In this document: positions 1 to 64,000 of the stretch, piece after piece
How the letters are laid out: each line of letters starts with the position of its first letter
How positions within the stretch are numbered: position 1 is the stretch's first letter
Assembly (NCBI GenBank): GCA_018304615.1
Contig: JAGVVV010000009.1
Span: 45,160-109,159, forward strand
Source: Candidatus Aenigmatarchaeota archaeon
Lineage (GTDB): Archaea; Aenigmatarchaeota; Aenigmatarchaeia; CG10238-14; SCSR01
Length of the DNA stretch: 64,000 nucleotides
Direction: 5' to 3'
The notes under the pieces: generated by a model
The model's input: the letters and a program-made list of their open reading frames with translations, nothing else
What the model was told of the DNA's origin: nothing
The model's database searches: none
Program-made: the position numbers and the translations under genes

Positions 1-572
1 AGTTTTCTCTGCATCTGGACTCCGAGCAGTCCTGCAGACAGCATCTTCTGGATCCTGCTCACAGGGATTCTGTAATTGTACAGAGCAATCACTGAATTCT
101 TAGCATGAATGTCGACGTCAGAGACAAGATAATCAACTCTCTTCTCAACAGACGGATTTTCAGTCAGCCTCGCTTTGGCTATCGGAGCTGGATTTGCAAT
201 AGGGGAAGTGTGTAGATCGAACCTCATCCTGAAAGTAGGACTCTTCATCAGCTCTACCTCCACATCCACTGGCTTTTTAGTCATCGCGACTTCCTGTGTG
301 GTCTCCATTAATTTTCCTTTGAAATTATTAACATCGGACTTGAATCGAGAATAAATTAGTTGTCCTCTTGTCTGCAAAATATCTTGAATCGAAGCATTCT
401 GCTTATACCAAAGTTCAGGAGAGTCGAGTTGCTGAGCGTTCTCCTGATGCTGAGGAGGGGATAAAATTCCAACGAAAACTTTCGGATAGAATGCCCTTCC
501 GACAAAAACAGAAGGAGGGGAGGTTCCAGTGAAATCTTTCGCAGCTTCGATAGTCTTCTTCCAGTAGCTCAT
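1..572 (-). CDS. Nre-family (NreA-like) DNA-repair-associated protein, N-terminal part; gene runs off the left edge of the window
   Basis: Not in the ORF track (open at window edge). Manual translation of minus strand from ATG at 572-570: MSYWKKTIEAAKDFTGTSPPSVFVGRAFYPKVFVGILSPPQHQ...; frame stays open to position 1. PPSVFVGR..YPxVxVG signature as I recall it from archaeal Nre (DUF650/651) proteins. Confidence 0.45.
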   Translation of the reverse strand, partial: MSYWKKTIEAAKDFTGTSPPSVFVGRAFYPKVFVGILSPPQHQENAQQLDSPELWYKQNASIQDILQTRGQLIYSRFKSDVNNFKGKLMETTQEVAMTKKPVDVEVELMKSPTFRMRFDLHTSPIANPAPIAKARLTENPSVEKRVDYLVSDVDIHAKNSVIALYNYRIPVSRIQKMLSAGLLGVQMQRK

Positions 573-637
573 CCTTTCAAGAATGCTTCTGACTTCAGGC
601 CTCAAAAGACCACCAATCTAGATTAGTCAATCACTTA

Positions 638-871
638 TTAAGCCGCTGAAGATTTTTTATCTATTTTCACGCCTTCTTCGAAGGCAGATTTGTCCACATG
701 ACCATATTTTTCAATCGCTTCAGACAGTTGCATGTCACCCATCTTCTCCGAGCAGTCCTTACAAATGGTCACAGTTTTCCCAGTCTCCTCGTCACCTGCA
801 GAAAAAACTAATCCATCTTTCCCACATATGTCACACTTACCTTCGAAGGTAGCAGAAAGTTTAATCTTCAT
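638..871 (-). CDS. small zinc-ribbon protein (hypothetical)
   Basis: 77 aa ORF; two CxxC pairs (CDICG ... CKDCS). Confidence 0.5.
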   Translation of the reverse strand: MKIKLSATFEGKCDICGKDGLVFSAGDEETGKTVTICKDCSEKMGDMQLSEAIEKYGHVDKSAFEEGVKIDKKSSAA

Positions 872-908
872 CTACATTATTTGTCTTGGAAGAAATATAA
901 GCAAAGGA

Positions 909-1940
909 TTAAATCTCTGATAAATCTATTTTCATACCTCTAAAAGTTGGAGAAATCAAAAATTTCTTCCCTTCATCAGTCAACTCCCAAAATATTTTTC
1001 CAGCTAAAATATTTTTCTTTATAAATCCTTTTTTCAATAGATGACTGCTTTTGGAATAAAGATAGCTGTTTATTTGTTGCTCCTTACGTTTCGTAAGTAC
1101 ATATAATTCCTGACGGCTTAACGGTCCCTGAGATAGTAGTTTCAAAATTTTTATCGAAGTTTTTTGTTGATTTCTAGGAATCATTTTGTATGAATTTAAT
1201 CCTAATTTAAGTTTGTTTTCTTTTTCTTTGGATAAATTGGCTAAACCAAACCTATGGAATTTTTTAAAATTATCATATCTTGTAATAATCACACAAAAAT
1301 AGTTACTACTTCTGTCTTTTGCGACAATTCTACAATCAATATCAAATTTTTTGATGTAGTTTTCAATCACAGTTAAAATTTTTTTGTTAGTACTGGGAAG
1401 TTGAATTGAGTGGGGAATTTTAGGATTATTCTTTTCTGGAAGAACTGTTCCTTCTGCTGCGAAAAAACCTGATATATAACCACGAATAAAATTTTTATCG
1501 TTAATCATTCTCCCTAGGAATTCTGTGCTTAAAAAGTTCCGAAGAATTTTAGTAATGTACTTGTTTGTAGTTACTACTTTCATATTTCCTAAAACCAGTC
1601 TACCTTTCTTGTTAAAGTGATATTTTATATCAGAAGTTTCAACTTTTGTTTCCCAAAATTCCAAAGTTTCTTTAATTTTCTTTTCGTCGTTTTTTAGAGC
1701 TTCTGGTAAAGAAAGATAGAAATGAAGTGGGTAGGATTTTCCAAAAAAATTATTGAAACATTTTATATAAAAAGTTATCAAATCGGGATTTGAATTTGCA
1801 AAATCTAAAGTTCTATTTACTACAGAACCGTCACCTTCAATCAAACCCAAAAAAGCACCAAATTTTTTGGATAAATATGGGGGTAATTCATCAGCTACCT
1901 CCGCAATCATCAAATCATGCTGGAACGATCTATTCATCAT
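909..1940 (-). CDS. free-standing double-motif LAGLIDADG homing-endonuclease-like protein with C-terminal winged-helix-like domain
   Basis: 343 aa; LAGLIDADG-type motifs FLGLIEGDGS (res 30-39) and ISGFFAAEGT (res 156-165) about 125 aa apart as in monomeric double-motif enzymes; C-terminal KILKLLSQGPLSRQELYVLT... resembles wHTH; spot GC counts 28-32 percent. Confidence 0.65.
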   Translation of the reverse strand: MMNRSFQHDLMIAEVADELPPYLSKKFGAFLGLIEGDGSVVNRTLDFANSNPDLITFYIKCFNNFFGKSYPLHFYLSLPEALKNDEKKIKETLEFWETKVETSDIKYHFNKKGRLVLGNMKVVTTNKYITKILRNFLSTEFLGRMINDKNFIRGYISGFFAAEGTVLPEKNNPKIPHSIQLPSTNKKILTVIENYIKKFDIDCRIVAKDRSSNYFCVIITRYDNFKKFHRFGLANLSKEKENKLKLGLNSYKMIPRNQQKTSIKILKLLSQGPLSRQELYVLTKRKEQQINSYLYSKSSHLLKKGFIKKNILAGKIFWELTDEGKKFLISPTFRGMKIDLSEI

Positions 1941-2042
1941 TACCCTCGAAGAACTTCGTTATTGCAATATTTAAATCGGACGGTGTAATCATTAGAAGAA
2001 CTTCTAATTCCGAATTAAATGTGGACGGAGGTAGCTAGTGAA

Positions 2043-2056
2043 CCACCTTCAATTTT
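2043..2056. repeat. 14-bp direct repeat CCACCTTCAATTTT, left copy
   Basis: Identical 14-mer recurs at 2889-2902; the pair brackets ORF 2095-2769 plus the twin hairpins. Confidence 0.6.
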
Positions 2057-2094
2057 GATATTACTATTTAAAGTTTATTTTTTATGATGATGGT

Positions 2095-2769
2095 ATGGAA
2101 AAATCCATTTTGTTGACGGAGATTAGAAGAAGAGTCAATCAGGCCGAAAAGAGAATAACCAACATAAAATATCTCCAACCTGTAAGAACTTTAGAAGATA
2201 CCAATCAAATTGTGTCAAAGGTTGATGAAATTATTGATAGTTTCATGAAAGCTATAGAACCGTGGAAAGATTTGGAATCACCATGGAAAAGTGCTCAAGA
2301 GGATGCACGAGGATATTCCTATATTGCTGCAGACAAGACTGGGATAAGCAAAGAGTGGGAGGAAGCATTTGAGCGGCTTAGAAAAATTGGACTGGATAAT
2401 GAAGTAATACAATCATGGAATACCGTTGGCTATTATGCTGCTTGGGAAGTCGTAAGGAACTTACCTAATTTAGAAGTAAATCCTGGGGAATTTTTATTAC
2501 AATTATACGAATTGGGTTTATATCCACATTCATTCGCTGATGTAAATGGACAAGAAAAATATATTGTCGATTTTCCAATAAAACATTCCAGAAAAACCGT
2601 TTTTGGTTGTTATGCTCACAGGGATGGGCGCATATTATGGACTCATGAATTAACAGAAAATTGTTCAAATCTTAAATCAATTTTACCTTCCAATCGATCC
2701 CGCACTGTTAACTATTTTTTTAACAATGCTGGATTTATGGCCTACAAGGCGGCAATTCTTTCTAAATAA
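2095..2769 (+). CDS. hypothetical protein (orphan, no recognisable motif)
   Basis: 224 aa ORF, ATG start, no family recognised by eye. Confidence 0.5.
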   Translation: MEKSILLTEIRRRVNQAEKRITNIKYLQPVRTLEDTNQIVSKVDEIIDSFMKAIEPWKDLESPWKSAQEDARGYSYIAADKTGISKEWEEAFERLRKIGLDNEVIQSWNTVGYYAAWEVVRNLPNLEVNPGEFLLQLYELGLYPHSFADVNGQEKYIVDFPIKHSRKTVFGCYAHRDGRILWTHELTENCSNLKSILPSNRSRTVNYFFNNAGFMAYKAAILSK

Positions 2770-2802
2770 TTTTGAATTATTCTGAAGCCATCATGACATC
2801 CT

Positions 2803-2879
2803 CCCCGGACTAAAGTCCGGGGTTTCCTTTGATATTATGTGACTTTCGACAGCATTCATCCGCGGACTAAAGTCCACGG
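2803..2879. repeat. two tandem copies of a conserved hairpin (GGAC-TAAA-GTCC core)
   Basis: 2803-2822 CCCCGGAC TAAA GTCCGGGG (perfect 8-bp stem) and 2860-2879 CCGCGGAC TAAA GTCCACGG (7 of 8 pairs); flanks also similar (CATCCTCC.. / CATTCATCC.., ..GGTTTCC / ..GGATTTC). Confidence 0.6.
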
Positions 2880-2888
2880 ATTTCTGCT

Positions 2889-2902
2889 CCACCTTCAATT
2901 TT
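2889..2902. repeat. 14-bp direct repeat CCACCTTCAATTTT, right copy
   Basis: Identical to 2043-2056. Confidence 0.6.
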
Positions 2903-2966
2903 ACGAAAAAATATTTATTCTAAGAAAACAAATTATGATTATAATGTTCTTTGCTTTACACTTTTT

Positions 2967-3431
2967 TTATATTTTGTCCAAAACCAGATGAAGGCTATAG
3001 CTGAAAAATATTATCAGAAACCACATTAGAAAATTTTGGAAATCCAAATTGAACATGAAATAAAAAATTATAGATAGAATCAACGAGAAGAGAAATGAAA
3101 ACTTGAACGTGTGTGTAATTCCGCGATGTTTTGTCGGGATGTTTTTGAAGAATAAATAAAGGACAACGAAGTAGACAATTGAAAGATACCATTCAGCTGA
3201 TTTTAAAAAAAGAAAAACAAAAGAGATTGTTGCGGCTGAAATCACTGAAACAAAATCTCTTATTTTCGACTTTCTCAAATCAATGTCAGGAAGCAGACTT
3301 GTGAACATGGTTACAATTACAAGAGAGATCAAAACTTCAACAGAAATTTCAAACTGGAAAAAGTAAAAGAAACTTATTATCCCAGTTGTTAAAAGGAGTC
3401 CGAATATCAAATGTAGTTTCCAGTCGAGCAT
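2967..3431 (-). CDS. membrane-bound metal-dependent hydrolase, YdjM/DUF457-like
   Basis: 154 aa, 4-5 TM; LPDIDLRKSKIR, HRGITHT and HLVLD motifs typical of the family. Confidence 0.6.
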   Translation of the reverse strand: MLDWKLHLIFGLLLTTGIISFFYFFQFEISVEVLISLVIVTMFTSLLPDIDLRKSKIRDFVSVISAATISFVFLFLKSAEWYLSIVYFVVLYLFFKNIPTKHRGITHTFKFSFLFSLILSIIFYFMFNLDFQNFLMWFLIIFFSYSLHLVLDKI

Positions 3432-3438
3432 GATTTAT

Positions 3439-4125
3439 TCACTCGAAAATTATTCTTGAATCGACTGCGATTGCTCCGTGCTCCCAGACAATGACAGGGT
3501 TGATGTCAAGTTCGACTACCTGAGGATTTTTTTCCAAGAATTCTGAAGTCTTGAGCAACATTTCAATAAGAGAACCGATAGAATATTTTTTCCCCCTGTA
3601 TCCTTTCAATATTTTATATCCTTTCGTTTCAGCTATCATCTCTTCTGCATCTTTCTTCTCAATCGGAACTACTCTGAATGAAACATCGTCAAATACTTCT
3701 ACAAAAATACCTCCTGTTCCAAACATCACAACCTGGCCGAACTGCTTATCTTTTTTTCCACCGACTACTACTTCCCGACCACTCTCAATCATCTTCTGAA
3801 TCAGGAACCCTTTTATCTTGGCATTCGGAACTCTTTTCTTAAGATTTGGTAGCATCTTGAAATAAGATTTCTCAAGATGTTCTGGATCGTCTATGTCAAG
3901 AATCACCCCACCAACATCTGTCTTATGAAGTATGTCTGGAGAAATCACTTTCAGTACGACAGGAAAACCGATTTCTTTTGCAGCAGCGATTGCCTGATTA
4001 AGATTTTTTACTGCTTTCGATTTGACAACAGGGATATGATTGTCGAGTAGAACTTGCTTAGCTTCGTCCTCTGTCAGGCTCCATCTCTTTTCCGATCGCG
4101 CCTTTTCGAAAATAGGATGAGTCAT
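3439..4125 (-). CDS. acdB: ADP-forming acetyl-CoA synthetase, beta subunit (ATP-grasp)
   Basis: 228 aa; EAKQVLLDNHIPVV...GFPVVLKVISPDILHKTDVGGV...ELDINPV pattern of ACD beta/ATP-grasp_5. Confidence 0.8.
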   Translation of the reverse strand: MTHPIFEKARSEKRWSLTEDEAKQVLLDNHIPVVKSKAVKNLNQAIAAAKEIGFPVVLKVISPDILHKTDVGGVILDIDDPEHLEKSYFKMLPNLKKRVPNAKIKGFLIQKMIESGREVVVGGKKDKQFGQVVMFGTGGIFVEVFDDVSFRVVPIEKKDAEEMIAETKGYKILKGYRGKKYSIGSLIEMLLKTSEFLEKNPQVVELDINPVIVWEHGAIAVDSRIIFE

Positions 4126-4170
4126 AAGATAATATTTTATCCTTAGGACATTAAGTTTGAGTATACAATT

Positions 4171-4815
4171 TTATTTTTCCCTTTTGCTCCTTTTCCAGAG
4201 CAATTCTCCAATAACGGGAATGATTGAAACGATTATTATCGCATAAATGGCCATCGAAAGATTCTCTTTGACAAAGCCAAGGCTACCGAAATAATATCCG
4301 GCAAGAAGAAAGAGGCCCACCCAGGCAACTCCTCCAACCACATTGTAAATTAGGAATTTTCTATAATTCATCTTCCCAATCCCAGCAACAAAAGGGGCAA
4401 AAGTCCTGATTAACGGAATGAATCTCGCCAAGATGATTGTCTTTCCTCCGTGCTTGGTGTAGAATTCCGAAGCCATGACTAAATATTCTTTTTTGAAAAA
4501 TCTTGCATTCTGCTTATTGAAAAGTTTGCGTCCTGCGAAATGGCCAATCCAGTAATTGACAGTGTCTCCAATTATCGCGGCCGCCGAAAGAAGAATGAAA
4601 AGCAGCTCGATGCTTAGAAAGCCGTTACTCGCAAAAGCCCCAGAAATGAAAATAAGTGAATCCCCAGGGAAAAAAGGGGTGGCGACTAATCCAGTTTCAA
4701 GAAAAATCACAAGGAAGAGAATTACATAAGTCCAGATTCCGAAAGTCTGTATCAGCCAACTCAAAGTCTGATCCACATTCAAAATGAAATTAATCAGAGT
4801 CTCAACAAGTCCCAT
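4171..4815 (-). CDS. DedA family membrane protein
   Basis: 214 aa; FLETGLVATPFFPGDSLIFISGAFA signature, multiple TM. Confidence 0.75.
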   Translation of the reverse strand: MGLVETLINFILNVDQTLSWLIQTFGIWTYVILFLVIFLETGLVATPFFPGDSLIFISGAFASNGFLSIELLFILLSAAAIIGDTVNYWIGHFAGRKLFNKQNARFFKKEYLVMASEFYTKHGGKTIILARFIPLIRTFAPFVAGIGKMNYRKFLIYNVVGGVAWVGLFLLAGYYFGSLGFVKENLSMAIYAIIIVSIIPVIGELLWKRSKREK

Positions 4816-4848
4816 TCTTTCAATTTACATTCTTTATGTAAAAAGAAA

Positions 4849-4977
4849 TAGCCCCGCGCGGAATTTCGCTTTTTCAGTTTCGAACCGCGGTCTCCAGGTG
4901 TCTTTCTTCATCTGTAAATCCGCGCTTCAGACATGAAGTCCAAAGCCTGACATCCTTGGCCACTAGACGACGGGGCT
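4849..4977 (-). tRNA. tRNA-Gln(UUG) with two introns (about 40 nt at 37/38; 16 nt in the T-loop near 59/60)
   Basis: Hand fold of minus strand: AGCCCCG-TC-GTCT..GGAT-G-TCAGG-CTTTGG[40 nt]A-CCTGG-AGAC-CGCGG-TTCGAA[ACTGAAAAAGCGAAAT]T-CCGCG-CGGGGCT-A; 129 nt minus 56 gives 73 nt. Confidence 0.8.
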
Positions 4978-4984
4978 GTGTAAC

Positions 4985-5266
4985 TCATTCTTGATATATG
5001 ATTTTGAAATCTTTAAATTCGCCTGTGAAATTCTCATTTTTCACAACCACGTCTCCGACTTTTGATCCAATCGGACCTTTCCTGCAGAAGGAGATAATGC
5101 TCTCAACTTCCTTCTCCTCCCCTTCAAAGACAGCCTCGACGTTCCCGTCAGGAAGGTTCTTCACCCAACCTGAGATGTGGATTTGTTTGGCTAGTTCCTG
5201 AACATTCATCCTGAAGAAGACTCCTTGGACCGAACCTTTAATCAGAACATGACTGCGGACTTGCAT
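4985..5266 (-). CDS. acyP: acylphosphatase
   Basis: 93 aa; VQGVFFR...GWVKNLPDGNVEAVFEG... canonical acylphosphatase pattern. Confidence 0.85.
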   Translation of the reverse strand: MQVRSHVLIKGSVQGVFFRMNVQELAKQIHISGWVKNLPDGNVEAVFEGEEKEVESIISFCRKGPIGSKVGDVVVKNENFTGEFKDFKIIYQE

Positions 5267-5301
5267 AGATTAAATCAGAAGTGAAAAAGGAAATAGATGA
5301 T

Positions 5302-5478
5302 TCAGAGGGAAGGCAGCATGTCGATTACCGGGATGGCCTTGCAGACTACTTTTCCAGCCACGTCTTGACAGACGTTCAGGTAGGAGAAAGAAAGGTCTGC
5401 CAAAAAGTAAACGAATATCATGAAAGTCATTACGGCTAATATCCTGAATATAGCCGTTTCACCTTTTTCAGTTATCAT
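5302..5478 (-). CDS. small hypothetical membrane protein (58 aa)
   Basis: Below ORF-track cutoff; manual translation MITEKGETAIFRILAVMTFMIFVYFLADLSFSYLNVCQDVAGKVVCKAIPVIDMLPSL; its ATG overlaps the upstream stop as ATGA (5475-5478). Confidence 0.4.
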   Translation of the reverse strand: MITEKGETAIFRILAVMTFMIFVYFLADLSFSYLNVCQDVAGKVVCKAIPVIDMLPSL

Positions 5479-5723
5479 TTTCCTACTTCTCTCATGCCCT
5501 TCTGGGTTATGGCATAGCAGCCTTGGCCCAAAGGCGACACATATGTGATTAACCCTTGGTCACTTAAAGCTTTGGTCACGGACTGTACATAAGAGGAGGG
5601 ATTTTCGACCTTATCTCCCAAAAAGGAGACCAGTTCTTCCTTCTTCATGACCATCCTCTTGGCTATCTCCTCGAGTATCTGCCTCTGAAATCCGTTGGTT
5701 TCCAATCCTATCACTAACCCCAA
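5475..5723 (-). CDS. small winged-helix (wHTH) protein, hypothetical regulator
   Basis: 82 aa; EEIAKRMVMKKEELVSFLG...VTKALSDQGLITYVSP...YAITQKG resembles MarR/ArsR-like wHTH. Confidence 0.45.
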   Translation of the reverse strand: MGLVIGLETNGFQRQILEEIAKRMVMKKEELVSFLGDKVENPSSYVQSVTKALSDQGLITYVSPLGQGCYAITQKGMREVGK

Positions 5724-5796
5724 TTTTACTCCTATACAGCCTTTTTCTCTTTTGCTTTGATAGAAAAGTCGATCGACATACCCTTTATATTATAAT

Positions 5797-6279
5797 TTGG
5801 GTTTCCCGAAACTAATAATTAAGCTTGTGAGGACAAAATATATAGTAGGTGTGGTTTTGCCGATAATCGGATATCATATTTCTTCAATAACTGCTGAAAG
5901 AAGGGAAATTTCTACAGAAAAGATAGACATAAACTCAGCACCAAAGATAAATTCAGTCGAGCAGAGAGACATGACATACCCGATCAAGCAGGCTGCACTG
6001 GCAATTTCCTTCGAATTCGAGACCACTTACACTCCGAACATTGGTGAGATAAGGATTGCTGGTGAAATTCTGTATTCGAACAAGAATCTGAAGAAAATTT
6101 CAGAATTTTGGGATAAGCAGAACAAGCTGCCAGAGGATATTGACATAGAGGTCAGGAATTTCCTGTTCAGGAAGTGCCTGTCTCTTGGTGTGAACCTGTC
6201 AGAGAACCTCCAACTGCCTCCTCCTGTGCTGTTTCCGCTGATTTCTGACTCGCAGAAGGATAACACTTACATAGGTTGA
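5797..6279 (+). CDS. hypothetical protein (weak SecB-like pattern); start uncertain (TTG at 5797; GTG candidates downstream)
   Basis: 160 aa ORF; no ATG near 5' end; C-terminal VRNFLFRKCLSLGVNLSENLQLPPPVLFP reminiscent of the SecB C-terminal region. Confidence 0.4.
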   Translation: MGFPKLIIKLVRTKYIVGVVLPIIGYHISSITAERREISTEKIDINSAPKINSVEQRDMTYPIKQAALAISFEFETTYTPNIGEIRIAGEILYSNKNLKKISEFWDKQNKLPEDIDIEVRNFLFRKCLSLGVNLSENLQLPPPVLFPLISDSQKDNTYIG

Positions 6280-6283
6280 TCGC

Positions 6284-6625
6284 GTGTTGAAGCAAGTCAT
6301 AGTTGTGAGGAAGGATATCGAATGGGGAAAAGGTAAGCTGGCTGCGCATGTGGCCCATGCAGCTGTAGATTCGTTGATGAAAGCTGATCCTGAGGACGTA
6401 GAGAAGTGGAGAAAGGAAGGTGGGATGAAAATAGTCCTGAAAATCCCCACATTGAAGGAGTTGAATGCTGTTTCGAAGAAGGTTAAGGAGAGCAAACTGC
6501 CCTTTGCACTTATAAGAGATGCTGGAAAGACCCAGCTGAAAAGCGGAACCGTCACTTGCCTGGGAGTCGGACCTTCAGACCAGAAGAAGATCGACAAAAT
6601 CACAGGAAAGCTCAAACTTCTCTAG
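6284..6625 (+). CDS. pth2: peptidyl-tRNA hydrolase, archaeal type (Pth2)
   Basis: 113 aa; KQVIVVRKD...GKGKLAAHVAHAAV...KIVLK...LIRDAGKTQL..GTVTCLGVGP. Confidence 0.85.
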   Translation: MLKQVIVVRKDIEWGKGKLAAHVAHAAVDSLMKADPEDVEKWRKEGGMKIVLKIPTLKELNAVSKKVKESKLPFALIRDAGKTQLKSGTVTCLGVGPSDQKKIDKITGKLKLL

Positions 6626-6663
6626 GAAAATCTTTATATATTGTCACTTAATAGTAGTTACAT

Positions 6664-8013
6664 ATGAAGAGAATATATTGGTTGCTAGCGCTGGAAGTGG
6701 TACTGGCCTATTCGATTTCTGTCTTCTTTTCACTCGGATTCCAAGACCTTGTCTGGGATGACAGCCATTACCTGAAAACAGCCGAATACTGGTATGATGG
6801 AAACGAGGCTTTCAAGGATTTTTACCTGCAACCTTCACCTCACTTCAGATTACAGAACCTCTCGCCTTTGCTAAGCGTGATTGAATATCTGTCTTATCTG
6901 GTTTTCAACATAAATTTGGTTCCGATCAAGCTGATTTCTGCGGCGTTCCTTCCGCTTTTAGTTTTTGGCTCGTTCAAACTCGGTTCAATGATCGAAGATG
7001 AGAAATTCGGAGTGATAGTTTCTGCTCTAATGATTCTAAATCAGACGATATTTTTTTGGTCGACCAGACTTTACAATGATATTCCCGGAATTTCTTTATT
7101 CATTTTAGCAGCTTATTTCCTAATCAAGGGAACGAAAGAAGATTATAGAAAGAATTATTTCATATCAGGGATAATTTTCGGTCTGGCACTTTTGATGAGA
7201 AGCCCCCTGGCACCATTGATCGGGCTTTTCGGATTGTCATATCTTTTTTTGAACAAGAAATTAAATTGGAAGGTATTTTACCTGGCGAGCGTGTTGATTC
7301 CTCTTCTTCCATGGCTGATTTATTCCCAAATCCAATTCGGTGATTTCCTAGATGGTTTCAAGGGGTATGCAACGCCTCTTGTCTTTCAGCCAATGAATCC
7401 CATAATGAACATTCCAGTTTTCTTCAAGTCAGTAGACATAGTCTGGTTGTTCCTTTTTGCAATTGGAATTTTGTTTACAAGAAAGATATCAGATCCCAAG
7501 TTACTTTTGGCGATAATCAGCCTCGGAATATTTTTGATTACCCCATTCGGAGATATCAGATACACAATACCTGCGATTGCATTGGGATCTTTCTTGGTAG
7601 CGAAGAGTCTGGGCGAGTTCTCTAAGCTGAAAGTCGGAAATCACATCATCATTATCTCGATAGTATTCATAGTCTTCTTGAATCTGCCATCATTCATACA
7701 AACACAGAAAGAGAATTTCTACTGCGCCCAGAATTCTGCAGTCATCAAGGTCTCTGAATTCCTGAAAGACAACTCCAAACCAGATTCCATAATTTTCGCT
7801 GAAAGCTTCTGGCCGCAGATTGAGTTTTATTCTAAAAGGGACACTTACGGCCTTGTAGGAGAGACTCCATATCTTGATTATTTGATGAATCTAGACAGAG
7901 TCAGATACATAATCAGTATAAACCCCCAAAACCACATAAAATATTTGGAAGGTTTCAAGCCATTAGCTGAATTCAAAGATGGCTGCAGGACTCTATACTT
8001 ATACGGTAGATGA
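6664..8013 (+). CDS. GT-C fold membrane glycosyltransferase (ArnT/PMT, GT39/GT83-like)
   Basis: 449 aa, more than 10 TM; acidic first-loop motif VWDDSHY; overlaps next gene by 4 nt. Confidence 0.6.
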   Translation: MKRIYWLLALEVVLAYSISVFFSLGFQDLVWDDSHYLKTAEYWYDGNEAFKDFYLQPSPHFRLQNLSPLLSVIEYLSYLVFNINLVPIKLISAAFLPLLVFGSFKLGSMIEDEKFGVIVSALMILNQTIFFWSTRLYNDIPGISLFILAAYFLIKGTKEDYRKNYFISGIIFGLALLMRSPLAPLIGLFGLSYLFLNKKLNWKVFYLASVLIPLLPWLIYSQIQFGDFLDGFKGYATPLVFQPMNPIMNIPVFFKSVDIVWLFLFAIGILFTRKISDPKLLLAIISLGIFLITPFGDIRYTIPAIALGSFLVAKSLGEFSKLKVGNHIIIISIVFIVFLNLPSFIQTQKENFYCAQNSAVIKVSEFLKDNSKPDSIIFAESFWPQIEFYSKRDTYGLVGETPYLDYLMNLDRVRYIISINPQNHIKYLEGFKPLAEFKDGCRTLYLYGR

Positions 8014-9245
8014 ACATGGAACTGTTGGATTTCGCATACTTTGCCAGCTATTCAATCATGATTTACTCTTCAGTACTTTGGTTCTCAGTTTTTCTTGCAA
8101 ACAGGAAGAGGATGTGGGAGAATCCTTCTGTGAAATACACTCCGTCAGTCACTTTCCTTGTCCCTGCACACAACGAGGAAAATCTTATCGACAGATGTTT
8201 GGAGTCGATTGAGAATCTAGATTATCCGAAAGATAAGATCAAAGTGATTGTCATAGATGACGGATCCACAGACTCCACAGGTTCTGTTGCAAGTAGGTTC
8301 GGTGTCAAGCTAATCGAACAAAAACACAAGGGGAAGGCAGCTGCTGTGAACAATGCATTGAAGCATGTGAAGACAGAACTGGTCGCATGCCTGGACGCTG
8401 ACTCGGTACTAGACAAAACGTATTTGAAAAAAATAGTAACCCACATGAAGAATAAAAATGTTGCTGCTGCAACACCAAGCTTGAAGGTCTCACATAAGAA
8501 CTCCTTGATGAGAGACATCCAGTACATGGAATATCTGTACATGATATTTTTGAGAAGACTTTTCAACTTCTTCGACTGCCAGTATGTGATTCCTGGACCT
8601 GGCGGAATATACAAGACTGAATATTTGAAAAAAGTAGGCGGTCTTGACGAGAAAAATCTTACAGAGGACATGGAAGTTGCGTTCAGACTAATAGACAACG
8701 GATACAAAATCGAAAACAGCATTGATGCTTATGTCCATACTGAAGCTCCAAAAACTCTCAAAGGTCTGTTCAGGCAAAGAATAAGATGGTACAGGGGATA
8801 TCTGCAGAATGTTTTCAAGTATTCGCACATGATTTCAAATGGAAAGTTCGGAAATCTAGGGATTTTCTTGCTTCCGATAAATTTCGTTTGGATGATTATA
8901 ATTGGATTCATGTTCTTTGCTTTGCTTTTCACTAACGGTGCAAACCTTCTGTCATCATTCGTGGATTGGAGCTATATCCATTACTCAATCTTCACTCCAA
9001 ATAATTTAGTGGATGTAATGTCGGTAGGGCTTTACTCATACTTTACAATAGTTTTTGCGATTCTGGGATTTCTAAACATTAATCTCAGCCTAAAATATAG
9101 TGGGGAAAAATGGAGAGTGAAAGAAAATTTGAAAATGTACTTTGGATACCTGTTCATATATCCGCTACTTATCGCCGCCTTCTGGATAGTCTCAATCTTC
9201 CAAGAAATTTTCAAGGTTGAAAGAAAATGGTTGCACGAAAATTAA
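8010..9245 (+). CDS. processive family-2 glycosyltransferase (cellulose/chitin/hyaluronan-synthase-like)
   Basis: 411 aa; VPAHNEE, VIDDGSTD, LDADS, TEDME and FRQRIRWYRG (QxxRW) motifs plus C-terminal TM bundle. Confidence 0.75.
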   Translation: MNMELLDFAYFASYSIMIYSSVLWFSVFLANRKRMWENPSVKYTPSVTFLVPAHNEENLIDRCLESIENLDYPKDKIKVIVIDDGSTDSTGSVASRFGVKLIEQKHKGKAAAVNNALKHVKTELVACLDADSVLDKTYLKKIVTHMKNKNVAAATPSLKVSHKNSLMRDIQYMEYLYMIFLRRLFNFFDCQYVIPGPGGIYKTEYLKKVGGLDEKNLTEDMEVAFRLIDNGYKIENSIDAYVHTEAPKTLKGLFRQRIRWYRGYLQNVFKYSHMISNGKFGNLGIFLLPINFVWMIIIGFMFFALLFTNGANLLSSFVDWSYIHYSIFTPNNLVDVMSVGLYSYFTIVFAILGFLNINLSLKYSGEKWRVKENLKMYFGYLFIYPLLIAAFWIVSIFQEIFKVERKWLHEN

Positions 9246-9898
9246 AATTCGAAATATATTTGATCTCTGGAGCAATCACAGCAGGAATACTTTTTTTAGG
9301 AATTTTTTTCGGCGTGACAGTGAGCAAGAGCAAGGTAGACAACTTGCAATCTGAACTTGACAAGCTGAAGATGAGTCAAGAAGATCTGAATTTAGAATTT
9401 GTCTTGATTGCAACAAGCAGGAATCAAACATGCAATCTTATTTCTTATGAGCTTGACAAGGTAATCGACAATGCAGCACAACTCGGAGAGAGGGTGAGCC
9501 TGTACGAGACCAGTGAAAAAATAAAAGATGACAGATTCAGTTTCTTGAAAGATGATTACACGATAACACTGATAAGATATTGGTTTTTCTTGGACAGGAT
9601 GAAGACAGAATGCAATAGGACAAATTTCGTGACTGTCTTATACTTTTATTCAAACGACAAATGTGATGACTGCAACAAGCAGGGTTTGGTCTTGAATGTA
9701 ATTAAGCAGACATACCAACAGGATGTAATGATTTTTGCCATTGATTCTGACAGCAGGCTGAATGTCGTCGACTTGTTGAAGAAAACATATCAGGTTGAAA
9801 CTGTGCCATCACTGGTTGTCGATGGAAAGAAGTATGACGGTTTGGTGAGTGTAGAAGAACTCAAAAGTGTTTTGTGTGAAAAATTGAAAAAATGCTAG
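9227..9898 (+). CDS. membrane-anchored thioredoxin-fold protein with CxxC (CDDC) motif
   Basis: 223 aa; N-terminal TM (IYLISGAITAGILFLGIFFGV), coiled segment, then VTVLYFYSNDKCDDCNKQ ... ETVPSLVVDGKKY (cis-Pro-like VP) typical of Trx/DsbA/glutaredoxin folds. Confidence 0.55.
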   Translation: MVARKLKFEIYLISGAITAGILFLGIFFGVTVSKSKVDNLQSELDKLKMSQEDLNLEFVLIATSRNQTCNLISYELDKVIDNAAQLGERVSLYETSEKIKDDRFSFLKDDYTITLIRYWFFLDRMKTECNRTNFVTVLYFYSNDKCDDCNKQGLVLNVIKQTYQQDVMIFAIDSDSRLNVVDLLKKTYQVETVPSLVVDGKKYDGLVSVEELKSVLCEKLKKC

Positions 9899-10503
9899 GT
9901 CTGTGCCTGAATATTTAGTGCCGCCATCAAGAATCTTATAGTTGCCAAGTCGAAATCCTTGTGTGTTTTTCCCTGGATGTAGACCACATGCTCTCTGGCA
10001 TCAAACCTGACAGAAGTTTCATTTGCGTAAGCCGGATGGATCAAAGCGATGATAGGATTCTGTATTTTTCCTGGAAGGTTGTCATAAGATGAGACTTCCT
10101 TAGCGGTGAAGTTCAGATTAACCGGAGGTCGAACGTTCGAGTAGGCAAGCTTGAGTTTTCCTACAATCTCAGCGCCTTCCAGAGTGTAATATGGATTCTC
10201 AGTAAGGTTTACGTTCTTGAAAACAATCGTGATATTCGTGACAAGAGGATGGATAATTCCAATTCTCAGATACGCATCTGGATTAGTTGAATTAGCGTCA
10301 GTGTACAGGGGAACTTTGGCTGCTTCCCTGATGTCTTGTCTGAATCCTATGACAACTCCGTTATAATTCAAAACAGTAACAGGTTTCCAGTGAGTGTTGT
10401 AGTAATACAAGAAATACAAGGAAGCTGCAGCCAGAACCAAAACTGAAATAGTGAGAATGATTCTTTTCTTTGTCAGTTTCATCTTGAATGAATTCTCTGC
10501 CAT
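9895..10503 (-). CDS. hypothetical membrane-anchored extracellular protein, downstream of the S-layer gene
   Basis: ORF track extends to 10587; I prefer the ATG giving MAENSFKMKLTKKRIILTISVLVLAAASLYFLYYY (signal anchor). Confidence 0.45.
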   Translation of the reverse strand: MAENSFKMKLTKKRIILTISVLVLAAASLYFLYYYNTHWKPVTVLNYNGVVIGFRQDIREAAKVPLYTDANSTNPDAYLRIGIIHPLVTNITIVFKNVNLTENPYYTLEGAEIVGKLKLAYSNVRPPVNLNFTAKEVSSYDNLPGKIQNPIIALIHPAYANETSVRFDAREHVVYIQGKTHKDFDLATIRFLMAALNIQAQT

Positions 10504-10610
10504 CAGAATTAGTTGGTTTTGAAATAATAAAAGAATATAGATTCGTCTTGAAAGTTTGAAGAAAAGAAAAAAAGGGAAAGAAGTCAATTTTCCCTTTGTG
10601 GTATAACGCC

Positions 10611-12953
10611 CTACATTGGGGTTACACCGGCTGCGCTTATGGCTGTTACCTTAACGGCTGTGGCTGTTGATCCTGCTAACAGTGTTGCATATTGTTGCAA
10701 TACCTGAGCTGCCATTCTTGTGTTGTCTGCTTCCCATCCAGCGACTACCAAGACATTTTTACCTGTGGTAAACTTGTCTGGAATCACTTTTACGAGTGCT
10801 GCGTTTTCAGGAACACCTGAAGCTGCACCGCATGTTGGGAATGTCAGATTCATAGCAGCGGCAGTTATGCTGTTCTTGCATGATCCACCCACTACGACCA
10901 AATTGTGCGCCTTTTCGGCTGCACCCACTTCGGTATCAAGCCTTGCTACGGAAGACGTTATTGGAACGACTTGCATAACAGCTCCTCCTGCCGTGGTTGT
11001 TACACCACCAGGAACACCGACGAATGCATGCACAGTAAGGTCCTTAGATGGGAACCAGAATTGTACCTGGTCGGATCCACTGCTTGAGTCTGGACTAATC
11101 CAAATCAATCCACCATCGTCAACTACATCTTGAGATGACTTGCCAATACCGTAGTTTGTAGCTTCGGTAGTAGTGTTCAGCTCATTTTGTTCAGATGCTG
11201 CCCCAGTGTCACCTAATCTTGAATCAGGCGCCTGAGATGTAGACCATAGTGTCTTGTTTTGGAATGATGCGTTGGCCCAGTTTGTTGCTCCTGTACTTGT
11301 ACCGAATGTCACACTTCTCCAAACATTTACATTAGAGTTTGGTGAGACAGTGACGTTGAGGTACCAGCTCTTTTCACCTGCTCCAGAGTAACTCAACTTG
11401 AATGGATAGGTCACATTGTTTGCTGCGGTTACTGAATAGTAGGCAAACTCGTCTGGGATTACCCCATTGAAGGTTGTACTATTCACTATCACACCAGATG
11501 CTAGGATTTTACCCTTGGCATTGTTGTAGAACCCAACCAACACTTGATATGTGGATGAGTTCTGTTGTGGTGCGAGTAACACATAAGCCTTGTCATATGT
11601 GTTTCCATTCTGAGCTAATATGGAACCTGTGACGTCTGTCGATATCTCGAGTCCGTACAGGCTACCTAACAACAGGGATGTGTCTGTAGTGTTGTTGTAT
11701 GCAGACAAACCACTTACAGGCTTTACTGTTATTTTTGCGAACTTGCTCGTTCCATATCCTACGAAGCCTAAGACTCCATAGTTGTTTGGAAGCGATACTT
11801 GCTCGCCAGCCTTGTAATATGCTGTTGTATCAGGTTTGTAAACGACTTGGATCTTACCACCCTGTGGGATTAAACCTGGACCACCAGAACCCCATGATGC
11901 GACTTGGATTCCCCATTTGGTTTCACCTGGGAATCTGTCACTTGAAGTTCCTGTGGAACTTACATCAGCGCTTGTATCGAACTCGTGCTCAACAGTACCG
12001 GTTGGACCGATTACTAGGTCGGCTCCTACACATGTACCATCTTGCAAAGCTCTAGCAGCGGTGACTTTTATGGTCAATCCGGCAGAAGTGATGTCCTTGC
12101 TATCGTTCTTGTTGATTATCTGGGTATCAACTGTATTTCCAGACTTGTCTTTAACTACTACCTTGGCCCATGAGTTGTCAGAACCTTGTGTACAGTACGC
12201 GGAGTAATCTCCGTACGTAACTGGAGTTGTGGCATCAGCTGTTCCGATAGATCCTGTCAAGGCCTTAACTGAAGTTGCACCAACACCAACTATGGTGAAC
12301 GGCTTACCCAATAACCATAAGTTAACTGGGTTAGTGTACTCTGGATTCGAAATTGTTCCAGTAGTTGTTCCCAAAATGCTGGTGATGTTCAACGAGTTGT
12401 CGAAGACATACTCGTAGAAAACGTCACCTGACTGCACTTCCATTTTCTCGGTTCCGTTTATTAAACTGGTTCCGAAGTCGTGTCTCATGTTTACACCTGA
12501 GACATCAACCTGTTCATGGTAAGAGTAGTCATTAGACTTGTACGAGAATGTGGCCGACTTTAGGCCTGAGAAGTGGGCGTTCTTGACTACTGCACCAGAC
12601 GGGAATGCGTTACTGTACGACACTCCACCTGTTGCAAGAGAACTTCCACCAGAGGCTCTACCTATGCTGATTCCGTCTCTATCAAGGCCTGAAACTGATA
12701 TTGTTCCTGAAGTAGTTACAGACTTTGCAGATACACTTGCAGCTGTCGCGGCTACGTCAATAGCTGCGGCTACGTCCTTTGGATCGGCTGTTGAACCGAC
12801 TACGAAGTAAGCATCCAAAGATGTTACTCCTGCGGCGGTCACTCCCAAGAATCCTGGGAAGCCTCCAAGGTTTACTGCTGCAAATGCTGGAATTGCGAAT
12901 GTTGCCATCGCCATTACTGCAGCCATGAAGGATGCAATAATCTTATTTTTCAT
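10611..12953 (-). CDS. putative S-layer / major surface protein
   Basis: 780 aa; Sec signal MKNKIIASFMAAVMAMATFAIPAFA; T/S/G/V/N-rich beta-type composition; C-terminal HNLVVVGGSCKN...NVLVVAGWEADNT resembles methanogen S-layer termini; TATA box and GAGG SD upstream. Confidence 0.6.
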   Translation of the reverse strand: MKNKIIASFMAAVMAMATFAIPAFAAVNLGGFPGFLGVTAAGVTSLDAYFVVGSTADPKDVAAAIDVAATAASVSAKSVTTSGTISVSGLDRDGISIGRASGGSSLATGGVSYSNAFPSGAVVKNAHFSGLKSATFSYKSNDYSYHEQVDVSGVNMRHDFGTSLINGTEKMEVQSGDVFYEYVFDNSLNITSILGTTTGTISNPEYTNPVNLWLLGKPFTIVGVGATSVKALTGSIGTADATTPVTYGDYSAYCTQGSDNSWAKVVVKDKSGNTVDTQIINKNDSKDITSAGLTIKVTAARALQDGTCVGADLVIGPTGTVEHEFDTSADVSSTGTSSDRFPGETKWGIQVASWGSGGPGLIPQGGKIQVVYKPDTTAYYKAGEQVSLPNNYGVLGFVGYGTSKFAKITVKPVSGLSAYNNTTDTSLLLGSLYGLEISTDVTGSILAQNGNTYDKAYVLLAPQQNSSTYQVLVGFYNNAKGKILASGVIVNSTTFNGVIPDEFAYYSVTAANNVTYPFKLSYSGAGEKSWYLNVTVSPNSNVNVWRSVTFGTSTGATNWANASFQNKTLWSTSQAPDSRLGDTGAASEQNELNTTTEATNYGIGKSSQDVVDDGGLIWISPDSSSGSDQVQFWFPSKDLTVHAFVGVPGGVTTTAGGAVMQVVPITSSVARLDTEVGAAEKAHNLVVVGGSCKNSITAAAMNLTFPTCGAASGVPENAALVKVIPDKFTTGKNVLVVAGWEADNTRMAAQVLQQYATLLAGSTATAVKVTAISAAGVTPM

Positions 12954-13036
12954 TTTTATTCCTCTTTTGCTCTTTCTCTACCCTTTTCAGAGTAGATACT
13001 CGGGTCTTTTCTAAAGAGAAGTATAGATTTCTATGC

Positions 13037-13046
13037 TATATAAAAA
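13037..13046 (-). promoter_or_regulatory. TATA-box-like element (TTTTTATATA on minus strand) upstream of the S-layer gene
   Basis: Consensus-like archaeal TATA about 85-90 nt upstream of the ATG at 12953; implies a roughly 60-nt leader ending in AAAGAGGAATAAAAATG. Confidence 0.4.
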
Positions 13047-13293
13047 TGACTTGAAACGATTGATGAAAGGCTGCAACTGTTTCAGAAATGTCTATCAATT
13101 AGCGTTCTAAGATATTATTATCTTCCTAATTGTTTCTAAGAGTAATCTAAGTCTTTTTTATAGATTTTAAGCCAGATTTTAACTTAAAAAACTGTTGGAA
13201 TCGAAAAAATACGAATTCGATTGTTTCAGATGGTTTTTGTGATTCTGAGCAAGGTTTATCTGGATTGGAAATCAATTCTAATCATGGATATAA

Positions 13294-13680
13294 ATGAAAC
13301 GAGGTAAGAAGATGGTATTAGACGTCATAACTCTTGTCTTGATATCGATGACCTTAGGTAGTTTTGGTCAAATATACCTAAAAATGGGTCTTAGGAGCAC
13401 AGGGAACTTCGAGCTGAAAGACATTATAACCGAAAGGTTGATTTCTCTGATATCGAACAAGAACATACTGTTTGGGATAGCACTTTATGGAATTGCCACC
13501 CTCCTATGGTTTGTAGTCCTGTCAAAGGCCGAACTAAGTTATGCCTATCCTCTTATCGGACTGAGCTATGCGGTTACAGCCATTTTGGCGAAATTCTACT
13601 TTAATGAGACAATTTCTGTGGTCAGATGGGCTGGTATATTAATTATCATATTAGGCGCGTTTTTGATTACAAGGAGCTAG
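13294..13680 (+). CDS. small 4-TM EamA/SMR-like transporter (ArnE/ArnF-flippase-like)
   Basis: 128 aa (alternative ATG at 13312); four TM segments, GQIYLKMG and YAYPL motifs. Confidence 0.5.
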   Translation: MKRGKKMVLDVITLVLISMTLGSFGQIYLKMGLRSTGNFELKDIITERLISLISNKNILFGIALYGIATLLWFVVLSKAELSYAYPLIGLSYAVTAILAKFYFNETISVVRWAGILIIILGAFLITRS

Positions 13681-14612
13681 AGTTTGAACTTCTTTTTAAC
13701 GATTTTGATCTTGTTTGACCTTCCATGCCTTTCTACTTCCACAAGACCTCTCTCTGAAAGGCTTTTTATGACCCTGCTCACCTTTGCCTTTGAAAGGTTG
13801 GTGTCTTGGACGATTTTCCGTTGATCTGTCGTCCCGCCATTTGTTACCAAAACATCCATTATCTTCCTCTCAAACTGATCTAGGACAGACAAGACCAGTT
13901 TTTGCGGTTCTCCTCTGAAGTATCTGAACCAGACGAATCCAAGCCCGGCTGCCGCAGCAGCTACTATAACTGCCACATACCTGAATCTTATGAGGAGAGG
14001 GAATACTTCACCAATATTCTCATATAGTAACTGGAACCTCAATTGGATTTCGGGTTCTGTGCCCTTCAGGTTCCAAATAACTATAATTCTCCTGCCGTCG
14101 CTCAGGATGGTCGCGTTGGCGGGAAACGAAAGTTTTGCAACACTGGAAGTGTCATTAACAAGGCCCATTCCCTCAGGCAACCTCACTGAAACATAGACTT
14201 GCGAAATCTTGGTATTGATAGAGAAGTCTGTACTGTAGAAAAACCTTTTGTCCAAAGGCTTGACTATGTCATTAGTGTCAAATGAAAGTTCAATGCTTCT
14301 TTTTTCCTCTGTCAAATCAAGGTTGCAAAGGATTGTGCTTAGGCCTGTTGATTCTACCGTGCAATTAATTGAGTTGCCAAGGCTGCTGTATCTTAGATTT
14401 TCGATTTTCCCGAGAAGAGTGAAATTGAACGTAGGCTCTGGTTTGACAAAAGTAATTGTCATGCTAACCATGGCTCGGCCATTGTCATCTATTGTCGTGT
14501 CCACTCCGTAGTATTGGACCTGAGCAGCAGCCAGAGAATTCACAAGAACGAACGATAATAAAAATGAAATTATGAATATTATTCTCACAATCAATATTGC
14601 GGACCGAGCCAA
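13677..14612 (-). CDS. membrane protein with extracellular domain and cytoplasmic C-terminal wHTH
   Basis: 311 aa; signal/TM, about 190 aa ectodomain, TM (YVAVIVAAAAAGLGFVWF), then ERKIMDVLVTNGGTTDQRKIVQDTNLSKAKVSRVIKSLSERGLVEVERHGRSN (MarR/TrmB-like wHTH). Confidence 0.55.
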   Translation of the reverse strand: MARSAILIVRIIFIISFLLSFVLVNSLAAAQVQYYGVDTTIDDNGRAMVSMTITFVKPEPTFNFTLLGKIENLRYSSLGNSINCTVESTGLSTILCNLDLTEEKRSIELSFDTNDIVKPLDKRFFYSTDFSINTKISQVYVSVRLPEGMGLVNDTSSVAKLSFPANATILSDGRRIIVIWNLKGTEPEIQLRFQLLYENIGEVFPLLIRFRYVAVIVAAAAAGLGFVWFRYFRGEPQKLVLSVLDQFERKIMDVLVTNGGTTDQRKIVQDTNLSKAKVSRVIKSLSERGLVEVERHGRSNKIKIVKKKFKL

Positions 14613-14624
14613 TTTATTCTTTTA

Positions 14625-15629
14625 CTATTTGTCGACGATGAAGTTTATTTTCAGGCCGCAGTTGGGGCATCTGTCCTTTGAAAGCTGGCTCTTTTTCAGA
14701 GCTCCGTTGCTCCTTTGAATGAGAGGTTCTCTGCAATTGTAGCAGTAGGTGTTGTTGGCTTCATGTTCGGCCACATTACCTATGTAAACGTATCTGATGC
14801 CGGCTTTTTTAACTTCGTCCATGCACTTTTCCAATGTAGCTATCGGTGTTGCAGGGAACTCGGTTGTCTTTGAACCTGGCTGGAACTGGACGACATGGAA
14901 AGGAATTTCTGATTCTAAATCAGTGGTTATTCTTTCAGCAAATTTCCTGCATTGTTCGACATTATCTCCAATTTGGGGGATGATTGTATTGGAAATCTCG
15001 ACGAAAATTCTTTGCTTCTTCAGTTGGCGAAGATTCTGAAAAATTATTTCAGTGTTGTCAACAGTCATGAACTTCTTGTAGAATTCCGGATCAAGAGAGG
15101 CCTTGATTTCGACGACCGAGGCGTCGAGGTATTTGAAAATTTTCTTTATCATTTCCTCGGTCATGTAGCAGTTAGTCACCATGACGTTTGCTATGTTGCT
15201 TCTGTGAGCGAGTTTGGCGACCTTGTACATGAATTCGAAGTAGATTGTCGGTTCTGAATAAGTGTAGCTGATCGACCGGACGTTGCTCTCTTCGGCAAGT
15301 TTGACTATCTGCTCTGGAGTGTATTCTTTCCCTTCGACCTTGTCATGAGAGATCTCGTCTGGGCAGCAGAAGTTCGATTGCATGTTGCACCCGTTGGCTG
15401 TCATGGAAAGGGTTGAAGAGCCTGGATAAAAGTGGAAGAGGGGTTTTCTTTCTATCTTGTCGATGTAGACAGAATTAAGTTTCCCATAGTTCAGAGTTAA
15501 TAATTTGTTGTCCTTGTTTACCCTGACCTGACAGAAGCCTTTCTTATCCTTGGTTATGAAACAATTTCTGGCGCACAAGTCGCACCTTATGCCGTTTCTT
15601 TCCTTGTGCCAAAAAGTCGCTTCTTGCAT
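14625..15629 (-). CDS. AmmeMemoRadiSam-type radical SAM protein with degenerate cluster motif
   Basis: 334 aa; N-terminal CDLCARNC...GFCQVR zinc/cluster region and overall PFL-activase-like layout; expected GCNxxCxFCQN is GCNMQSNFCCPD. Confidence 0.6.
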   Translation of the reverse strand: MQEATFWHKERNGIRCDLCARNCFITKDKKGFCQVRVNKDNKLLTLNYGKLNSVYIDKIERKPLFHFYPGSSTLSMTANGCNMQSNFCCPDEISHDKVEGKEYTPEQIVKLAEESNVRSISYTYSEPTIYFEFMYKVAKLAHRSNIANVMVTNCYMTEEMIKKIFKYLDASVVEIKASLDPEFYKKFMTVDNTEIIFQNLRQLKKQRIFVEISNTIIPQIGDNVEQCRKFAERITTDLESEIPFHVVQFQPGSKTTEFPATPIATLEKCMDEVKKAGIRYVYIGNVAEHEANNTYCYNCREPLIQRSNGALKKSQLSKDRCPNCGLKINFIVDK

Positions 15630-15699
15630 CCTACCACTAAACCTACCACTAAAAAGTCGTATATTATTATTGGTTGTGTTAAGTAATATAATTTGAAGC

Positions 15700-15785
15700 G
15701 CCTCGGTAGCTCAACTGGCAGAGCAAAGATATCGCTCATCTGCTTCGTAAGCAGTAGGTTGAGGGTTCAAGTCCCTCTCGAGGCT
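15700..15785 (+). tRNA. tRNA-Thr(CGU) with about 13-nt non-canonical intron at the D-arm/anticodon-stem junction (about 26-28)
   Basis: GCCTCGG-TA-GCTC-AACTGGCA-GAGC-A-A[AGATATCGCTCAT]CTGC-TTCGTAA-GCAGT-AGGTT-GAGGG-TTCAAGT-CCCTC-TCGAGGC-T; 86 nt. Confidence 0.75.
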
Positions 15786-15832
15786 TAAGAATAAATAGCC
15801 TTGAAACTGATATTACAAAAACTGGTGAAGAA

Positions 15833-16126
15833 ATGCAATTGCTTTTAAACATTCAATCAAAGGACTTTGGGAAACTGAAAGATGTTTTTCTCAAAGATGA
15901 TACTGTAGGAAGGGCTAGCCTGACTTTTAAGGATGCGAAGATGTACGGAGGGAAGGAAGGATATTACATTTATGTCTCTGGACTCGACGAAGCTTGCAAG
16001 AAGGCTTTAGAACTTTGCAAAGATTTGGCGAAGAAAGTCACTGGAAAAGAGAAGGAAGGATTCTTGAAGAAATTGAAAGAAGAAGAGGACAGGGCAGCTG
16101 AAGGAATGGGTGGAATTTTCGGTTAA
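15833..16126 (+). CDS. hypothetical protein with ribosomal-stalk-like C-terminal tail
   Basis: 97 aa; C-terminus KKLKEEEDRAAEGMGGIFG; stop codon abuts tRNA-Gly with 0-nt spacer. Confidence 0.5.
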   Translation: MQLLLNIQSKDFGKLKDVFLKDDTVGRASLTFKDAKMYGGKEGYYIYVSGLDEACKKALELCKDLAKKVTGKEKEGFLKKLKEEEDRAAEGMGGIFG

Positions 16127-16219
16127 GCGGTTGTAGTCCAGCCTGGTAAGACACGAATTCCAAAAATGTAGTGGAACCCTGCCACGGTCGGGACCCGGGT
16201 TCAAATCCCGGCGGCCGCA
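16127..16219 (+). tRNA. tRNA-Gly(GCC) with 20-nt non-canonical intron inside the anticodon stem (about 28-30)
   Basis: GCGGTTG-TA-GTCC-AGCCTGGTA-AGAC-A-CG[AATTCCAAAAATGTAGTGGA]ACC-CTGCCAC-GGTCG-GGAC-CCGGG-TTCAAAT-CCCGG-CGGCCGC-A; anticodon stem pairs perfectly only after excision. Confidence 0.7.
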
Positions 16220-16289
16220 TCCGAATTTGAGAAAGATAACAAAGGCTTATATTAAGTGTAAAAGAATTATAATTTAGTCAGGTGAATCG

Positions 16290-16847
16290 ATGCCTTTGTT
16301 CGGAAAAAAGAAGGAAGAACCAGTAAATGTTTCTCAGATGAAACCAGTCGAACAAAAGGAGCCTGAAGAAAAACCTTCCGAAGCTGTCGAATTGCTTAAG
16401 ATGAATCTGCAAAGATCACAGATGCCTCAACAAAAGCAAGAACTTCCAATGCCGCAGATGACTGTGAAGATTCCTGAACCTGTTGAAGAAGAGCCTGAAG
16501 AAAAAAAAGAGCCTGCCCAGTCCGCACCACTTTTCATAAAGCTTGACAGGTACAAGAGCATCCTCCATCAGATGTCAGAGATTAAGATGACAATGCTGAC
16601 TGTGAAGAACACTTTGTCTGTCATCAATGAGATGGATAAACTGAAAGCTGACAGCATGAAGATGATTCAAGACGCAGTTGCAAGAGTCGAGAAAAAACTT
16701 GTAGCGTTGGACACGGAATTCCTAAAACCCTCGGGATTTCATGAGATGATACCGCAACAGATGGCGAGAGGAGACATTCACAATGAATTGGATGCTCTGA
16801 AAGGACAAATCGAAGCTCTGAGATATGAGATGGAAGAAACTGCCTAA
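16290..16847 (+). CDS. hypothetical protein: acidic/Pro-rich disordered N-half, coiled-coil C-half
   Basis: 185 aa; PEEKPSE...EEEPEEKKEP then PLFIKLDRYKSILHQMSEIK... heptad-like region. Confidence 0.45.
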   Translation: MPLFGKKKEEPVNVSQMKPVEQKEPEEKPSEAVELLKMNLQRSQMPQQKQELPMPQMTVKIPEPVEEEPEEKKEPAQSAPLFIKLDRYKSILHQMSEIKMTMLTVKNTLSVINEMDKLKADSMKMIQDAVARVEKKLVALDTEFLKPSGFHEMIPQQMARGDIHNELDALKGQIEALRYEMEETA

Positions 16848-16881
16848 CTTTTAAATAATAACTGATTCTTAGATAGTTTAT

Positions 16882-17003
16882 GCAGGGGTAGCCAAGGCTG
16901 GTTAAAGGCACAGCGCTCAAGATTTTCTTGAGCTTTGATTCCAAGATGAAAAAAGAAACGCTGTCGGTTAGTCCGTTCGTGAGTTCGAATCTCACCCCCT
17001 GCA
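16882..17003 (+). tRNA. tRNA-Leu(CAA), class II, with about 36-nt canonical intron (37/38)
   Basis: GCAGGGG-TA-GCCAAGGCTGGTTAAAGGC-A-CAGCG-CTCAAG[36 nt]A-CGCTG-TCGGTTAGTCCGTTC (long variable arm)-GTGAG-TTCGAAT-CTCAC-CCCCTGC-A; followed by a T-run. Confidence 0.85.
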
Positions 17004-17135
17004 TTTTTTTATTTTAAAAATAATTTTAGAGAAATCAAAAACTTTTTGAAAAGATTGTGGATTTATATTAGGATGTTGTGAAGGAGATTTCTGCCAGTAA
17101 AAAGAAAAGTAAGAAATCAAAAAATTATATCAAAT

Positions 17136-17420
17136 TTACTTTTCAAGCAAGGCTTCGTATGCTATGAATATAGTTCCAATCAGCGCAAACAGGAAGCCGA
17201 TTATTTCGAACACTTGTCCGAGAGGAGCAACTACTGAAAGAACTCCACCTGTGGATAGAGATGGAACTCCCATAAACACTGCTGAGAACAGGAAGAACGC
17301 TCCTGCGACAGCAAACCAATTGAATCCTTTCTCGGCTTTGTGTCTGAGTTTAGCCCATTCGGCAAACACTGGCGCTAAAAGGAACGCCAAACCAAGCCAA
17401 AGGACTTGTTCGAATACCAT
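17136..17420 (-). CDS. small membrane protein (3 TM), hypothetical
   Basis: 94 aa, three hydrophobic helices. Confidence 0.45.
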   Translation of the reverse strand: MVFEQVLWLGLAFLLAPVFAEWAKLRHKAEKGFNWFAVAGAFFLFSAVFMGVPSLSTGGVLSVVAPLGQVFEIIGFLFALIGTIFIAYEALLEK

Positions 17421-17518
17421 TTGTTCACCTTAATTACTATTTGTTAAGATACTCCATATAAAGGCTTCTACCACGTAGAAAGAGTCTTGTTATAAACTTG
17501 GAAAATAAAATTAGTTTT

Positions 17519-17716
17519 ATGGAGATTTTGGAGATAAAATGTCCTAGATGTGATTCTCAATCAAAAGAATTGATTGAATGCGAGTCGTGTAAAAAAATCG
17601 GATGCGTGAAATGCATAACTCAGAGAAGCAAGCAGTGGTTGTGTGGAGATTGCAGATTAGGAAACACTTATCAACCGACTAATGATCCGTCTCCACTGTC
17701 AGCGATATTCGGTTAG
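17519..17716 (+). CDS. zinc-ribbon protein with ribosomal-stalk-like C-terminal tail
   Basis: ATG at 17519 preferred over the TTG at 17498; MEILEIKCPRCDS...CESCKK.GCVKC...CGDC (8 Cys); C-terminus NDPSPLSAIFG. Confidence 0.5.
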   Translation: MEILEIKCPRCDSQSKELIECESCKKIGCVKCITQRSKQWLCGDCRLGNTYQPTNDPSPLSAIFG

Positions 17717-17946
17717 AAAATATTTTTGGGATAAGAAGAAAAAATAAAATTAGAAAATGGTGAGAACAAACTACCAGTCTTCTTCAGACTCCTCTTCTCC
17801 CCAGTCGTCGCCGGTTTCTTCCTCGCCCAACTCATCTTCCAACATATTTTTCATTCATTCTTCACCTATATGTCACTAAAGCGTCGCAAAAGTATATAAA
17901 GTTAATCTGGAGAGAAGAATTAAATTACTAAATGATAGTAAAAAAA

Positions 17947-19317
17947 TCACTTTTTCATCTGAGAATATTTTAACAGAGCGGAAAAACATTTCACAGCGAC
18001 TTCTGGTGTAGAATAAACTGGTATGCCGTGTTTCTCTAATTTTCTGATGAGATTCCTAGTGAATTGGCTTCCGACTGCGCAGCAAATGATTGGCTTCTTG
18101 TATTTTTTCATCGAGCTAATGACCTCAGTGATCTCTTGCTCTAAGGTTGGGACTTGGAACAGAGTAATTACTACGGCGCCTGAATATTCTGAGCTGGATA
18201 AGACAGAATCCAAAGTTTTTTGGTATCTTTCGTCATTCGCATCACCTATTAGATCGATAGGATTATGAAGAATGACGTAAGAAGGAAAATGTTTTTTCAA
18301 TTCAGAAATTATTTTTTGACTTGGCTCTGGGAGAATTAATTTTTGTTTCTCCGCTTCATCGGTTGCAAGTACTCCAAATCCTCCACCATCTGTTATGATT
18401 GCTAGTTTATTTGAAGATGGGAGAGGTTGTGTTGAAAAAGCTTTTGCGAAGTCAAAAAGTTCTTCCCAGTTCTCTGCTTCGATTGCTCCTGATTGTTTGA
18501 AAACTGCGGAATATATTTTTGCTGAACCGGCGAGAGAGCCAGTATGACTTGCTACTGCGCGAGTCCCTCGTTCAGTTTTTCCTGCTTTCAAAATTATGAC
18601 AGGTTTTTTCTTAGAAACTTCCTTCAATTTTTTGAGAAAATATTTCCCATCAGATTTTATTCCTTCGAGATAAACTGAGATTACTTTTGTCTGTTTGTCT
18701 TTTGAAAGAAAATCCAAAAGATCAAGCTCATTGACGTCGATTGCATTGCCATAAGAGATGAACTTTGAAATTCCGATTGATTCTTCTGAAAGCCAGTCGA
18801 GAATAGTAGAACCGACTGCTCCAGATTGAGAGATAAAAGCTATATTTCCTTCTGTGGGTCTGCCAAGACGGTCTTGTGAAAGGAAGAGTGTGTCAGTTTT
18901 TGAAGAAGTGTCCAAAACTCCAATGCAGTTCGGTCCGATTATTCTTGTTTTTGAATTTTTCAAATGATGTTTGATTTCGTCTTCGAGAAGTTTTCCCTGC
19001 TGACCGATTTCTGAGAATCCGCCAGAGATTATTATCAATGATGGAATTTTTTTATGCACGCATTCTTTAACAATTTTTGGAACGTAGGTTGATGGAATGG
19101 CAATGATTCCTAAATCTACATTATCTGAAATTTCCAAAATGGATTTGTAAACTCGGAGACCTAGAATCGGAGATGTGTCTGGATTGACAGGATAAATTTT
19201 CCCTTTGAATTTTCCCCTGACAAAATTTTCGACGATTGCATATCCTACCTTTCCAGGAGTATGACTTGCACCTATTATGGCAACTGATTCTGGATTAAAA
19301 AAAGTTGAAAGGCTCAT
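17947..19317 (-). CDS. acdA: ADP-forming acetyl-CoA synthetase, alpha subunit (CoA-binding/succinyl-CoA-synthetase-like)
   Basis: Start at MSLSTFFNPESVAIIGASHTPGKVGY (ORF track extends 22 codons further); SQSGAVGS and ASHTGSLAG (phosphohistidine loop). Confidence 0.8.
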   Translation of the reverse strand: MSLSTFFNPESVAIIGASHTPGKVGYAIVENFVRGKFKGKIYPVNPDTSPILGLRVYKSILEISDNVDLGIIAIPSTYVPKIVKECVHKKIPSLIIISGGFSEIGQQGKLLEDEIKHHLKNSKTRIIGPNCIGVLDTSSKTDTLFLSQDRLGRPTEGNIAFISQSGAVGSTILDWLSEESIGISKFISYGNAIDVNELDLLDFLSKDKQTKVISVYLEGIKSDGKYFLKKLKEVSKKKPVIILKAGKTERGTRAVASHTGSLAGSAKIYSAVFKQSGAIEAENWEELFDFAKAFSTQPLPSSNKLAIITDGGGFGVLATDEAEKQKLILPEPSQKIISELKKHFPSYVILHNPIDLIGDANDERYQKTLDSVLSSSEYSGAVVITLFQVPTLEQEITEVISSMKKYKKPIICCAVGSQFTRNLIRKLEKHGIPVYSTPEVAVKCFSALLKYSQMKK

Positions 19318-19393
19318 AAGAAGTTTTTGTTTGTGTAGACTATAAGTTTCCAGATTCGAAAAGATTTTAGGCTCACAAATCAATTTTTAGATA

Positions 19394-20569
19394 ATGAAAG
19401 AACGGAGCGGAGTAAGGAGAGTCATTGCTGAGAGGGAAGAAGAGCTTCCGACTTCCGAGTTTGTTAAGATTGTAAAGATTGCTGAAGAAAGACACGATGT
19501 GATTTCTTTAGGGCCTGGAGAACCGGATTTCGACACGCCAAAAAATATTATCAAAGTTGCGAAAAAGAAATTGGACCAAGGATTCACTCATTATACTCCT
19601 ATTGGTGGAAGAAGTGATACAAAGAAAGCTATCGCAAAAAAACTAAAAAAAGAAAATAAAATTGATGTCAATCCTGAAAGTCAAGTGATCGTGACTGTCG
19701 GAGCCAAGGAGGCCATTCTATTGTCTCTGATGTCACTAGTTGATCCTGGTGAAGCTGTCTTGATTCCAGATCCTGGGTATTTGCCATACAGATCTATGGC
19801 AGATACAATAACAGTCGAACCTCTCTCTGTCAGACTGAAGATGGAGGATGGTTTTGAATATGATATTGATGAAGTGAAAAAAGTAATTGAACCGAAAAGA
19901 ACCAAAGCTATGATTTTGAACTCCCCATCAAATCCAACAGGAACTGTATTCACCAAGAAAAAACTTGAGGAGATTGCTGATTTCGCAATCGATAATTCTC
20001 TTGTTGTCATATCAGATGAGGCGTACGAGAAGTTTGTTTATGATGGATCAAAACACATAAGCATAGGAAGTTTGAATGGTATGCACAACCATGTGGTTTC
20101 GATTTTTAGTTTTTCAAAATCTTATGCCATGCCTGGATTCAGGATTGGATATGCATGCGGACCGAGAGATATTATCCAGGCCATGACAAGATTGAAGATG
20201 GGAACTACTCTTTCAACTCCTACTATTTCACAGTTGGCTGCTATAGAAGCTTTGAAAGGTCCTCAAGAATCAGTGAAAAGGATGGTCAAAGAATACGATA
20301 GGAGAAGGAGGTTCATGTGGAGGAGTTTGAACGAAATGGGAATGGAATGCTTGAAACCGAAAGGGGCTTTCTATATGTTCCCAAAGATTCCAAGAGGAAG
20401 ACATAATTCTACAACATTCGCACATTCACTTCTTCATAAGACTAAGGTTTTGGTCGTTCCTGGAACTGAATTCGGAAAATATGGTGAAGGATTTGTAAGG
20501 ATGAGTTATGCTACTTCTTATCAAAAGATTGTAAAGGCTATGGGAAGAATAGAGAAAGTTTTGAAATAA
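19394..20569 (+). CDS. class I/II PLP-dependent aminotransferase (aspartate aminotransferase-like)
   Basis: 391 aa; NPSNPTG, SFSKSYAMPGFRIGY (PLP-Lys), VPGTEFG motifs. Confidence 0.8.
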   Translation: MKERSGVRRVIAEREEELPTSEFVKIVKIAEERHDVISLGPGEPDFDTPKNIIKVAKKKLDQGFTHYTPIGGRSDTKKAIAKKLKKENKIDVNPESQVIVTVGAKEAILLSLMSLVDPGEAVLIPDPGYLPYRSMADTITVEPLSVRLKMEDGFEYDIDEVKKVIEPKRTKAMILNSPSNPTGTVFTKKKLEEIADFAIDNSLVVISDEAYEKFVYDGSKHISIGSLNGMHNHVVSIFSFSKSYAMPGFRIGYACGPRDIIQAMTRLKMGTTLSTPTISQLAAIEALKGPQESVKRMVKEYDRRRRFMWRSLNEMGMECLKPKGAFYMFPKIPRGRHNSTTFAHSLLHKTKVLVVPGTEFGKYGEGFVRMSYATSYQKIVKAMGRIEKVLK

Positions 20570-20578
20570 CAAGAAGAA

Positions 20579-20601
20579 TTCTTCAAGGAAATATACATAA
20601 C
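20579..20601. repeat. 23-bp perfect direct repeat TTCTTCAAGGAAATATACATAAC, copy 1
   Basis: Identical 23-mer at 22874-22896; degenerate third copy (TTCAAGGAAATATATAT) near 22393-22409. Confidence 0.8.
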
Positions 20602-20633
20602 TCATAATTATTTCTCAAATCAGAAATCTAATT

Positions 20634-22295
20634 CTATGTGAGTTTTGACACTTTTATCATACCAGCTCCTGAATTGATGTACATATTATCTGAGCTGTCT
20701 ATGTCAAGAACTAATGGGTCTACTGGGAGGCTTCTTACAACCGGAATGATTTGTCCATTCTCTATTTTTACCAGTCTAAAAAGATCTTCTAGGCCACCCA
20801 TAAGAAGAGCATATACTTCTCCTTTAGAATTTACAGCGATATCATCTTCAACAGCGCCCCGATCAACATCAAAATTGAAAACTGTTTGCTCTCCATTTTT
20901 AACAATTATTAAATCCCTTGAAATTGGACCTACATTAAAGTTAGTAGCATAATCCACTAACATATACAGTGTTCCTTCTTTGTCTACAACCATATTAGCG
21001 GTAAAACCAAAGTCTCTAAATTGAATGTTATCTTGCGTATACACTGTACCATCCTGTTTGATTCTCATAAGTTCGTTGGAACCTCCCAAAAACAAAAGAA
21101 TTTCATTGGTGGTTTTGTCATAACCCAAGCTTGCTGGACCGCTGAGAGCACTGTAGCTCTCTTTTTTACGAATCATAGCTAAAAGAGTCCTTGAACCATC
21201 GCCAGAGACCCGCCAGATATTATTATTCTCCTCATCGGATTTGTTAAGACTAAGCACATAAAAATATGTATCATCTGTGACAATATCCTGTATTTTGTAA
21301 AATCCTTCAGCTATTGTCTTCCTATCGCTCATTCGCAAGATTCTTCCATTTTCCGGAGGATAAACGTTATCGTCTGAAATATAAATTTCATCATTTAGTA
21401 TAGCCATGCCGCGTGAGCTAAAACCGTAGATTAGCATGGTTATTTTTCTGTCAGTAGTTATTTTAAATAAACCACCTTTAGCTGATGACGCAATATAAAT
21501 TGTACCATCTTCGTCAATAATTAAATCAGAAGGCGCCTCGACAACTGATCCCGCAGAATACAAACTAGTAACGTTTCCGTTGTTTACCTTTGCTATGCCA
21601 TAAACATTATCTGTTGAATACATCTGGTCATTTTTATCAAAAGCAATACTGAAGGGGTCATTGATAATAAACCCCTCAGCAACCACAGCTTTCTCATTGC
21701 CGACTATTTTGTAAATCTTTCCAACACCAGAGTCAGTTGTATAAAGGTTTCCCTGAGAATCAAACTCGATATCACTCAGAGAAACAAATCCATCCATAAA
21801 TACTGTAGTTACGCCTTGAGGCGTTGTTTTCTGGATTTTACCTGAGAGATACGCAGTGGAATAGACATTGCCATCTTCATCCATAGCTATTCTAAAAGCA
21901 GGCACTTGAACCCATTCCTCCACCTTCTTGTCCTTTGTTATTTTGTAAATTTTATCATTAACAGTCCCTGCCAAAAGCCCGCCTTCTGGTGTAAGCAAAA
22001 CAGCCTGTGGGTTTGCAGGCAGTGTTACATATTCTTCATAGTTGCCATCTGGAGCTACTTTAACTATTGAATTACGATCAGTCTGAGCAATGTAAAGGTT
22101 TCCCTCAGAATCACGCACTATATCGCTTGGATTTGCCAAGTTTGATTTAAAAATAAGTTCAGTTTTGTAACCGGATGCCACGTTCAAACCAAGGCCACTA
22201 ACATCCTTCCCCTCTTGGGCACCTGTTATCCAAAAAACTCCCACACCTATAGCAATCAAAATCAACAAAGGGATTATAAAAAATAATTTTCTCAT
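20634..22295 (-). CDS. secreted/anchored NHL-type beta-propeller repeat protein
   Basis: 553 aa; N-terminal TM/signal; about 10 repeats of the ..D..GN(L/I)Y(V/I)(A/T)D.. type. Confidence 0.6.
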   Translation of the reverse strand: MRKLFFIIPLLILIAIGVGVFWITGAQEGKDVSGLGLNVASGYKTELIFKSNLANPSDIVRDSEGNLYIAQTDRNSIVKVAPDGNYEEYVTLPANPQAVLLTPEGGLLAGTVNDKIYKITKDKKVEEWVQVPAFRIAMDEDGNVYSTAYLSGKIQKTTPQGVTTVFMDGFVSLSDIEFDSQGNLYTTDSGVGKIYKIVGNEKAVVAEGFIINDPFSIAFDKNDQMYSTDNVYGIAKVNNGNVTSLYSAGSVVEAPSDLIIDEDGTIYIASSAKGGLFKITTDRKITMLIYGFSSRGMAILNDEIYISDDNVYPPENGRILRMSDRKTIAEGFYKIQDIVTDDTYFYVLSLNKSDEENNNIWRVSGDGSRTLLAMIRKKESYSALSGPASLGYDKTTNEILLFLGGSNELMRIKQDGTVYTQDNIQFRDFGFTANMVVDKEGTLYMLVDYATNFNVGPISRDLIIVKNGEQTVFNFDVDRGAVEDDIAVNSKGEVYALLMGGLEDLFRLVKIENGQIIPVVRSLPVDPLVLDIDSSDNMYINSGAGMIKVSKLT

Positions 22296-22502
22296 AATAA
22301 ATTATATAGTATTATTAAACTAAATTCTGAAAGCATTGGTAACTAGAAAAAATCTAGGTATGTATCTTCAGGTATTTTGAGGTATCTACATTTTTCAAGG
22401 AAATATATATTATCAGGAAAGATAAAATTTAAATCGTGCCAAGTATCACTTATCGGTGTATCTTGTTCCTTGTAACTTGTTCAAGAAGATTTGGATATCT
22501 GC

Positions 22503-22793
22503 TCAACCACGCTCATGATGAAGATCCAAAACAGTCGGTTTTTCATGTCTTTTAATCCATTTAGCAATTTTTTGAGCAAGTGTTTTATGATACCTACCAA
22601 CAACCTCAATTTGTAGTTTTAAACCGTGATAACTAGTCATAAGCACTGTTGAGTATCCTATATGGTAAACATCATCATAACCAAGCGAGTCATTGTGAAA
22701 TCCAGCAACATTCCTACCTATAGTATCAAGATACTTTTCCAAGTTGGTAGTTGATTTTATATCAGTTTCAATACGTGTAGCTCCAATCGGCAT
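22503..22793 (-). CDS. hypothetical protein
   Basis: 96 aa ORF, no recognisable motif; flanked by copies of the intergenic repeat. Confidence 0.4.
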   Translation of the reverse strand: MPIGATRIETDIKSTTNLEKYLDTIGRNVAGFHNDSLGYDDVYHIGYSTVLMTSYHGLKLQIEVVGRYHKTLAQKIAKWIKRHEKPTVLDLHHERG

Positions 22794-22873
22794 AAGGTTT
22801 AGTTATTCATTAAAGATTTAAGCCTTTCTATCAACACTACAAACTTCAGTATTTCAATTTTTCTAGATGTATC

Positions 22874-22896
22874 TTCTTCAAGGAAATATACATAAC
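22874..22896. repeat. 23-bp perfect direct repeat TTCTTCAAGGAAATATACATAAC, copy 2
   Basis: Identical to 20579-20601; upstream TCTAGATGTATCTTC also resembles TCTAGGTATGTATCTTC at about 22363. Confidence 0.8.
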
Positions 22897-22928
22897 CTTT
22901 AAATCCTACTCTATATCTTATTTCTTTT

Positions 22929-23205
22929 GCAGAAGGATAGGTCTGGGCGGTTAGGCCTCGCCTACATCGGCAAACGGTCTTTATGGCCGAACTGAACGCT
23001 GCCAGGAGGTTTGGTTTCGTTCGCTGACTCCAAATTTCCGACTGAGAAGTCTTGCCCCATGGGGCTGATTATTTAGCGAACCTCCCTAGGACCGGAAGGT
23101 AGCAAGGATAAACTAGATTGTTGGTGCTTGTGGGATACAGGATGGAGAAGGTATTTGGGATAAGTTAGTGAATGGCTCTAAATCAACTGACAGAGCTCCT
23201 TCTGC
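22929..23205 (+). ncRNA. ffs: signal recognition particle RNA (archaeal 7S RNA)
   Basis: Terminal helix GCAGAAGGA (22929-22937) pairs with TCCTTCTGC (23197-23205); helix-8 signature CCCUAGGACC-GGAA-GGUAGCAAGG (compare E. coli GGUCAGGUCC-GGAA-GGAAGCAGCC); about 277 nt; T-run follows. Ends +/-15 nt. Confidence 0.8.
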
Positions 23206-23259
23206 ACTATTTTTCATTTGGTATAAAGAATCCAGATTCATAAATTATAAATCCTATCT

Positions 23260-24063
23260 GTGACGTTAATGTTTGATATGGAAAGGCTACTCGAGGTTTT
23301 AGTATCGGTATTGATCATCGTAGTGTTGGCTGTAGCCATTTTCCCAAACTCGTTCAAAATTCAGGATTTAATTCTTCCTAAAGAGAAACTCCCTCAGTTC
23401 TTATCTGTAACGACCACGACGATAATCAAGGAAACCCCTTCGACTCCTGAGATTGGTTCACGCGAGGTTTTGATGTATGTACCAGCAGTTGATGATAATG
23501 GGAACGGAACAGCTTTGGAAATCTCAGTTCAGGCAAGACCCGGAGAGGGGAGGGTTCTCACTGACATAAACAACCTCTTCTTTTGGGTAGACACGCAGAA
23601 TTCGATTAGGGTTGCAGAAAGGGTCGCTCAGAATATAACAAAAGCCGACATTTCCAAGATAGATTTGATATACAATGTCAAAACAAACGCGAGTGCAATA
23701 GAAGGACCGTCTGCAGGTGCAGCACTGACGATTGCAACAATAGCTGCACTTGAAGATAAGGATGTCAATCATGATGTGATGATTACTGGGACAATTAACC
23801 CTGACGGGACTATAGGGCCTGTCGGAGGAATAGATGCAAAGGCACAAGCTGCAAAAGACATTGGAGTTAAGACTTTCTTGGTTCCAGCTGGGCAGAGCAT
23901 ACAAAGAACTTACAAACCAACCCAGGTATGTGAGACAAACGGATTCATCCAATACTGCACTACTGAATATACAGCCAAAGTTGTCAACATCACAAAAGTT
24001 TCTGGAATCGAGGTAAAAGAAGTGACTAACATCCAAGAAGCATTAAAATACTTTTTAAAGTAA
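23260..24063 (+). CDS. membrane-anchored Lon-type (S16) serine protease domain protein
   Basis: 267 aa; N-terminal TM; IEGPSAGAALTIATIAAL (catalytic Ser) and PVGGIDAKAQAAKDIGVKTFLVPAG (catalytic Lys); no AAA+ module. Confidence 0.75.
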   Translation: MTLMFDMERLLEVLVSVLIIVVLAVAIFPNSFKIQDLILPKEKLPQFLSVTTTTIIKETPSTPEIGSREVLMYVPAVDDNGNGTALEISVQARPGEGRVLTDINNLFFWVDTQNSIRVAERVAQNITKADISKIDLIYNVKTNASAIEGPSAGAALTIATIAALEDKDVNHDVMITGTINPDGTIGPVGGIDAKAQAAKDIGVKTFLVPAGQSIQRTYKPTQVCETNGFIQYCTTEYTAKVVNITKVSGIEVKEVTNIQEALKYFLK

Positions 24064-24072
24064 TCATTAGTT

Positions 24073-24645
24073 ATGGAATTGAGCAAGGCTTTTACGACTA
24101 CTGAAATAAGAGATATGGCCATATCTGTAATAGCTGTTGCTCTGATTTTTTCTTATCCGAGACTGATAGAATTTCCGATATTTCTTGTCGCAGTGATAAT
24201 CGCGTTCTTGTTCCATGAGCTTGCACATAAGTTCGTTGCGCAGAGGTTTGGTGCTGTAGCTCATTACAAGATGTGGCCTCATCTTTTGGTTTTAGGGTTA
24301 GTGACTATGTTCACACCTTTCAAGTTCGTTGCTCCAGGAGCTGTCGTGATTCAGCCATACAGGTTCGGTAGATGGGGGTATAGGATCAAGCATCTCACAC
24401 CCAACGAGTTGGGGTTGATTTCTGTTTCCGGAATTTTAGTTAACCTGTTCTTCGCTTTGACTTTCAGACTAATAGACATTCCTATTTTCCAGTCCATTGC
24501 ACTTTTGAACGCATGGCTTGCTCTTTTCAATCTGCTACCATTTGGTCCGCTTGACGGAAGAAAAGTCTTGAGATGGAACATCATGTTTTGGTTCATTCTT
24601 ATCTTGATTTCTTTCTTGCTAGTTGCATCGGCTTTACTCTTGTAG
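24073..24645 (+). CDS. site-2 protease family (M50) zinc metalloprotease
   Basis: 190 aa; FHELAHKFVAQRFG (HExxH) and NLLPFGPLDGRKV (NxxPxxxLDG) in TM helices. Confidence 0.8.
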   Translation: MELSKAFTTTEIRDMAISVIAVALIFSYPRLIEFPIFLVAVIIAFLFHELAHKFVAQRFGAVAHYKMWPHLLVLGLVTMFTPFKFVAPGAVVIQPYRFGRWGYRIKHLTPNELGLISVSGILVNLFFALTFRLIDIPIFQSIALLNAWLALFNLLPFGPLDGRKVLRWNIMFWFILILISFLLVASALLL

Positions 24646-25905
24646 GTGATTTTAATCCAGATAATTGCTGATTTCCAGTTGCACTCAAAGTACTCCAGAG
24701 CTACGAGCAAGAATCTCAGTGTAGAAGTTCTGTCTTCTGGAGCGAAAAGGAAAGGGCTTCAGATATTAGGAACTGGAGATTTTACTCATCCAATTTGGCT
24801 GAAAGAATTGAAGGCAAAATTGAAGGAAGAAGGCGAAGGAATTTTTTCTTACGACAATACTCATTTCATGCTGACAGGGGAAGTTTCCACTATTTTCCAG
24901 GTAGAAGGCCTGACAAAAAAAATCCATCACATGATTCATGCGCCTTCATTTGAAGTGGTTGAACAAATCAATGAGAAGATTCAAAAATTTGGGGATTTGA
25001 AATCAGATGGAAGACCAATCCTCATGGCGACGGCTGCAGAAGTAGTTGAAGAGATAATGAGTGTGGACAAGAATATTTTTGTCTATCCTGCCCATGCATG
25101 GACGCCATGGTTCGGTGTCTTCGGTTCTAAATCAGGATTTGATTCTCTCAAGGAATGTTACGGGAATCAACTGAAAAATATTCATGCGGTAGAGACTGGG
25201 TTATCCAGCGATCCTGGAATGAACTGGAGGTTGTCTGCACTTGACGATTTCGCGTTCCTTTCGTCTTCAGATGCACATTCGGCAAACCCATGGAGATTGG
25301 GGAGAGAAGCTAATGTCTTTGATTTGGAAAAAATTTCTTTCAAAGAAATTCATGATGCGATTTTGAAAAAAAATTCCAAAAGATTCTTGTTCACTATTGA
25401 GACCAATCCGAATTATGGAAAATATCATTACGACGGCCACAGGAACTGCAATGTCTCATTATCTCCAAAAGATTCAAAAAAATACAATGGTTTTTGCCCT
25501 GTTTGCAAGAGGAGATTGACAATAGGAGTTTTGAATAGAATAGAGAGACTGGCTGACAGGGAAGAAGGATTCGTTCCTAAGAATGCCATTCCTTTCAAAA
25601 CTCTGCTTCCTTTGTACGAGATAATTTCATTCGTACTTGGAGTAAACGTACTTTATTCAAAGAAAGTATTGGAAATCCACGACAAATTGATTGACAGATT
25701 TGAGAATGAGCTCAATGCTTTGATGAACGTGAACGAAGAGGATTTGAAGAAGGTCGTAGAGCCGAAAATCGCAGATGCAATTATCAAAGTTAGAGATGGA
25801 AATGTGAAATACGAACCTGGATACGATGGCGTTTACGGAAAACCGATTTTCAATGGAAATCCAGAAAAGAGATTCATCAGCCAGAAAAGCTTGTCTGAGT
25901 TCTAG
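24646..25905 (+). CDS. endoQ: endonuclease Q (PHP-domain DNA repair endonuclease)
   Basis: 419 aa, GTG start abutting the upstream stop; ADFQLHSKYSRA, GTGDFTHP, AHAWTPW, SSDAHS, GKYHYDGHRNC and zinc finger CPVCKRRLTIGVLNRIERLAD match the Pyrococcus EndoQ layout as I recall it. Confidence 0.75.
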   Translation: MILIQIIADFQLHSKYSRATSKNLSVEVLSSGAKRKGLQILGTGDFTHPIWLKELKAKLKEEGEGIFSYDNTHFMLTGEVSTIFQVEGLTKKIHHMIHAPSFEVVEQINEKIQKFGDLKSDGRPILMATAAEVVEEIMSVDKNIFVYPAHAWTPWFGVFGSKSGFDSLKECYGNQLKNIHAVETGLSSDPGMNWRLSALDDFAFLSSSDAHSANPWRLGREANVFDLEKISFKEIHDAILKKNSKRFLFTIETNPNYGKYHYDGHRNCNVSLSPKDSKKYNGFCPVCKRRLTIGVLNRIERLADREEGFVPKNAIPFKTLLPLYEIISFVLGVNVLYSKKVLEIHDKLIDRFENELNALMNVNEEDLKKVVEPKIADAIIKVRDGNVKYEPGYDGVYGKPIFNGNPEKRFISQKSLSEF

Positions 25906-25978
25906 TGGGCCCAGAGGGATTCGAACTCTCGATCTTCGCGATGTGAACGCGACGTCTTAACCGCTGGACCATGGGCCC
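25906..25978 (-). tRNA. tRNA-Val(CAC), intron-less
   Basis: GGGCCCA-TG-GTCC-AGCGGTTAA-GAC-G-TCGCG-TTCACAT-CGCGA-AGATC-GAGAG-TTCGAAT-CCCTC-TGGGCCC-A (one A-C mismatch in the T stem); 73 nt. Confidence 0.8.
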
Positions 25979-26018
25979 TTTAGATTCTACTTATAGAATA
26001 AAATTACTTAAATTAAAA

Positions 26019-26852
26019 CTAGACTGGAGGTCGTGGAAGGACGTTTATAGAAGTCGTGGCATCAGTGTAGTAGTTGTAAGACGTTGTTACAGAGATTGGA
26101 ACTATTTTGAAAGTGTTAGTCCCGCCTGCTGAAATAGTGCAGTAAATTGTAGCACTTTCACCTTTAATCAGCCTCACATCGCTTGTTGGGCAAAAAGCTC
26201 CGCTGACAGAAATTCCAAGCCTGTCGAGTGAATTTACATCAGGAGATCCCCCAGAATAAACCCTCCCTCTTCCTGTGTTTCTGATTTCGAAGATGATTGG
26301 TATCTGCCCGCCAGAAATTGCAACAGAAGTTGCCTTTGCGGTTATCGAAAGGGGTCCACCGGTTGTCTTTTGCTGGACTATACCGCTCTTTGTCTTGGTC
26401 TGCTGGTAGTAATCAGCACTGACTGCTTTCATCTGAGCGTCCAAAGTAGATGTGTACGAATATGAAACTCTGACAGTTGCCTCATATGACAATTGTACAT
26501 CTTTTGCTGGACCGGTCAATGTCCATGTGATAGGCCTTTCCTCGCCCTGGTTATTTCCTCGTGCAGGATCGGCACCAAACATGGAACCGATAGTCTGATA
26601 TCTTCCAGGAGAAATTCCCCACTCGTCTGTCAATCCCAGAAGTTGGGCGGTCACTCCGTTAGCTCTTTGAGATCCTGTGTTTGCAACTATGAGTTGTAAA
26701 AGTATAGGTGCGTTTGGTTCGGCTGTAGAATCAGACGGTGAGAAACTTTTAACTATCACTCCTGCTCCTCCACCTCCACCGATGTTAATTCCAGAAATAC
26801 AACCTGAGAGGAAAACTGTGAATACCAAGAAGAGAAGTTTGCTTTTCTTCAT
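26019..26852 (-). CDS. putative lipoprotein with CARDB/Ig-like beta-sandwich repeats
   Basis: 277 aa; MKKSKLLFLVFTVFLSGC lipobox-like signal; LQLIVANTGSQRANGVTAQL CARDB-like strand pattern. Confidence 0.5.
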   Translation of the reverse strand: MKKSKLLFLVFTVFLSGCISGINIGGGGGAGVIVKSFSPSDSTAEPNAPILLQLIVANTGSQRANGVTAQLLGLTDEWGISPGRYQTIGSMFGADPARGNNQGEERPITWTLTGPAKDVQLSYEATVRVSYSYTSTLDAQMKAVSADYYQQTKTKSGIVQQKTTGGPLSITAKATSVAISGGQIPIIFEIRNTGRGRVYSGGSPDVNSLDRLGISVSGAFCPTSDVRLIKGESATIYCTISAGGTNTFKIVPISVTTSYNYYTDATTSINVLPRPPV

Positions 26853-26897
26853 TTTTTGTCGACCTTATTATAATTTGAAAAAGGTTCAATTTAAGCC

Positions 26898-27821
26898 TTA
26901 CCCAACAGGCACGACGGTTATTTTTTCAGTCCTGATGAACTCGTATGTATACTGATAACTTACTGATATGGTAGCTATCCTCTCAGCCTCTGGGAAATTG
27001 GCAGAGTTGAAGTTGCAGACGAAGGTTCTAGAACTTGTTTTTGGTATGTCGACGTCTATGTTCGCAGTGGCTTGCCCGTTTCCTCCGTCAAAATTGCAGT
27101 AAAGTTCTTTCGCAATCTCCACGTTAGAATATTCCAAGTGCACGTTCTCTTTCGAGATGTTTACTGGAATTATATCGCCGATTGAAGAATCCCCCTGATA
27201 AGAGAACTTCATCTTGATTTGGAACATGCTACCTCTCACGGCCCAGTGTTCCTGGACTATAGATTTTCCTTTTTTCGTTTCTCTTCCAATTGGAGCCTCG
27301 AAATCCACCTTCACGGGTCCATGTGACGGACTGCTCTCCTTGTAAGTCGATTTGGGCTCGTGAAGAGTTACGTCATCTATAATCGGAATATCTATCTCTC
27401 TGTAACCAGTCTGATCATATTTCACTAGAAAACTCAATGGAAAATCAGTTGGAGCTTTTATCAAATCAGATGACGGGGATTGAAGAGTGATGGCGAATCT
27501 CTTGAAATCAAGCGCATCTATCTTGTCGTAAAAGCATGTGTGGTCGTCTTTCCTCTGTCCACTGCTGCAATCGAGTTTCAATATCTTGAATCCAGGCAAG
27601 TCAAAAAAACTCACTTCAACATTTCTTGTAGGCTTGTCGATGGAGTTTTGAACATCGAATTGGACGGTCGTGGCACTGCCAGCATAGGGTTTGACTGTGG
27701 TGACAGAATAAGATTCCAAAGTTATTCCGTCGTTCTTGAATTGAGTAGCAGCTGGACCGATGCTTATGCAGCCTGAGAAAAACACTCCTAATATCACAAG
27801 CAAAATAATTTTTCTCATCAA
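26898..27821 (-). CDS. putative lipoprotein, beta-sandwich repeats
   Basis: 307 aa; MMRKIILLVILGVFFSGC lipobox-like signal; same SGCIS junction as the neighbour. Confidence 0.5.
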   Translation of the reverse strand: MMRKIILLVILGVFFSGCISIGPAATQFKNDGITLESYSVTTVKPYAGSATTVQFDVQNSIDKPTRNVEVSFFDLPGFKILKLDCSSGQRKDDHTCFYDKIDALDFKRFAITLQSPSSDLIKAPTDFPLSFLVKYDQTGYREIDIPIIDDVTLHEPKSTYKESSPSHGPVKVDFEAPIGRETKKGKSIVQEHWAVRGSMFQIKMKFSYQGDSSIGDIIPVNISKENVHLEYSNVEIAKELYCNFDGGNGQATANIDVDIPKTSSRTFVCNFNSANFPEAERIATISVSYQYTYEFIRTEKITVVPVG

Positions 27822-27857
27822 TTAGTTTTTGAACTTGAACGGATATTAATGTAATTA

Positions 27858-28628
27858 ATGGTTGACATAACAGACTCGTTGAAATGGTTCTTTTCTGCAA
27901 AAGAGACAGGATACACGTTCGAGAACACTTTTCTTTATTCGATAATTCTGATCATAGCTGCCTACCTGGTGTTCGAGGTTTTGAAAAGACTGAAAGTGAA
28001 GATTGACAAGAGACTTGCATTGTCTGCAGCGCCTTTTGTGATCTGGGGAGGCGCACTGAGATCTCTTCAGGACGCAGGAACACTGAACTCTTATTGGTTT
28101 TTCACACCGGGAATATATTTTTTTGTCTTCTTCGTGATTTTCTCCACTCTGTTAATTTCGCTGATTTTGCAAAAGAAGTTCAAGATTCCATATTACAAGC
28201 CTGTGATTGCGATAGGAAGTTTTCTTTCAGTTATCACCATAGCTGAGATAGGTTTCAAAAACTGGTACGGATTACTATTGGTATCAGTCTTCATGGCACC
28301 ATTCGTGATCGGATTCTTGTTATTCAGGAGATGGAAATTGGAAAACCGATTAGTCTCGATAACCCAGATGTTCGATGCGGTGACTACTTTTGTAGCTTTG
28401 CAATTTTTCGGATATGCAGAACAGCATGTTCTCCCGAATATTTTCATTGGAACTTTCGGCCCTGCTTCGTTCATTCCGCTGAAATTGGTTGGCGTGGTTC
28501 TCATTCTTTATATGATTGACAGATACTCTAACGAAAAAGAATTCAACAATTATATCAAGCTAGTGATTGCGATACTCGGTGGTGCAACAGGAAGCAGGGA
28601 TCTTTTCAGTATGCTCTCTCTTGTTTAA
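27858..28628 (+). CDS. polytopic membrane protein (DUF63-like)
   Basis: 256 aa, 7-8 TM; general resemblance to archaeal DUF63 proteins (weak recall). Confidence 0.4.
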   Translation: MVDITDSLKWFFSAKETGYTFENTFLYSIILIIAAYLVFEVLKRLKVKIDKRLALSAAPFVIWGGALRSLQDAGTLNSYWFFTPGIYFFVFFVIFSTLLISLILQKKFKIPYYKPVIAIGSFLSVITIAEIGFKNWYGLLLVSVFMAPFVIGFLLFRRWKLENRLVSITQMFDAVTTFVALQFFGYAEQHVLPNIFIGTFGPASFIPLKLVGVVLILYMIDRYSNEKEFNNYIKLVIAILGGATGSRDLFSMLSLV

Positions 28629-29476
28629 CGGCTTCTGACTATTGTCAAAGTGACATCAGCCAACTCGTAGGATGAGGCTTTGTCTAGAGAGAATGTAATG
28701 TTGTTCACATTCGGATTGAGAGGAATCTCTGGACCGAAATCTCGGATGAATGCTGAAGGAGAGATGTCTCTGAAGAATCTCTGATTGTTGATTGTGATGA
28801 GCATGGAGCTTGGGGTGGTTGAAGTGACGACTCTGAATGATAATCTGCCGAACCTGAACTTGGAGACGTCATCTGATGTTAATGAAAACTGGAAAGTTTT
28901 GAAAGAAGTTCCTTGAAAGTTTATGCCGAACTTTGCAGAGCTGATCTTGTAGACTGAAGTCTGCCAGAACTTCCAGCCGGGTCCTCCAGATGAAATGGTG
29001 ACCACATTCGAATCTTTTATCTGGTCTTTGGTCAGTTGGATGTAAACTCTTCCTGGTCCGACTTTCTGGTTGAAGACTTCCTGGCCGTTAAAAGTGACGA
29101 TTAAATTTCCGGCATCACTAGTGTCGTCAACTATTATTTCGATATAGCCGGAATTGGTGATTGCAAGCTTGTCTCCTTCCACGACACCGACCAAGTTCAC
29201 CCTCGAGGTTCCTCCCCATCCGTTACTAACCTCAATATTTTTCTTCTGTGCAACTACGTCCGAACCCAGAGAATAGCTGACAGTAAAATCACCGAGATTT
29301 ATAAATCTGGGAATGTCGTTGGCTGAGAAATTGGTTTCTGTTGAAGTAGTGTTGTTTGTTTCGTTTCCTGTCTGGGGAGTGTTAAAAGCAACAATCATGA
29401 CTATGATTAGTATGAGGCCTGCTAGGAGAACGAATGCGAACTCGTCTATCTTACCTTGTCCTTTAGTCAAGAGCAC
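28625..29476 (-). CDS. type IV pilin-like (class III signal peptide) extracellular protein
   Basis: 283 aa; MLLTKGQGKIDEFAFVLLAGLILIIVMIVAF leader/helix, N/T-rich linker, beta-rich ectodomain. Confidence 0.45.
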   Translation of the reverse strand: MLLTKGQGKIDEFAFVLLAGLILIIVMIVAFNTPQTGNETNNTTSTETNFSANDIPRFINLGDFTVSYSLGSDVVAQKKNIEVSNGWGGTSRVNLVGVVEGDKLAITNSGYIEIIVDDTSDAGNLIVTFNGQEVFNQKVGPGRVYIQLTKDQIKDSNVVTISSGGPGWKFWQTSVYKISSAKFGINFQGTSFKTFQFSLTSDDVSKFRFGRLSFRVVTSTTPSSMLITINNQRFFRDISPSAFIRDFGPEIPLNPNVNNITFSLDKASSYELADVTLTIVRSR

Positions 29477-29522
29477 ACCTAAAAATTAGTTGTAGTTTAT
29501 ATAATAAATCTGTAGTGAATGT

Positions 29523-30194
29523 ATGAGAATTCTCAGTTTTGATAAAGAAGACGGAGTTGCGAAACTTAAGGTCGAGACAGAATTAGATTTATGGCAGCTC
29601 CAACAGCTAATCAAAAAAGACGATTTTGTAAAATCGAAGACGATCAGGCAGCTTTTTGTTCAACGGGAGAGTGGAAGGGAAAAAGGAAAGAGAGAACTTG
29701 TTCTACTTGCAGTTAAAACCGAAAAGACTGATTTTGACAATAACAAGCATGAACTGAGGGTTCATGGGAAAATAGTAGAAGCGCCGAATGAAATTCAACG
29801 TGGAGTTTATCACACCATTGAAATTAAAACTGGTACTGTACTAGAAATAACAAAGAAGTGGACGCAAGAAGAATTGGAAAGATTGAAACGCAGCCAAATT
29901 AAAATGCAGGTTTTGAAGGATGAAAAAATTCTAGAAGATTTCTTCATGCATTTGAACAAGAACGACAGGCTTGTAACTTACGGATTCGACCAAGTAAAAA
30001 TAGCGGGGAATCACGGAGCGGTGAAAGTTCTTTTGGTTTCTGAAGAAAAAATCAGAGAAAAGGAATTTGAAGATTTGGTGAAACTTGTTGAGAGCAAAAG
30101 TGGGGAAGTGAAATTGGTAGCGAAGGGTAATCTTTCCCAGAAGTTCAAATCAACTTATCAAATCGGAGCAATCCTCAGATATCCTATTGAGTGA
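29523..30194 (+). CDS. Pelota/Dom34-like protein lacking the central domain
   Basis: 223 aa; N-domain MRILSFDKEDGVAKLKVETELDLWQLQQLIKKDDFV...; C-domain YGFDQVKIAGNHGAVKVLLVSEE...IGAILRYPI; typical Pelota is about 340-350 aa. Confidence 0.65.
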   Translation: MRILSFDKEDGVAKLKVETELDLWQLQQLIKKDDFVKSKTIRQLFVQRESGREKGKRELVLLAVKTEKTDFDNNKHELRVHGKIVEAPNEIQRGVYHTIEIKTGTVLEITKKWTQEELERLKRSQIKMQVLKDEKILEDFFMHLNKNDRLVTYGFDQVKIAGNHGAVKVLLVSEEKIREKEFEDLVKLVESKSGEVKLVAKGNLSQKFKSTYQIGAILRYPIE

Positions 30195-30375
30195 CTTTGC
30201 TGTATTGAGATGTTACGTGTCCGGCGATGCCGTTTCTGATTTTCTTGGAGTCCACGTTGACGTAATTCAACATGGTTTCCTTGTTCCTTTCAAAATCGTC
30301 AGGGAATTTGTCAGGATGTTTTGCCATCAAATCCTTTGCTATGTTCTTAATAAAAGAAGTCTTAATTCTGCCCAT
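30184..30375 (-). CDS. rps17e: 30S ribosomal protein S17e
   Basis: 63 aa; MGRIKTSFIKNIAKDLMAKHPDKFPDDFERNK...KKIRNGIAGHVT. Confidence 0.85.
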   Translation of the reverse strand: MGRIKTSFIKNIAKDLMAKHPDKFPDDFERNKETMLNYVNVDSKKIRNGIAGHVTSQYSKVTQ

Positions 30376-30379
30376 TCGA

Positions 30380-30952
30380 TCACGGTGTGACTCTTGTCAG
30401 TTCATAATAGGTGACGTCTGATTCCTTGTCGACTACACCCCACAGGAGTGTGGCACGGATGTTGTGGGCGAGTCTGACAGCTCTGGACATTTCTGGAAGC
30501 GAGAAGGCCGATTCTTCTGCTACTGTATGGACAACCCATTTGGTATGTTCGTGGGGGGATTTTGGACCTCTTATCAGTTTGACGCCTCTTTCGTAAACTC
30601 TGAAATGAGCACCAAACTTAAATCCAGTCTTAACGACATAACCTCTCTCTCTTAGGTCTCGGTAAACGATGAATTGAGGATGGAATTCATTCACATTCTC
30701 TGCTCCAAGCTGCATCAAATCCTTGAAATTAAATTTCTTCTTGGTTTTCCCTTTTTTCACGACTTTGAGCTTTCCCTTTTCGACAAGATAGGCAGCTTCT
30801 ATCAATTCTAGTTCAACTCTGTTCGGAGATTCTTCTGGGAGTGGTTTTCCATATCCATTCTCATCATAAAGCTGGACTGCATCCTTGCTCCAAATCATAA
30901 CTCTCTTCTCTAAGAGCTCTCCTTCCCAGACTTTTTCTTCCATTTTCATCAC
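30380..30952 (-). CDS. endA: tRNA-splicing endonuclease (tRNA-intron lyase), single alpha-type unit
   Basis: 190 aa; VYRDLRERGYVVKTGFKFGAHFRVYERG ... HTKWVVH ... AHNIRATLLWGVVD catalytic-domain pattern. Confidence 0.8.
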   Translation of the reverse strand: MMKMEEKVWEGELLEKRVMIWSKDAVQLYDENGYGKPLPEESPNRVELELIEAAYLVEKGKLKVVKKGKTKKKFNFKDLMQLGAENVNEFHPQFIVYRDLRERGYVVKTGFKFGAHFRVYERGVKLIRGPKSPHEHTKWVVHTVAEESAFSLPEMSRAVRLAHNIRATLLWGVVDKESDVTYYELTRVTP

Positions 30953-31011
30953 TTGATAAGATATTATTGCCAGATGAGGATAAAAGTTAAATAATTTTTG
31001 AAAATCAAAAA

Positions 31012-31129
31012 TGGGACAGGCGAGATTTGAACTCGCAACACCACGCTCTTCAGGCGTGTTCGAGCCAATTCATCATTGGTTGCTCTCCTTAACCTCATTA
31101 GAGCGACGATCGGGTTGAGCTACTGTCCC
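31012..31129 (-). tRNA. tRNA-Phe(GAA) with about 45 extra nt in the D-arm region (probably two non-canonical introns)
   Basis: GGGACAG-TA-GCTC...[62 nt where 17 are expected]...-CACGC-CTGAAGA-GCGTG-GTGTT-GCGAG-TTCAAAT-CTCGC-CTGTCCC-A; 118 nt; exact splice sites not resolved by hand. Confidence 0.7.
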
Positions 31130-31175
31130 ATGAAATCTAGTACTAGTTTTGGTTTTTATATATTCATACGAAAAT

Positions 31176-31859
31176 TTAATTCTCAAGACTAAATCTATAC
31201 TTCAATCCCTCTTTGATTATGTAAAAGAAATTTCCGACGAGCATCCTAGCCAATCTCCTAATTTCTCGTTTGCCGTGATAAACTATTGTAACAGGAACAT
31301 GTTTTATTTTGAGTTTGTGTTTTACTACTGCCGCACGAAGTCCATTGTCTATGATATACCCTCCTCCGACATTGTTTTTTATCAATTTGATAGTTTTTAT
31401 ATCCATTCCGATAAAACCACTGTTTGTATCTTTTATGTCAGTTCCGAATAGCAGATTAAAAGTAAAGACCCAGATATGATTACCAATTCTATTTGCAAAT
31501 GGAATTTTTGAGAAATTTCTATAGCCGATTACAAAGTTAGAACCTTTTTTCAACGCTTTTAGGATTTTAGCTGATTCTTCAGGTAAAAATTGAAGATCGC
31601 TGTCTACGATTACAACATATTTCGCATCTTTTTTCTTTAGAATGTATTCAAAACCAGTCCTGATTGCCTCTCCCTTTCCTTTGTTTCTTTTATGCCTAAG
31701 AACTATTGCTCCGTTTTTTCTTGCCAATTCAGCTGTTTTGTCTTTGGAACCGTCATCGATCACCAAAGGAATTAGGTGGTTTACTTTCTTCAGCCTTCTG
31801 AGAACTTCAAGTATATTCTTCTCCTCATTATAGGCTGGGATTAAAGCAAATTCTGTCAT
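31176..31859 (-). CDS. family-2 glycosyltransferase (dolichyl-phosphate sugar synthase-like)
   Basis: 227 aa; IPAYNEEKNI, VIDDGSKDKT, VIVDSDLQ motifs. Confidence 0.75.
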   Translation of the reverse strand: MTEFALIPAYNEEKNILEVLRRLKKVNHLIPLVIDDGSKDKTAELARKNGAIVLRHKRNKGKGEAIRTGFEYILKKKDAKYVVIVDSDLQFLPEESAKILKALKKGSNFVIGYRNFSKIPFANRIGNHIWVFTFNLLFGTDIKDTNSGFIGMDIKTIKLIKNNVGGGYIIDNGLRAAVVKHKLKIKHVPVTIVYHGKREIRRLARMLVGNFFYIIKEGLKYRFSLEN

Positions 31860-31927
31860 AAAACACTTCTTAAGAATTAAGTTATATAAACCTAAAGATA
31901 TTTGTATTAGTTAAGCCCTCGAAACCT

Positions 31928-32029
31928 GCCCTCGTAGTTTATAGCGAGGAAAGCTCAGCGGTAGAGCAGCTGGCTGTTACTCACTGAGTAGAAACCAGAA
32001 GGTCGAGCGTTCAAGTCGCTCCGAGGGCG
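31928..32029 (+). tRNA. tRNA-Asn(GUU) with two introns (16 nt between acceptor and D stem, about 8-10; 14 nt at 37/38)
   Basis: GCCCTCG-T[AGTTTATAGCGAGGAA]A-GCTC-AGCGGTA-GAGC-A-GCTGG-CTGTTA[CTCACTGAGTAGAA]A-CCAGA-AGGTC-GAGCG-TTCAAGT-CGCTC-CGAGGGC-G; 102 nt minus 30 gives 72. Confidence 0.75.
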
Positions 32030-32064
32030 CTCCTTTCTATTGTGTTTTTAAGTTTTAATGTCAT

Positions 32065-32322
32065 ATGAAATTTATGGGTAATGAAAGCGTTGAAAGATAT
32101 AGAATAGGAAATCTAAAAGTCATTCCTATGAATGGATCAGTACTCATTTACAATGCTAGTACTGGATATGGAAAATTCTACGACTGGGGTGATTTCAGCA
32201 CTAAAGAAGGTAGTAGAAAAATATTCATGGTCTATGAGACTCAATCTGAAACAGATTTTAATGCTTTTAATGATTTAGTTTGTCAAGAAATCAATGAGAG
32301 AAAAAGGAAAGCTAGTCAATAA
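32065..32322 (+). CDS. hypothetical protein
   Basis: 85 aa ORF, no motif recognised. Confidence 0.35.
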   Translation: MKFMGNESVERYRIGNLKVIPMNGSVLIYNASTGYGKFYDWGDFSTKEGSRKIFMVYETQSETDFNAFNDLVCQEINERKRKASQ

Positions 32323-33406
32323 AGTCTCTGTTCTTGATTTTCTCAGGAAGATATTTTTCGGAAATGAATGTGATCCCTTTTGAAGAAAGTGCAGCCAACT
32401 CTGCCTTTGATCTCATATTTTTCATCAGCTTGAACTGCCTCTGCCAGTCCTTGCTGTTCTTGAACCAATCGTAGTTTGCAATCTGATCGAGTCTTTTGAA
32501 GTCGACTTCCTCGAATTTTATCAGATGTTTTTTCAAGTCGTATTTTTCGATGTCATCGGCTGTTAGTCCTAAGAACTTTGCTTCTGGAATTGCAAGTCTT
32601 TCTGAGATGTGTGCAAGGCTGATTGAACCGAATTTCAAAACTGAATAAATATACCATCCATAAGGATCGAAGTCTGTCAAGACGTAAATCGGTAGTTTGT
32701 GTTCTATGTGCAATCTCTGTAGAATTCTTCTTATCCCTCTTGTGGCTTGACCTTGCGAAGAAACTATCACGCAGTTCAACTTCTCCCAAACTTTATCTTC
32801 GTGCAGCCTCTCCCATTCTGCAGCTTTCTCCATGTAGATGATGAATTTTGCATTGACTTTTTTGAATTCTATCTCTTCTACATTGCTTGGTATCGACCAA
32901 CCGCCGCTTCCAAGTTTGCTCCAGTCCACTCTGTCCCCTTTATCTTCAACCACAACCTTGCCAGCTACCGATCCCATCTTGTTGGCATTTATGTGGAGAA
33001 GTTCTCTGGAAGCATTCGAGATCAATTCCAAATCTTCAATCGCTTGGTTCGATTCAACCTGCTCGTCGACAAGGTTGATATTCGAGTCGGGGAGGGTTCT
33101 TTTCATTCGATAAAATGCTTCTCTCAAGCTCAGATGCTTGTCTACATCCAAAAGTTCTTTCGCAACTGCTGCTGCTTCGACGGTCTGAACGAATTTTCTC
33201 ACGTGCGCGACATTGAAGAAATACCTCATGGCTGTCGCCTTCCCCATCGTGAGCATCTTGGACTTTTCATCAAACTTCACATTGCTCAAAGCTCTGATGG
33301 GAACTTCGAGAGATGGATTATTACCAGTTTCAATGTCTTTGAGTACCTTCTCTCCTACTTTTTTAAGACTCTTTTTTGTCTCTGTCTTGTTTTCCAGTTG
33401 AAACAC
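32312..33406 (-). CDS. top6A: DNA topoisomerase VI subunit A (Spo11-like)
   Basis: 364 aa; MRYFFNVAHVRKF, LSLREAFY (catalytic Tyr region), Toprim LTDFDPYGWYIY. Confidence 0.9.
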   Translation of the reverse strand: MFQLENKTETKKSLKKVGEKVLKDIETGNNPSLEVPIRALSNVKFDEKSKMLTMGKATAMRYFFNVAHVRKFVQTVEAAAVAKELLDVDKHLSLREAFYRMKRTLPDSNINLVDEQVESNQAIEDLELISNASRELLHINANKMGSVAGKVVVEDKGDRVDWSKLGSGGWSIPSNVEEIEFKKVNAKFIIYMEKAAEWERLHEDKVWEKLNCVIVSSQGQATRGIRRILQRLHIEHKLPIYVLTDFDPYGWYIYSVLKFGSISLAHISERLAIPEAKFLGLTADDIEKYDLKKHLIKFEEVDFKRLDQIANYDWFKNSKDWQRQFKLMKNMRSKAELAALSSKGITFISEKYLPEKIKNRDFID

Positions 33407-35183
33407 CTTTCTTAATTATTTTTTCCAATTCAGAAATTATTTTCTGTTTATTCTCGTCGGTTAGTTTCTCTAAAGATTCTGCAAGTTCGGGAATATATTT
33501 TTCAAAGATTTCCTTCCTCAACTGCCCCTCTCTGAGATGAGTTTGTTCATGGATGTAGTGAGAAAGTTTTCTCCCGGCATCCTGAATCGCAAGTTTGATT
33601 TCTTTTATTATTTCTGGATAATCGGCGATTGCCTGCTTGCCTTCGGAAGTATAAGGAACCCAGACAGAAGCGAAATGAATCAAAATCAGTATCGGCCCTT
33701 GGGGTAAAGAACCAGAAGACTGGGTGATGCCATATCTTTTCCAATCGACATCGGAAGCGGCCTCGAAGGTTGCACAGTCAGACTGATGATAAAGAAGTGG
33801 AACTTTGTTAGCAAACCTTATTAGCTGCGCCGTCTGATCTCGAGGAAGTTTCCCTCCATATGCAAGGCCGACTTCTACTTGAAATGGATTTCCGCGATAG
33901 ACTGTCGGCGGTCTAGACACTGCGACAAAATTGTCTGCTTCAATCTCTTTCTTAAGGCCTTCGACAAGAAAATTCTCGCCCATTGGCGAAAGGACGTCTG
34001 TCGGCGGAGAAGGGATCTTCACTGTTTGCATGGCGCGATAAAGTTTTTCTATGTCCTCATGCTTCAGTGAATTTGGTTTTGTCCTCGAATCTATCTTAGA
34101 AACTTTTATTATTTCATGCGCAGAAGACTTTCCTATTTTTGAAAAATCATTAGTGAGAAAATGCAGTAGATTCTTTGAAGAAGTTGTAAGGAGCAGTCTT
34201 GTCAAAATTCCGACCTCTACTCCATATGGATGTGGTTTGATTTCCTTAGGTTGTTTAGGTAGATCGTTCGTAGCCCTTTCGAAAACAATTTTTCCTCCAG
34301 GCCCATCATAAGTTATTTTTGCGTGGGGGTTTGCTATTGCAGTTTGCTTCAAAAATTCTAAGACCGACTGGCCTCTCTCTATGTACCTTGCTTCCGCCTC
34401 CATCTCGACAACTAGACCTGTCTTCCCTTCTTTGTTTTTTGTTATATCCTGTGATAGAACCTGAGCTAGGTTCTTGCTGACATCAATTCTCATCTCTACA
34501 TCAGTTATTTCTTTTTCAGTTTTTGAAACTATTTTTGCTGGCTTCCCTGTAGTCAACTGAGAATAAAGAATTGCACCAGAGATTCCAATCCCTTGCGTCC
34601 CTCTGCTCTGTCTTAGTCTGTGAAACTTGCTGCCGTAAAGAAGTTTTCCAAAAGCGAGTGTTACGTTTTTAGAAATAATTCCTGGACCGTTGTCTTCGCC
34701 TATAATTCTAAATCTCCCGAGCGGAACTTTCATCAGTTTTAGTTCTTGGCCATTAGAAGAAATCTTGTAAACTTTTTCATCCTCGACTTTCGTTTCAGTG
34801 ACAGTATAATTTTTTCCACCAGCAGAGTAAAAATATTCAATCTTATCGTCAGTTTTTTTTGTTTCCTCGAGTTTTGCGAAGCGATCTTTTATTTTTAGGA
34901 TTGGTTTTCTTTCCTGGATTATTACTTCACCTAAATCATCTCCAACATTGTACATCACTTTTGTTTCGAGTTCCTTTATTGTGATTTTCATATTGGGAAG
35001 AATCCCTGCTTCGTCGCATGCATCTAGGGAATTGTCGACGATCTCCTTTAGGATTGTGACTAGTGCTTTGGTAGGATTCTCGTAACCGAGCAAGTGTCTG
35101 TTCTTCTCAAAGAATTCGGCGACGGAAACTTCACGCATCGCCTTTCCCATTTCTTCAGCAGAGAGAGTTTTTTGGTTAGCCAT
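33363..35183 (-). CDS. top6B: DNA topoisomerase VI subunit B (GHKL ATPase)
   Basis: 606 aa; EIVDNSLDA, EDNGPGI, SRGTQGIGISG Bergerat-fold motifs; overlaps top6A by 44 nt. Confidence 0.9.
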   Translation of the reverse strand: MANQKTLSAEEMGKAMREVSVAEFFEKNRHLLGYENPTKALVTILKEIVDNSLDACDEAGILPNMKITIKELETKVMYNVGDDLGEVIIQERKPILKIKDRFAKLEETKKTDDKIEYFYSAGGKNYTVTETKVEDEKVYKISSNGQELKLMKVPLGRFRIIGEDNGPGIISKNVTLAFGKLLYGSKFHRLRQSRGTQGIGISGAILYSQLTTGKPAKIVSKTEKEITDVEMRIDVSKNLAQVLSQDITKNKEGKTGLVVEMEAEARYIERGQSVLEFLKQTAIANPHAKITYDGPGGKIVFERATNDLPKQPKEIKPHPYGVEVGILTRLLLTTSSKNLLHFLTNDFSKIGKSSAHEIIKVSKIDSRTKPNSLKHEDIEKLYRAMQTVKIPSPPTDVLSPMGENFLVEGLKKEIEADNFVAVSRPPTVYRGNPFQVEVGLAYGGKLPRDQTAQLIRFANKVPLLYHQSDCATFEAASDVDWKRYGITQSSGSLPQGPILILIHFASVWVPYTSEGKQAIADYPEIIKEIKLAIQDAGRKLSHYIHEQTHLREGQLRKEIFEKYIPELAESLEKLTDENKQKIISELEKIIKKGVSTGKQDRDKKES

Positions 35184-35379
35184 TCTTCTTCTCCTTCAAA
35201 TCTCTTCTAACTCTGATAGCCTTTGAGCCGCATTTCACACAAACTTTAACAAATTCGTCGCCCTGTGCAAATATATTTTTAAGATTTGCAGCGAGTTGTG
35301 CCTCAGTATCACCCTCAATCTCCTCGCTCATCATGCCACAAGTAGGACAATAATACTCTAGTTTTTCCTTTGGCAACAT
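35176..35379 (-). CDS. small zinc-ribbon protein (hypothetical), overlapping the top6B start
   Basis: 67 aa; CPTCG ... CVKCG; 8-nt overlap with top6B. Confidence 0.45.
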   Translation of the reverse strand: MLPKEKLEYYCPTCGMMSEEIEGDTEAQLAANLKNIFAQGDEFVKVCVKCGSKAIRVRRDLKEKKNG

Positions 35380-35380
35380 C

Positions 35381-35875
35381 TCACCTCGTTTGGCTCTCTA
35401 GAAATCTGTATACGCTCCCATGGAGTCTTCCGCTCAAAAGCATCTCGACTGCTTCTCTTGCTATCCTCACTCGATCCCATTTCCCTATAATACTTATCGT
35501 TTTACCATATATTGCTAATTTAACTTCGGCGTATTTTTCGATTAAATTTTTTGATTTTCCTTCTTTTCCGATAACTCTTCCCTTTAATTCTATTTGCCTG
35601 TTTCTGGATTTACCTGAGAATTCTGGAACCTCTATTATCTCTAGAGAATAACTTTCGTCGAGAAGATTCAGGCAGTCATCAATCTCGAATCCACGGCCGA
35701 ATGCCTTTAGGACTTCTTTAATTCTAAGAGTTCTTAGTGGGTCGTCGCAATCAATCTCAACTACGTCAGAAAAATGGAACTTGCATGAGCACAAATCCTC
35801 AAGCTCTTCGCAGATTTTCTTATTGGATTTCAATATTTTTAGTTTTTCCTCTGGAATGAGAACATAATCGAACAT
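35381..35875 (-). CDS. KH-domain RNA-binding protein (archaeal Dim2/Pno1-like)
   Basis: 164 aa; two KH-like units, GRVIGKEGKSKNLIEKY and AREAVEMLLSG. Confidence 0.65.
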   Translation of the reverse strand: MFDYVLIPEEKLKILKSNKKICEELEDLCSCKFHFSDVVEIDCDDPLRTLRIKEVLKAFGRGFEIDDCLNLLDESYSLEIIEVPEFSGKSRNRQIELKGRVIGKEGKSKNLIEKYAEVKLAIYGKTISIIGKWDRVRIAREAVEMLLSGRLHGSVYRFLESQTR

Positions 35876-35895
35876 AAGATTCTATCCTAATAGAA

Positions 35896-36297
35896 TTATA
35901 TTTTGAAATAACTTGAAATTGCCTTTTTCAGGCTTTGATGTGGGACTTTCAACTCATCCATGAGAAATTCGCGCGGCGTAACCCACTTTGCCTCTATGTC
36001 TTCATTGCTCAACTTGAATTTTCCACCAATTTCTTTGCAGATAAAGTTTGTAAGAACTCTTTCTTCATCTCCATCAAATGATCTGAAATTCCAAGTGCCT
36101 GCAACTTCACCAACAATAATTTCTAATCCTGTTTCTTCAAACACTTCTCTTGTCAAAGAATCCTCAGGAGATTCGGATATTTCCAATCTTCCGCCTGGTA
36201 AAGTCCATAAATTGTATCTACGATCTTTCAAAATCAAAAATTTGTTCCCCCTCATTATTATTGCTTTAACAGCTGGTCTTACTACTGTCATACTCAT
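35896..36297 (-). CDS. NUDIX hydrolase
   Basis: 133 aa; Nudix box GGRLEISESPEDSLTREVFEETG. Confidence 0.85.
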   Translation of the reverse strand: MSMTVVRPAVKAIIMRGNKFLILKDRRYNLWTLPGGRLEISESPEDSLTREVFEETGLEIIVGEVAGTWNFRSFDGDEERVLTNFICKEIGGKFKLSNEDIEAKWVTPREFLMDELKVPHQSLKKAISSYFKI

Positions 36298-36620
36298 ACC
36301 GAGGAATTTGTTTTCATGAAACCTTTTCTCTTAAGCCAGTTGGCTTGAGTGTGAGTGTAGATGAAAATGAGGTCCGCTCTCACATTCGTCTGGACAACCC
36401 AAGGCTGGACAAGCACCAAATCATTCGGTCTAACCCATACTCTTTTTCTCAATCGCCCTGGGATTCTCGAGATCCTGACATTTCCATCCTCGCATTTCAC
36501 TCTGAGTTTGTCTGCGCCTAGCATCATCTCTACAATTCCTAAGACTTCGCCTTGCCTGGGAATCCTTATTCTAGAAACCTCGAGCTCTTCGGGAGAAATT
36601 TCGAACTTTTTCTTTCCCAT
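36294..36620 (-). CDS. eif1a: translation initiation factor aIF-1A
   Basis: 108 aa; GEVLGIVEMMLGADKLRVKCEDGNVRISRIPGRLRKRVWVRPNDLVLVQPW (S1/OB fold pattern). Confidence 0.85.
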   Translation of the reverse strand: MGKKKFEISPEELEVSRIRIPRQGEVLGIVEMMLGADKLRVKCEDGNVRISRIPGRLRKRVWVRPNDLVLVQPWVVQTNVRADLIFIYTHTQANWLKRKGFMKTNSSV

Positions 36621-37298
36621 TCAATCGCCTAATGAAATTAGTATGGTATCTCTATAAACCCTTTTACCTTTTAATTCCCCAACTAGTTTGCTTGTCCTCT
36701 TTACTGTCGCCTTGTATTTGAGTTTGATGTTTCTCGATATCTCGACTGCTGCTTGTTTGCTCCCGATGTAGAAGTTCTTCCCATTTTTTTCTTCTTCGGT
36801 TTTCGAGATGAAAGCGAGTGGGTCGTTTCTGTTCATGATTTTGAGTTCTTCCTCGACTTCATCGGAAATTATTTTTAAAAGTGGATCTTTTGCTCTCAGC
36901 TGGATGACTGACTGAAAGTAACCTATGTTTTTCTTTGAACACGATTCACAGATTATGGATTTGGAGACGATGGATATGCTCTTGCTCTCTTCCTTTTCCA
37001 GATCTTCCAACCCCATCTTCAGGGTTACATGAGCGACGTTATCTTTGATTTTATAAGTGGCGCTGCTTATTTCTGGAAGACTGATAATTTTAGTCAGTGA
37101 ATAATCGATTGCAGATTCCAAAGAGAAGAAAGTCTTGTCTTCGTAGTAGATTTTGCCGCAGATTTTGCATGTTTTTATCAGGATTTTCGATGGAAGTTTG
37201 TTTATCACAGAGAGTTTTTCAAGGAAGCAGTATTTGCAGACTCTTCCGTAGAATTTGTCAGCTTCCCTCCCACACCTCGGACAGAACTTCTTTCTCAT
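36621..37298 (-). CDS. NMD3-family protein (60S-export adaptor homologue)
   Basis: Start at MRKKFCPRCGREADKFYGRVCKYCF (internal Met of the 270-aa track ORF; the upstream 45 codons are low-complexity); CxxC x4 N-terminal zinc region. Confidence 0.65.
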   Translation of the reverse strand: MRKKFCPRCGREADKFYGRVCKYCFLEKLSVINKLPSKILIKTCKICGKIYYEDKTFFSLESAIDYSLTKIISLPEISSATYKIKDNVAHVTLKMGLEDLEKEESKSISIVSKSIICESCSKKNIGYFQSVIQLRAKDPLLKIISDEVEEELKIMNRNDPLAFISKTEEEKNGKNFYIGSKQAAVEISRNIKLKYKATVKRTSKLVGELKGKRVYRDTILISLGD

Positions 37299-37357
37299 AG
37301 ATGAACATGAAACTTCTAATGTTAAATTTTTATATGTAGGTCTGTTTTTATTATAAG

Positions 37358-37672
37358 ATGAACATGGAAGAATTTGTTGAAGTTGCAAAGACAAAAGACA
37401 TGAAACCTGGAGACTCCAAGGTTGTTTTCGCAAACGGAAAGGAATACGCCCTGTTTAATGTTGGAGGGAAGTTCTATGCAACTCAGGAAACGTGCACGCA
37501 CGAAGAAGGTCCTTTGGGTGAAGGTTTTTTGGATGACAAAGTGATTACTTGTCCGTTGCATGGAGCCATGTTTGATGTGACGACTGGTAAAGTTCTAGGT
37601 CCTCCAGCTACGAAAGATATCAGGACATATGAGACGAAGGTTGATGGGGAAAAGATTTTCATAAAAGTTTGA
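37358..37672 (+). CDS. Rieske-type [2Fe-2S] ferredoxin
   Basis: 104 aa; CTHEEGPL and CPLHGAMF (CxH ... CxxH). Confidence 0.85.
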   Translation: MNMEEFVEVAKTKDMKPGDSKVVFANGKEYALFNVGGKFYATQETCTHEEGPLGEGFLDDKVITCPLHGAMFDVTTGKVLGPPATKDIRTYETKVDGEKIFIKV

Positions 37673-37783
37673 GATGTTTTACAATAAAATTTGTCCTGTC
37701 AACTCAATTTCGAAGTCTGAATTTGACAGAGGAAAGCTTAAAAGAGAAATATTCTTAAAGGCATTTAATCATGTAACAGATAT

Positions 37784-37868
37784 GCCACGATAGCTCAAAG
37801 GCAGAGCAAAAATAGAGCTTAACTGCCCTGTAAGCAGTAGGTTGAGGGTTCAATTCCCTCTCGTGGCT
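37784..37868 (+). tRNA. tRNA-Thr(UGU) with about 13-nt non-canonical intron at the same site as tRNA-Thr(CGU); apparent C33
   Basis: GCCACGA-TA-GCTC-AAAGGCA-GAGC-A-A[AAATAGAGCTTAA]CTGC-CCTGTAA-GCAGT-AGGTT-GAGGG-TTCAATT-CCCTC-TCGTGGC-T. Confidence 0.7.
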
Positions 37869-38485
37869 CATATTGTCCCACATAATTCGTTCAGGGTTAT
37901 GTAGTCAATCTCAGAAGAGACATTCGTGTTGTTAGAATTCAATTTCACCAAAACAGAATCTATATTTTGAATAAGTTGAGTTAGATTCTCGTAAGTTGCT
38001 GGATATTTTGTTTGCAGTTGATGTGCCTGAGTTTTCCACTGGCCATAATAATCGTTTATTCGAGAAAGACCTTCCTGAACTTTATCTGTTTCATTGAATT
38101 GAATATATCCGCCTATGTGTTCTATCTCGTGAGGAATGCAAACTTCGTAATTGCCTATCTGAATGTACCTGTACAAATCGTTTAATGAATGAGAGGCATG
38201 CTGAGAGATTCCATGCTGAACAAACCATAGAGAATCATTTGCCAAATCTTCGGCTATAGGATCTCCTTTGACCATGCTCAGGAGCTGTGAATAGTCTTGT
38301 ATGTTCAGTTGTAGTCGATAATTCAATGTTTCCAACCTAACAATTTCCGAAAGAATGTGTTGGTTGCCGATTATTCCAGTTGGACTAGAAGGATTCCTCG
38401 AAAAAAAGTATATTCCTAGTATTGCAATGATCGCGACAGGAATAATAAAATAAATGTAATTGATTGACTTTTTCTTTGTCGGCAT
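37868..38485 (-). CDS. hypothetical membrane-anchored protein
   Basis: 205 aa; N-terminal TM (INYIYFIIPVAIIAILGIYFF); His-rich ectodomain, no family recognised. Confidence 0.45.
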   Translation of the reverse strand: MPTKKKSINYIYFIIPVAIIAILGIYFFSRNPSSPTGIIGNQHILSEIVRLETLNYRLQLNIQDYSQLLSMVKGDPIAEDLANDSLWFVQHGISQHASHSLNDLYRYIQIGNYEVCIPHEIEHIGGYIQFNETDKVQEGLSRINDYYGQWKTQAHQLQTKYPATYENLTQLIQNIDSVLVKLNSNNTNVSSEIDYITLNELCGTI

Positions 38486-38535
38486 TAAAGGAAAATCAGT
38501 TTAAAAGTATTTAAGCCTTACACACTTTGTAATAC

Positions 38536-39603
38536 TTAATCTTTGCCAATCAAATCCACATCTACTAGTGATGCAAACCTTGAAAGTCCGAACTTGTTGA
38601 GCATTGAGAAAACTAGGGAATTGTCCTGGAATTTGGATATGACACTCTTCAGCCTCATACCGTTCTTTATCGGTCTAGACAACTGTGACTTCCACACTTT
38701 GTCGTAATTCTCGTAGAGAAAAGTTTCAGAAAAGTCATTGGCTTCCAAAGATTTGACGCATGCCTCGCCTGCTATTCTTGCTCCGAGCTGGCCGTAAACG
38801 AGACCGCCTGCGGAAAATGGTTTGACTTGGGTTGCAGCATCTCCGACGAGGAGAACTCTGTCAGCAACGGATTTCTCGATAATCCCGAACCTGATAGAAT
38901 CGCCGATTCTATTGAAAACTTCTGTTTCTCCTATCCTTTCTTTAAGGAATTTTTCCAGAAATGGTATCGGATTCTTATCTGTCATTAGTCCGACTCTCGC
39001 GTATTCGTCATTTTCTGGAACTACCCATGCGAAAGATCCAGGAGCTATGTCAGAACCAAACCACAGTTCGACAACCGAAGGATCGAATGTCGATTTCACA
39101 TTCACTTGCATTAGCAGGAGTTTGTTCTCAGGAATTTTGAGATTTTTGGATTTCGCGACAGTTGAGTTAGGACCGTCAGCTCCAACAAGAATTCTTGTCT
39201 TGTGTGTTGTGATGTTTGTAAGGACATTATCTCCCTCGAATTGCTGATATCTGGTAGAAAATCTGAACTGGACGCCTGCTGCGAGTGCTTCACCGAAAAC
39301 GAACTTATCAAAACCCAGTCTGTCCATGAGTATCATAGGTTTCTTCGCCTTGACTTCAAAAGATGATTTACCAGAACAGAATCTTGCTCTGGCTATTTTA
39401 TTTACTATAATATCATCTGGAATTTTTCCAATCTTCTCACTCACAAAACCTGTACACTGAGTCGGTTTTCCTGCTTCAGGATGCTCCTCGATGACAATTA
39501 CTTCATACCCTTGCTTTGCAACTATCTCTGCTGTTCTGCAACCCGCTGGACCTGAACCTATTACTACAACATCTGCCATGTTACTTGCCAAAGTTCCTTT
39601 CAA
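38536..39603 (-). CDS. geranylgeranyl reductase family flavoprotein (archaeal lipid saturation)
   Basis: 355 aa; FAD dinucleotide fold DVVVIGSGPAGCRTAEIVAKQGYEVIVIEE; LVGDAA motif. Confidence 0.8.
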   Translation of the reverse strand: MKGTLASNMADVVVIGSGPAGCRTAEIVAKQGYEVIVIEEHPEAGKPTQCTGFVSEKIGKIPDDIIVNKIARARFCSGKSSFEVKAKKPMILMDRLGFDKFVFGEALAAGVQFRFSTRYQQFEGDNVLTNITTHKTRILVGADGPNSTVAKSKNLKIPENKLLLMQVNVKSTFDPSVVELWFGSDIAPGSFAWVVPENDEYARVGLMTDKNPIPFLEKFLKERIGETEVFNRIGDSIRFGIIEKSVADRVLLVGDAATQVKPFSAGGLVYGQLGARIAGEACVKSLEANDFSETFLYENYDKVWKSQLSRPIKNGMRLKSVISKFQDNSLVFSMLNKFGLSRFASLVDVDLIGKD

Positions 39604-40279
39604 TTGAGTTATACCATTTGATTGCTTTTACAAGTTCTTTCTTGGAGAAGTCCGGCCATAGTGTTTTGGTCACATAGATCTCCGAGAATGCTGCCTGCCA
39701 AAGAGCAAAATCAGAAAGACGATTCTTTCCACCAGTTCTGATCACCAAATCTATTGGGACTGGAAGCAAAAGATTTTTTTCAATCTCTTTTGAAGTGATT
39801 TCTATTCTTCCTGCTTTAATCATTTTCTGCGCGACCTTCTTCATCGCCTGAGTCAAATCGAACTTACCACCGTAATTGATAAGGATATTCAGAACCTTTT
39901 TCTGGTATTTTGCAGTTTTAATCATGACTTTTCCCATGAGCCTGACAAGTTTCGGTGGCAATCTTTCAAGGTCTCCGACAAACCTTACCTTCACCTGATA
40001 CTTGTCAAGAAAATCAGATTTCTTCTTCAAAAGCTTCTCAAGATAATTTTCAAAAATTCTCATCAATTCGCTAATCTCTTGCGGTGACCTCTCTTCAAAA
40101 TTTTCAGTTGACATGACCCACGCCGAAACTTGAGGAACATCTAATTCGTAACACCAGTTGAAAAATTGATCAAGCGTGTCTGCACCTTTTTTATGGCCTT
40201 CCCAAGGAAGCATGTCTCTTGCAGTTGCCCATCTCCTGTTTCCATCGATTATCACTGCGATATGGTTGGGGACTTGCAT
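39581..40279 (-). CDS. uppS: cis-prenyltransferase (undecaprenyl/dolichyl diphosphate synthase)
   Basis: 232 aa; HIAVIIDGNRRWA, LSDFALWQAAFSE motifs. Confidence 0.85.
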   Translation of the reverse strand: MQVPNHIAVIIDGNRRWATARDMLPWEGHKKGADTLDQFFNWCYELDVPQVSAWVMSTENFEERSPQEISELMRIFENYLEKLLKKKSDFLDKYQVKVRFVGDLERLPPKLVRLMGKVMIKTAKYQKKVLNILINYGGKFDLTQAMKKVAQKMIKAGRIEITSKEIEKNLLLPVPIDLVIRTGGKNRLSDFALWQAAFSEIYVTKTLWPDFSKKELVKAIKWYNSIERNFGK

Positions 40280-40325
40280 AAAACCTATTTGTTTAATTAA
40301 TAGAATAAAACATTAAAATCTTACT

Positions 40326-40874
40326 ATGAAGGACATCAGGAAGCTGGCCTATCTGTTCTTTTTCCTGTCTCTGCTTTTCGGGATTATGTGGTATACGCTC
40401 GGGTCGATTGACAAATCTATTTTCTGGCAGATTCTTACTGTTCTCTCACTGGGGTGGTTTGTTTTTGAAGCTGAAAGAAATTGGAAAGACAAGAAAAGGA
40501 TAAAAAAATCTCTGATGATTGGGTTGCTTCTCTTCATCGGAACGTTCTTCTTGGATTATTCTGGGTTATTGAATCAAGGTTATACCATAAACAGAGATTA
40601 CAGTTTATTTGCTGTAGGAGCTGATCCTATAGAACTGCTGCTGATAGTATTCTTCGGGGGAAGCGCGTGGTTCATGCAGCTACCGAAGAAATTTTCTTTG
40701 GGATATTCGATCGCTGATGTTTTTTTGCTTGCATTCTTCGGGACGATTACAGAAATTATGCTGAACAGATATGGGATTATGGCATATCTCACTGTCGATT
40801 CGTTCAATGCCTTTGTCACATATTCCATGGTATGGGGTATACTGCACCTTTTGAATTACAAAGTCTTTAAATAA
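40326..40874 (+). CDS. hypothetical polytopic membrane protein
   Basis: 182 aa, 5-6 TM. Confidence 0.45.
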   Translation: MKDIRKLAYLFFFLSLLFGIMWYTLGSIDKSIFWQILTVLSLGWFVFEAERNWKDKKRIKKSLMIGLLLFIGTFFLDYSGLLNQGYTINRDYSLFAVGADPIELLLIVFFGGSAWFMQLPKKFSLGYSIADVFLLAFFGTITEIMLNRYGIMAYLTVDSFNAFVTYSMVWGILHLLNYKVFK

Positions 40875-40909
40875 GAGTTTAATGATATAGTTTACAAATT
40901 TAGTTAGTC

Positions 40910-41055
40910 GGGGTCGTAGTCTAGCCTGGTTCAAAAAGCAGGAAAGGACGGGTGGCTCCAGATTCATCGAATCATGGAGAATTGAAGAAAAGATGAAAGC
41001 GAAACCACTTAGCGCGCGTTCAAAAGGCATATGCCTGAAATTCGCGCCGACCCCA
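40910..41055 (+). tRNA. tRNA-Trp(CCA) with three introns (D-loop about 12-15 nt; 42 nt at 37/38; 17 nt in T-loop)
   Basis: GGGGTCG-TA-GTCT-[23-nt D-loop region AGCCTGGTTCAAAAAGCAGGAAA]-GGAC-G-GGTGG-CTCCAG[42 nt]A-CCACT-TAGC-GCGCG-TTCAAA[AGGCATATGCCTGAAAT]T-CGCGC-CGACCCC-A; 146 nt. Confidence 0.75.
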
Positions 41056-41057
41056 TT

Positions 41058-41507
41058 CTATTTTAATTTTTCCCCAATTGTTTTACCAAAATGGCTGTAG
41101 GCATCTAACACATATTCAGCACGTTTTAATTCTCTTTTAAATTCGTCCCACTGTGTTGGTGGAATTGACGCATCAAGCAGTGTATATTGACCATTTTGAG
41201 TTTTCCTTTCAGTGAGTACATAACCATGAAACCTGTGGACAAGAGCGCTGGCTCTATCACCTAGCCCATATGGAACCTTGAGTTCTGCTTGAGGGATGTA
41301 ATGCATTTTTTCATCTCCCAATTTTAATAATTCGCGCTGAAATAAGGAAATATGTTCTGGTGAATCAGCAGGTTTGTTAATTGCGCCAACTTGCTGAGTA
41401 GTAAACCTAAAACCAAACAGTCTAGCTAATAAAACTACTGTTCCTATTGCTAGAATACCAGAACCGCTGACAGTAAGGAAGAAGTATCCTGTGGGAATAT
41501 CGACCAT
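41058..41507 (-). CDS. hypothetical membrane-anchored protein
   Basis: 149 aa; N-terminal TM, no motif recognised. Confidence 0.4.
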   Translation of the reverse strand: MVDIPTGYFFLTVSGSGILAIGTVVLLARLFGFRFTTQQVGAINKPADSPEHISLFQRELLKLGDEKMHYIPQAELKVPYGLGDRASALVHRFHGYVLTERKTQNGQYTLLDASIPPTQWDEFKRELKRAEYVLDAYSHFGKTIGEKLK

Positions 41508-41537
41508 GATAATTCTTTGGTTTGATTATTTAAGAGT

Positions 41538-42197
41538 TTATTCCTTAAATCCAAATTCTCCAATTAAATTAACGAACAAAACTCCGCCAAGATTTTTCTT
41601 AATTAATTTACCATCTTTCTTTTCAAAATAGTAGAGATCTTGATATCCCCCTTCAGGACCTATAGGTGTGACGATAATTCCACCAATTTTGATTTGGTCT
41701 ATCCATGGTTTAGGAATATTTTCAGGGCTGCTTGCAGAAGAAATTATTTTATCAAATGGAGAGAATTCTGACAATCCTTTAGAACCATCGGCAAGAAATA
41801 ATTTAACATTATCATATCCGGCTTCCTTAAGATTGTTTTTCGCGAACTCATAAGTTTCTGGAATTATTTCAGTACCGAACACTTGGCCTTTCTCCCCGAC
41901 GACTTCTTTCATGTATGCAAGAAGAATACCTGAACCTGCTCCGATTTCTAGAACCTTATCACCATCTTTCAATTTCAGTGCAGACATGAAAATTGCATGC
42001 ATGTGAGGGGCGGAAATACTGACATGACCGGGGATTGGCAATGGATAATCGGCATACGCATCAGAGTACCTATCCTCGGTTACGAACATCTCCCTTTTCA
42101 CTTTCAGCATGGCTCTGCTGATAGCTTCGGTTTTAACGTAACCCAATTTTTCCAGTCTTTCCACCAACTTCACTCGTTGCTGATCAAAATCCATCAA
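41538..42197 (-). CDS. pcm: protein-L-isoaspartate O-methyltransferase
   Basis: 219 aa; ISAPHMHA, VLEIGAGSGILLAYM (SAM motif I). Confidence 0.85.
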   Translation of the reverse strand: MMDFDQQRVKLVERLEKLGYVKTEAISRAMLKVKREMFVTEDRYSDAYADYPLPIPGHVSISAPHMHAIFMSALKLKDGDKVLEIGAGSGILLAYMKEVVGEKGQVFGTEIIPETYEFAKNNLKEAGYDNVKLFLADGSKGLSEFSPFDKIISSASSPENIPKPWIDQIKIGGIIVTPIGPEGGYQDLYYFEKKDGKLIKKNLGGVLFVNLIGEFGFKE

Positions 42198-42228
42198 TCT
42201 TTAATTGAACATAAGTGAATTTCAATTT

Positions 42229-43053
42229 ATGGATGTTGTAGAAAAAACTGTCCGTGACATTAAATCGATAAAAGTTCAAGGAGCTTATCACATTGCAATT
42301 GCAGCCGTCAAGGCGTACATGAAGGCTAAAGACAAGAAAAAGGCTGTGAAAAAACTCGTAGCTTCACGGCCGACTGAACCGATGCTAAGAAATTCACTGA
42401 TGTATGTGGAGAAAATGGGTGGTGGTAAAGAACTCCTAATGAAACTCGAAGAAGATTTAAAAAAAATTATTGAATACGGCTCTGAAAAAATAAAAGACGG
42501 GATGATTGTTTATACACACTGTCATTCTTCGATTGTAAATGACATTTTAATTCATGCAAAAAAATCTGGAAAGAAGTTTGAAGTTCATGTTACTGAGACA
42601 AGACCTTTTTTTCAAGGAAGATTAACTGCGAAACAATTGTCAGCTGCAAGAATTCCTGTAACTCTTTTTGTTGATTCTGCTGCAAGATTGGCCTTGAAGA
42701 AAGCAGATCTGATGATGATTGGCGCTGATGCGATAACAGCAGAAGGTTATGTCATAAACAAAATAGGAAGTGAGTTGGTTGCAGATGTTGCAAACAATTA
42801 TCAAATTCCAGTTTTCGTGTGCACTCATTCGTGGAAGTTTGATCCTAAGACAATTTTCGGTTTTGATGAGGAGATTGAAAGGAGGGAAGCAAAAGAAATT
42901 TGGAAGAATCCTCCGCGTGGAGTAAAGATTAGTAATTACGTTTTCGAGAAAGTTAATCCTGAAAAATTGACTGCGATAATTTCAGAGTTGGGAATTTTCA
43001 AGCCTGCTACATTTATAGTAGAAGTGAGAAAAAGTTACGGTTGGATGAATTAG
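42229..43053 (+). CDS. e2b2: ribose-1,5-bisphosphate isomerase (eIF-2B alpha/beta/delta family)
   Basis: ATG at 42229 preferred over the TTG at 42205; HCHSS, VTETRPFFQG, GADAITAEGYVINKIGS motifs; RuBisCO and AMP phosphorylase lie in the same window. Confidence 0.7.
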   Translation: MDVVEKTVRDIKSIKVQGAYHIAIAAVKAYMKAKDKKKAVKKLVASRPTEPMLRNSLMYVEKMGGGKELLMKLEEDLKKIIEYGSEKIKDGMIVYTHCHSSIVNDILIHAKKSGKKFEVHVTETRPFFQGRLTAKQLSAARIPVTLFVDSAARLALKKADLMMIGADAITAEGYVINKIGSELVADVANNYQIPVFVCTHSWKFDPKTIFGFDEEIERREAKEIWKNPPRGVKISNYVFEKVNPEKLTAIISELGIFKPATFIVEVRKSYGWMN

Positions 43054-45503
43054 CTTGGATTCACGTAGTAGGTGTTGACGAGTACATTGAAGTCTGGATT
43101 CCATACGAAAGTGATGACTCTTACTGACCCCCCTATATTCACGTCATAATTTGTGTAAGGTGAATTGCTCACCACCAACGACTGGCTTAGAATGTTTGCA
43201 TTTCCTAGTGGAACTATAAAGGTGAGAGACTGGTCTGCCGCTACACTGTATTGATAGGATGCCAGGGAAAACTGTTGGTTACCTGTGCTGGGACTGCATG
43301 AACCTAACCAAGGATCACAGTTCCAATTTGGTGGGCAGCCGCATTTGTTACAATAGTCAGTGAAAATTGAATGCCCGACATTAACACAATATTTAGGTGG
43401 TTTTCCAGATAAGCAAGATCCTACTTCAGCAACATCACTACCAGATTGGCATTTCGGAAGTTGGATTGGGGGCAGGGTCTGCTGGTTGATACTACAACAC
43501 ATTTTTCCCCCGGCAATTCCACTTTGTGGGCATAATCCTTGCAACGGGGATTCACCATTTAGGCAAACGGTTTTGCATACTGCATCTTTCAAACTGGAGC
43601 ACGGTGACAAACTAGGAGGCGTCGTAGTTGGTGTCGTGCCTGCGGGAACACAACAAGTTTTTCCTCCAGTTATCCCGCCTTGAGAACAACCGAGAGCACC
43701 CAAGTCCTGTTCGCCGTTCAAACAAACTGTCTTGCAATTTCCTCCTTTCGATGAACAGGTAGGTTGCGGAGGAGGTTTGGGCTTGCAAGTATTTGTTGTA
43801 GAATCACAACCGCCATCGCAATAAGTAGTTGACATAAAGCTAATATAACCGCACTGACCTTTTGGGCAATTGTCTCCGGCATTACCAAATACTTGGCATC
43901 CTTTGCCATAACTGTTAAGGAAATCTCCATCACATTTTTTGATGGTGGATGTATCTGCAAGACAATTCTCGTACCCGTTTAGTCGAGGGGAGCATTGCCC
44001 TTTAATCGGGTTACAGTACATATCAGATGGACAACTGCAAGTATTACAATCGTCTCTCAAATAAGGAGAGCCATATGGGTTTGAATAGCATCTTGCTGGT
44101 TTTGTTTTGGAACAAGTGCCGACTGAAGTTCCGTCAGAACAAGTTTGTTTTGATGGGGAAGTTGAAGTAGATGTTGTGGTTGTAGTAGTTGCTCCACATG
44201 CACTGAAACATGTGTTTTGATTCGTGTAACAATTACCCGTTAAAGCACAAAAGTAAGAACCGGAACTGCATTTGACACCACCGATTGCATTGCAGCCTTG
44301 TGGTGGAGCAACTGTTCTGCAGAAATTATCACAAAGAGTTGATTGAGGAATGCAGCAAGTTCTTTGACCTTCCTGAGGTTGAGTACAATCTACACCGCCT
44401 ACATCTGTTTCACCACTGGAGCAAACTGTTCTACAATTGCCACCTCGAGACGCACACTGTGCACCTTGGCCTGATGTAGTTGTTGTAGTGGTTGTAGGAA
44501 CGCAACAATTCTTTCCATCCGTAGGATTGCAATCATAACTTGATACGGGAGTAAATCCAGATGGGCATGTTGTCGTTCCCACACATTGTGCAGTTGGTCC
44601 CCCACCTCGACCGCATGATGGAAGACATTGTCCGTTTTTTACATTCCAGTCTGGATAGGGTTTATCAGATGGACATGTACCGGGTGTTGTAGTAGTCCCA
44701 CTACATCTGAAACAATTAGTTGAAACATATTGGCATGTACGACTATTTGCTTGACACTCTACATCACAATTCCTCCGATCTGTGAATTCACATTGGGGCT
44801 GGGTTGTAGTAGTCGTTGCATAACAGGGAAGATTGCCTGTATAAACACATTTTTCACCACAGCACCTGTAAGTTCCAGTACAAGTTGGTCCAGCACCTCC
44901 GACTTGTGTGTTGTCAGGACGACCTTTGCAAACATCAGCTGAAGGAGTTGAAGTGGTTGTAGGACTCACAAAACACTGTGAATTTGAAGAACAAGAACTT
45001 CCAGCTTTACCACCTGTACAAGCGTTCGTGCATCTTCCACTCTGGCATATACAAGTAGTCGAACTTATTCCACAAGCTGAAAGGCAAGTTGATGCACTAC
45101 CATAACATTGGTTAGTAGCAGCACAATAGTATTGACCGAAACCGCATGAAGCTCCGCCAGAACCTTTGCAATTTCCTGTGTAACCACAGTTAGGATTGCA
45201 TGTAGGAGCACTAGGAGGAACTGTAGTGCTAATACCACAATCACTCTTGCACCACGCCTGACTTCCTCCAGAATAACATCCGTTTGTTTTTCCACAATAA
45301 TAATAACCCCAACTGCAAATGACTCCACCACTTCCAGAACAACCTTGTGATTGTGCTGTGGTTGTACATGTCGGATCGCATGCAGGTCTTCCTCCTGTTC
45401 CTGTAGCAAATGTTTGTGGAGCAAAAATATTCTGGAACCATTGGAACAGATTAGCCTGACCCGTAGCTGGTTGAGTTTGCGAGGGGAATAAAACATTTTG
45501 CAA
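43050..45503 (-). CDS. 817-aa extracellular cysteine-rich mosaic protein (13 disulfide modules plus Cys-free C-terminal domain)
   Basis: Track start is a TTG; 92 Cys by my count, in modules of 6 or 8 separated by poly-Thr/Pro linkers; the frame stays open upstream to 45644 and encodes a signal-peptide-like segment without a canonical start. Confidence 0.7.
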   Translation of the reverse strand: MQNVLFPSQTQPATGQANLFQWFQNIFAPQTFATGTGGRPACDPTCTTTAQSQGCSGSGGVICSWGYYYCGKTNGCYSGGSQAWCKSDCGISTTVPPSAPTCNPNCGYTGNCKGSGGASCGFGQYYCAATNQCYGSASTCLSACGISSTTCICQSGRCTNACTGGKAGSSCSSNSQCFVSPTTTSTPSADVCKGRPDNTQVGGAGPTCTGTYRCCGEKCVYTGNLPCYATTTTTQPQCEFTDRRNCDVECQANSRTCQYVSTNCFRCSGTTTTPGTCPSDKPYPDWNVKNGQCLPSCGRGGGPTAQCVGTTTCPSGFTPVSSYDCNPTDGKNCCVPTTTTTTTSGQGAQCASRGGNCRTVCSSGETDVGGVDCTQPQEGQRTCCIPQSTLCDNFCRTVAPPQGCNAIGGVKCSSGSYFCALTGNCYTNQNTCFSACGATTTTTTSTSTSPSKQTCSDGTSVGTCSKTKPARCYSNPYGSPYLRDDCNTCSCPSDMYCNPIKGQCSPRLNGYENCLADTSTIKKCDGDFLNSYGKGCQVFGNAGDNCPKGQCGYISFMSTTYCDGGCDSTTNTCKPKPPPQPTCSSKGGNCKTVCLNGEQDLGALGCSQGGITGGKTCCVPAGTTPTTTPPSLSPCSSLKDAVCKTVCLNGESPLQGLCPQSGIAGGKMCCSINQQTLPPIQLPKCQSGSDVAEVGSCLSGKPPKYCVNVGHSIFTDYCNKCGCPPNWNCDPWLGSCSPSTGNQQFSLASYQYSVAADQSLTFIVPLGNANILSQSLVVSNSPYTNYDVNIGGSVRVITFVWNPDFNVLVNTYYVNPS

Positions 45504-45695
45504 TGCTCTAGATAAATCGTCAAGGGTATATCCAAAAACAGAAGCACTAAGAGCTAAGAGAGAAAAGGAAATAGCAAATAGGAGGATAAAAGTTCGGTTG
45601 GAGAATTTACTTTTACAATTCTTACTACCTGATCTAACAGACGTTCAAAATCCCCTAGAATAATATTCACTTTTTAAATATAATACTTCTTTCAC

Positions 45696-46511
45696 TTATA
45701 CCTGAACAGAATTTGAAGCTCTGATACTTGCGTCAGGCAAATCGCAGATGAGGCCTATGTAATATGTAGTTCCAGGGCTCAATCCTGTGAACGCGCATGT
45801 TCCTGAATAATCGGTGCTAGAGCAACTTTTCGCACCTGGAGAAGTTGCTACAACTCTGGATTGTCCGCTTGTCAGAGCGTTCGGGCATGACCAATTACAT
45901 GATATGCTGGTTCCATCGCTGCCCTTGTTGCATGAAACAGATGCAGAACCTCCACCGGTGCCTCCTGAACTACCTCCCGTACCTGTAGTCCCGCTGCATG
46001 GAGAATTGGAATTGAATCCATAGTATGTGAACCAATTCTCATCAGTCTTCAAGTTGCAGGTTCCCTGATCAGGGAATATCTGTTTTACTTTCTGATTAGC
46101 TTTAGTCACATCCTGATAACTTTGGTAGTATGCCGAGCACAATGTCTGCACGCAATCTTGTGGTATGAGTTTTCCGTTGTCAGTTACACATGGAAACATG
46201 TTCATGCAATAAATGGCATTCTCACACGCCTTGAAGCCTAGCAAACCTTCTGAATCGATAGAATCAATTCTACCATTCCTGTTCAGATCTGTATCACCTG
46301 TCAATTTTGTTGAACACCATTTGACGATGTTCCCTTCTTTGCAGAGCTGATCACAACCCTGCTTGAATTCCCCGTACTGGAGAGATTTTCTTACATCACT
46401 CAGACCTCCGAGTCCGCTTGTCTGATTCAAAAATAATCTGATGACGACGAAAGCTACTACAAGTAGTATCAAAAGCCCGATTATCATTTCAAGACTCATT
46501 TGTCCTTTCAT
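45696..46511 (-). CDS. type IV pilin-like protein with EF-hand-like Ca loop and FN3/Ig-like C-terminal domain
   Basis: 271 aa; MKG-QMSLEMIIGLLILLVVAFVV leader; DLNRNGRIDSID loop; G/S/T linker; FTGLSPGTTYYIGL. Confidence 0.6.
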   Translation of the reverse strand: MKGQMSLEMIIGLLILLVVAFVVIRLFLNQTSGLGGLSDVRKSLQYGEFKQGCDQLCKEGNIVKWCSTKLTGDTDLNRNGRIDSIDSEGLLGFKACENAIYCMNMFPCVTDNGKLIPQDCVQTLCSAYYQSYQDVTKANQKVKQIFPDQGTCNLKTDENWFTYYGFNSNSPCSGTTGTGGSSGGTGGGSASVSCNKGSDGTSISCNWSCPNALTSGQSRVVATSPGAKSCSSTDYSGTCAFTGLSPGTTYYIGLICDLPDASIRASNSVQV

Positions 46512-46518
46512 ATTCTCA

Positions 46519-47592
46519 CTAATCGATTGGTCTGCATTCTTGCCTTGTCACATCAAAGCTATCCCAGAAACTCCAAACAAGTGGCTGCAAGCCTTTTGAT
46601 GAAGGTATGTTAAACTTGTTATCGGTGAGTTTGAAGTTGACCAAGACTCCGCCTAGACTGCTTCCTGTTTGTGCGGAGACGATTTTTCCACCCAGCGAAT
46701 CAAAAACATTTGTCTTCAAACCAGAAGCTGAAGTTTTTTCATAGCAGAGATTGTCAGCAAATGTAGATTTCTGGCATGGAGTATTCAAACATGCAACAGG
46801 ATTTGCAGTGTCAAGACATTTTATTTCATAAGAGCATTTCACATACTGGGGATCCTCTTTGAATAATTCTTCATAGTGTTTGCATACATTCTGGATTGCA
46901 ACTTCAATCTTCTGCGGCATTGATGTAGGACTGGTGCATTGATCTCTTATGGAAGAGAATATCACTCTGACTGGAAGATTATTTTTTGTATCGTCATAAA
47001 GTCTGTAATATATCCACCAGAACCTGTTATTTGTGTTGTCAACCGCCAAATCACCTGAATAGGTTACAGAAGCAGGACTTGTAACTGTAATCACTCCACC
47101 TTGAGTCGCAGTTGATTTGAACGACTCGCATCCTTGAGAACTTCTCTGGTTGCACGCATCCTTGCCATAATCGTAGATTCCATTACATTGATATGGAGAG
47201 GCGGTAACACCGAGCTGCGCAATCTGGCTGTCTTTCAAACCTTTAAAGTATGTCTGCAAGTAGACATTGGATGTGTTACTCATGGAAAAATGAACTTCAT
47301 TTGATTCTGGAGGAACTGGCTCGTTGTTGCAATACCAAAATGTTCTAGATGCCTGACTTCCACCATTTGCTGCTACCTCAAGTGATGCGCTTTGAGTAGA
47401 GTAAGACAAATCCTGACTCAAGAATCTCTTCGCAGTTTCGAGTCTGGTAATTGCAATGTCTTTTGGTCCGACATTTGAAATTGTGCCGGCGAACTGAGTA
47501 CCGGATGAAAGATTGTTATAAGACCATACAGAGACCATCAAGACTCCAATCAGTGCAATGATTACGATTGTGGCATATGCGATGCCTTTCAT
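46519..47592 (-). CDS. type IV pilin-like protein, large ectodomain (hypothetical)
   Basis: 357 aa; MKG-IAYATIVIIALIGVLMVSVW leader; multiple Cys pairs. Confidence 0.55.
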   Translation of the reverse strand: MKGIAYATIVIIALIGVLMVSVWSYNNLSSGTQFAGTISNVGPKDIAITRLETAKRFLSQDLSYSTQSASLEVAANGGSQASRTFWYCNNEPVPPESNEVHFSMSNTSNVYLQTYFKGLKDSQIAQLGVTASPYQCNGIYDYGKDACNQRSSQGCESFKSTATQGGVITVTSPASVTYSGDLAVDNTNNRFWWIYYRLYDDTKNNLPVRVIFSSIRDQCTSPTSMPQKIEVAIQNVCKHYEELFKEDPQYVKCSYEIKCLDTANPVACLNTPCQKSTFADNLCYEKTSASGLKTNVFDSLGGKIVSAQTGSSLGGVLVNFKLTDNKFNIPSSKGLQPLVWSFWDSFDVTRQECRPID

Positions 47593-47629
47593 AAAATAAG
47601 TATGGTTCGAGGGGGGTATAAAAGTTTAC

Positions 47630-48910
47630 TTAGGCCCATTCATAGATATTTGCTGTGGTGTATACTCCTGCAACTGCGACTGGTACAGGAAAGTTGACAG
47701 CCCTGATGTTTTTTGTTCTCTGTGCAATTTCATATCCTGCTCTGTTCCCTGCTTCAAGAGCTCCAGTTCTTTCTGGAGTCACTTTCTCGATTACATCCTT
47801 AAGGGCGCTAGCCAGGTCGGATCCTTTGCTCAGATCGTACATCTGCCCTCCGGTTGCAGTCGCCATTTCTGTCATATATTGCGTGACAAGTCCGCTGCAC
47901 TGGCATTGTAATTGCGTAAAGTCATGATATGTTTGACCTTGCCAGATTACGCAGATGTTACATTTAGCGTCGCAGTTTGAACACGATGGGCAGCATCCAC
48001 TCCCTGGATCGGCCTTTATCGGAAATGCAAAAACTCCGTTCTTTTTAGCGACTTCGATTCCTCTGAGAAGGCTGTTGTGCTGTTCGACGTAGCTGCTCGG
48101 AGTGCTCGCACAACATCTTGGATTGCCTGTGTCAAGTCCGCATTCACTGCCTTCAGGAACTTCATCAGAAATTGGGATGACCACTCTCACGCTGAATTTC
48201 TGCCAGCCTTCAATAGGACCTGCTTCAATTGCGCATGCAGTTCCATGTCCCCAATCTTCGGAAGGATCTCCTCGCCTCTTGTCTTCGCATTGAAGTCCTC
48301 CAATGTTAGAACATCTCAGATACTGAGATTGAGGGAACTTGTCGCAAGAGATGACATAAGGTTGGCTGGGATTAGAACCTATTCCGCAACAAGGACTGCC
48401 GCCTTCGAGCAAATAAATCGTTGCAGTCACTCTTTTGCCTGCAGCTCTAAGGTCACTTATCAAACCGGGCAAAACTTTTCTGAGATTCTCAACGTCATCA
48501 CACAAACTTGAGGAAGTGTCTTGAATGAAAATAATTTGGATTGCAGCTTCAATCTTCGGATAGGGAACTCTCATATACCAGTGGTCTTTCCCATAAAGAG
48601 CATCAAGTCTCCAAGTGATTTCCTGAGGAACATCCACGTAACTGATTGAAGGTCCGAAATCTATCGTGTCATTTCCGATGTATGCAGCGATCCCTACCAA
48701 CTCTTGTAGAGATTTTCCACTCTTTGATTCTGTCATTGAAAAAAGTGCGTTAGCGCCAGCACTCACTCCTTCCCTCTCGTGTCTTTCAGCTAGGGTGAGA
48801 ATGGTTTTTCCAAAACTTCCTATGCTTGTAGTCCTCAAAAGAATAATCACTGCGATTATTGCTATAGCAAGCATGACAAAACCCATGACCTCAAATATTT
48901 GCCCTTTCAT
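47630..48910 (-). CDS. type IV pilin-like protein with von Willebrand factor A domain
   Basis: 426 aa; MKG-QIFEVMGFVMLAIAIIAVIILL leader; MIDAS IIFIQDTSSSL (DxSxS) and VVIPISDEVPEG; Cys-rich insertions. Confidence 0.6.
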   Translation of the reverse strand: MKGQIFEVMGFVMLAIAIIAVIILLRTTSIGSFGKTILTLAERHEREGVSAGANALFSMTESKSGKSLQELVGIAAYIGNDTIDFGPSISYVDVPQEITWRLDALYGKDHWYMRVPYPKIEAAIQIIFIQDTSSSLCDDVENLRKVLPGLISDLRAAGKRVTATIYLLEGGSPCCGIGSNPSQPYVISCDKFPQSQYLRCSNIGGLQCEDKRRGDPSEDWGHGTACAIEAGPIEGWQKFSVRVVIPISDEVPEGSECGLDTGNPRCCASTPSSYVEQHNSLLRGIEVAKKNGVFAFPIKADPGSGCCPSCSNCDAKCNICVIWQGQTYHDFTQLQCQCSGLVTQYMTEMATATGGQMYDLSKGSDLASALKDVIEKVTPERTGALEAGNRAGYEIAQRTKNIRAVNFPVPVAVAGVYTTANIYEWA

Positions 48911-49659
48911 TTTACCACAAGACTCCCCTGCAAATAACTTATCGTCCAGACATAATCACCTGGTGCTTTGATGTCCTTGATAGCAAGAGGGCAAGACATG
49001 ACTCTGCACGATTTTTGTTTAGTTCCGCTGCAGAGCTCGTTTGTAGATTTGTAATAGCTGAGTGGGAAACTTGTGTGTATGCCAAATGATGTGGCATTCA
49101 GTCTCCCGTTTCTAAACAAGTCGCACGACCAGTCAAGAGCGCCTGCTATGTTCTCCAACTCTCCGTTGACAAGATAAATGTAAATGTTGCCTGGAATGAC
49201 ATCCTTGTCAGAATATCTGATTGCAATTGGCATAGAGGTGTTGATATCATTCTTGAAAGCAGGACCTGTTGAAAAATTCTTGGCACCGAAAGACCAAATC
49301 TTAGATGGAGTCTGTGGATCCTGATTAATCTCGACGACAGTCGCCCTCCATCCGAAATTATAATTTCTCGCACAAGGAGGTTCGATATTTTTGAAATCGG
49401 AGGCCATCTGTTTCAATTTTGTCACGTCGACGATGTTGGCATAGAGTCCATCAGTCGCAGGAGATCTGTAAGCAAGGCAATCTTCCGAATTTGCAAGAAT
49501 GAGAAGGATGTTCGTGGAAGTGCTGATCAGGTTCAGAGTTTTTGAAGCCTGCCTCTCCTTTGCGATGGATTCAGAAATCGAGCTATACAAAAACAAGAGC
49601 AATGCTATTGTCATCACCAAAGAAATCGGTTTCAAAATGTAAGACATCTGGCCTTTCAT
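48907..49659 (-). CDS. type IV pilin-like protein (hypothetical)
   Basis: 250 aa; MKG-QMSYILKPISLVMTIALLLFLY leader; ATGA overlap with the downstream gene. Confidence 0.55.
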   Translation of the reverse strand: MKGQMSYILKPISLVMTIALLLFLYSSISESIAKERQASKTLNLISTSTNILLILANSEDCLAYRSPATDGLYANIVDVTKLKQMASDFKNIEPPCARNYNFGWRATVVEINQDPQTPSKIWSFGAKNFSTGPAFKNDINTSMPIAIRYSDKDVIPGNIYIYLVNGELENIAGALDWSCDLFRNGRLNATSFGIHTSFPLSYYKSTNELCSGTKQKSCRVMSCPLAIKDIKAPGDYVWTISYLQGSLVVK

Positions 49660-51648
49660 TCAAGCACCTGGTATGATACATTTGAAACCTTGAGGCACGC
49701 CTGCCAATGCGCACAGTTCGTCAATATGGCAATCTACATTCGTCTGCTTGCATCTAGAGTTTGAAGGATTCCAATTTCCGCCGCACCTCACACCTGGTGG
49801 AACTGCGTAACCACTTTTTCCGTCAGAACTTATTCCATCGTTTAGAGCGTACAATCCCTTGTCATTCCACCAAATGCACATGACATCACAGTCTGTTTGA
49901 TCTAGGAAAGTCACAAATTGGCCTGTTGCATCAAGTCTCAACCATCTGTTGGCGTTTCCATTGCATTCATTCGGCCACAATCCGGGTTGGTTTTGCAAAT
50001 CGGGATCACATTTCATTACTACGAATGCATGCCTTCTACAATCTCCGGCAATGTCAAAAGTTGTGTAAGCGTCCTTTGCAGGAACACCGAGAGTCCTTAG
50101 GACTGACAACACTGCAGAGGCATGGTCTGCACAGTAACCAACTCCGCAGCATTCGCTTCCGATATAAGTTGCTCTGTCGTCAGGACATTCTGACAAACAG
50201 CAACAAGTGTAATCCTCTCTTTTGTAGTTCTCGTTTGCGGATATCGTGAAACCAGCAGGCTGAAGTCTTTGGCAGGCTCTGATGTATCTACTCGCATCGA
50301 AAGCCCAGCCTTCAGGTGTGCGAGCCCTTATTGTTTTTATTACTTCGTTGATATCCCAATTTCTTCTGTCCAAGAATTTCTTAACTTCTGAGTCGCAGAT
50401 GGAGATTGTTCCAGGCTGCCAGCTTGGCTTGTCTCCTGTTCTGGTACCTCCTTGGAAAACATCTTCATAGCAAGCGGATGAAGTGAAAGGTCCGCCTGTC
50501 TGGCATGATGGTTGTGTTGCTTGACCGCAATCCTGAGGACAAGTGTAATTTGTCTCCCATTTTGTCTTGTATCCTTCAGGCCACCCGTATTGTGTGCCGG
50601 GTCTCCACTCGCACCTCCCATTACCACAGCAGTCTTTCCTGCAAATATTATCGCCAGGGCATGCCACAAGTCCAGCACAGCAAGGGTCTGATCCTGTTTG
50701 ATTTTCTTTTGTACAAACATTCTGGCATGCACGTGAATCTGGACAGTCAGGGTCGCAGATGTTTTTTGAATCTTTACAATCCAAGTCGCAGATACCGTCT
50801 TTTAATAAAGTTATTTTAGAAGGAGTGGAAATTGTAGGAGTTGAGGCTGTTGTGTTTATACAACCTGTGTAACATTTTCCGTCTTGTACTTTGTATTTGA
50901 CTCCATCTTTATCTATTATTTTACTCTTGGCAGGGCAGTCTGGATCGCAGTAACCTGTTTTGCTATTGGGATATTGGTCGTAACAATCTAAATCACAAAC
51001 TCCTTTTTTCAATCCTTCGCAATCAGGACTGCAAATGCCATCTCTTTCATTTTCTTTAATGCAATTCTTCTCGCACACACCTGTCTGGTATCCTCTATAG
51101 CAATTTTTGTCACAGATGCCTGGATTTTCTTTTGCGCAGAATGGGTTGCATACGCCAGTGGAGTTGTCATTCACACATTTTGTATCACACTTATTTTCCA
51201 CATTGCATTCGGGATCGCAAATGTTATCATTGGTATTGCAGGAACATGTCTTGTTGCTGATATAGACGCTGTTGTCATTGACGGTCTTGACTATGCAGAG
51301 CGACTTGGGATTTTCAAATGAATAGGGACCGGATTTAATGAGGCTTGAAAAGAATGTTCTGACTGAATTCTTGTCGCCGTATTTTATTATGAGTGCTTTC
51401 TGATCGATGTCTAATCTGAATCTGAGACCTTTTGGAATGTCTATTTGCATTTGAATATTTCCTGCTGTTGCTGCAGCCCTATCTATAGAAGTTGAAACGT
51501 CTCTACCGAGAGCCTCGAAAACAGATTCGTAAGTTCGCTGGTTCTGTTGAGAGAAGACAAGTTGAACTACAAGGACGATGAGAATGAAAGAGATGAGAAT
51601 GGCTGTAGTCTCCAACATTGTCTCGGACAGTATTACAGACCCTTTCAC
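49660..51648 (-). CDS. type IV pilin-like leader fused to G-(I/V)-C-D-x-x-C repeat array and transglutaminase-like cysteine protease core
   Basis: 662 aa; GTG start with GAGGT 6 nt upstream; MKG-SVILSETMLETTAILISFILIVLVV; about 12 repeats (GVCNPFC, GICDKNC, GVCEKNC, GICSPDC, GVCDLDC, GYCDPDC, GICDLDC, NICDPDC...); C-terminal GYCADHASAVLSVLRTLGVPA ... RRHAFVVM ... WLRLDATG (Cys-His-Asp). Confidence 0.65.
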   Translation of the reverse strand: MKGSVILSETMLETTAILISFILIVLVVQLVFSQQNQRTYESVFEALGRDVSTSIDRAAATAGNIQMQIDIPKGLRFRLDIDQKALIIKYGDKNSVRTFFSSLIKSGPYSFENPKSLCIVKTVNDNSVYISNKTCSCNTNDNICDPECNVENKCDTKCVNDNSTGVCNPFCAKENPGICDKNCYRGYQTGVCEKNCIKENERDGICSPDCEGLKKGVCDLDCYDQYPNSKTGYCDPDCPAKSKIIDKDGVKYKVQDGKCYTGCINTTASTPTISTPSKITLLKDGICDLDCKDSKNICDPDCPDSRACQNVCTKENQTGSDPCCAGLVACPGDNICRKDCCGNGRCEWRPGTQYGWPEGYKTKWETNYTCPQDCGQATQPSCQTGGPFTSSACYEDVFQGGTRTGDKPSWQPGTISICDSEVKKFLDRRNWDINEVIKTIRARTPEGWAFDASRYIRACQRLQPAGFTISANENYKREDYTCCCLSECPDDRATYIGSECCGVGYCADHASAVLSVLRTLGVPAKDAYTTFDIAGDCRRHAFVVMKCDPDLQNQPGLWPNECNGNANRWLRLDATGQFVTFLDQTDCDVMCIWWNDKGLYALNDGISSDGKSGYAVPPGVRCGGNWNPSNSRCKQTNVDCHIDELCALAGVPQGFKCIIPGA

Positions 51649-51695
51649 AGCACGACCTCTTAGATAATTTTGATTGTGGTATATAATATTGGTGC

Positions 51696-52256
51696 CTATT
51701 GAGAAGTTGTAGTAGTCGTTATCTTTTCTCCGATAGAACGTTTTGCAGTTATGTCAACGAAACTGAAATCTGTCTTGTTTATAAGAACTTCATATTTGAA
51801 GACTGGCGAACCTTCTGATAGTCTCGCAATAAGTGAGGCAAGATCGGATTTTTGAGATGGGGTTCCGAAGTAAGTCATATTCACACTGCAAGAGAGAGGT
51901 TCACATCGAGGTATGTTTTCCTCAGCGAATTTAATGCAAAAGAATTTTCCAATGGCCATTGAACCAGAAGAGATGAGCACAGAAACTTTTGCTGGCGGTG
52001 GTTCGTCGCTTACATTCGAAATGTAAATAGCTGTCACTGATTCTGGCAGTGCGATCTTGTATCTGTAGATTTCTCCGACTCCTCCTTTGAAGCAGACGTT
52101 TTTGACTTTGAAATAAATGTCGGCGAAGTTCTCAATAGCTATTTCTTTCTGAGTAGAGCTGAGCTGGTCTAGAACAAGTTTGGATCCAAAAACTATTACA
52201 ATAATGGCAAGTACGACACTCATCACGATCCAAATCCATGCAGCTACACCCTTCAT
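51696..52256 (-). CDS. type IV pilin-like protein (candidate structural pilin; paralogue of the N-half of 56315-57466)
   Basis: 186 aa; MKG-VAAWIWIVMSVVLAIIVIVFG leader; KVKNVCFKGGVG...ALPESVTAIY...GKFFCIKF parallels TVNALCEGRPG...VFPDSVSIVY...GKFACLKF. Confidence 0.55.
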   Translation of the reverse strand: MKGVAAWIWIVMSVVLAIIVIVFGSKLVLDQLSSTQKEIAIENFADIYFKVKNVCFKGGVGEIYRYKIALPESVTAIYISNVSDEPPPAKVSVLISSGSMAIGKFFCIKFAEENIPRCEPLSCSVNMTYFGTPSQKSDLASLIARLSEGSPVFKYEVLINKTDFSFVDITAKRSIGEKITTTTTSQ

Positions 52257-52294
52257 ATGTATAATTTTGTTGCAGATTGTTATAACTTTAGAAT

Positions 52295-52756
52295 CTAAGG
52301 TTCAGGCGTGCCGACGAAAATGGCCCTTTCATACCCATCATAAGAAATCGTGAAGTTCTTATCACTAGTAATATACCACTTGACTTTGTCCTGATTTGGA
52401 TACCTCTTCGAAACACAGGAACTACAATCTCCAGATGTGCAATTGTTATTAGGAATGTTCTCGCAGTTTAGAGATTTGGTGACGTCAAATTCTGTAATCG
52501 TTGAATTAGAAATTATGTTAATGTTCTTGCAAACAGAAGATTTGGGGCTGAGACCATTTCTGTTTTGATCCCAACATGTCACTATGTAATTAGCAATAGT
52601 AGACGCGATTTTCTGTTTGTCTCCAGAAAGATTCACCTCAGAAGAATTTTTGAATCCACCGGTGAGTTGGAAGACTAGGAGTAAGAGAATCAATGCGACT
52701 GCTATTCCGGCAATAATCTGAAAAAATTCGGGGATTGTTTCGAGTATGCCTTTCAT
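52295..52756 (-). CDS. small type IV pilin-like protein, CW-motif family
   Basis: 153 aa; MKG-ILETIPEFFQIIAGIAVALILLLLVF; IANYIVTCWDQ; C-terminal ISYDGYERAIFVG. Confidence 0.55.
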   Translation of the reverse strand: MKGILETIPEFFQIIAGIAVALILLLLVFQLTGGFKNSSEVNLSGDKQKIASTIANYIVTCWDQNRNGLSPKSSVCKNINIISNSTITEFDVTKSLNCENIPNNNCTSGDCSSCVSKRYPNQDKVKWYITSDKNFTISYDGYERAIFVGTPEP

Positions 52757-52757
52757 C

Positions 52758-53309
52758 TCAAGACCATTTCTGTTTTAGATTTTCATATTGATGGGAATTT
52801 TTGCGCCTCAGCAAAAGAAAGACCAAAAGAATAACTGCGACAATCAAAATAGCTAGATAAATGTAGATTGAATAAGATGATGATGTCTGAATAGGTTTTG
52901 ATACGCCAGGTAAATCTTTTGAGAAAATTATTTTTGACTCGTGTAATAACTGCAATTTTGTCGCGCCTTCAGGTGCCGGAAGTCTGAAAACCAAATTCTT
53001 GCTGGTATCATTAAATTCAACGGGTTTTCCTGAAGTGGATATCCCATGACCACTGAAACCTATTAGAAATTCTTTCTCGAATAATACTGAATTGGAGTCT
53101 GATACCAGTCTTATCTTATATCCAGTTCCTAACAAGTTCTCTACGTTCGGAGTTCCTTGGGCTTCTCTAAGTTCATTCAGTTGAACTGAATCGTTCTTGT
53201 AAACGACGATGTCTAGAAGGAATATTTTCCCATAATCTTGGGCTGAGATAATCTGAAAAGAAATGAGAATGAAGATTATGAAAACACTTAATTTTTTCAT
53301 TGTCCACAA
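52758..53309 (-). CDS. type I membrane protein (Sec signal plus C-terminal TM), hypothetical
   Basis: 183 aa; MKKLSVFIIFILISFQIISAQD signal; C-terminal IYIYLAILIVAVILLVFLLLRRKN anchor. Confidence 0.5.
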   Translation of the reverse strand: MWTMKKLSVFIIFILISFQIISAQDYGKIFLLDIVVYKNDSVQLNELREAQGTPNVENLLGTGYKIRLVSDSNSVLFEKEFLIGFSGHGISTSGKPVEFNDTSKNLVFRLPAPEGATKLQLLHESKIIFSKDLPGVSKPIQTSSSYSIYIYLAILIVAVILLVFLLLRRKNSHQYENLKQKWS

Positions 53310-55261
53310 CCATCCATATAATCTTTTAGTTCATGCTCTTTTAACCATTTGTAGCTTCCGGCAGAATATTTTGTTTGTGCACCATAGCACATCATCCAGC
53401 CATCCTGATAACTTCCTGTGCATGCCCCTACGTTTGGATTCGGACAGTAACTGTCTTGCCCCACTCCCCTACATGCACATCCAATCATTGCGCAATAGTT
53501 TGGATTAGAAAGTGGAGAAGGATCACATTCATGACACAAGTTCTGAGAATGACCGATCTCGTGCAAAACAGTATTTGTATAGCTCGCCCAAGTGACGCTC
53601 TGGTCTGAAGGGATGTCTCTGGCTGCACCTATACACATACCACCGCTGCCGTCACATGATATCGGACCACGCTGGAAAAGACCGACGACCTTATTGTAAA
53701 CAGTTGCATATTTGCTTTTTTTGGCACAAGCTAAGACATTGTCATTGCAAAGGGGCCAAAGATAAGGACACGAAACACTACATTCGCCTGGTTCGACGAA
53801 CACTGCTTCTACTCTGCTCTGCGGATTTCGACATTCACTCAACGGACTGAGTTTAATAAATAAGTCGACGACTTTTTGAGCACTGGCTTTGAAGGATGCT
53901 GCCTGACCAGAGCTGTAATCTATAGGAACAAATAGTAATTTGTAAGTTTTTCTAAAGAAGCAATCCGTCCCGTTCCAGATTTTTCCTTCGGGACAACAAT
54001 GGCCTGAAGTGTCGCATTGAAGATTCGTCGCACATTGGCTGTTGCAGTTACATTTGCTCTTCTCTTTCAAATCTTTATTGACAGTACATCCGAGTGAGTC
54101 AGCTTTTCCATCACTTGGGCAGCAGACAAAATTGAAATCGCTGCAAGTTGTTCCTGCTCCAAGGCAATCTTTACTGCAAGACTGGCAGTTTTCACTGGCA
54201 GTTGTATTGCAGATTCCATTCCCACAACATTCAGTTCTTGGACCCTGAGCTCCTGATGGGCAATCTGGATCATTGTCGAATACGGTACAGGAAGGCGAAC
54301 ACCAGCTGTTGCAAGTCTTATCACAAACGAAACATTTCGAATCGGTGGTTCCGTTGGGATTTCCAGGATAAACAATTCCGTTGCAGTCAGGATCGCAGAT
54401 ATTTTTATCTTTTATACAATCCTGATCGCAAATTCCGTCTTTCACGCCGTTTGAATTTGGGTCACAAATACCTCCATACTTCTGCCTGAAAGTCTGGTCA
54501 GTCAACTTCAACCATTCGCAACCGGGGTCATAGGCTTTCAAAGGATTCAATCTATCTGAATAACAATCTGGATTGCATTTTCCATCAGAAATTCTTTTAT
54601 TGGAATCATCTATGTCAACCACTCCATTGTTGTTCGAATCTATGCAAGCAAGATTGCAAGGAATTCCATGGCGCTGGCCATCGTCACACACAGGATCGCA
54701 TACTCTCTTCAAAATGCAACTTGCATCACAGATGTTGTCTGTCGGATCGCAACCCTTGATGGCTCTGGCTATGAAAGTGTCTGGAGAAGGAGATCCCTGC
54801 TGCCACATGTCTACGAAATCAAAAGTTTTTAGGGGATAGTCACCTTGGTTTCCTATAATGATCAGTGCTCCCACACCGAGAGGCTTGGTCAGATTGTAAA
54901 AAATTAAATTTCCTCCGCCTGCGATACCTGAGAGTTTACTTATCCTGATTATGTCTTCTTGGGTCAACGAGAATGTGAGAGAAACATTTGCGTGAACGTC
55001 TCCGCACTGACCTTGATAGACAGCCTGAAGAAGTGTCTGGAAGTCTTGTATTGAAATTTCCTTACCAGCATATGCCTCGCAAATGTTGTAAGGGGATGTT
55101 TGAATGACAGTACTTACAAATTTCTTGAACACATTTCCAAGTTGAGTTGGAATCTGTGAGCCCAGAGTTAATCCTTGAGATTGTATGATGAGAATTGAAA
55201 CGATGATGATTACAAGAAACAGGGCTATAATTCCAATCAAGTTAATTGTATCAGCATCCAC
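53297..55261 (-). CDS. signal-anchored cysteine-rich protein with G-I-C-D-x-x-C repeats, EF-hand-like loop and metzincin-spaced zinc protease motif
   Basis: 654 aa; GTG start overlapping the upstream TAG by 1 nt; MDADTINLIGIIALFLVIIIVSILII; DSNNNGVVDIDD; GICDPNS/GICDQDC/NICDPDC; VLHEIGHSQNLCH (HExxHxxxxxH). Confidence 0.6.
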   Translation of the reverse strand: MDADTINLIGIIALFLVIIIVSILIIQSQGLTLGSQIPTQLGNVFKKFVSTVIQTSPYNICEAYAGKEISIQDFQTLLQAVYQGQCGDVHANVSLTFSLTQEDIIRISKLSGIAGGGNLIFYNLTKPLGVGALIIIGNQGDYPLKTFDFVDMWQQGSPSPDTFIARAIKGCDPTDNICDASCILKRVCDPVCDDGQRHGIPCNLACIDSNNNGVVDIDDSNKRISDGKCNPDCYSDRLNPLKAYDPGCEWLKLTDQTFRQKYGGICDPNSNGVKDGICDQDCIKDKNICDPDCNGIVYPGNPNGTTDSKCFVCDKTCNSWCSPSCTVFDNDPDCPSGAQGPRTECCGNGICNTTASENCQSCSKDCLGAGTTCSDFNFVCCPSDGKADSLGCTVNKDLKEKSKCNCNSQCATNLQCDTSGHCCPEGKIWNGTDCFFRKTYKLLFVPIDYSSGQAASFKASAQKVVDLFIKLSPLSECRNPQSRVEAVFVEPGECSVSCPYLWPLCNDNVLACAKKSKYATVYNKVVGLFQRGPISCDGSGGMCIGAARDIPSDQSVTWASYTNTVLHEIGHSQNLCHECDPSPLSNPNYCAMIGCACRGVGQDSYCPNPNVGACTGSYQDGWMMCYGAQTKYSAGSYKWLKEHELKDYMDGCGQ

Positions 55262-55821
55262 TAGACGGCCACCTCGATTCTATGAAAGAAAGAATTGTAA
55301 TTTATGAAAACCGAAGTATCGTTTAAATTCACTCTTCCACCTGTCCAATAGATTTTATTTTGTTTTCCGCAATCATAGGCTTGATTCTCCAAATCAAGCA
55401 AGTTGTTCTCAAGGAATGAGCAGTAACCTTTTGATTTGAGGACATCCGTTATTTCTTTCTCTCCGAACTCAGAAGGAACATTTTTAATCAGAATCTCGTA
55501 GCACTGAAAAGATATTCCTACTTTCCCACTGTTGGTTTTTTCCTTCCAGCACGTCCACACATAATCCGCAATCTTAACTCTCAAGTCTGAGCTTGAAGTA
55601 GGCCTTAAGATGACATTTTCTTTTGTAGGAGTGATGTTGCATTGAGATACAGAAGGTTTCAAAGATTGGGGTAGAGGGATTACAAGAATTATTTGATAGA
55701 GTTTGCAGATGGCTGGACCTGTGTAGTTGGGAAGAAACATGTTCATCGCGGTTAAGATTATCCAAACTCCCACTAGTGCAATCAAAACATCTGCGACGAG
55801 CTTGAATGACATTCCTTTCAT
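55261..55821 (-). CDS. small type IV pilin-like protein, CW-motif family
   Basis: 186 aa; MKG-MSFKLVADVLIALVGVWIILTA; IADYVWTCWKE; C-terminal INYNSFFHRIEVAV. Confidence 0.55.
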   Translation of the reverse strand: MKGMSFKLVADVLIALVGVWIILTAMNMFLPNYTGPAICKLYQIILVIPLPQSLKPSVSQCNITPTKENVILRPTSSSDLRVKIADYVWTCWKEKTNSGKVGISFQCYEILIKNVPSEFGEKEITDVLKSKGYCSFLENNLLDLENQAYDCGKQNKIYWTGGRVNLNDTSVFINYNSFFHRIEVAV

Positions 55822-56276
55822 GGAGAGCTCACTATTATTTGGGGACCTAACTCTTTGAATTCTATCTTGACTATTTGGCTGTTGAAGTTTGCGGTTATCG
55901 AAGTTCTTTTCTTCACATCAGAAGGTAGGCTGCTCAGTATTGTGTTAGCATCTGCACTGAAGTATGGAGGTTTTCTGGCTAGCAACAAGTAACAAACCGT
56001 ATCCTTCTGATCTGGAACTGGAAGATTTGAGTTGCAGCTGTCACAGCTTTGAATATACGCGGAGATTTCAGAAGATATGAATGAATCCTTCTCAATCGGT
56101 TTCTTATCTGGACAATTGGCCTCACTTGGGCAATTGAAGAACTTGCAAAGGAATTTGTTTATCGAAGTCTGGATGTCCCTGGAGAAATTCAAAATCAAAC
56201 CTATAATGACTGCAACGGTTACAAGTAGAATGATTATTCTGAAAACAAACTCCAGCGCGAGAGCTGCTCCCTTCAT
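55818..56276 (-). CDS. small type IV pilin-like protein (related to the CW-motif family)
   Basis: 152 aa; MKG-AALALEFVFRIIILLVTVAVIIGLIL; ISAYIQSCDSC; C-terminal VKIEFKELGPQIIVSS. Confidence 0.55.
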   Translation of the reverse strand: MKGAALALEFVFRIIILLVTVAVIIGLILNFSRDIQTSINKFLCKFFNCPSEANCPDKKPIEKDSFISSEISAYIQSCDSCNSNLPVPDQKDTVCYLLLARKPPYFSADANTILSSLPSDVKKRTSITANFNSQIVKIEFKELGPQIIVSSP

Positions 56277-56314
56277 AATTTAACTAAGGATTTCTTATAA
56301 TAAATTAGAATAAC

Positions 56315-57466
56315 ATGAAAGGTATCGCTGTCTGGATATGGCTCATAGGCGGGATAATTGTCGGAATGATCATGTTTGTTCTTTTTTTCCAGTTGATGAG
56401 CTACCTGACACTTAGCAGGGCAAGGGAGGATGCAAGACAGAGTTTTGATGATTTAACCAGCACTGTCAATGCTCTGTGCGAGGGTAGACCTGGTATTCAG
56501 TCCTCGAAGAAGTTTGTCTTTCCAGATTCTGTATCAATAGTTTATTCAACTTCAGATCCGAAGACGTATGTAGAGAAAAATAATCGTACTTATGGAAAGT
56601 TTGCTTGCCTTAAATTCCAAAAGGAGCAATTTTGCGAAGGAGTGAGTTGTGATTTAGAGTTTCACCCAATAAAGGCGGAGGAAAACCTTTTAGGAGTAGT
56701 AGACACCTTGTTAGGAAGATCAAGCTACCAAGAATATCTGGTGAAGTTGACCAAGACAGAATGTGGGGTGTCTGCTTTGAACGTTGGAGAAAACCCATCT
56801 TCAACATGTGGGCTATGTAAAACTGTATCTTTAATCAGATGCCAGACGTCAGTTATCTTGGGGCTTGTAAGTAGAGACGTCCTTGTCATAACAGACATGT
56901 CAAGACTGAAAGAATGTTGCACTATAGATAACAGTATAATCAAGTTACTCAATAATGCGGCAGGTTATCTTGGTGGAAAAAAGATTTTGATAGTTTGGGA
57001 ACTTAACCAGTATGATCCTTCCTCTCAATCTAAATTGCCTATAATAAATTCATTGAGCAGTTCTGGATTCATGGTCGGTTTCCTGAGGCACACAACTCAA
57101 TTGACCGATGACATTTTGAAAAATTACGATCAGCTCTGGCTTTTCCGACCAGGCTGGTGCCTCCCTCAAATAGTTGAATGTGGTGGGTCAGTAACTTGGA
57201 GCAATTCAGAAATAAATGCAATTGGAAACTTTCAAAATCGTGGAGGAAAGATTTTCTTGTTTACTGACACTTCTGCTGGAAATGTCCAAGACCAAGACAT
57301 GGTGAACAAGATACTAAAACAGCTGAACACGACTGCGACTGTCGATGGAACAACTGTGTGCGGACGCGGAGATCAAACCGTCATGACAACAGATATTACA
57401 AAGAACTCTGTAACTAAGGGTTTGGACAACTTTAACGTCACTGCTGCGACGAGAATAATTTGTTAG
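56315..57466 (+). CDS. type IV pilin-like protein with extra C-terminal alpha/beta domain; only plus-strand gene in the locus
   Basis: 383 aa; MKG-IAVWIWLIGGIIVGMIMFVLFF; N-half paralogous to 51696-52256; C-half KKILIVWELNQYD...YDQLWLFRPGW...GGKIFLFTDT (weak ThuA/GATase1-like impression). Confidence 0.55.
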   Translation: MKGIAVWIWLIGGIIVGMIMFVLFFQLMSYLTLSRAREDARQSFDDLTSTVNALCEGRPGIQSSKKFVFPDSVSIVYSTSDPKTYVEKNNRTYGKFACLKFQKEQFCEGVSCDLEFHPIKAEENLLGVVDTLLGRSSYQEYLVKLTKTECGVSALNVGENPSSTCGLCKTVSLIRCQTSVILGLVSRDVLVITDMSRLKECCTIDNSIIKLLNNAAGYLGGKKILIVWELNQYDPSSQSKLPIINSLSSSGFMVGFLRHTTQLTDDILKNYDQLWLFRPGWCLPQIVECGGSVTWSNSEINAIGNFQNRGGKIFLFTDTSAGNVQDQDMVNKILKQLNTTATVDGTTVCGRGDQTVMTTDITKNSVTKGLDNFNVTAATRIIC

Positions 57467-58044
57467 GCAATTATCACAATCTTGTTTTGTACAGTATCGT
57501 ACTTAATCAAAATCAGCCGCTGATCGTTTATTACATTTCCTGAAACTTGCCAGACTATGTTGTCACTCCCTCCGCAGTTCCCAGAATAGTCGGAGAGTTG
57601 TCCAGTTGCATTGATAATCTTGGAATTTTCAAGGACGTCGCAGCCATTTTCTCTTTCAATGATCTGTGTCATGTATGACTCTGTAACAGGTCCGAATGAA
57701 TCCTCTACAAACAGGTTGTAGCAGACAGTAGAATTAGTAACCTTAATTCTTTGGCCCTGCCAACATGAAATTGCAAAAGCAGCAATCAATCTTGCAAACT
57801 CTTCTTTGTTCTCTGCTGATTTGTCGCATCCCTGTCTGCAGATGGAAATTGATGTAACAGGCTTGTTAAGTCCTTTACATAAATCTGAAGTTTGCTTCAA
57901 TGTGTTCTCATAAAAGTAGCAGAAAGTCTTTTTCATTGTATCTGAGAACGGACCGACTAAGAACATTAGTAAGACGATGATTCCGACAATACCTACAGTG
58001 AGGTATCCGATTGTGTTTAATTCCAGACCTTTATGTCCCAACAT
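57463..58044 (-). CDS. small type IV pilin-like protein, CW-motif family
   Basis: 193 aa; MLGHKG-LELNTIGYLTVGIVGIIVLLMFLV; IAAFAISCWQG; C-terminal IKYDTVQNKIVIIA; overlaps the platform gene by 14 nt. Confidence 0.55.
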   Translation of the reverse strand: MLGHKGLELNTIGYLTVGIVGIIVLLMFLVGPFSDTMKKTFCYFYENTLKQTSDLCKGLNKPVTSISICRQGCDKSAENKEEFARLIAAFAISCWQGQRIKVTNSTVCYNLFVEDSFGPVTESYMTQIIERENGCDVLENSKIINATGQLSDYSGNCGGSDNIVWQVSGNVINDQRLILIKYDTVQNKIVIIA

Positions 58045-60193
58045 TTGAAATTCCTCCTAGGGTATCTGTGTCGAAAAAGCTTCCAGAGATTACTATCCCG
58101 ACAACAAGGACAATCGAATAGAAGATTAAGGCCATCATCACGCCCTTTCCTATCAACACATTTCTTGTAGTCTTGTCGAAACCATTCTTGATTCCGTTCA
58201 AGAAGTATGATAGGATGACAACTATTTCGAGCATGTAGATGCCGACAACCAATTGGAAGACCGTGGCAGGAATGACTTTTTCTATGCTAGCAAAACTTAG
58301 AATCTGGCCGAACTGGACGGTGCCGCCATGGATGAAAGAGCCTGACAAATTGAACGTTTCTTCGATGCTCTTCATGAATTCAGATAATTTTCCCAAAAGT
58401 CTGATTATGAAGGTAGCCATACCAGCTACGATACCTGTTATGAATGGGGCGATGAAACTTGACTGCAGTTGGATTGCAGCTGAAACTTCATCGAGCAGTT
58501 CTTTCAGAAGATTCTCAACATTCTTTGTTTTCATCAGGAAGGAAGAGATTGTTTTCGATGCAGTGGAGAGGATGATGGAAGACTTTTCAGCGGCAGAGAC
58601 GATTATCGACATGACATCTTTTATCAGGAACGATGGATACCTTCTCATCACTCCATATTGCTCGTCAAAGATTGCCCTTTTTAGTGTCATGCCGAGTTCG
58701 CGAATGTTCTTCTGGATGTTAAGGAAAAATATGAACATGGGCGAGTCTTGAAGCTTGTACTGCCTGTATTTGTCGAGGGTTTCTTCAAGAGCCGTTTCTA
58801 TAGGAACGCCAGACGAGAGAACGTCTCCCAAACGGAAAAGTCCTATCTGGAATTCGTCCTCTATGAGCTTGATGTCGTTTCTTATCTTCAGCCTCTGATA
58901 GCTGGAACCGTAAAAGTAAATCACCAATGCGAGACCCATCCCCCAGATACCGCTAAGACTGTAGAATGTGAATGAAAGAGCGTTGTCATACTCAGCTTTC
59001 ATTTCAAATCTCCATCTGTCAGCGAAATCAGGAAGGTCTTTAACAGCAAAAAATTTTGATGTCAGGACGTATAGATAGGTGAAAGTTGGGATGAGCAAAA
59101 AGAACATGATTATGAGTGAGATCGGCAATATAGGAACTAGATATTTTTTTCCTGAGATTTTCAAAATCAATTTTCCTTGAGGAGGGAGATCAGGATGATG
59201 AGAAATGTCTGGATATGCAAAGGCTCCAGGACGTTTTGCAATTGTCCTTCTAAGATAAAAATAATTCAGAAGGGGAAGGACGACAATATATCCGAAAATA
59301 AGGAATCCCGGGTTTAGGTCTTCGCTCAAGAATATAGCAATCATCGGGAACATGACCAAACCCATGATCGGAAATGTAATTCCCATTGTGTGAATAAGCA
59401 TTATCGGAGTTCTCAGTTCTCTGGAGTAGTCTTTCATTTTTTCATAAGTAGAATCAAGTACGAAATTAAGAGTCTTGTCAAGAGTCTTCTCCCTTGCCTG
59501 CTCGTTGGTCTCGAGAGCGAGGGCTTGGATGAGGTTCATGGCTTCGACGAATTCCTTGTCCCACAGCAGCCATTTTTCAATCTTAGAGCCGATTGCCTGA
59601 TTAATCGTATAGTATTTCCTTATTTCTACGTCCCAGATTATTTTTTTCAGATCTTTTCCTATCGGTCCTGAGGCATGTGCGGCTGCGAATCTTATCGCTC
59701 CTTCAACTTGGGGATTGAGTCTGAGATAGATTACCATGTATAGAATTACCTTAACTGTCTCGTCATTCGCTTTGATTTTTGTTACTGCAGACAAGTAGGC
59801 AGGATAGGTGTAGAACAGATAAGCGAAGATGAAAGGGAAGAAAGGTAAGAAATATCCCAAGAACGGAAATACTAAACTCAGAGGGATGGAAATTCCTAAA
59901 CCGATAATTATTGTGAATACTGTGAAAGAGAGGACCTCGCTAGGCGTCACATCGATGTCTGTGGTGAGCAAATGTTTCGACAAAGAGTTCGAAATGCTCT
60001 GTGGGGCTTGCATTTTCAGAGTTTTGCCCGCAAATTTGCATCCACTTACGAAGAAGCCTGTGAATCCGCCTTCGTCTTCAGGATGCTCCTCTTGAATGAA
60101 CGTCTTATAATCTTGAGAAATCCACTGCTTTGCCTCGCTTTCTACTTGCTCTTCAGAAGGTATTTTCTTGAAGAAACGGTCCAAGAAACTCAT
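58031..60193 (-). CDS. polytopic membrane platform protein, FlaJ/TadC/PilC-like (two T2SSF-type repeats)
   Basis: 720 aa; at least 9 TM; two cytoplasmic helical segments (AIRFAAAHASGPIGKDLKKIIWDVEIRKYYTINQAI... and RLGDVLSSGVPIETALEETLDKYRQ...), each followed by TM clusters, as in type IV filament platform proteins. Confidence 0.55.
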   Translation of the reverse strand: MSFLDRFFKKIPSEEQVESEAKQWISQDYKTFIQEEHPEDEGGFTGFFVSGCKFAGKTLKMQAPQSISNSLSKHLLTTDIDVTPSEVLSFTVFTIIIGLGISIPLSLVFPFLGYFLPFFPFIFAYLFYTYPAYLSAVTKIKANDETVKVILYMVIYLRLNPQVEGAIRFAAAHASGPIGKDLKKIIWDVEIRKYYTINQAIGSKIEKWLLWDKEFVEAMNLIQALALETNEQAREKTLDKTLNFVLDSTYEKMKDYSRELRTPIMLIHTMGITFPIMGLVMFPMIAIFLSEDLNPGFLIFGYIVVLPLLNYFYLRRTIAKRPGAFAYPDISHHPDLPPQGKLILKISGKKYLVPILPISLIIMFFLLIPTFTYLYVLTSKFFAVKDLPDFADRWRFEMKAEYDNALSFTFYSLSGIWGMGLALVIYFYGSSYQRLKIRNDIKLIEDEFQIGLFRLGDVLSSGVPIETALEETLDKYRQYKLQDSPMFIFFLNIQKNIRELGMTLKRAIFDEQYGVMRRYPSFLIKDVMSIIVSAAEKSSIILSTASKTISSFLMKTKNVENLLKELLDEVSAAIQLQSSFIAPFITGIVAGMATFIIRLLGKLSEFMKSIEETFNLSGSFIHGGTVQFGQILSFASIEKVIPATVFQLVVGIYMLEIVVILSYFLNGIKNGFDKTTRNVLIGKGVMMALIFYSIVLVVGIVISGSFFDTDTLGGISNVGT

Positions 60194-60247
60194 TAAATTG
60201 TATTTCGGTTTCCTAAACTTTAAAGGTTCTTAAATTAAAATTATTTC

Positions 60248-61537
60248 ATGGGTTATGATTGGTACCTTGATTTTGTTGATTTAAATTACAAGCCTTCCAA
60301 GACTGATGTTGTGTGTGAATTCAGAGTCGAGCCGGCCAAAGGGTTTTCAATGAAGGAGGCGGCAGGAAGGGTTGCAAGCGAATCTTCTGCTGGAACATGG
60401 ACAACGCTTTTCAATCTGCCAAAACGTGTGAGGAAGATAATGGCCATAGCATTTGACATAAGAGGCAATTTTGTCAAGGTGGCTTATCCAATTGAGCTTT
60501 GGGAACCTGGAAATGCTCCTCAGTTGCTAAGCGGTATAGCAGGAAATATTTTTGGGATGAAAGCATTAAAAGGTCTGAGGCTGATGGATGTCTCGCTCCC
60601 AAAGGAATATTTGAAACATTTCAAAGGTCCTAGTCATGGAGTGAAAGGAATAAGGAAAATGATGAAAATCAAAAAGAGGCCCATAACAGGAGCTGTGCCA
60701 AAGCCAAAGATTGGATACAGTGCCGCAGAGCATACAAAGATCGGTTACGAGACGTGGATGGGCGGTTTTGACATTGTCAAAGATGATGAGAACTTGACAT
60801 CCACTTCTTTCAACAAGTTTGAAGACAGAGCGAAGATGATGGCCAAAGCGAGGGAGAGGGCAGAGAAGCTCACTGGAGAAAGAAAATCAGCTTTCTTGAA
60901 TATCACAGGAGAAACTAAGGAGATGATCAGAAAAGCCACACTTCTTCATGATTTGGGATGGGAATTTGCGATGATTGATGTTGTTACATGTGGGACGGCT
61001 GCTGTTCATACACTGAGGGATGTGTGTGCAGATCTTAATTTGGCAATTCATGCTCACCGGGCGATGCATGCTGCTTTTGACAGGACACCAAATCATGGGA
61101 TGACTATGTATTTCCTTGGAAAAATAATGAGAATGATTGGTGTCGATGAAATACACGTAGGAACTGCTGTTGGAAAATTGGTGGGAACAAGATACGAAGT
61201 AAAGTATGTTGCAGATATGTTAAGAGAATCGCATGTAGGAAAAGATAAAAAAATTTTGGAACAGAAATGGTACCATATAAAACCGACGTTGCCTGTTTCA
61301 TCTGGCGGACTCCACCCAGGACTGATCCCTGAAGTCATGAAAATATTAGGAACAGAATGCGCTTTATTGGTAAGTGGGGGGATACATGGCCATTCCAAAG
61401 GGACTCGCCAGGGAGCCAAGGCTGCAATGCAAGCAATAGATGCGACCATGCGTGGGATATCGTTAAAAGATTATGCGAAGAAACATGTAGAACTCAAGCT
61501 TGCATTGGAAAAATGGGGAACTGCTACACCGATTTAG
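60248..61537 (+). CDS. rbcL: ribulose-1,5-bisphosphate carboxylase, form III large subunit
   Basis: 429 aa; GAVPKPKIGYS, GGFDIVKDDENL (carbamylated Lys), HAHRAMHAA, SSGGLHPG motifs. Confidence 0.9.
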   Translation: MGYDWYLDFVDLNYKPSKTDVVCEFRVEPAKGFSMKEAAGRVASESSAGTWTTLFNLPKRVRKIMAIAFDIRGNFVKVAYPIELWEPGNAPQLLSGIAGNIFGMKALKGLRLMDVSLPKEYLKHFKGPSHGVKGIRKMMKIKKRPITGAVPKPKIGYSAAEHTKIGYETWMGGFDIVKDDENLTSTSFNKFEDRAKMMAKARERAEKLTGERKSAFLNITGETKEMIRKATLLHDLGWEFAMIDVVTCGTAAVHTLRDVCADLNLAIHAHRAMHAAFDRTPNHGMTMYFLGKIMRMIGVDEIHVGTAVGKLVGTRYEVKYVADMLRESHVGKDKKILEQKWYHIKPTLPVSSGGLHPGLIPEVMKILGTECALLVSGGIHGHSKGTRQGAKAAMQAIDATMRGISLKDYAKKHVELKLALEKWGTATPI

Positions 61538-61544
61538 TGGTTTG

Positions 61545-61856
61545 ATGCGAACTGGAATCTATGTTGTCATCATTCTTCTGTTTTCTATCGCTGCAGGTGT
61601 ATTTTTGGTAGACTTTTTGAAACAAAAAAATCCTATTATAGAAATTCCTGCTGAAAATTCCTGCTCATCTGATGGCGAGTGTGATTGGGGGATTACTAAC
61701 TGCTGTCCAGAAAATGCAGGTGCCAAATGGAATTGTTTGAATGCAGACAATCGACAAGCAAGAACTTGCCCGTCATCGGTGATATGTCCGCAAGTTATTT
61801 CTCCAAAACCAAATAAAACATGTGTATGTATCAAAGGAATGTGCGAAACTAAATGA
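61545..61856 (+). CDS. small membrane-anchored cysteine-rich protein (10 Cys)
   Basis: ATG at 61545 (MRTGIYVVIILLFSIAAGVFLV) preferred over the track start at 61500, which overlaps rbcL; ectodomain CSSDGECDWGITNCCPEN...CLN...TCPSSVICP...TCVCIKGMC; stop overlaps the deoA ATG (ATGA). Confidence 0.5.
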   Translation: MRTGIYVVIILLFSIAAGVFLVDFLKQKNPIIEIPAENSCSSDGECDWGITNCCPENAGAKWNCLNADNRQARTCPSSVICPQVISPKPNKTCVCIKGMCETK

Positions 61857-63394
61857 AATTGAAAATAAAATTCCTCGATCTTGAGGCTGGAGGAAAACCA
61901 GTAATCATCTTGAGTAAAGATGACGCTGAGGAATTAGGAATAAGAAGTCTGGGTAGAGCAAAACTCCATTCTGGAAAAAAAGAAATGAATGCCATAGTGA
62001 ACGTCACGAAACATGGGATGAAAGGATATGTAGGATTCTATGAGGAAGTAAAAAATTATTTTGGTCTGAGGGAACATACGGAGATAGAAGTAGAGACGGC
62101 GAAGTTCCCTGTATCTTTGCATCATATAATAAACAGGCTCAAAGGAAGGAAGTTGGCTGCTGAAGAGATCAGTGAAATTGTAAAAGATGTAGTAGAAGGA
62201 AATCTCAGTGAAATCGAGATTGCAGCTTTCGTGACCACGCTGAATAATTTTGGATTGGATTTGGACGAAGCAGCAAATCTTTCAATGGCCATGATAGAGA
62301 CTGGGGACAGGCTAAAGCTCAATAGAAAAATTATTTTGGATAAACATTCTGTAGGAGGAGTTCCAGGAGATAAGACGACGATACTGGTTGTTCCAATAGT
62401 TGCTGCCAATGGGTTTACTATTCCGAAAACTTCCTCTAGGGCGATAACTTCAGCTGCCGGCACTGCTGACCGGGTAGAGACACTCATGCCAGTTGAATTG
62501 AGCGTGGACGAGATGAAAAAAGTTGTTGAGAAGACAAACGGATGCATGGTATGGGGAGGCGCCCTCAGACTCGCTCCTGCCGATGACATATTCATACAAG
62601 TCGAATTTCCACTTTCGATAGATCCGATGTTGCTGCCTTCGATTATGGGAAAAAAGAAAGCTGTGGGAGCAACACACCTTGTGATTGACATTCCGACTGG
62701 AAGAGGGACGAAGATGAAGACGATTGGTGATTCGGATCTTCTGGCAAAAGATTTCATAGCTTTGGGAAGAAAATTGGGGATAAAAACTCAGTGCGCTTTG
62801 ACCTTCGGTGAACAGCCTGTTGGCCATGCAATTGGTCCGGCTCTTGAGGCTCGCGAGGCCATGGAAATTCTAACTAGAGAAAAATATGTTCCAGATGTTA
62901 TTGACAAGGCTGTTCACATAGCTGGTATGCTTCTAGAGATGGCAGGAAAGAAAGACGGGGAGGCTTTGGCAAGGGAGACGATAAAATCTGGAAAAGCCGA
63001 GAAGAAACTAAGAGAGATAATTGCAGCACAGGGAGGGGACGACAAGATAAAACCGGAAGAAATGAAGATTGGTGATTATTCTTTGGATATACACGCAGAA
63101 AATTCAGGGGTAGTGTTGTGGATAAACAATGCTGACATAGTCGAAGTTGCAAGAACAGCTGGAACTCCAAAAGATCATGGCGCTGGTATTTACATGTATA
63201 AAAAACTGGGAGACCGTGTGAACAAAGGTGATAAACTGTTTACTATTTTTGCAGAGAAAAATAGCAAATTGATTTCTGCGAACAAATTGTTGGAAGAACA
63301 TGAGATAATGGGGATTGGAGACAAGATGGAGATGCTGATACATAAAGTGACAGAACTTCATGTACACAAGAAGACTTTCATTTTGGAAAGATAA
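61853..63394 (+). CDS. deoA: AMP phosphorylase (thymidine-phosphorylase family)
   Basis: 513 aa; N-terminal extension MKLKIKFLDLEAGGKPVIIL typical of archaeal AMPpase; DKHSVGGVPGDKTT; TSSRAITSAAGTAD. Confidence 0.85.
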   Translation: MKLKIKFLDLEAGGKPVIILSKDDAEELGIRSLGRAKLHSGKKEMNAIVNVTKHGMKGYVGFYEEVKNYFGLREHTEIEVETAKFPVSLHHIINRLKGRKLAAEEISEIVKDVVEGNLSEIEIAAFVTTLNNFGLDLDEAANLSMAMIETGDRLKLNRKIILDKHSVGGVPGDKTTILVVPIVAANGFTIPKTSSRAITSAAGTADRVETLMPVELSVDEMKKVVEKTNGCMVWGGALRLAPADDIFIQVEFPLSIDPMLLPSIMGKKKAVGATHLVIDIPTGRGTKMKTIGDSDLLAKDFIALGRKLGIKTQCALTFGEQPVGHAIGPALEAREAMEILTREKYVPDVIDKAVHIAGMLLEMAGKKDGEALARETIKSGKAEKKLREIIAAQGGDDKIKPEEMKIGDYSLDIHAENSGVVLWINNADIVEVARTAGTPKDHGAGIYMYKKLGDRVNKGDKLFTIFAEKNSKLISANKLLEEHEIMGIGDKMEMLIHKVTELHVHKKTFILER

Positions 63395-63399
63395 AATAT

Positions 63400-63687
63400 T
63401 CACTTCCCAAGTACGATTTCTATTGTCGAAACATTTATTTTTGTCTTGTCCTCTAGTTCTCTTTCTTCTGTACTAATCTGAATGTCTTTTATTTGAACGT
63501 CGGTGATGAACCTTCTTCTTACGATTTCTGCTACGTCTACTGCTCTTGAAATAGATTTTCCTCTTGCCTTTATGTGAACTTCTGGTTGGCCACCGCTGAA
63601 TTGAGTCATTACTCCAAGAACATATGCCATGGAAGGTTTCTTTCCGACGAATATCACGTTGTCTGCTGCTCTCTCTGACATCACCAC
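63400..63687 (-). CDS. albA: DNA/RNA-binding protein Alba
   Basis: 95 aa; [24 protein letters not shown]...[24 protein letters not shown]. Confidence 0.9.
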
Positions 63688-63750
63688 ACCTCCTGTGAAC
63701 GCTACTGTTGACCGATGATATTAAACTTGAAATGCAAACTTATTATAGTT

Positions 63751-64000
63751 TTATCTGGACCATTTCTTGTAAAGATCTTCGTAAGAAGCTTTGGATGAGG
63801 ATTTTGATTTTCTTTTCCTGGTCAACAGGAAGATTGCAAGCACGACTATTATTATTACGATTATGATTCCGAGCCAAAGACCAAGATTGGAACCGCTACT
63901 AGGAGGAGGGGTGGTTGTTGTTTCTGTGTCTGTTGTAGTTTCAGTTGTAGTTTCTGTGCTAGTCTCTGTGGAGGTAGATGTAGAAGTTGTATCGGTTTGA
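63751..64000 (-). CDS. C-terminal end of a surface protein (Thr-rich stalk, TM anchor, basic tail); gene continues beyond the right edge
   Basis: Manual translation of minus strand: ...QTDTTSTSTSTETSTETTTETTTDTETTTTPPPSSGSNLGLWLGIIIVIIIVVLAIFLLTRKRKSKSSSKASYEDLYKKWSR-stop (TAA at 63753-63751); the plus-strand track ORF 63791-64000 is its mirror image. Confidence 0.6.
   Translation of the reverse strand, partial: QTDTTSTSTSTETSTETTTETTTDTETTTTPPPSSGSNLGLWLGIIIVIIIVVLAIFLLTRKRKSKSSSKASYEDLYKKWSR

Follow-up and report, generated by a model that had tools for sequence, protein, structure and literature searches.

Interrupted tRNA genes with bulge-helix-bulge introns and an EndA gene carrying an L3-type loop in a Candidatus Aenigmatarchaeota genome

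Interrupted tRNA genes in the window

We analyzed a 64,000-nt stretch of DNA (the window) from a MAG of Candidatus Aenigmatarchaeota (DPANN), an assembly of 785 kb in 22 contigs that is 89% complete, with a contamination estimate of 0.55%. The window contains nine tRNA genes, eight of which are interrupted by 13 introns in total, most at non-canonical positions, and a gene for the splicing endonuclease EndA (Table 1). The Trp, Phe, Gln(UUG), Leu(CAA), Gly(GCC), Thr(CGU) and Thr(UGU) genes are the sole genes of these kinds found genome-wide.

A SPLITS-like search was used, in which bulge-helix-bulge (BHB) geometry and a cloverleaf score were combined and ARAGORN was run on the spliced products. 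Once the 13 segments were removed, all eight interrupted genes gave near-perfect cloverleafs with scores of 31–33, and the intronless Val gene scored 31; random genomic segments in an identical search (n = 120) reached a maximum of 23 and a mean of 16.6. ARAGORN assigned the correct identity to 9/9 spliced products. As far as sequence can tell, all nine loci were thus confirmed as genuine tRNA genes, eight of them interrupted, in agreement with an earlier note on this DNA. The total of 13 introns in that note also held, although the single insert of about 45 nt that it placed in tRNA-Phe proved to be two 22-nt introns, one in the D-loop and one at 26/27. Its warning that standard scanners would miss or mis-call such genes was borne out: with default settings, ARAGORN found 3/9 unspliced loci and mistook Thr(CGU) for Ala and Gly(GCC) for Trp, and the Rfam tRNA covariance model found 7/9 with large inserts, missing Gln and Trp.

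Genome-wide, 43 tRNA genes were resolved, of which 30 (70%) are interrupted by about 43 introns; three genes carry three introns each. The proposed density of 1.4 introns per tRNA gene is therefore right for the window but not for the genome, where it is about 1.0. The interrupted share is higher than the 56% of ARMAN-2 (PMC3239211) and lower than 87%, the top value published for (alpha-beta)2 archaea. His, Lys-UUU, Val-UAC/GAC and Ala-UGC/GGC tRNA genes were not found in the genome-wide search of the 89% complete assembly. Some isoacceptors are duplicated in the MAG, with three Asn(GUU)-like, two Pro(GGG) and two Pro(UGG) genes.

Table 1. Features of the window, with central (H) and outer (h, h') helix lengths of the intron junctions
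Feature	Coordinates	Strand	Description
tRNA-Gln(UUG)	4849..4977	-	2 introns; 73-nt spliced product; cloverleaf score 31.5; ARAGORN on product, Gln(ttg)
Gln intron 1	4900..4939	-	40 nt; 37/38; strict hBHBh' (H4, h5, h'6)
Gln intron 2	4863..4878	-	16 nt; T-loop 59/60; strict BHB (H4, h5, h'2)
tRNA-Thr(CGU)	15700..15785	+	1 intron
Thr(CGU) intron	15727..15739	+	13 nt; 27/28 (H4, h4, h'1)
tRNA-Gly(GCC)	16127..16219	+	1 intron
Gly(GCC) intron	16157..16176	+	20 nt; 29/30, anticodon stem (H3, h1, h'1)
tRNA-Leu(CAA)	16882..17003	+	1 intron; class II product of 86 nt
Leu(CAA) intron	16922..16957	+	36 nt; 37/38 (H2, h6, h'4)
Leu(CAA) intron element	16927..16949	+	CTTGAG (complement of nucleotides 32-37), CT, TTGA (D'-like), TTCCA, AGATGA (C'-like)
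tRNA-Val(CAC)	25906..25978	-	Continuous, no intron
EndA	30380..30952	-	190 aa; only copy found in genome; beside tRNA-Phe
tRNA-Phe(GAA)	31012..31129	-	2 introns; 74-nt product; 60 nt upstream of EndA
Phe intron 1	31089..31110	-	22 nt; D-loop (about 18/19); strict BHB (H4, h3, h'4)
Phe intron 2	31059..31080	-	22 nt; 26/27; HBh' type (H3, h0, h'5)
Asn acceptor-strand copy	31915..31921	+	GCCCTCG (exact); 5' leader, 13 nt upstream of nucleotide 1
tRNA-Asn(GUU)	31928..32029	+	2 introns; 72-nt product
Asn intron 1	31936..31951	+	16 nt; 8/9 (H4, h2, h'3)
Asn intron 2	31980..31993	+	14 nt; 37/38 (H4, h4, h'2)
tRNA-Thr(UGU)	37784..37868	+	1 intron
Thr(UGU) intron	37810..37822	+	13 nt; 27/28 (H4, h4, h'0)
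tRNA-Trp(CCA)	40910..41055	+	3 introns; 73-nt product; exons match Trp genes of relatives
Trp intron 1	40931..40944	+	14 nt; D-loop 20/21 (H4 CCTG/CAGG, h0, h'1)
Trp intron 2	40962..41003	+	42 nt; 37/38 (H2, h6, h'6)
Trp intron 2 element	40975..40996	+	TGGAG (complement of nucleotides 32-36), AA, TTGA (D'-like), AGAAA, AGATGA (C'-like)
Trp intron 3	41025..41041	+	17 nt; T-loop 59/60; strict BHB (H4, h5, h'3)

BHB motifs at the intron junctions

A BHB could be drawn at the junctions. In 9/13 window introns, a perfect 4-bp central helix stands in register between two 3-nt bulges, against a null rate of 3.7% (P about 8e-11), and genome-wide the perfect helix was found in 22/36 introns (P = 7e-23); these statistics are somewhat inflated by the pre-filter of the BHB search (H of at least 2, summed score of at least 5), although the cloverleaf pins the junctions to within 0–1 nt despite it. 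Six window junctions show the strict hBHBh' form and the others are relaxed. Among the remaining four junctions, two have 3/4 central pairs, and the 37/38 junctions of Leu and Trp have 2/4 pairs with long outer helices. The Gly(GCC) intron has the weakest BHB in the window, and the Trp D-loop junction was rated imperfect for its lack of outer helices. The central helix draws on the 3' strand of the D-stem for the Thr(CGU) intron and on acceptor nucleotides 3–6 for the first Asn intron. Over the genome, the first intron nucleotide is A in 25/36 introns and the last two are AA in 22/36. The two T-loop introns end alike, in CGAAAT and TGAAAT, as noted previously; this likeness follows from pairing with T-loop nucleotides 54–57 (TTCG and TTCA) plus the bulge.

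Guide-like elements in long canonical introns

The long canonical introns have a D'/C'-like K-loop pointing to nucleotide 34. In the Trp, Leu(CAA), Met, Leu(UAA) and Glu(UUC) introns, a 5-nt complement of nucleotides 32–36 is followed by 2 nt and YYGA, which puts the N+5 position on nucleotide 34; it falls on C34 in both Trp intron 2 and Leu(CAA), the latter assignment being our own reading of the sequence, with targets compared with PMC7994747. The D'-like (YYGA) and C'-like (RGATGA) boxes stand 4–6 nt apart. The Trp element is kept in 6/6 correctly resolved introns of relatives; a seventh locus without a match looks mis-solved. No terminal C/D box pair was recognizable. Fibrillarin and Nop5 genes neighbor each other on C11.

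These elements share with box C/D methylation guides of the pre-tRNA-Trp type the anticodon-loop complement upstream of a D'-type box, the N+5 position at 34, the same four tRNA species and the presence of Fibrillarin and Nop5. They differ in showing only the D'/C'-like K-loop, with no terminal C/D pair recognizable, and in a guide of 5–8 bp rather than 10–12. In addition, every guide here, those for Leu, Met and Glu included, lies in an intron of the tRNA that it targets, whereas in Pyrococcus the Trp guide alone is intronic.

The EndA and RtcB genes

PF02778 and PF01974 both match the one 190-aa EndA protein, which thus contains the N and C domains. No second EndA-like gene was found in the 89% complete assembly, which speaks against separate alpha and beta subunit genes; a weak match on C11 was rejected as a paralogue for its antisense-looking frame. 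Across 19 genomes of the family, exactly one EndA match was present in 17, two separate matches in one (G013) and none in another (G001). The C-terminal domain carries an L3-type insert, KLIRGPKSP, which makes the stretch from the catalytic Tyr to the His six residues longer than in M. jannaschii. Its alignment to the loop of the N. equitans alpha subunit needs no gap, and that to the ARMAN-2 loop needs one. The GPK of this loop is invariant in 16 sequences from an alignment of 93 loci.

The catalytic Tyr and His align, and the position of M. jannaschii Lys156 is occupied by Ala (NIRAT), so that the Tyr-His-Lys triad is incomplete. Ala was found at this position in 66/67 Aenigmatarchaeota EndA copies and in 23/26 copies of a second group (non-Aenigmatarchaeota loci, chiefly Nanohaloarchaea). 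Because of this replacement, we assumed rather than deduced that EndA is active. Judged by its sequence, EndA is a single alpha-type protein with an L3-type loop, neither of the (alpha-beta)2 nor of the epsilon2 type, and presumably forms a homotetramer. To our knowledge, no biochemistry exists for the class of L3-loop alpha4-type EndAs. The earlier note had called for a relaxed-specificity endonuclease: the EndA gene does lie in the window, and its relaxed specificity is what we infer, since the insert at the L3-loop site suggests that motifs at 8/9, in the D-loop, at 26–30 and at 59/60 may be accepted besides 37/38. The relaxed junctions of the genome likewise argue against a strict hBHBh' specificity. 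An RtcB gene is also present in the genome (C8:21701-22969).

Intron turnover among relatives

In 34 relatives, a tRNA-Phe gene in synteny with EndA could be resolved; nine of these genes are intronless, 12 have one intron and 13 have two. These introns occupy varied sites, the 26/27 site of Phe intron 2 being also occupied in ten relatives, and the products are near-identical (72–77 nt, mostly 74), with compensatory changes in the stems. The spliced Phe D-arm of the window equals that of the intronless relatives. Trp genes of relatives contain the 37/38 intron alone, and the spliced Trp T-arm of the window is identical at 25/25 positions to the uninterrupted T-arm of one relative. The intron content evidently turns over fast, with Phe and Trp orthologues carrying other introns or none.

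Alternative readings of the interrupted loci

The interrupted loci could be decaying tRNA pseudogenes with random insertions, their functional copies lying in the 10% of the genome that is missing from the assembly. The assembly is indeed 89% complete and lacks the isoacceptors listed above. However, the intact exons yield perfect cloverleaves, the inserts stand in BHB register far above chance, and dozens of independent MAGs contain interrupted orthologues in which the exons are conserved and the stems covary; moreover, 30/43 tRNA genes would have to be pseudogenes. We consider decay very improbable. Even less credence is due to the notion that the inserts are artefacts of assembly or binning, for which one could cite the 22 contigs of the MAG and its duplicate isoacceptors. 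Like inserts occur in orthologous genes of many independently assembled MAGs, their boundaries are precise and BHB-shaped, and the estimated contamination is very low.

A different question concerns the genes with an 8/9 or 9/10 intron, whose leaders repeat the 5' acceptor strand (15/17 versus 0/102). In the 8/9-intron genes, including Asn in the window, this upstream copy might be the true 5' exon, and a longer intron (29 nt in Asn) would then enclose the proximal copy. The alternative Asn junction has a perfect central helix (H4, h3, h'0) with a cloverleaf score of 31, the upstream copy pairs better (Watson–Crick) with the 3' acceptor strand in two genes, and MFE folds place it against that strand. 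Nevertheless, nucleotide 8 of Asn and Arg would then be A, where U8 is near-universal. Among Phe orthologues, the dinucleotide behind the upstream copy varies (at, tc, ac, ca, gc, ag), whereas TA invariably follows the proximal copy, as it does in intronless orthologues, and in one locus (L118) the two copies adjoin directly. We therefore regard an upstream 5' exon as improbable and kept the proximal copy as the exon.

Discussion

The nine loci are very probably working tRNA genes, eight of whose precursors would carry one to three BHB introns (13–42 nt) spliced by EndA and RtcB. The exon immediately 5' of the splice site would pair with the 3' end of the intron, and the resulting 4-bp helix would be bounded on either side by a 3-nt bulge; both bulges would be cleaved by EndA, whose gene lies in the window 60 nt downstream of tRNA-Phe, and the exons would be joined by RtcB.

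The likeness to Thermoproteales and ultrasmall archaea that the earlier note had drawn fits a DPANN host with 30/43 interrupted tRNA genes. As in Thermoproteales (Sugahara et al. 2008; Fujishima et al. 2010; reviewed in PMC4033280), the introns, BHB or relaxed-BHB, number one to three per gene, many positions are non-canonical, the majority of genes are interrupted, and similar intron sequences appear across tRNA species with rapid gain and loss. The Thermoproteales EndA, however, is an (alpha-beta)2 heterotetramer that bears the Crenarchaea-specific (L1) loop, whereas a single alpha-type gene with an L3-site insert is present here, and instead of a hyperthermophilic crenarchaeon the host is a DPANN archaeon whose genome is smaller than 1 Mb. 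ARMAN-2 (Ca. Micrarchaeum; Fujishima et al. 2011, PMC3239211) is likewise an ultrasmall DPANN archaeon that uses 59/60 in the T-loop as a non-canonical intron site, with strict and relaxed BHBs. Its epsilon2 EndA differs from the present one: 395 aa in three units, with the ASL (L2) loop and the normal catalytic Lys, versus 190 aa in one unit with Ala at that position. By its sequence, the present EndA resembles the L3-loop alpha4-type EndAs of DPANN and Hadesarchaea, which likewise have a single alpha subunit with a C-terminal insert at the Nanoarchaea/ARMAN-2 loop site and have been tied in DPANN to raised disruption of tRNA genes (Kaneta et al. 2018, PMC5829648). Aenigmatarchaeota are absent from the DPANN genomes added in the tRNA survey of that study, and we found no mention in it of the Lys-to-Ala change or the invariant GPK.

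We found no description in the literature of two conserved arrangements, the acceptor-strand copy in the leader and the intronic K-loop. The introns themselves belong to a known kind, the archaeal BHB-type tRNA introns; what is added to the known picture is the leader copy of the acceptor strand, the K-loop in long canonical introns, and Ala in place of the catalytic Lys of EndA.

Resolution of the interrupted tRNA genes

The window is archaeal, has a G+C content of ~40% and comes from an assembly of 785 kb in 22 contigs that is 89% complete. Its tRNA genes were resolved with a SPLITS-like search written for this analysis, in which candidate segments were excised together in sets of at most three. 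With p as the last position of the 5' exon and q as that of the intron, the central helix (H) of a bulge-helix-bulge (BHB) structure paired p-5..p-2 with q-5..q-2, the bulges were set at p-1..p+1 and q-1..q+1, and the outer helices h and h' paired p-6.. with q+2.. and p+2.. with q-6.., respectively. This geometry recovers the canonical 37/38 case, with pair 31:39 as the closing pair of h. Spliced products were scored against a fixed cloverleaf template, which comprised 21 pairs and the conserved nucleotides, and then checked using ARAGORN.

All nine loci were resolved with cloverleaf scores of 31–33, the uninterrupted Val gene scoring 31; in the same search, scores of 120 random genomic segments of matched length averaged 16.6 and peaked at 23. 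ARAGORN named the products Gln(ttg), Thr(cgt), Gly(gcc), Leu(caa), Val(cac), Phe(gaa), Asn(gtt), Thr(tgt) and Trp(cca). In total, eight of nine genes contain 13 introns. The insertions that the earlier note had listed from hand folding were recovered, but its insert of about 45 nt in Phe consists of two introns of 22 nt each, in the D-loop and at 26/27, with an 8-nt exon between them. A single 45-nt intron was rejected, as only the two 22-nt introns yield the D-arm of intronless relatives.

The same note's expectation that standard scanners would miss or mis-call several of these genes was borne out. By default, ARAGORN reported three of the nine loci, with Thr(CGU) mis-assigned as "Ala" and Gly(GCC) as "Trp". 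When introns were allowed, it gained Leu(CAA) and one "tRNA-Ser" with a 1351-nt intron running from Phe to Asn, which is spurious. The Rfam tRNA model matched seven window loci, with large inserts in all except Val; this model did not find Gln and Trp, both of which have interrupted T-loops. An archaeal SRP RNA gene in the window (Rfam, 121.5 bits) was apparently uninterrupted.

Splice junctions

Nine of the 13 window junctions (P = 8e-11) and 22 of 36 junctions genome-wide (P = 7e-23) combined an H of four intact base pairs with in-register bulges of 3 nt, compared with a rate of 3.7% at random positions. The mean summed BHB score was 8.0 vs 3.0 for random positions. Genome-wide, the first intron base was A in 25/36 and the last bases were AA in 22/36. 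Six window introns showed the strict hBHBh' form, and one outer helix was missing in both Thr introns, the Phe 26/27 intron and the Trp D-loop intron. At 37/38, the Leu and Trp introns combined long outer helices with just two of four central pairs, and the weakest motif was at Gly 29/30 (H3, h1, h'1). The introns are members of the ordinary archaeal BHB class.

tRNA census of the genome

Across the genome, 43 tRNA genes were resolved, of which 30 (70%) were interrupted by about 43 introns. Three genes, namely Trp, Leu(UAA) and a Glu(UUC), carried three introns each; the third introns of the latter two were positioned by hand. The density of 1.4 introns per tRNA gene in the earlier note is correct for the window as a local high, and the genome average is about 1.0. 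Disruption here exceeds that in ARMAN-2 (56%) and is below the maximum of archaea with (alpha-beta)2 EndA, the tRNA splicing endonuclease (up to 87%; PMC3239211); intron-bearing genes have been estimated at about 15% of archaeal tRNA genes (2024 review, PMC11408192).

A scan of the genome for T-loop introns returned 27 candidates. Four of them yielded tRNAs, namely Gln(UUG), Trp, Gln(CUG) and Ser(GGA); the others scored 19–28 and were dropped. In this genome of 785 kb, several anticodons recurred: GUU three times, and GGG, UGG and UUC twice each. Some of these genes may be mis-assigned or belong to a second strain. No gene for His, Lys(UUU), Val(UAC/GAC) or Ala(UGC/GGC) turned up in the genome-wide census; these isoacceptors may be more heavily disrupted, split or permuted.

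Coordinates of the features discussed (C, contigs of the window's genome; L, loci of relatives)
Feature	Location	Strand	Details
EndA	window 30380-30952	-	190 aa, N-terminal and catalytic domains; 60 nt downstream of tRNA-Phe
Leader copy, Asn gene (8/9 intron)	window 31915-31921		exact 7-nt copy of 5' acceptor strand, 13 nt upstream
Other leader copies	C9 upstream of Arg-UCU; L016-L039, L094, L108, L118
Guide-like layout, Leu(CAA)	window 16927-16949
Guide-like layout, Trp	window 40975-40996
Guide-like layout, Met	C19:303-417
Guide-like layout, Leu(UAA)	C11:15802-15956		three-intron gene
Guide-like layout, Glu(UUC)	C17:29755-29909		three-intron gene
Repeated-anticodon loci	C8:52427-52500, C21:6165-6259, C9:29362/C22:5983, C9:34734/C22:655, C6:28501/C17:29755
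Ser(UGA) gene	C19:13247-13398		68-nt intron
SRP RNA gene	window 22930-23204	+
Methyltransferase-like frame	window 41853-41987	-	220 aa, ~800 nt downstream of tRNA-Trp
Rejected EndA match	C11:3842-3937		E = 0.2

Intron gain and loss among relatives

tRNA-Phe lies directly upstream of EndA in this genome, as is usual in relatives too. Among 34 Aenigmatarchaeota relatives, Phe carried no intron in nine genomes, one in 12 and two in 13, and the sites were 9/10 (12 times), 26/27 (10 times), the D-loop (6 times) and others. After intron removal, the relatives' Phe products were near-identical and 72–77 nt long (mostly 74), with compensatory changes in the acceptor and anticodon stems. The spliced D-arm of the window gene, TAGCTCAACCCGGGAGAGCA, is that of the relatives' spliced products, and the intronless Phe of one relative (locus L037) differs from it by one compensatory D-stem pair only. 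The Trp genes of six relatives had the 37/38 intron only, and in one of them the T-arm and acceptor 3' strand were identical to the window's spliced sequence at 25/25 positions. This comparison of Phe and Trp indicates that the Trp D-loop and T-loop introns are recent gains and that the tRNA exons are under selection.

The gap between tRNA-Phe and EndA in the window is too small for any gene, and hence holds no homing endonuclease. At one relative's locus (L030), the gap is filled by a 170-aa ORF in which, by visual inspection, an HExxHxxGxxH metzincin motif is seen, not LAGLIDADG.

Leader copy of the acceptor strand

We compared the upstream flanks of tRNA genes in this genome and at the relatives' loci, counting a leader copy when the 5' acceptor strand recurred 7–16 nt upstream with at most one mismatch. 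Of 17 genes interrupted at 8/9 or 9/10 (Phe, Asn, Arg and Lys), 15 had such a copy, as against none of 102 other tRNA genes (Fisher P = 3e-17, shared ancestry ignored). The copy co-varied with the acceptor sequence (GGGACAG, GGGGCGG, GCCCTCG, GGGCCCA), and the spacers differed; in the two mismatched cases, it was the upstream copy that could pair perfectly with the 3' strand. The possibility that the upstream copy is the true 5' exon was rejected as improbable, given the conservation of U8/A9.

In minimum free energy folds, the leader copy paired with the 3' acceptor strand and the true 5' strand paired with the intron. We read the leader copy as a surrogate acceptor strand that would hold the tiny 5' exon in place. 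According to this model, the precursor would have the copy paired to the 3' acceptor strand and the true 5' strand held in the BHB, so that the 5' exon of 8-9 nt would stay tethered for cleavage and ligation. After ligation, the true 5' strand would displace the copy. No description of a leader acceptor copy was found in the literature searched.

K-loop-like motif in long 37/38 introns

AGATGA occurred near the 3' end of six of the eight long (>=36 nt) 37/38 introns, with 0.18 expected (P = 4e-8). Five of these six introns, those of Trp and Leu(CAA) in the window and of Met, Leu(UAA) and Glu(UUC) elsewhere, shared one layout: 5 nt complementary to nucleotides 32–36, 2 nt, YYGA, 4–5 nt and AGATGA. 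By its sequence, this unit is D'/C' K-loop-like, and the box D' N+5 rule points to nucleotide 34 in all five. The layout was kept in all six correctly resolved Trp introns of relatives; a seventh locus (L140), which looks mis-solved, had no match. Fibrillarin and Nop5 genes are present in the genome. The antisense element and the putative K-loop may direct 2'-O-methylation of the wobble nucleotide 34 in cis. In the Leu and Trp 37/38 introns, this second partner for the anticodon loop would also account for the poor central helix.

Pyrococcus has C/D sRNAs against nucleotide 34 of exactly Leu(CAA), Leu(UAA), Met and Trp, with the Trp guide as the sole intronic one (PMC7994747). Thus, free-standing sRNAs serve three of these tRNAs in Pyrococcus, whereas the putative guides here lie within the tRNAs' own introns. 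The Gln(UUG) intron contains CTGA and AGATGA, but it was rejected as a methylation guide because the element upstream of these boxes lacks complementarity to the anticodon loop; the bases of this element build the BHB instead. Separately, the Ser(UGA) intron contains CGATGAA, CTGA and TGATGA, which resemble the C, D' and C' boxes that a more complete C/D sRNA would have. A frame downstream of tRNA-Trp gave a sub-threshold fibrillarin-family match (21 bits) and is probably another SAM-dependent methyltransferase.

Splicing endonuclease

The EndA gene in the window was the sole copy found in the genome, and searches of the genome with PF01974, PF02778 and the EndA protein returned no second subunit. 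One weak match was rejected, as its frame looks antisense and non-coding. The closest homologues belong to Candidatus Aenigmatarchaeota (60–77% identity), and among relatives of known structure the M. jannaschii alpha4 enzyme ranks first (E = 3e-30). One EndA gene of similar size was present in 16 of 18 family relatives (G001-G018); G013 had two matches and G001 none. In other genomes of the same order, EndA frames of 363–409 aa with two catalytic-domain matches, resembling epsilon2 or alpha'2 forms, were observed (G019, G022, G024, G027 and G030), and G025 had a frame of 246 aa; therefore, EndA architecture varies within the order. RtcB ligase is also encoded in the genome, and splicing of the introns by EndA and RtcB is predicted, as follows from established knowledge of both enzymes.

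Relative to M. jannaschii, the window's EndA has an insert of six residues between the catalytic Tyr and His, which aligns with the alpha subunit of N. equitans without gaps and with ARMAN-2 with a single gap. In our reading, the insert corresponds to the L3 loop described by Kaneta et al. (2018, PMC5829648), who associated L3-bearing alpha4 EndAs in DPANN with greater disruption of tRNA genes. Ala165 (..AHNIRAT..) aligns with M. jannaschii Lys156; Ala occupies this position in 66 of 67 Aenigmatarchaeota copies and in 23 of 26 copies from elsewhere, chiefly Nanohaloarchaea. GPK in the L3 insert was invariant among the 16 sequences listed of 93 loci aligned. It is a possibility that the loop Lys of GPK replaces the lost catalytic Lys.

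Discussion

The multi-intron, non-canonical tRNA pattern is already known from Thermoproteales and ARMAN-2, and attention was drawn to this EndA class in DPANN in 2018. New here are the lineage, the gene-by-gene documentation and the high intron load with a single alpha-type EndA without the canonical Lys. The leader copy and the K-loop motif are two new conserved precursor features; no description of either precursor arrangement was found. Taken together, we lean slightly toward a lineage that uses a leader surrogate acceptor and minimal intron guides, possibly with the catalytic Lys relocated into GPK of the L3 loop.

Default annotation loses DPANN tRNAs, and genome completeness and coding capacity are misjudged as a result. 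Across about 40 relatives, the Phe and Trp genes cleanly document recent gains and losses of introns. If the leader copy is functional, it would account for the tolerance of an intron so near the 5' end, and the K-loop motif, if true, would extend intron function in wobble methylation beyond the single known Trp case. With ~70% of tRNA genes interrupted and one small alpha-type EndA, the question arises whether broad specificity comes from the L3 loop rather than from subunit architecture; if the catalytic Lys has moved to GPK, the L3 loop would be tied to both catalysis and relaxed specificity.

Follow-up and report, generated by a model that had tools for sequence, protein, structure and literature searches.

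Introduction

In archaea and eukaryotes, the C-terminal tail of the ribosomal stalk is the sole known handle with which the ribosome gathers its GTPases and ABCE1. To our knowledge, this tail has been described solely on stalk proteins, and in addition as a target that is hijacked by toxins. In aP1 and aP0 (P1, P2 and P0 in eukaryotes; PF00428) it is predicted to be flexible and consists of an acidic or charged run followed by G-phi-small-small-aliphatic-Phe-Gly. In the P1 protein of P. horikoshii, binding of aEF1A depends on L106, F107 and G108, and in the complexes formed with aEF1A-GDP, aEF1A-GTP, aEF2, aIF5B and ABCE1 the stalk Phe occupies a hydrophobic pocket (PMC6791870). The P1 protein of Aeropyrum naturally carries M-F at the positions corresponding to L106 and F107 (PMC6791870).

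Here we analysed a stretch of 64,000 nucleotides (the window) from a genome of the Aenigmatarchaeota. The source organism is a tiny symbiotic archaeon, and its phylum is one of the DPANN archaea. A sequence-only reading of the window had noticed two small proteins with stalk-like C-termini; the stalk tail that it gave as an example and the role that it assigned to L-F-G are consistent with published work (PMC6791870).

Results

Two small proteins with stalk-like C-termini

Both open reading frames and both ends are as this reading had described them. The 97-aa protein (fam1; positions 15833-16126, + strand) has the C-terminus EEEDRAAEGMGGIFG with EGMGGIFG as its last residues, and the 65-aa eight-cysteine protein (ZnR; positions 17519-17716, + strand) ends in NDPSPLSAIFG, its last residues being PLSAIFG. 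The peptide by which stalk proteins bind factors can thus be recognized at the C-terminus of both. They share with aP1 and aP0 the acidic or charged run, the pattern that follows it and the predicted flexibility, and equivalents of P. horikoshii L106, F107 and G108 are kept. Both tips are disordered and exposed in the AF2 predictions.

To what extent such ends occur elsewhere in the proteome was determined by scanning 917 greedily called open reading frames (60 aa or longer) of the 785-kb genome for a C-terminal [LMIFV]xx[LMIV]FG. Exactly three of them end in this motif, namely aP1, fam1 and ZnR, while 0.27 are expected from composition and 0.29 from the internal frequency of the motif. The concern that the motif might be common by chance in this proteome was therefore not borne out (three seen against ~0.28 expected), and the Poisson probability of two extra occurrences is ~0.03. 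A literature search for non-ribosomal proteins with stalk tails yielded nothing relevant, and no published description of fam1 or ZnR was found.

The genuine stalk proteins of the genome

The genome encodes a separate, ordinary aP1 of 94 aa, which ends in EEAAAGLSALFG and is located at C11:21948-22232 directly after P0, L1 and L11. In contrast, fam1 and ZnR are found on contig C10 among tRNA genes and thus outside the L11-L1-P0(L10)-P1(L12) cluster. The L11-L1-P0-P1 operon thus includes a bona fide aP1, which answers the question whether fam1 could be the only aP1 of this genome. As had been remarked before, neither N-terminal region is aP1-like: the predicted fold is alpha/beta for fam1 and a zinc finger for ZnR, and the helical N-terminal dimerisation domain is absent from both according to the AF2 models and to hhalign, which aligned them with aP1 over the tail only. 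Compared with stalk proteins, the two also lack the Ala/Pro hinge. Neither PF00428 nor the NCBIfam aP1 model (TIGR03685) matched fam1 or ZnR, and for PF00428 against fam1 this was true even at E = 1.

The P0 protein of the window's genome (273 aa) ends in ETKQESGGVS and has no C-terminal hook. The same holds for Aenigmatarchaeota wherever a separate P0 was readable, most of these proteins being short (~250-300 aa). Fusions of P0 and P1 also occur in the phylum.

The fam1 protein and its family

The fam1 gene is preceded by a Shine-Dalgarno-like element (GGTGA) 4 nt 5′ of its ATG. The AF2 model (mean pLDDT 85.8) predicts a ferredoxin/PII-like domain of beta-alpha-beta-beta-alpha-beta topology (residues 1-68), a charged helix of about 20 residues (72-92) and a disordered hydrophobic tip with pLDDT below 50. 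No match to fam1 was obtained in Pfam and NCBIfam, and comparison of its folded domain with Pfam, PDB sequences and Foldseek did not reveal any significant family. The best Foldseek matches, all of them weak (E 0.02-0.2, TM 0.43-0.53), are PII-like and ferredoxin-like proteins. Such proteins (PstA/DarA, GlnK, CutA) have the topology predicted for residues 1-68 of fam1, which differs from them by the lack of sequence similarity and by the additional 20-residue helix and stalk-like tip.

A total of 242 homologues were collected, every one of them named 'hypothetical'. The gene is single-copy and was found in 125 of the 151 sampled Aenigmatarchaeota genomes as well as in some Thermoplasmata. Overall identity within the family falls to ~30%, and in some variants a zinc ribbon is inserted or the domain is duplicated in tandem, with the tail still unique and C-terminal. 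We also considered fam1 as a divergent aEF1B, to which it is alike in size and alpha/beta fold. This assignment was rejected because a normal aEF1B (PF00736, 60 bits), an example of the usual partner set, is encoded in the genome and because no EF1B appeared among the Foldseek matches of fam1. Partial matches of the fam1 profile within the AlaRS and GatD reading frames were weak, reflected similarity of the charged helix and were judged spurious.

The fam1 tail compared with the aP1 tail

The module at the fam1 C-terminus that resembles the stalk (residues 80-97, KLKEEEDRAAEGMGGIFG; positions 16070-16123, + strand) is the best-conserved segment of the family, with 3.3 bits per column against 2.46 elsewhere among 67 members, and 64 of these 67 have G-phi-G-x-phi-phi inside the last 10 residues. 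In hhalign, fam1 pairs with aP1 solely over 12 residues, 86-97 with 83-94, C-terminus to C-terminus. The profiles of the two tails, E-[ED]-A-x-A-G-L-s-s-L-F-G for aP1 and [DE]-[KR]-A-x-E-G-[FM]-G-x-[IL]-[FL]-G for fam1, have in common an acid, Ala, Gly, a hydrophobic, a small, an aliphatic and an aromatic residue and the final Gly. Nevertheless, fam1 shows a fixed signature of its own, E-G-[FM]-G in place of the A-G-L-[SAG] of aP1, which was distinct in every genome compared: EG[FM]Gx[IL][FL]G of fam1 differs from AGL[SAG][SA]LFG of the aP1 encoded in the same genome in 29 of 29 cases. In about one third of fam1 members Phe is replaced by Leu. Because of these two differences, the fam1 tail may prefer another site or partner. 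Co-variation of the fam1 and aP1 tails over the 29 genomes was uninformative, since the aP1 tails are nearly invariant and the fam1 tails always different. Some fam1 members end in GGIFD and are in this respect like the eukaryotic stalk with its terminal GLFD.

The ZnR protein and its tail

Homologues of ZnR share the N-terminal pattern M-x-[IL]-x-CPxC, and the ATG at position 17519 is thereby favoured as the start codon over the upstream TTG at 17498. The AF2 model (mean pLDDT 79.9) predicts a FYVE/PHD-like finger with two zinc sites built from four CxxC pairs, followed by a disordered linker and the stalk-like tip (positions 17681-17713, + strand); linker and tail reach pLDDT values of 50-60. 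All eight Cys residues are invariant in the family alignment, and their arrangement in four CxxC pairs is shared with the cross-brace fingers of FYVE and PHD proteins. Unlike these, ZnR is an archaeal stand-alone protein of 60-75 aa with a stalk-like tail, and the similarity is non-significant: Foldseek and Pfam together point to FYVE, PHD, B-box and Rab-effector fingers, but the Foldseek matches, with FYVE/PHD fingers at the top, have E values of 0.12 or worse, and the Pfam matches to FYVE_2, PHD and B-box are weak (E 0.2-0.5).

The family comprises ~40 proteins, none of them annotated, in which the tip follows the pattern [LFIM]-x-[SA]-[MI]-F-G; the M-F variant that is natural in Aeropyrum P1 is also seen here. 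An end in [MI]FG is present in 11 of the 17 sequences of the first alignment, the window's protein included, with close variants in the other six, and in all 19 further members that were fetched. Lack of conservation of this tail, which would have spoken against its significance, was thus not observed. The linker in front of the tip varies from ~10 to 40 residues and is often acidic. Retention of the tail despite this variable linker is a signature of a short linear motif. In hhalign, residues 53-65 of ZnR pair with residues 82-94 of aP1, end to end.

The distribution of ZnR is patchy: a search of 25 Aenigmatarchaeota genomes revealed it in only 5, the window's genome being one of them. In four lineages the gene lies 1.4-2.3 kb from fam1 with unrelated genes between, and in other lineages 3.6 kb from P1 or elsewhere. 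A functional link of ZnR with fam1 or P1 was considered but not adopted, inherited synteny explaining the arrangement equally well. The nearness of ZnR to fam1 may be inherited synteny only.

tRNA genes and gene neighbourhood

The two genes were said to lie 1.4 kb apart and to be interleaved with tRNA genes, which is true; three tRNA genes are located here on the same strand. The first, tRNA-Thr(CGU) (positions 15700-15785, + strand; Rfam tRNA 43 bits), ends 47 nt before fam1 and contains a 13-nt non-canonical intron on the 5′ side of the anticodon stem. Its assignment as tRNA-Ala(CGC) by ARAGORN was rejected, as alignment to the equivalently placed tRNA-Thr(CGU) genes of the loci L019, L033 and L045, which are orthologues without an intron, gives the anticodon loop CTCGTAA. 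ARAGORN itself placed tRNA-Thr(CGU) upstream of fam1 in 18 related loci. The second, tRNA-Gly(GCC) (positions 16127-16219, + strand; Rfam tRNA 39 bits; 20-nt non-canonical intron), begins on the base right after the fam1 stop codon, leaving a spacer of 0 nt. It was called tRNA-Trp(CCA) by ARAGORN, an assignment likewise rejected on the basis of the alignment to intron-less tRNA-Gly(GCC) orthologues, which gives the loop CTGCCAC. A tRNA gene on the same strand, mostly Gly(GCC), follows within 60 nt of the fam1 stop codon in 38 of 62 Aenigmatarchaeota loci. The order tRNA-Thr, fam1, tRNA-Gly is a conserved cassette, and its occurrence across the phylum links fam1 to translation genes.

Further downstream, a coiled-coil protein of 185 aa (positions 16290-16847, + strand) is encoded, which follows fam1 in 35 of 63 loci. 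It is composed of an N-terminal M-P-LFG-KKK, a low-complexity linker, a conserved APLF[IV]K[LI]D[RK]Y and a C-terminal coiled coil; Pfam and PDB gave no match, and the sequence and fold searches yielded no significant family. The third tRNA gene (positions 16882-17003, + strand; 122 nt with a long intron; Rfam tRNA 41.8 bits) was missed by ARAGORN. Between it and ZnR, a 94-aa membrane protein is encoded on the opposite strand (positions 17136-17420, - strand), and its orthologues occupy the equivalent syntenic position in L001, L113 and L145.

Discussion

Family alignments, predicted folds and hhalign support the view that the stalk-like tails are conserved and stand on scaffolds other than that of the stalk. 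With folds unrelated to each other and a conserved stalk-type peptide at each end, fam1 and ZnR look like carriers of a portable plug, as far as can be judged from sequences and models. We give about an even chance to the explanation that both proteins bear a functional stalk-type docking peptide, the tip of which enters the pockets that factors provide for the stalk tail. Such a peptide would have phi-small-small-aliphatic-Phe-Gly behind a charged or acidic segment, and its most likely mode of action would be insertion of the exposed aliphatic-Phe pair into the hydrophobic pockets used by the aP1/aP0 tail on aEF1A, aEF2, aIF5B and ABCE1. fam1 and ZnR would each hold or recruit one such factor away from the stalk, either competing with the stalk or serving as tether or adaptor for whatever is bound by the folded domain. 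Regulators, decoys or delivery adaptors that bind translational GTPases had been suggested by the sequence-only reading. From the tail sequences we infer aEF1A, aEF2, aIF5B or ABCE1 as possible partners, and the effect on the partner could be recruiting or inhibiting. The folded domains give no clue to the client, as searches of them against Pfam, PDB sequences and Foldseek yielded nothing significant.

Docking of the tails to another machine, such as the alpha ring of the 20S proteasome in an HbYX-like manner, Cdc48/AAA+ or a chaperone via an adaptor motif, or a membrane touched by the tip, appears unlikely. The end [ILM]-[FL]-G has the outline of hydrophobic-aromatic-X, the consistent difference between the fam1 and aP1 tails of the same genome would fit a distinct receptor, and the similar N-terminal M-x-LFG-KK of the coiled-coil neighbour suggests that tips of the LFG type may serve other purposes in this lineage. 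However, the Tyr of HbYX was never found in 50 fam1, 11 ZnR and 26 aP1 tails, the penultimate residue being Phe or Leu, rarely Gln or Ile. Lack of a penultimate Tyr and frequent Leu for Phe are atypical of HbYX motifs as known from PAN and Cdc48. Moreover, a three-residue HbYX would leave unexplained why the likeness to aP1 spans 12 positions, among them the invariant Ala and Gly as well as the acidic run before them. A quite improbable reading takes fam1 as a trans-acting extra stalk arm, the folded domain of which sits on the ribosome and supplies the hook lost from the Aenigmatarchaeota P0. In its favour are the near-universal, single-copy fam1 and the hook-less P0 of this phylum and of the window's genome; yet the families f11 and f19 lack fam1 while their P0 has no hook either, and Thermoplasmata with fam1 retain the full P0 hook. 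Compensation by fam1 for the lost P0 hook is therefore unsupported.

That the resemblance of the tails is due to chance and has no specific function is very unlikely. The minimal motif is short, and a Poisson probability of ~0.03 alone would be weak evidence, but both tails are kept family-wide at low overall identity, in ZnR even across differing linker lengths. Tail conservation is stronger evidence against chance than motif rarity. It is extremely improbable that fam1 is a highly divergent stalk protein or P1 paralogue, as the sequence-only reading had offered as its alternative: length (97 versus 94 aa) and tail are similar, but a canonical aP1 is present in the operon, an alpha/beta fold is predicted, the hhalign alignment is confined to the tail and PF00428 does not match.

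Returning to stalk-type docking peptides off the stalk, the near-core, single-copy fam1 gene between two tRNA genes is more consistent with a constitutive, translation-linked role than with that of a stress-only decoy. In the wider picture, which we consider plausible though somewhat short of even, the stalk tip would be a portable archaeal plug, and fam1 (near-core and presumably cotranscribed with tRNA) and ZnR would hold aEF1A, aEF2, aIF5B or ABCE1 off the stalk, so that factors would be pooled or delivered at a second, non-ribosomal level in a lineage whose P0 hook was lost. If conserved cellular proteins display this handle on other scaffolds, cells would also use it away from the stalk, for parking, delivering or withholding translation factors. 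For fam1, a near-core but unannotated gene of a whole DPANN phylum, this would be the first lead to a function, and it would tie the gene to the other stalk oddities of the phylum, the hook-less P0 and the P0-P1 fusions.

Two small proteins with stalk-type C-termini

The window lies on contig C10 of a genome of 785 kb (22 contigs, 39.6% G+C). Two plus-strand ORFs were read to their ends: fam1 (15833-16126, 97 aa) terminates in KKLKEEEDRAAEGMGGIFG and ZnR (17519-17716, 65 aa, four CxxC pairs) in NDPSPLSAIFG, which confirms the claim of the sequence-only reading that both small proteins have stalk-like tails. Neither protein had a match in Pfam or NCBIfam. An AlphaFold2 model of fam1 based on the family alignment (mean pLDDT 85.8) has the order beta-alpha-beta-beta-alpha-beta followed by a helix at residues 72-92, and the tip (92-97) has a pLDDT below 50. 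Foldseek against the PDB returned nothing stronger than weak matches to ferredoxin-like and PII-like folds (E ≥0.02). The ZnR model (pLDDT 79.9) is a small zinc finger, predicted to have two zinc sites, with a low-confidence linker and tail; its nearest structural neighbours in Foldseek, FYVE and PHD fingers, were non-significant.

An ordinary L11-L1-P0-P1 cluster is present on another contig (C11), and the true aP1 of the genome has 94 aa, starts with MEEVYAALMLH and ends with KKAEEAAAGLSALFG. Profile-profile comparison (hhalign) of fam1 with a 27-sequence aP1 alignment matched only fam1 residues 86-97 to aP1 residues 83-94, C-terminus to C-terminus; ZnR likewise aligned by its tail only (53-65 on aP1 82-94). 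Thus, as had been stated, neither N-terminal region resembles the aP1 dimerisation domain. The alternative that the 97-aa protein is itself a divergent aP1 is contradicted by the separate aP1 gene on C11, by the different, alpha/beta fold that is predicted, and by the restriction of the profile alignment to the last 12 residues. A divergent aEF1B was also ruled out, because the genome holds an ordinary aEF1B.

Conservation of the tails

A large protein collection contained 242 fam1 homologues; each is named hypothetical, and all lack a Pfam domain. The family occurs in 62 Aenigmatarchaeota-type species genomes and six Thermoplasmata; in the phylum sample it covers 80 of 96 genera and 76 of 89 high-quality genomes, and it is single-copy in 125 of 151 sampled genomes. 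Residues 80-97 are the best-conserved part (3.3 vs 2.46 bits per column, 67 sequences), with the consensus K-x-K-E-E-[ED]-[KR]-A-x-E-G-[FM]-G-x-[IL]-[FL]-G. The terminal G-phi-G-x-phi-phi is kept in 64 of the 67 sequences, and Phe is replaced by Leu in about one third of the tails. Among six variants (L114-L119; genomes G096, G098, G099, G101, G145 and G171), four carry a CxxC...CxC zinc-ribbon insert within the alpha/beta domain (129-166 aa) and in two the domain is duplicated in tandem (190-194 aa); each retains a single stalk-like tail at its C-terminus.

The ZnR family comprises about 40 proteins and was found in five of 25 Aenigmatarchaeota genomes searched, including that of the window. 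All eight Cys residues are invariant; the linker is acidic in the majority of members, and its length ranges from about 10 to 40 residues. Loss of the zinc-ribbon tail in relatives would have counted against the earlier suggestion of stalk-tail mimics; the terminal pattern [AG]-[FL]-[SA]-[SA]-[MI]-F-G is present in 11 of 17 sequences of a first alignment, with close variants in the other six (e.g. SIFK, SMFN, SIFD, KWFS), and in all 19 additional members fetched.

The tail motif also proved to be uncommon. When 917 greedy-called ORFs of at least 60 aa from the same genome were scanned for C-terminal [LMIFV]xx[LMIV]FG, exactly three proteins, aP1, fam1 and ZnR, were found (about 0.28 expected). 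A chance resemblance is contradicted by this rarity and by the conservation in both families, of which the family-wide conservation weighs more. The RNA polymerase subunit A' (C15:17953-20445, minus strand, outside the window) ends with ...DRIADRLFG and has L-F-G in common with the stalk tail, but lacks the hydrophobic residue at -5 and the acidic run; this end was judged to be due to chance.

Comparison with stalk tails

Counted from the C-terminus, 26 aP1 tails give the profile E-[ED]-A-x-A-G-L-[SAG]-[SA]-L-F-G, fam1 gives [DE]-[KR]-A-x-E-G-[FM]-G-x-[IL]-[FL]-G and ZnR an acidic stretch followed by [LF]-x-[SA]-M-F-G. Common to fam1 and aP1 are an acid at -11, Ala at -9, Gly at -6, a hydrophobic residue at -5, a small one at -4, an aliphatic one at -2, an aromatic one at -1 and the final Gly. 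The end of Thermoplasmata fam1, KEEEKKADEGMGFLFG, is close to the eukaryotic stalk end ...DDDMGFGLFD. In each of the 29 genomes compared, fam1 and aP1 end in different tails, and aP1 tails are almost invariant, so that this comparison is uninformative on co-variation. Deletion of L106, F107 and G108 of Pyrococcus horikoshii P1 abolishes aEF1A binding, and the conserved Phe of P1 occupies a hydrophobic pocket in complexes with aEF1A-GDP, aEF1A-GTP, aEF2, aIF5B and ABCE1 (PMC6791870). Aeropyrum P1 has Met-Phe at these positions (PMC6791870), matching the ZnR tail.

The P0 protein of the genome (C11:21126-21947, outside the window; 273 aa) ends with ETKQESGGVS and lacks the hook, as does P0 (uL10) wherever a separate P0 was readable in the other Aenigmatarchaeota examined (L074-L141); most of these P0 proteins are short (about 250-300 aa). 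In fam1-bearing Thermoplasmata P0 keeps the hook (AGLSSLFG). Fam1 is not simply a substitute for the P0 hook, because two families of the phylum, f11 and f19, lack both. In L099 (G020) and L077 (G012) a fusion of P0 with P1 occupies a single open frame of 349 and 383 aa, respectively (example junction ...MGRCEL-MEYVYSVLLLH...), and P0 thereby bears the P1 domain and hook.

Genomic context

Three same-strand tRNA genes lie between and around fam1 and ZnR (ARAGORN, Rfam), in line with the interleaving described earlier. By alignment with intron-less orthologues from matching positions in related genomes, two of them were identified as tRNA-Thr(CGU) (15700-15785, +) and tRNA-Gly(GCC) (16127-16219, +), wrongly labelled Ala(CGC) and Trp(CCA) by ARAGORN; they carry non-canonical introns of 13 and 20 nt, respectively, in the 5′ half of the anticodon stem. 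The third gene (16882-17003, +; 122 nt, long intron) was found by Rfam and missed by ARAGORN. LAGLIDADG-type homing-endonuclease ORFs adjoin cassette tRNA genes in some relatives (L004 5514-6182, minus strand; L145 3767-4399).

The tRNA-Gly gene starts directly after the fam1 stop codon (0-nt spacer). A same-strand tRNA, mostly Gly(GCC) and often at 0-7 nt, follows the fam1 stop within 60 nt in 38 of 62 Aenigmatarchaeota loci, and tRNA-Thr(CGU) lies just upstream of fam1 in at least 18 loci (ARAGORN). TATA-like sequences were seen ahead of tRNA-Thr, ZnR and the coiled-coil gene. Fam1 itself has a ribosome-binding site, GGTGA, and a weaker, AT-rich box lies between its start and tRNA-Thr. From the position of these boxes, fam1 is likely co-transcribed with tRNA-Gly at the 3′ junction, and on its 5′ side may or may not share a transcript with tRNA-Thr. 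At the Thermoplasmata locus L066 (4188-4790) fam1 has no tRNA at either flank and overlaps the beginning of a gene for a P-loop kinase-like protein (AAA_17/AAA_18).

A gene for a coiled-coil protein (16290-16847, +) lies downstream of the cassette, as in L006, L014, L016 and others, and follows fam1 in 35 of 63 loci. Its product has the N-terminus M-x-[LI]FG-[KR]-K-K, which we take to be reminiscent of ESCRT-III/CHMP N-termini, and a conserved box APLF[IV]K[LI]D[RK]Y; no relatives were found in Pfam or PDB. The distance from fam1 to the downstream ZnR gene is 1.4-2.3 kb in the window, L006, L014 and L145/L146, where both belong to a conserved block (radical-SAM gene, tRNA-Thr, fam1, tRNA-Gly, coiled-coil gene, membrane protein, ZnR, in some genomes followed by AMMECR1); in other lineages ZnR has other positions. 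The proximity was treated as synteny, not as evidence of joint function.

Possible function of the tails

The best-supported reading of these sequences is that both tails are working stalk-type docking peptides, which would most likely fit into the pockets on translation GTPases or ABCE1 that the stalk tail uses. Support comes from the positions common to fam1 and aP1 tails, which are exactly those whose functional weight the published P1 work supports. The chief competing reading is that the tails may have another receptor or partner; in its strict HbYX form this reading fails, since Tyr is absent from all profiled tails. An additional stalk arm that acts in trans is possible, but the phyletic pattern expected for it was not seen.

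Given their difference from the aP1 tails, the fam1 tails may favour only some of the partners, or a different site. That fam1 is near-core and sits in a tRNA cassette suggests a constitutive role linked to translation; fam1 might, for example, tether or deliver a factor to whatever its alpha/beta domain binds, and ZnR could do likewise via its zinc finger. Full-text literature searches turned up studies of the stalk tail, of its partners and of its hijacking by toxins, and nothing on cellular non-stalk proteins with such a tail.

What the first reader, a model, noticed from the sequence alone, without database searches (positions are those of the whole stretch)
43050..60193. 17-kb operon-like locus: FlaJ/TadC-type platform gene plus eleven pilin-leader genes carrying disulfide-rich enzyme/adhesin modules, with no ATPase or prepilin peptidase in cis
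Seen in sequence:
- From 60193 down to 43050 the minus strand is almost continuously coding. Gaps are tiny or the genes overlap (48907-48910, 55261, 55818-55821, 58031-58044).
- Ten products start M-K-G followed at once by a roughly 20-residue hydrophobic helix: MKGQMSLEMIIGLLILLVVAFVV, MKGIAYATIVIIALIGVLMV, MKGQIFEVMGFVMLAIAIIAVIILL, MKGQMSYILKPISLVMTIALLLFL, MKGSVILSETMLETTAILISFILIVLVV, MKGVAAWIWIVMSVVLAIIVIVF, MKGILETIPEFFQIIAGIAVALILLLLV, MKGMSFKLVADVLIALVGVWIIL, MKGAALALEFVFRIIILLVTVAVIIGL, MKGIAVWIWLIGGIIVGMIMFVLFF. An eleventh starts MLGHKG-LELNTIGYLTVGIVGIIVLL.
- This is the [K/R]-G|hydrophobic layout of archaeal class III (type IV pilin) signal peptides.
- The first gene (720 aa) looks like a two-repeat T2SSF/FlaJ/TadC platform protein.
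- Cargo domains include a vWA/MIDAS, a transglutaminase-like Cys-His-Asp core, an HEIGHSQNLCH zincin, EF-hand-like loops and several hundred cysteines.

Established knowledge: type IV filament machines need a platform protein, a PilB/FlaI-type ATPase and a prepilin peptidase. In described archaeal loci the ATPase gene normally sits next to the platform gene. Here the platform gene abuts RuBisCO, and no ATPase or peptidase lies within at least 17 kb downstream or 3.8 kb upstream.

Inference: a Tad/Epd-like filament or pseudopilus whose minor-pilin set displays hydrolases and adhesins. That would be a candidate cell-contact or host-attachment apparatus for a small episymbiotic archaeon. I do not know of a described system with this composition.
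Basis: partly seen in the sequence, partly recalled or inferred. Interest (0 to 1): 0.9.

Follow-up and report, generated by a model that had tools for sequence, protein, structure and literature searches.

The report
Second-platform pilus module with modular pilins
This is a real gene cluster of an uncultured Aenigmarchaeota (DPANN) archaeon that encodes a second membrane platform and about a dozen pilin-like surface proteins, several carrying adhesin or protease domains; it belongs to a type IV pilus-like system whose motor ATPase gene lies 16.5 kb away, just outside the window.

Summary
The cluster is real. It has 15 ORFs. Eleven start with a short leader ending in K-G followed by a hydrophobic helix, against 1-2 of 55 ORFs elsewhere in the window (p ~1e-8). 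Orthologues keep [K/R][G/A] behind leaders of variable length, and one family has an invariant Glu at +5.

The 720-aa protein is a divergent T2SSF/TadC platform. It scores below threshold itself, but homologues pass Pfam's threshold in both halves.

Cargo domains:
- vWA is supported by an AlphaFold model and Foldseek.
- The transglutaminase-like protease has an invariant Cys-His-Asp.
- The HExxHxxxxxH zincin motif is conserved across its family.

- One gene (56315-57466) is on the + strand.
- The 817-aa protein has a Sec-type signal, not a pilin leader.
- The 654-aa zincin belongs to a pilin-like N-terminal family.
- A FlaI/TadA-type ATPase gene with a paralogous platform gene and tiny pilin genes lies 16.5 kb upstream on the same scaffold.
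- In other Aenigmatarchaeota the ATPase directly abuts this module.

No prepilin peptidase was found in about 96 kb examined.

Best reading: this is the minor/modular-pilin plus second-platform half of a two-platform, one-ATPase archaeal type IV filament system. That general layout is already described for archaea, and modular pilins are described for bacteria. I rate it a new variant of a known kind, of moderate interest.

The parts
58031..60193 (-). TadC2: 720-aa polytopic membrane platform protein (T2SSF/TadC/FlaJ family, divergent)
   Evidence: Pfam T2SSF scores 16.9 bits, below threshold. Of 27 family members, 13 hit T2SSF. Homologues exceed the threshold in the first half (P0016, P0049, P0058) or the second half (P0108, P0109, P0100). 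It is 30% identical (E 5e-86) to the 707-aa gene next to the ATPase. Remote homologues P0116 and P0117 lie directly after T2SSE genes. NCBI names it a T2SS F family protein. The AF2 model is all-helical with pLDDT 80.8, but Foldseek found no PDB match.
57463..58044 (-). p193: pilin-like protein (MLGHKG|LELNT...), always the first gene after TadC2
   Evidence: It has a leader followed by a TM helix. Orthologues follow TadC2 in most loci and start MKG / MGKG / MRARKG. It is a paralogue of the 186-aa protein at 55261.
56315..57466 (+). p383: pilin-like protein (MKG|IAVWIW...) with a ~200-aa C-terminal extension; encoded on the opposite strand
   Evidence: It is a paralogue of the 186-aa protein at 51696 (E 1e-13). 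The opposite orientation is conserved in L007, L015, L016, L018 and L019. The L007 orthologue has a 13-residue leader, MKGMEGMEGLTKG.
55818..56276 (-). p152: small pilin-like protein (MKG|AALALE...)
   Evidence: Orthologue leaders vary from 3 to 12 residues and end in K-G or K-A.
55261..55821 (-). p186a: small pilin-like protein (MKG|MSFKLV...)
   Evidence: There are 21 orthologues in related loci, nearly all with K/R-G.
53297..55261 (-). 654-aa modular protein: N-terminal pilin-like helix without K-G here, a Cys-rich CDPxC spacer with a Ca-loop, and a C-terminal HEIGHSQNLCH metzincin-like domain
   Evidence: Reprolysin_5 scores 20.3 bits, below threshold. HExxHxxxxx[H/D] is conserved in 11 of 15 family members. 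Orthologues in L023-L025 start MKG / MRG / MKA-LA, so the family is pilin-like. It shares the Cys-rich repeat region with the 662-aa protein. It contains an EF-type loop.
52758..53309 (-). p183: Sec-type signal peptide plus C-terminal TM anchor; conserved accessory protein, not pilin-like
   Evidence: None of 6 orthologues has a [KR][GA] leader, which makes this family an internal negative control.
52295..52756 (-). p153: small pilin-like protein (MKG|ILETIP...)
   Evidence: All 8 orthologues have [KR]G, with leaders of 3-41 residues, e.g. MSVVSRKG in L007.
51696..52256 (-). p186b: small pilin-like protein (MKG|VAAWIW...)
   Evidence: Distant orthologues start MPE[LV]WVY without K-G.
49660..51648 (-). 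662-aa modular pilin-like protein: GTG start (fMet-K-G), Cys-rich CDPxC spacer, C-terminal transglutaminase-like cysteine-protease core
   Evidence: Transglut_core scores 21.1 bits for the whole protein and 22.9 for the C-terminal fragment, against a threshold of 23. Seven of 13 family members hit it. Cys, His and Asp are invariant (C127/H161/D194 of the fragment = C506/H540/D573). The best PDB sequence match is a LapG-type protease, 4u65_E, at E 0.16. Only 16 clusters exist among 1.84 billion representatives.
48907..49659 (-). p250: pilin-like protein (MKG|QMSYIL...)
   Evidence: Longer homologues (450-467 aa) match it over part of their length; L008's 461-aa homologue has a precomputed Pfam VWA hit, and 5 of the 62 module proteins scanned hit VWA_2, though the scan does not say which.
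47630..48910 (-). 426-aa modular pilin-like protein: MKG leader, ~57-residue N-terminal helix, small domain, then a vWA domain with MIDAS and Cys-rich insertions
   Evidence: There is no Pfam or PDB sequence hit. The AF2 model has pLDDT 82.2 and pTM 0.72, with a helix over residues 2-58. Foldseek against the PDB returns integrin beta I-like domains (E 2e-6), the pilus adhesin SpaC, BatB, VWF A1 and the S. sanguinis modular pilin PilB, 7ba2 (E 1.2e-4). D131, S133 and S135 (DxSxS) and S248-D249-E250 are invariant.
46519..47592 (-). p357: pilin-like protein (MKG|IAYATI...) with an uncharacterised 330-aa ectodomain
   Evidence: Orthologues occur in L019, L025, L033, L036, L039 and L041.
45696..46511 (-). 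p271: canonical class III (type IV pilin) N-terminus MKG|QMSLE, a Ca-loop and a Cys-rich domain
   Evidence: In an alignment of 26 orthologues the leader varies from 0 to 7 residues, K/R-G is usually present, and Leu+4 and Glu+5 are invariant. Pfam Class_IIIsignal scores 14.7 bits, E 0.03, below threshold. It contains an EF-type loop.
43050..45590 (-). 817-aa (plus about 29 aa upstream) secreted Cys-rich (92 Cys) modular protein with poly-Thr linkers; Sec-type signal, not a pilin leader
   Evidence: The in-frame upstream extension reads ...SKFSNRTFILLFAISFSLLALSASVFG|YT, with no ATG, GTG or TTG start. There are no Pfam or NCBIfam hits.
60194..60247 (.). 54-bp AT-rich divergent intergenic region between the TadC2 and RuBisCO genes (putative bidirectional promoter)
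   Evidence: The sequence contains TTTAAA- and TTAAATTAAAATT-type elements. A promoter role is inferred only.
56277..56314 (.). 38-bp AT-rich divergent intergenic region between p152 and p383
   Evidence: The sequence contains TTATAATAAATT. A promoter role is inferred only.

Best explanation
The locus is the 'second-platform plus minor/modular-pilin' module of a type IV filament (TFF) system that is conserved across Aenigmatarchaeota. It is not autonomous.

**The partner cluster.** It lies 16.5 kb upstream on the same scaffold, beyond the RuBisCO, AMP phosphorylase and Alba genes. It encodes:
- the FlaI/TadA-family ATPase;
- a paralogous platform, TadC1;
- 53-91-aa Flp/Epd-sized pilins, which are the likely major subunits.

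**Proposed mechanism**
1. The eleven K-G-leader proteins insert into the membrane. The leaderless 654-aa relative may do the same.
2. Their short leader is removed after Gly by a class III (A24) signal peptidase encoded elsewhere.
3. The TadC2 platform, powered by the shared ATPase, extracts their N-terminal helices from the membrane and assembles them.
4. The small subunits (152-193 aa) form a priming or tip complex, or a short stalk.
5. The large subunits display a vWA/MIDAS adhesin, a transglutaminase-like cysteine protease and a metzincin-like protease on disulfide- and Ca2+-stabilised spacers.

**Likely function.** Adhesion to another cell surface or a polymer, with local proteolysis or remodelling of it.

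**Shown:** gene content, leader motifs, platform and ATPase homology, linkage, and domain identities.
**Inferred:** cleavage, ATPase sharing, filament assembly, location of the modules, and the target.
For: **Leaders**
- Eleven of 15 locus ORFs carry K-G plus a TM helix, against 1-2 of 55 elsewhere.
- Orthologues keep [KR][GA] behind leaders of 3-41 residues. The Sec-type p183 family has 0 of 6.
- The p271 family has invariant Leu+4 and Glu+5.

**Platform**
- T2SSF hits above threshold fall in both halves of family members.
- It is 30% identical to the ATPase-adjacent TadC1.
- Remote homologues lie immediately after T2SSE genes.

**ATPase and linkage**
- P0145 (PF00437) is on scaffold_129 at record positions 20482-22728. 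TadC2 starts at 39225.
- The window is 100% identical to that scaffold over 15,970 nt, and L001 and L014 overlap perfectly.
- The same ~16-kb spacing occurs in an 838-kb contig whose TadC2 is 63% identical.
- The order is TadC2-p193-ATPase-TadC1 in L021 and L022, and the ATPase is adjacent in L048.
- Ten contig lengths are shared between the TadC2 and ATPase hit lists.

**Division of labour**
- Tiny pilins occur only in the upstream cluster, and they carry the same MKG leader.

**Cargo modules**
- vWA.
- Transglutaminase-like core.
- Zincin.
- Relatives swap in Peptidase_C25, GH43, dockerin and VWA.

**Precedent**
- Archaeal loci with two TadC genes and one ATPase, and transglutaminase peptidases linked to T4P (PMC4858521; 10.64898/2026.04.22.720090).
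- Modular pilins placed at the filament tip (PMC8179133).
Against: - No class III signal peptidase was found in the window, in L014 or L011 (about 96 kb of the scaffold), or within 10 kb of the platform gene in 40 related genomes.
- No Pfam pilin model reaches threshold.
- Foldseek found no solved platform structure matching the TadC2 model.
- hhalign found no internal repeat between the two halves of TadC2.
- ATPase sharing rests on linkage alone.
- Some orthologues lack the K-G leader (MPEVW..., MAQMSLE..., MEFDLI...), so cleavage is not universal.
- No pilin-fold model was obtained for the small subunits.
- There is no expression or proteomic evidence.
Confidence: 0.7

Rival explanations
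1. A bindosome-like display system. The K-G-leader proteins are processed and anchored in or just above the membrane as a short, non-extended pseudopilus or lattice. This presents hydrolases and binding domains for nutrient scavenging (degrading proteins or polymers in groundwater) rather than for contact with another cell.
For: - Cargo in relatives includes GH43/GH32, dockerin and C25 peptidase, i.e. polymer-degrading modules.
- The window locus has no tiny major-pilin gene.
- A recent survey proposes that proteins bearing a class III signal peptide (SPIII) functionalise archaeal TFF machineries for substrate scavenging (10.64898/2026.04.22.720090).
Against: - No solute-binding-protein domain is present.
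- The NCBIfam BasE match of the ATPase is 46 bits against a cut-off of 1000.
- vWA/MIDAS modules are typical adhesins, and the closest structural analogue that is a pilin is the tip adhesin PilB.
- The data cannot distinguish a short structure from a long one.
Confidence: 0.2
2. The MKG N-termini are ordinary uncleaved signal anchors. On this view the locus simply encodes membrane-tethered extracellular enzymes and adhesins next to an unrelated or degenerate platform paralogue, and no filament is assembled.
For: - Pfam pilin models are all below threshold.
- No peptidase was found.
- Some orthologues have no K-G.
Against: - A conserved [KR][GA] placed exactly before the helix, with leaders of variable length, together with an invariant Glu+5, is not expected for signal anchors.
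- The gene set is syntenic with TadC2 across the phylum.
- The ATPase-linked cluster uses the same leader on 53-106-aa proteins that are little more than one helix.
- TadC2 is conserved at 28-86% identity in 117 clusters, so it is not degenerate.
Confidence: 0.07
3. A type II-secretion-like pseudopilus. TadC2 and the small pilin-likes form a piston that exports the Sec-dependent Cys-rich proteins (the 817-aa protein, and the 832-aa protein upstream) through the S-layer.
For: Large Sec-signal Cys-rich proteins flank both clusters. An S-layer protein is encoded in the window.
Against: - There is no secretin-like or other conduit component.
- No T2SS-like function is established in archaea.
- The largest pilin-like proteins themselves carry the functional modules.
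Confidence: 0.03

Closest known systems
Archaeal 'clade 1' / 'System 1' (Epd-like) type IV pili of Methanococcales, Thermococcales and some DPANN (Makarova et al. 2016, PMC4858521; Sivabalasarma & Albers 2026, bioRxiv 10.64898/2026.04.22.720090)
   Same: - One secretion ATPase with two TadC-type platform genes.
- Many class III-signal minor pilins.
- Major pilins of about 70 aa without a globular domain, matched here by the 53-91-aa genes next to the ATPase.
- Adhesin-like large subunits.
- Genomic linkage with transglutaminase-family surface peptidases.
   Different: - The second platform and its pilins are separated from the ATPase by housekeeping genes (Alba, AMP phosphorylase, RuBisCO).
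- No EppA peptidase, FleN/MinD ATPase or DUF2341 adhesin was detected.
- The hydrolase domains are fused to pilin-like N-termini rather than encoded as stand-alone genes.
- Whether the ATPase belongs to clade 1 was not testable.
- The proteins escape Pfam and NCBIfam models.
Modular type IV pilins, e.g. Streptococcus sanguinis PilB (pilin module + vWA) and PilC (pilin + lectin) (Raynaud et al. 2021, PMC8179133)
   Same: - A class III leader and N-terminal helix followed by a grafted functional module.
- The model of the 426-aa protein matches vWA folds, including PilB itself (7ba2).
- Peptidase modules are also reported among bacterial modular pilins.
   Different: - This is an archaeal system with a three-residue M-K-G leader.
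- Three or more modular subunits sit in one locus.
- Cys-rich CDPxC and Ca-loop spacers link the helix to the module.
- Incorporation into a filament has not been shown.
Bacterial Tad/Flp pilus with pseudopilins TadE/TadF and vWA-containing TadG
   Same: - Flp-sized major pilins.
- Two platform proteins (TadB and TadC) with one ATPase (TadA). TadA is the best NCBIfam match of the ATPase, at 120 bits and far below the cut-off.
- A vWA-bearing pilin-like protein.
   Different: - Each platform here is a ~700-aa protein with two T2SSF-like halves.
- There is no secretin, TadD or TadZ.
- There are many more pilin-like genes, and they carry protease modules.
Saccharolobus bindosome assembly system (Bas) and archaeal binding proteins bearing a class III signal peptide (SPIII)
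   Same: Non-pilin functional proteins carry class III signal peptides and depend on a dedicated ATPase/platform pair for surface assembly.
   Different: - The cargo here is adhesin and protease, not solute-binding proteins.
- There is no BasE/BasF-level similarity.

Membership tests
Type IV filament (TFF) superfamily machinery | PilB/FlaI/TadA-type (T2SSE) secretion ATPase | tested here: met
   P0145 (748 aa) carries PF00437. It lies on the same scaffold, 16,496 bp upstream of the platform gene and outside the window. No such ATPase is inside the window.
Type IV filament (TFF) superfamily machinery | Polytopic platform protein with T2SSF (PF00482) domains | tested here: met
   The window protein is below threshold at 16.9 bits. 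Homologues pass the 25.2-bit threshold in the N-terminal half (27.5-28.5 bits) or the C-terminal half (25.4-33.9 bits). Thirteen of 27 members hit the model. The protein is a paralogue of the ATPase-adjacent gene. Structure search and the internal-repeat test were uninformative.
Type IV filament (TFF) superfamily machinery | Subunits with a class III signal peptide: short charged leader, Gly/Ala at -1, hydrophobic alpha-1N, often Glu+5 | tested here: met
   This is met at motif level, with invariant Glu+5 in the p271 family. At HMM level only a sub-threshold PF04021 hit was obtained (E 0.03).
Type IV filament (TFF) superfamily machinery | Class III signal peptidase (Peptidase A24: PibD/FlaK/EppA) | tested here: inconclusive
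   None was found in the window, in the L014 or L011 flanks, or near the platform gene in 40 related loci. About 53 kb of the scaffold and the rest of the genome could not be read.
Archaeal clade 1 / System 1 (Epd-like) T4P | One ATPase with two platform genes | tested here: met
   The ATPase, TadC1 (707 aa) and TadC2 (720 aa) are on one scaffold. The order is TadC2-p193-ATPase-TadC1 in L021 and L022.
Archaeal clade 1 / System 1 (Epd-like) T4P | ATPase belongs to the clade 1 arCOG | not testable with these tools
   No arCOG library or reference tree was available. The best NCBIfam matches are TadA (120 bits) and FlaI (117 bits), both far below their cut-offs.
Archaeal clade 1 / System 1 (Epd-like) T4P | Dedicated 9-TM EppA peptidase, FleN/MinD ATPase and DUF2341 adhesins in or near the locus | tested here: not met
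   No such Pfam families were found in the window or in the called genes of L001 and L014.
Archaeal clade 1 / System 1 (Epd-like) T4P | Major pilins of about 70 aa lacking a globular domain | tested here: inconclusive
   Genes of 53-91 aa with MKG/MRG leaders follow TadC1 in L014. They fit by size and leader, but show no family-level match.
Modular type IV pilins | N-terminal pilin leader and helix plus a grafted, independently folding functional module | tested here: met
   The 426-aa protein has a helix over residues 2-58 followed by a vWA fold. The 662-aa protein has a leader plus a transglutaminase-like core. The 654-aa family has a pilin-like N-terminus plus HExxH.
Modular type IV pilins | Incorporation into a filament | not testable with these tools
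   This needs structural or biochemical data.
vWA domain (MIDAS-containing) | Rossmann-like vWA fold with a DxSxS...T...D metal site | tested here: met
   Foldseek gives probability 1.00 to integrin beta I-like domains, VWF A1 and BatB, with TM-scores of 0.52-0.62 relative to small vWA targets. D131/S133/S135 and D249 are invariant. No sequence-model hit was obtained.
Transglutaminase-like cysteine protease superfamily (PF01841) | Cys-His-Asp triad in the G-x-C ... H ... D-x-T context; Pfam threshold | tested here: met
   C, H and D(xT) are invariant. The score is 22.9 bits against a threshold of 23, which is borderline. Seven of 13 relatives hit the model. Enzymatic activity was not tested.
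Metzincin/zincin metallopeptidase | HExxHxxGxxH/D zinc site (plus Met-turn) | tested here: inconclusive
   The window protein has HEIGHSQNLCH, with the third His in register but Asn in place of Gly. The motif is conserved in 11 of 15 relatives. Reprolysin_5 is below threshold. The Met-turn and the fold were not examined.
Bindosome (Bas) system | BasE/BasF-type ATPase and platform, and solute-binding cargo bearing a class III signal peptide (SPIII) | tested here: not met
   The BasE model scores 46 bits against a cut-off of 1000. No binding-protein domains are present.

The most novel reading that the evidence does not exclude
TadC2 may not be a redundant second platform. It could assemble its own dedicated structure: a short 'catalytic pilus' built almost entirely of modular pilins. 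Its tip would carry a vWA adhesin, a transglutaminase-like protease and a metzincin on disulfide- and Ca2+-rigidified spacers. The cargo cassette would be swapped between lineages (C25 peptidase, GH43, dockerin). An episymbiotic Aenigmatarchaeote would use this to grip and locally open the envelope of its host. This would be an archaeal, enzyme-armed type IV filament with no characterised counterpart.
Probability: 0.2. Interest if true: 0.75.

Novelty: new variant of a known kind. Interest (0 to 1): 0.45.

Why it matters
Cultivated DPANN archaea live attached to hosts, yet the molecules that make and exploit the contact are largely unknown.

This module is conserved across Aenigmatarchaeota and is invisible to standard annotation, where nearly every gene is 'hypothetical'. 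It gives a concrete, testable list of surface proteins:
- a second platform;
- about 12 pilin-like subunits;
- a MIDAS adhesin;
- two protease types.

It also extends the bacterial concept of modular pilins to archaea and to hydrolase cargo. Finally, it shows how a window-limited view can make a split but ordinary two-platform pilus system look as if it lacks an ATPase.

Tried and rejected
1. **Profile of the platform family against PDB sequences.** Only chance hits were returned.
2. **Foldseek of the full-length TadC2 model against the PDB.** Nothing scored below E 0.28. Full-length platform structures are probably too scarce, and the model could not be cropped.
3. **hhalign of the N-terminal half against the C-terminal half of TadC2.** No repeat was detected, probability 0.8%. 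The two-domain architecture rests instead on Pfam hits in either half of homologues.
4. **vWA by sequence.**
   - Pfam, NCBIfam and PDB phmmer were all negative.
   - hhalign against the long p250-family proteins (of which L008's is a confirmed Pfam VWA protein) gave only a weak C-terminal match, E 0.0034, probability 9%.
   - The question was settled by the AF2 model and Foldseek.
5. **One homology search with p193 and the 426-aa protein concatenated.** It returned only homologues of the 426-aa protein. No allowed alignment, and so no structure model, could be made for a small pilin-like subunit.
6. **Prepilin peptidase hunt.**
   - A regex for G-x-[GA]-D-x-K in multi-TM ORFs of all loci found nothing.
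   - Pfam on the 10 best multi-TM candidates near the loci found nothing.
7. **First genome-collection scan with the 27-sequence alignment.** It was repeated with 10 closer sequences.
8. **Mobile element or horizontally acquired island.** Considered and rejected: GC content (0.40-0.44) matches the flanks, and the module is syntenic across the phylum.
9. **The sigma-70 promoter and terminator scanner.** Not used, because the organism is an archaeon.

Full report
**What is in the sequence**

Fourteen are on the minus strand. The 383-aa gene at 56315-57466 is on the plus strand. It lies between a 38-bp AT-rich divergent intergenic region and a 4-bp convergent overlap, so this is not a single operon.

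Ten products begin M(V)-K-G followed directly by a predicted transmembrane helix, and an eleventh begins MLGHKG. By the same rule only 1-2 of 55 other ORFs in the window qualify, giving Fisher p 1e-8 to 7e-8.

The locus proteins contain 302 cysteines (5.4%), against 0.89% in the rest of the window. The only two matches in the window to an EF-hand-type loop pattern are in locus proteins.

The flanks are the archaeal AMP-salvage genes:
- an IF-2B-family protein, probably ribose-1,5-bisphosphate isomerase (42205-43053);
- form III RuBisCO (60248-61537);
- AMP phosphorylase (61853-63394).

The rest of the window is ordinary archaeal housekeeping: Nre, topoisomerase VI, aIF1A, tRNA splicing endonuclease and an S-layer protein. 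No T2SSE ATPase and no A24 peptidase is detectable anywhere in the window.

**Where it comes from**

The 720-aa protein occurs on 16 public contigs. The longest is a 149,732-bp Rifle aquifer scaffold (ANAN16-1...scaffold_129). NCBI assigns the protein to Candidatus Aenigmarchaeota and names it a 'type II secretion system F family protein'. The window is 100% identical to that scaffold over 15,970 overlapping bases.

**The platform**

The window protein scores only 16.9 bits on Pfam T2SSF, against a threshold of 25.2. The family evidence is stronger:
- It has 117 homologue clusters, almost all from Aenigmatarchaeota.
- Thirteen of 27 sampled members hit T2SSF.
- Individual members pass the threshold either in the first half (residues ~150-285) or in the second half (~435-590). 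The family therefore has the usual two-domain TadC/FlaJ architecture.
- Its most distant homologues (P0116 at 29% and P0117 at 23% identity) lie immediately downstream of T2SSE ATPase genes.

An AlphaFold model is confident (pLDDT 80.8) and all-helical. Foldseek against the PDB gave no significant match, and hhalign did not detect the internal repeat. I treat these two tests as uninformative rather than negative.

**The 'missing' ATPase**

I searched with the ATPases found next to P0116 and P0117. This returned P0145, a 748-aa PF00437 protein whose longest contig is also 149,732 bp. It lies on scaffold_129 at record positions 20482-22728. That is 16,496 bp upstream of the platform gene, equivalent to about 12.7 kb beyond the right end of the window.

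The genes that follow it are:
- a 707-aa paralogue of the platform, 30% identical over 600 residues, E 5e-86;
- six tiny genes of 35-91 aa, among them MKGVIELKW..., MKGVLELNW... and MRGISLPVN...;
- a 731-aa pilin-like protein;
- four further pilin-like proteins of 106-190 aa, together with a 153-aa protein that has an N-terminal hydrophobic helix but no K-G leader.

After these come Cys-rich secreted proteins, then Alba, AMP phosphorylase, RuBisCO, and then the locus in question.

The same ~16-kb spacing is present in an 838-kb contig whose platform is 63% identical. A scan of one genome per GTDB species gave 40 loci, which were 39 Aenigmatarchaeota or unclassified archaea and 1 Woesearchaeota. 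Among these:
- in L021 and L022 the order is TadC2, p193, ATPase, TadC1;
- in L048 the ATPase is divergently adjacent;
- in L035 and L036 TadC1 is 10 kb upstream.

Ten contig lengths are shared between the platform and ATPase hit lists. The locus is therefore one half of a two-platform, one-ATPase system, not a platform without a motor.

**The pilin-like proteins**

Orthologues from the related loci keep a [K/R][G/A] dipeptide immediately before the hydrophobic helix, while the leader varies from 3 to 41 residues. Examples are MGSKGQGMALE..., MSVVSRKGILES..., MKGMEGMEGLTKGITVW... and MFQVNKKGQMSLE....

The Sec-type 183-aa family, which sits in the same loci, has this dipeptide in 0 of 6 members. 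It serves as an internal control.

The 271-aa family aligns as a textbook class III signal: a variable leader, K-G, then Q-x-S-L-E with Leu+4 and Glu+5 invariant in 26 sequences.

Pfam's short Class_IIIsignal model reaches only 14.7 bits (E 0.03) on the window protein and none of its relatives.

The 654-aa 'zincin' lacks K-G here (MDADTINLIG...). Its relatives in L023-L025 begin MKG, MRG or MKA-LA, so it belongs to a pilin-like N-terminal family. Some distant orthologues of other families are also leaderless (MPEVWVY..., MAQMSLE...), which I cannot explain.

Paralogous pairs inside the locus are:
- 186 aa and 383 aa;
- 186 aa and 193 aa;
- the shared Cys-rich CDPxC region of the 662-aa and 654-aa proteins.

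The 817-aa protein is not pilin-like. An in-frame upstream extension encodes a Sec-type signal peptide, but without a canonical start codon.

**Cargo domains**

*vWA.* No sequence model recognises the 426-aa protein or any of its 20 homologues. An AlphaFold model built on those homologues has pLDDT 82.2 and pTM 0.72. It shows a 57-residue N-terminal helix, a small domain and a Rossmann-like domain. Foldseek matches that domain, with probability 1.00, to:
- integrin beta I-like domains;
- VWF A1;
- BatB;
- the pilus adhesin SpaC;
- the Streptococcus sanguinis modular pilin PilB.

The DxSxS motif (D131, S133, S135) and the SDE motif (248-250) are invariant.

*Transglutaminase-like.* The C-terminal 283 residues of the 662-aa protein have only 16 relatives among 1.84 billion representative proteins. 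These share an invariant Cys, His and Asp-x-Thr in the canonical contexts GxCxDH, RHA and LDAT. Seven of 13 hit Pfam Transglut_core, and the window fragment scores 22.9 bits against a threshold of 23. The best PDB sequence match is a LapG-type cysteine protease, with a weak E of 0.16.

*Zincin.* HExxHxxxxx[H/D] is conserved in 11 of 15 family members. Pfam Reprolysin models are below threshold.

*Cargo in relatives.* Across 62 module proteins from relatives, Pfam finds VWA (5), Peptidase_C25 (3), Reprolysin (2), GH43/GH32 (1) and dockerin (1). The N-terminal pilin-like part is therefore kept while the cargo is exchanged.

**How it most likely works**

Shown:
- a platform paralogue;
- a linked ATPase;
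- class III-type leaders;
- modular ectodomains;
- synteny across the phylum.

Inferred by analogy with characterised type IV filaments:
- leader removal after Gly by an A24 peptidase;
- extraction of the N-terminal helices from the membrane and their polymerisation by TadC2, driven by the shared ATPase;
- the small subunits forming a priming or tip complex;
- the bulky modular subunits sitting distally, as modelled for PilB (PMC8179133).

Flp/Epd-sized pilin genes occur only in the upstream cluster. The major filament subunit is therefore probably encoded there. The window locus would supply minor and tip subunits, or build its own short structure.

The main gap is the peptidase. None was found in about 96 kb of this scaffold or next to the platform gene in 40 related genomes. 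Archaeal prepilin peptidases are often encoded away from pilus loci; this last point rests on established knowledge of PibD and FlaK and was not tested here.

**Comparison with what is known**

- Makarova et al. 2016 (PMC4858521) describe archaeal clade 1 T4P loci with an ATPase, two TadC genes, at least five minor pilins and large adhesins. [quoted passage not shown]
- Makarova et al. 2019 (PMC6393860) show DPANN islands in which unannotated genes next to the ATPase and TadC genes are inferred to be divergent pilins.
- Sivabalasarma & Albers 2026 define 'System 1', with two platform genes, in methanogens and DPANN. They propose that proteins bearing a class III signal peptide functionalise these machineries.
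- Raynaud et al. 2021 (PMC8179133) establish modular pilins in bacteria, with vWA, lectin and peptidase modules, in more than 1,200 proteins including CPR bacteria.

The present locus works like these systems. I could not show membership of clade 1 / System 1, because the ATPase clade was not testable and EppA, FleN and DUF2341 were not found.

What is specific here:
- the split arrangement across housekeeping genes;
- the density of modular, hydrolase-bearing pilin-like genes under a dedicated platform paralogue;
- the Cys-rich and Ca-loop spacers;
- near-total invisibility to current family models.

I found no paper describing this Aenigmatarchaeota module.

**Verdict**

- The functional reading as a type IV filament with modular minor pilins is supported.
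- The claimed anomaly, no ATPase, is an effect of the window boundary.
- The general composition is already described.
- Novelty: a new variant of a known kind. Interest: moderate.

Noticed in passing
L002 2396-5011 (and sortase gene at L002 1618-2304); compare L001 3363-5861: In another Rifle sample, the Cys-rich secreted protein between the two pilus clusters starts with a bacterial-type prepilin motif (RAG|FTLVELLIVVAIVGLL) instead of the Sec signal seen on scaffold_129. It keeps the same C-terminus. A sortase gene sits just upstream. This is either a strain-level N-terminus swap or an assembly chimera.
   Followed up: no
window 9227-9898 (+): A 223-aa protein has an N-terminal TM helix, a Thioredoxin_4 match (24.1 bits) and a CDDC motif. 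It is a candidate extracytoplasmic disulfide oxidoreductase that could serve the very Cys-rich locus proteins.
   Followed up: no
window 28625-29476 (-), next to 26019-27821: A 283-aa protein starts MLLTKGQGKIDEFAFVLLAGLILIIVMIV, which may be a further class III-type leader outside the locus. It is adjacent to two proteins with lipobox-like signals (…SGC).
   Followed up: no
window 42205-43053, 60248-61537, 61853-63394; L008 4174-8193: The AMP-salvage genes (IF-2B-family isomerase, RuBisCO, AMP phosphorylase) are contiguous in a distant relative (L008). In this genome the 17-kb pilin module separates the isomerase gene from the RuBisCO gene.
   Followed up: partly
P0140, P0142, P0151, P0156, P0161 (homologues of the ATPase): Several Aenigmatarchaeota pilus ATPases are about 1,265 aa long and carry an intein with a LAGLIDADG endonuclease domain.
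   Followed up: no
L014 4932-9952; L055 3389-9913: A conserved block lies divergent from the ATPase gene. It holds 5-6 polytopic membrane proteins (165-201 aa), at least three of which look paralogous from their N-termini, plus two coiled-coil proteins. None has a Pfam match. They may be further machinery components.
   Followed up: no
L028, L029, L033, L036 (p186b family); L042, L044, L047, L052 (p271 family); window 53297-55261 and L007, L016, L018, L019 (zincin family): Some orthologues of the pilin-like families have no K-G leader and start directly with the mature-like sequence (MPEVWVY..., MAQMSLE..., MEFDLI...). They may be uncleaved variants, or their start codons may be miscalled.
   Followed up: partly
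window 45504-45590: The signal-peptide-coding part of the 817-aa ORF has no ATG, GTG or TTG start upstream. This suggests a non-canonical start codon or a sequence error.
   Followed up: partly
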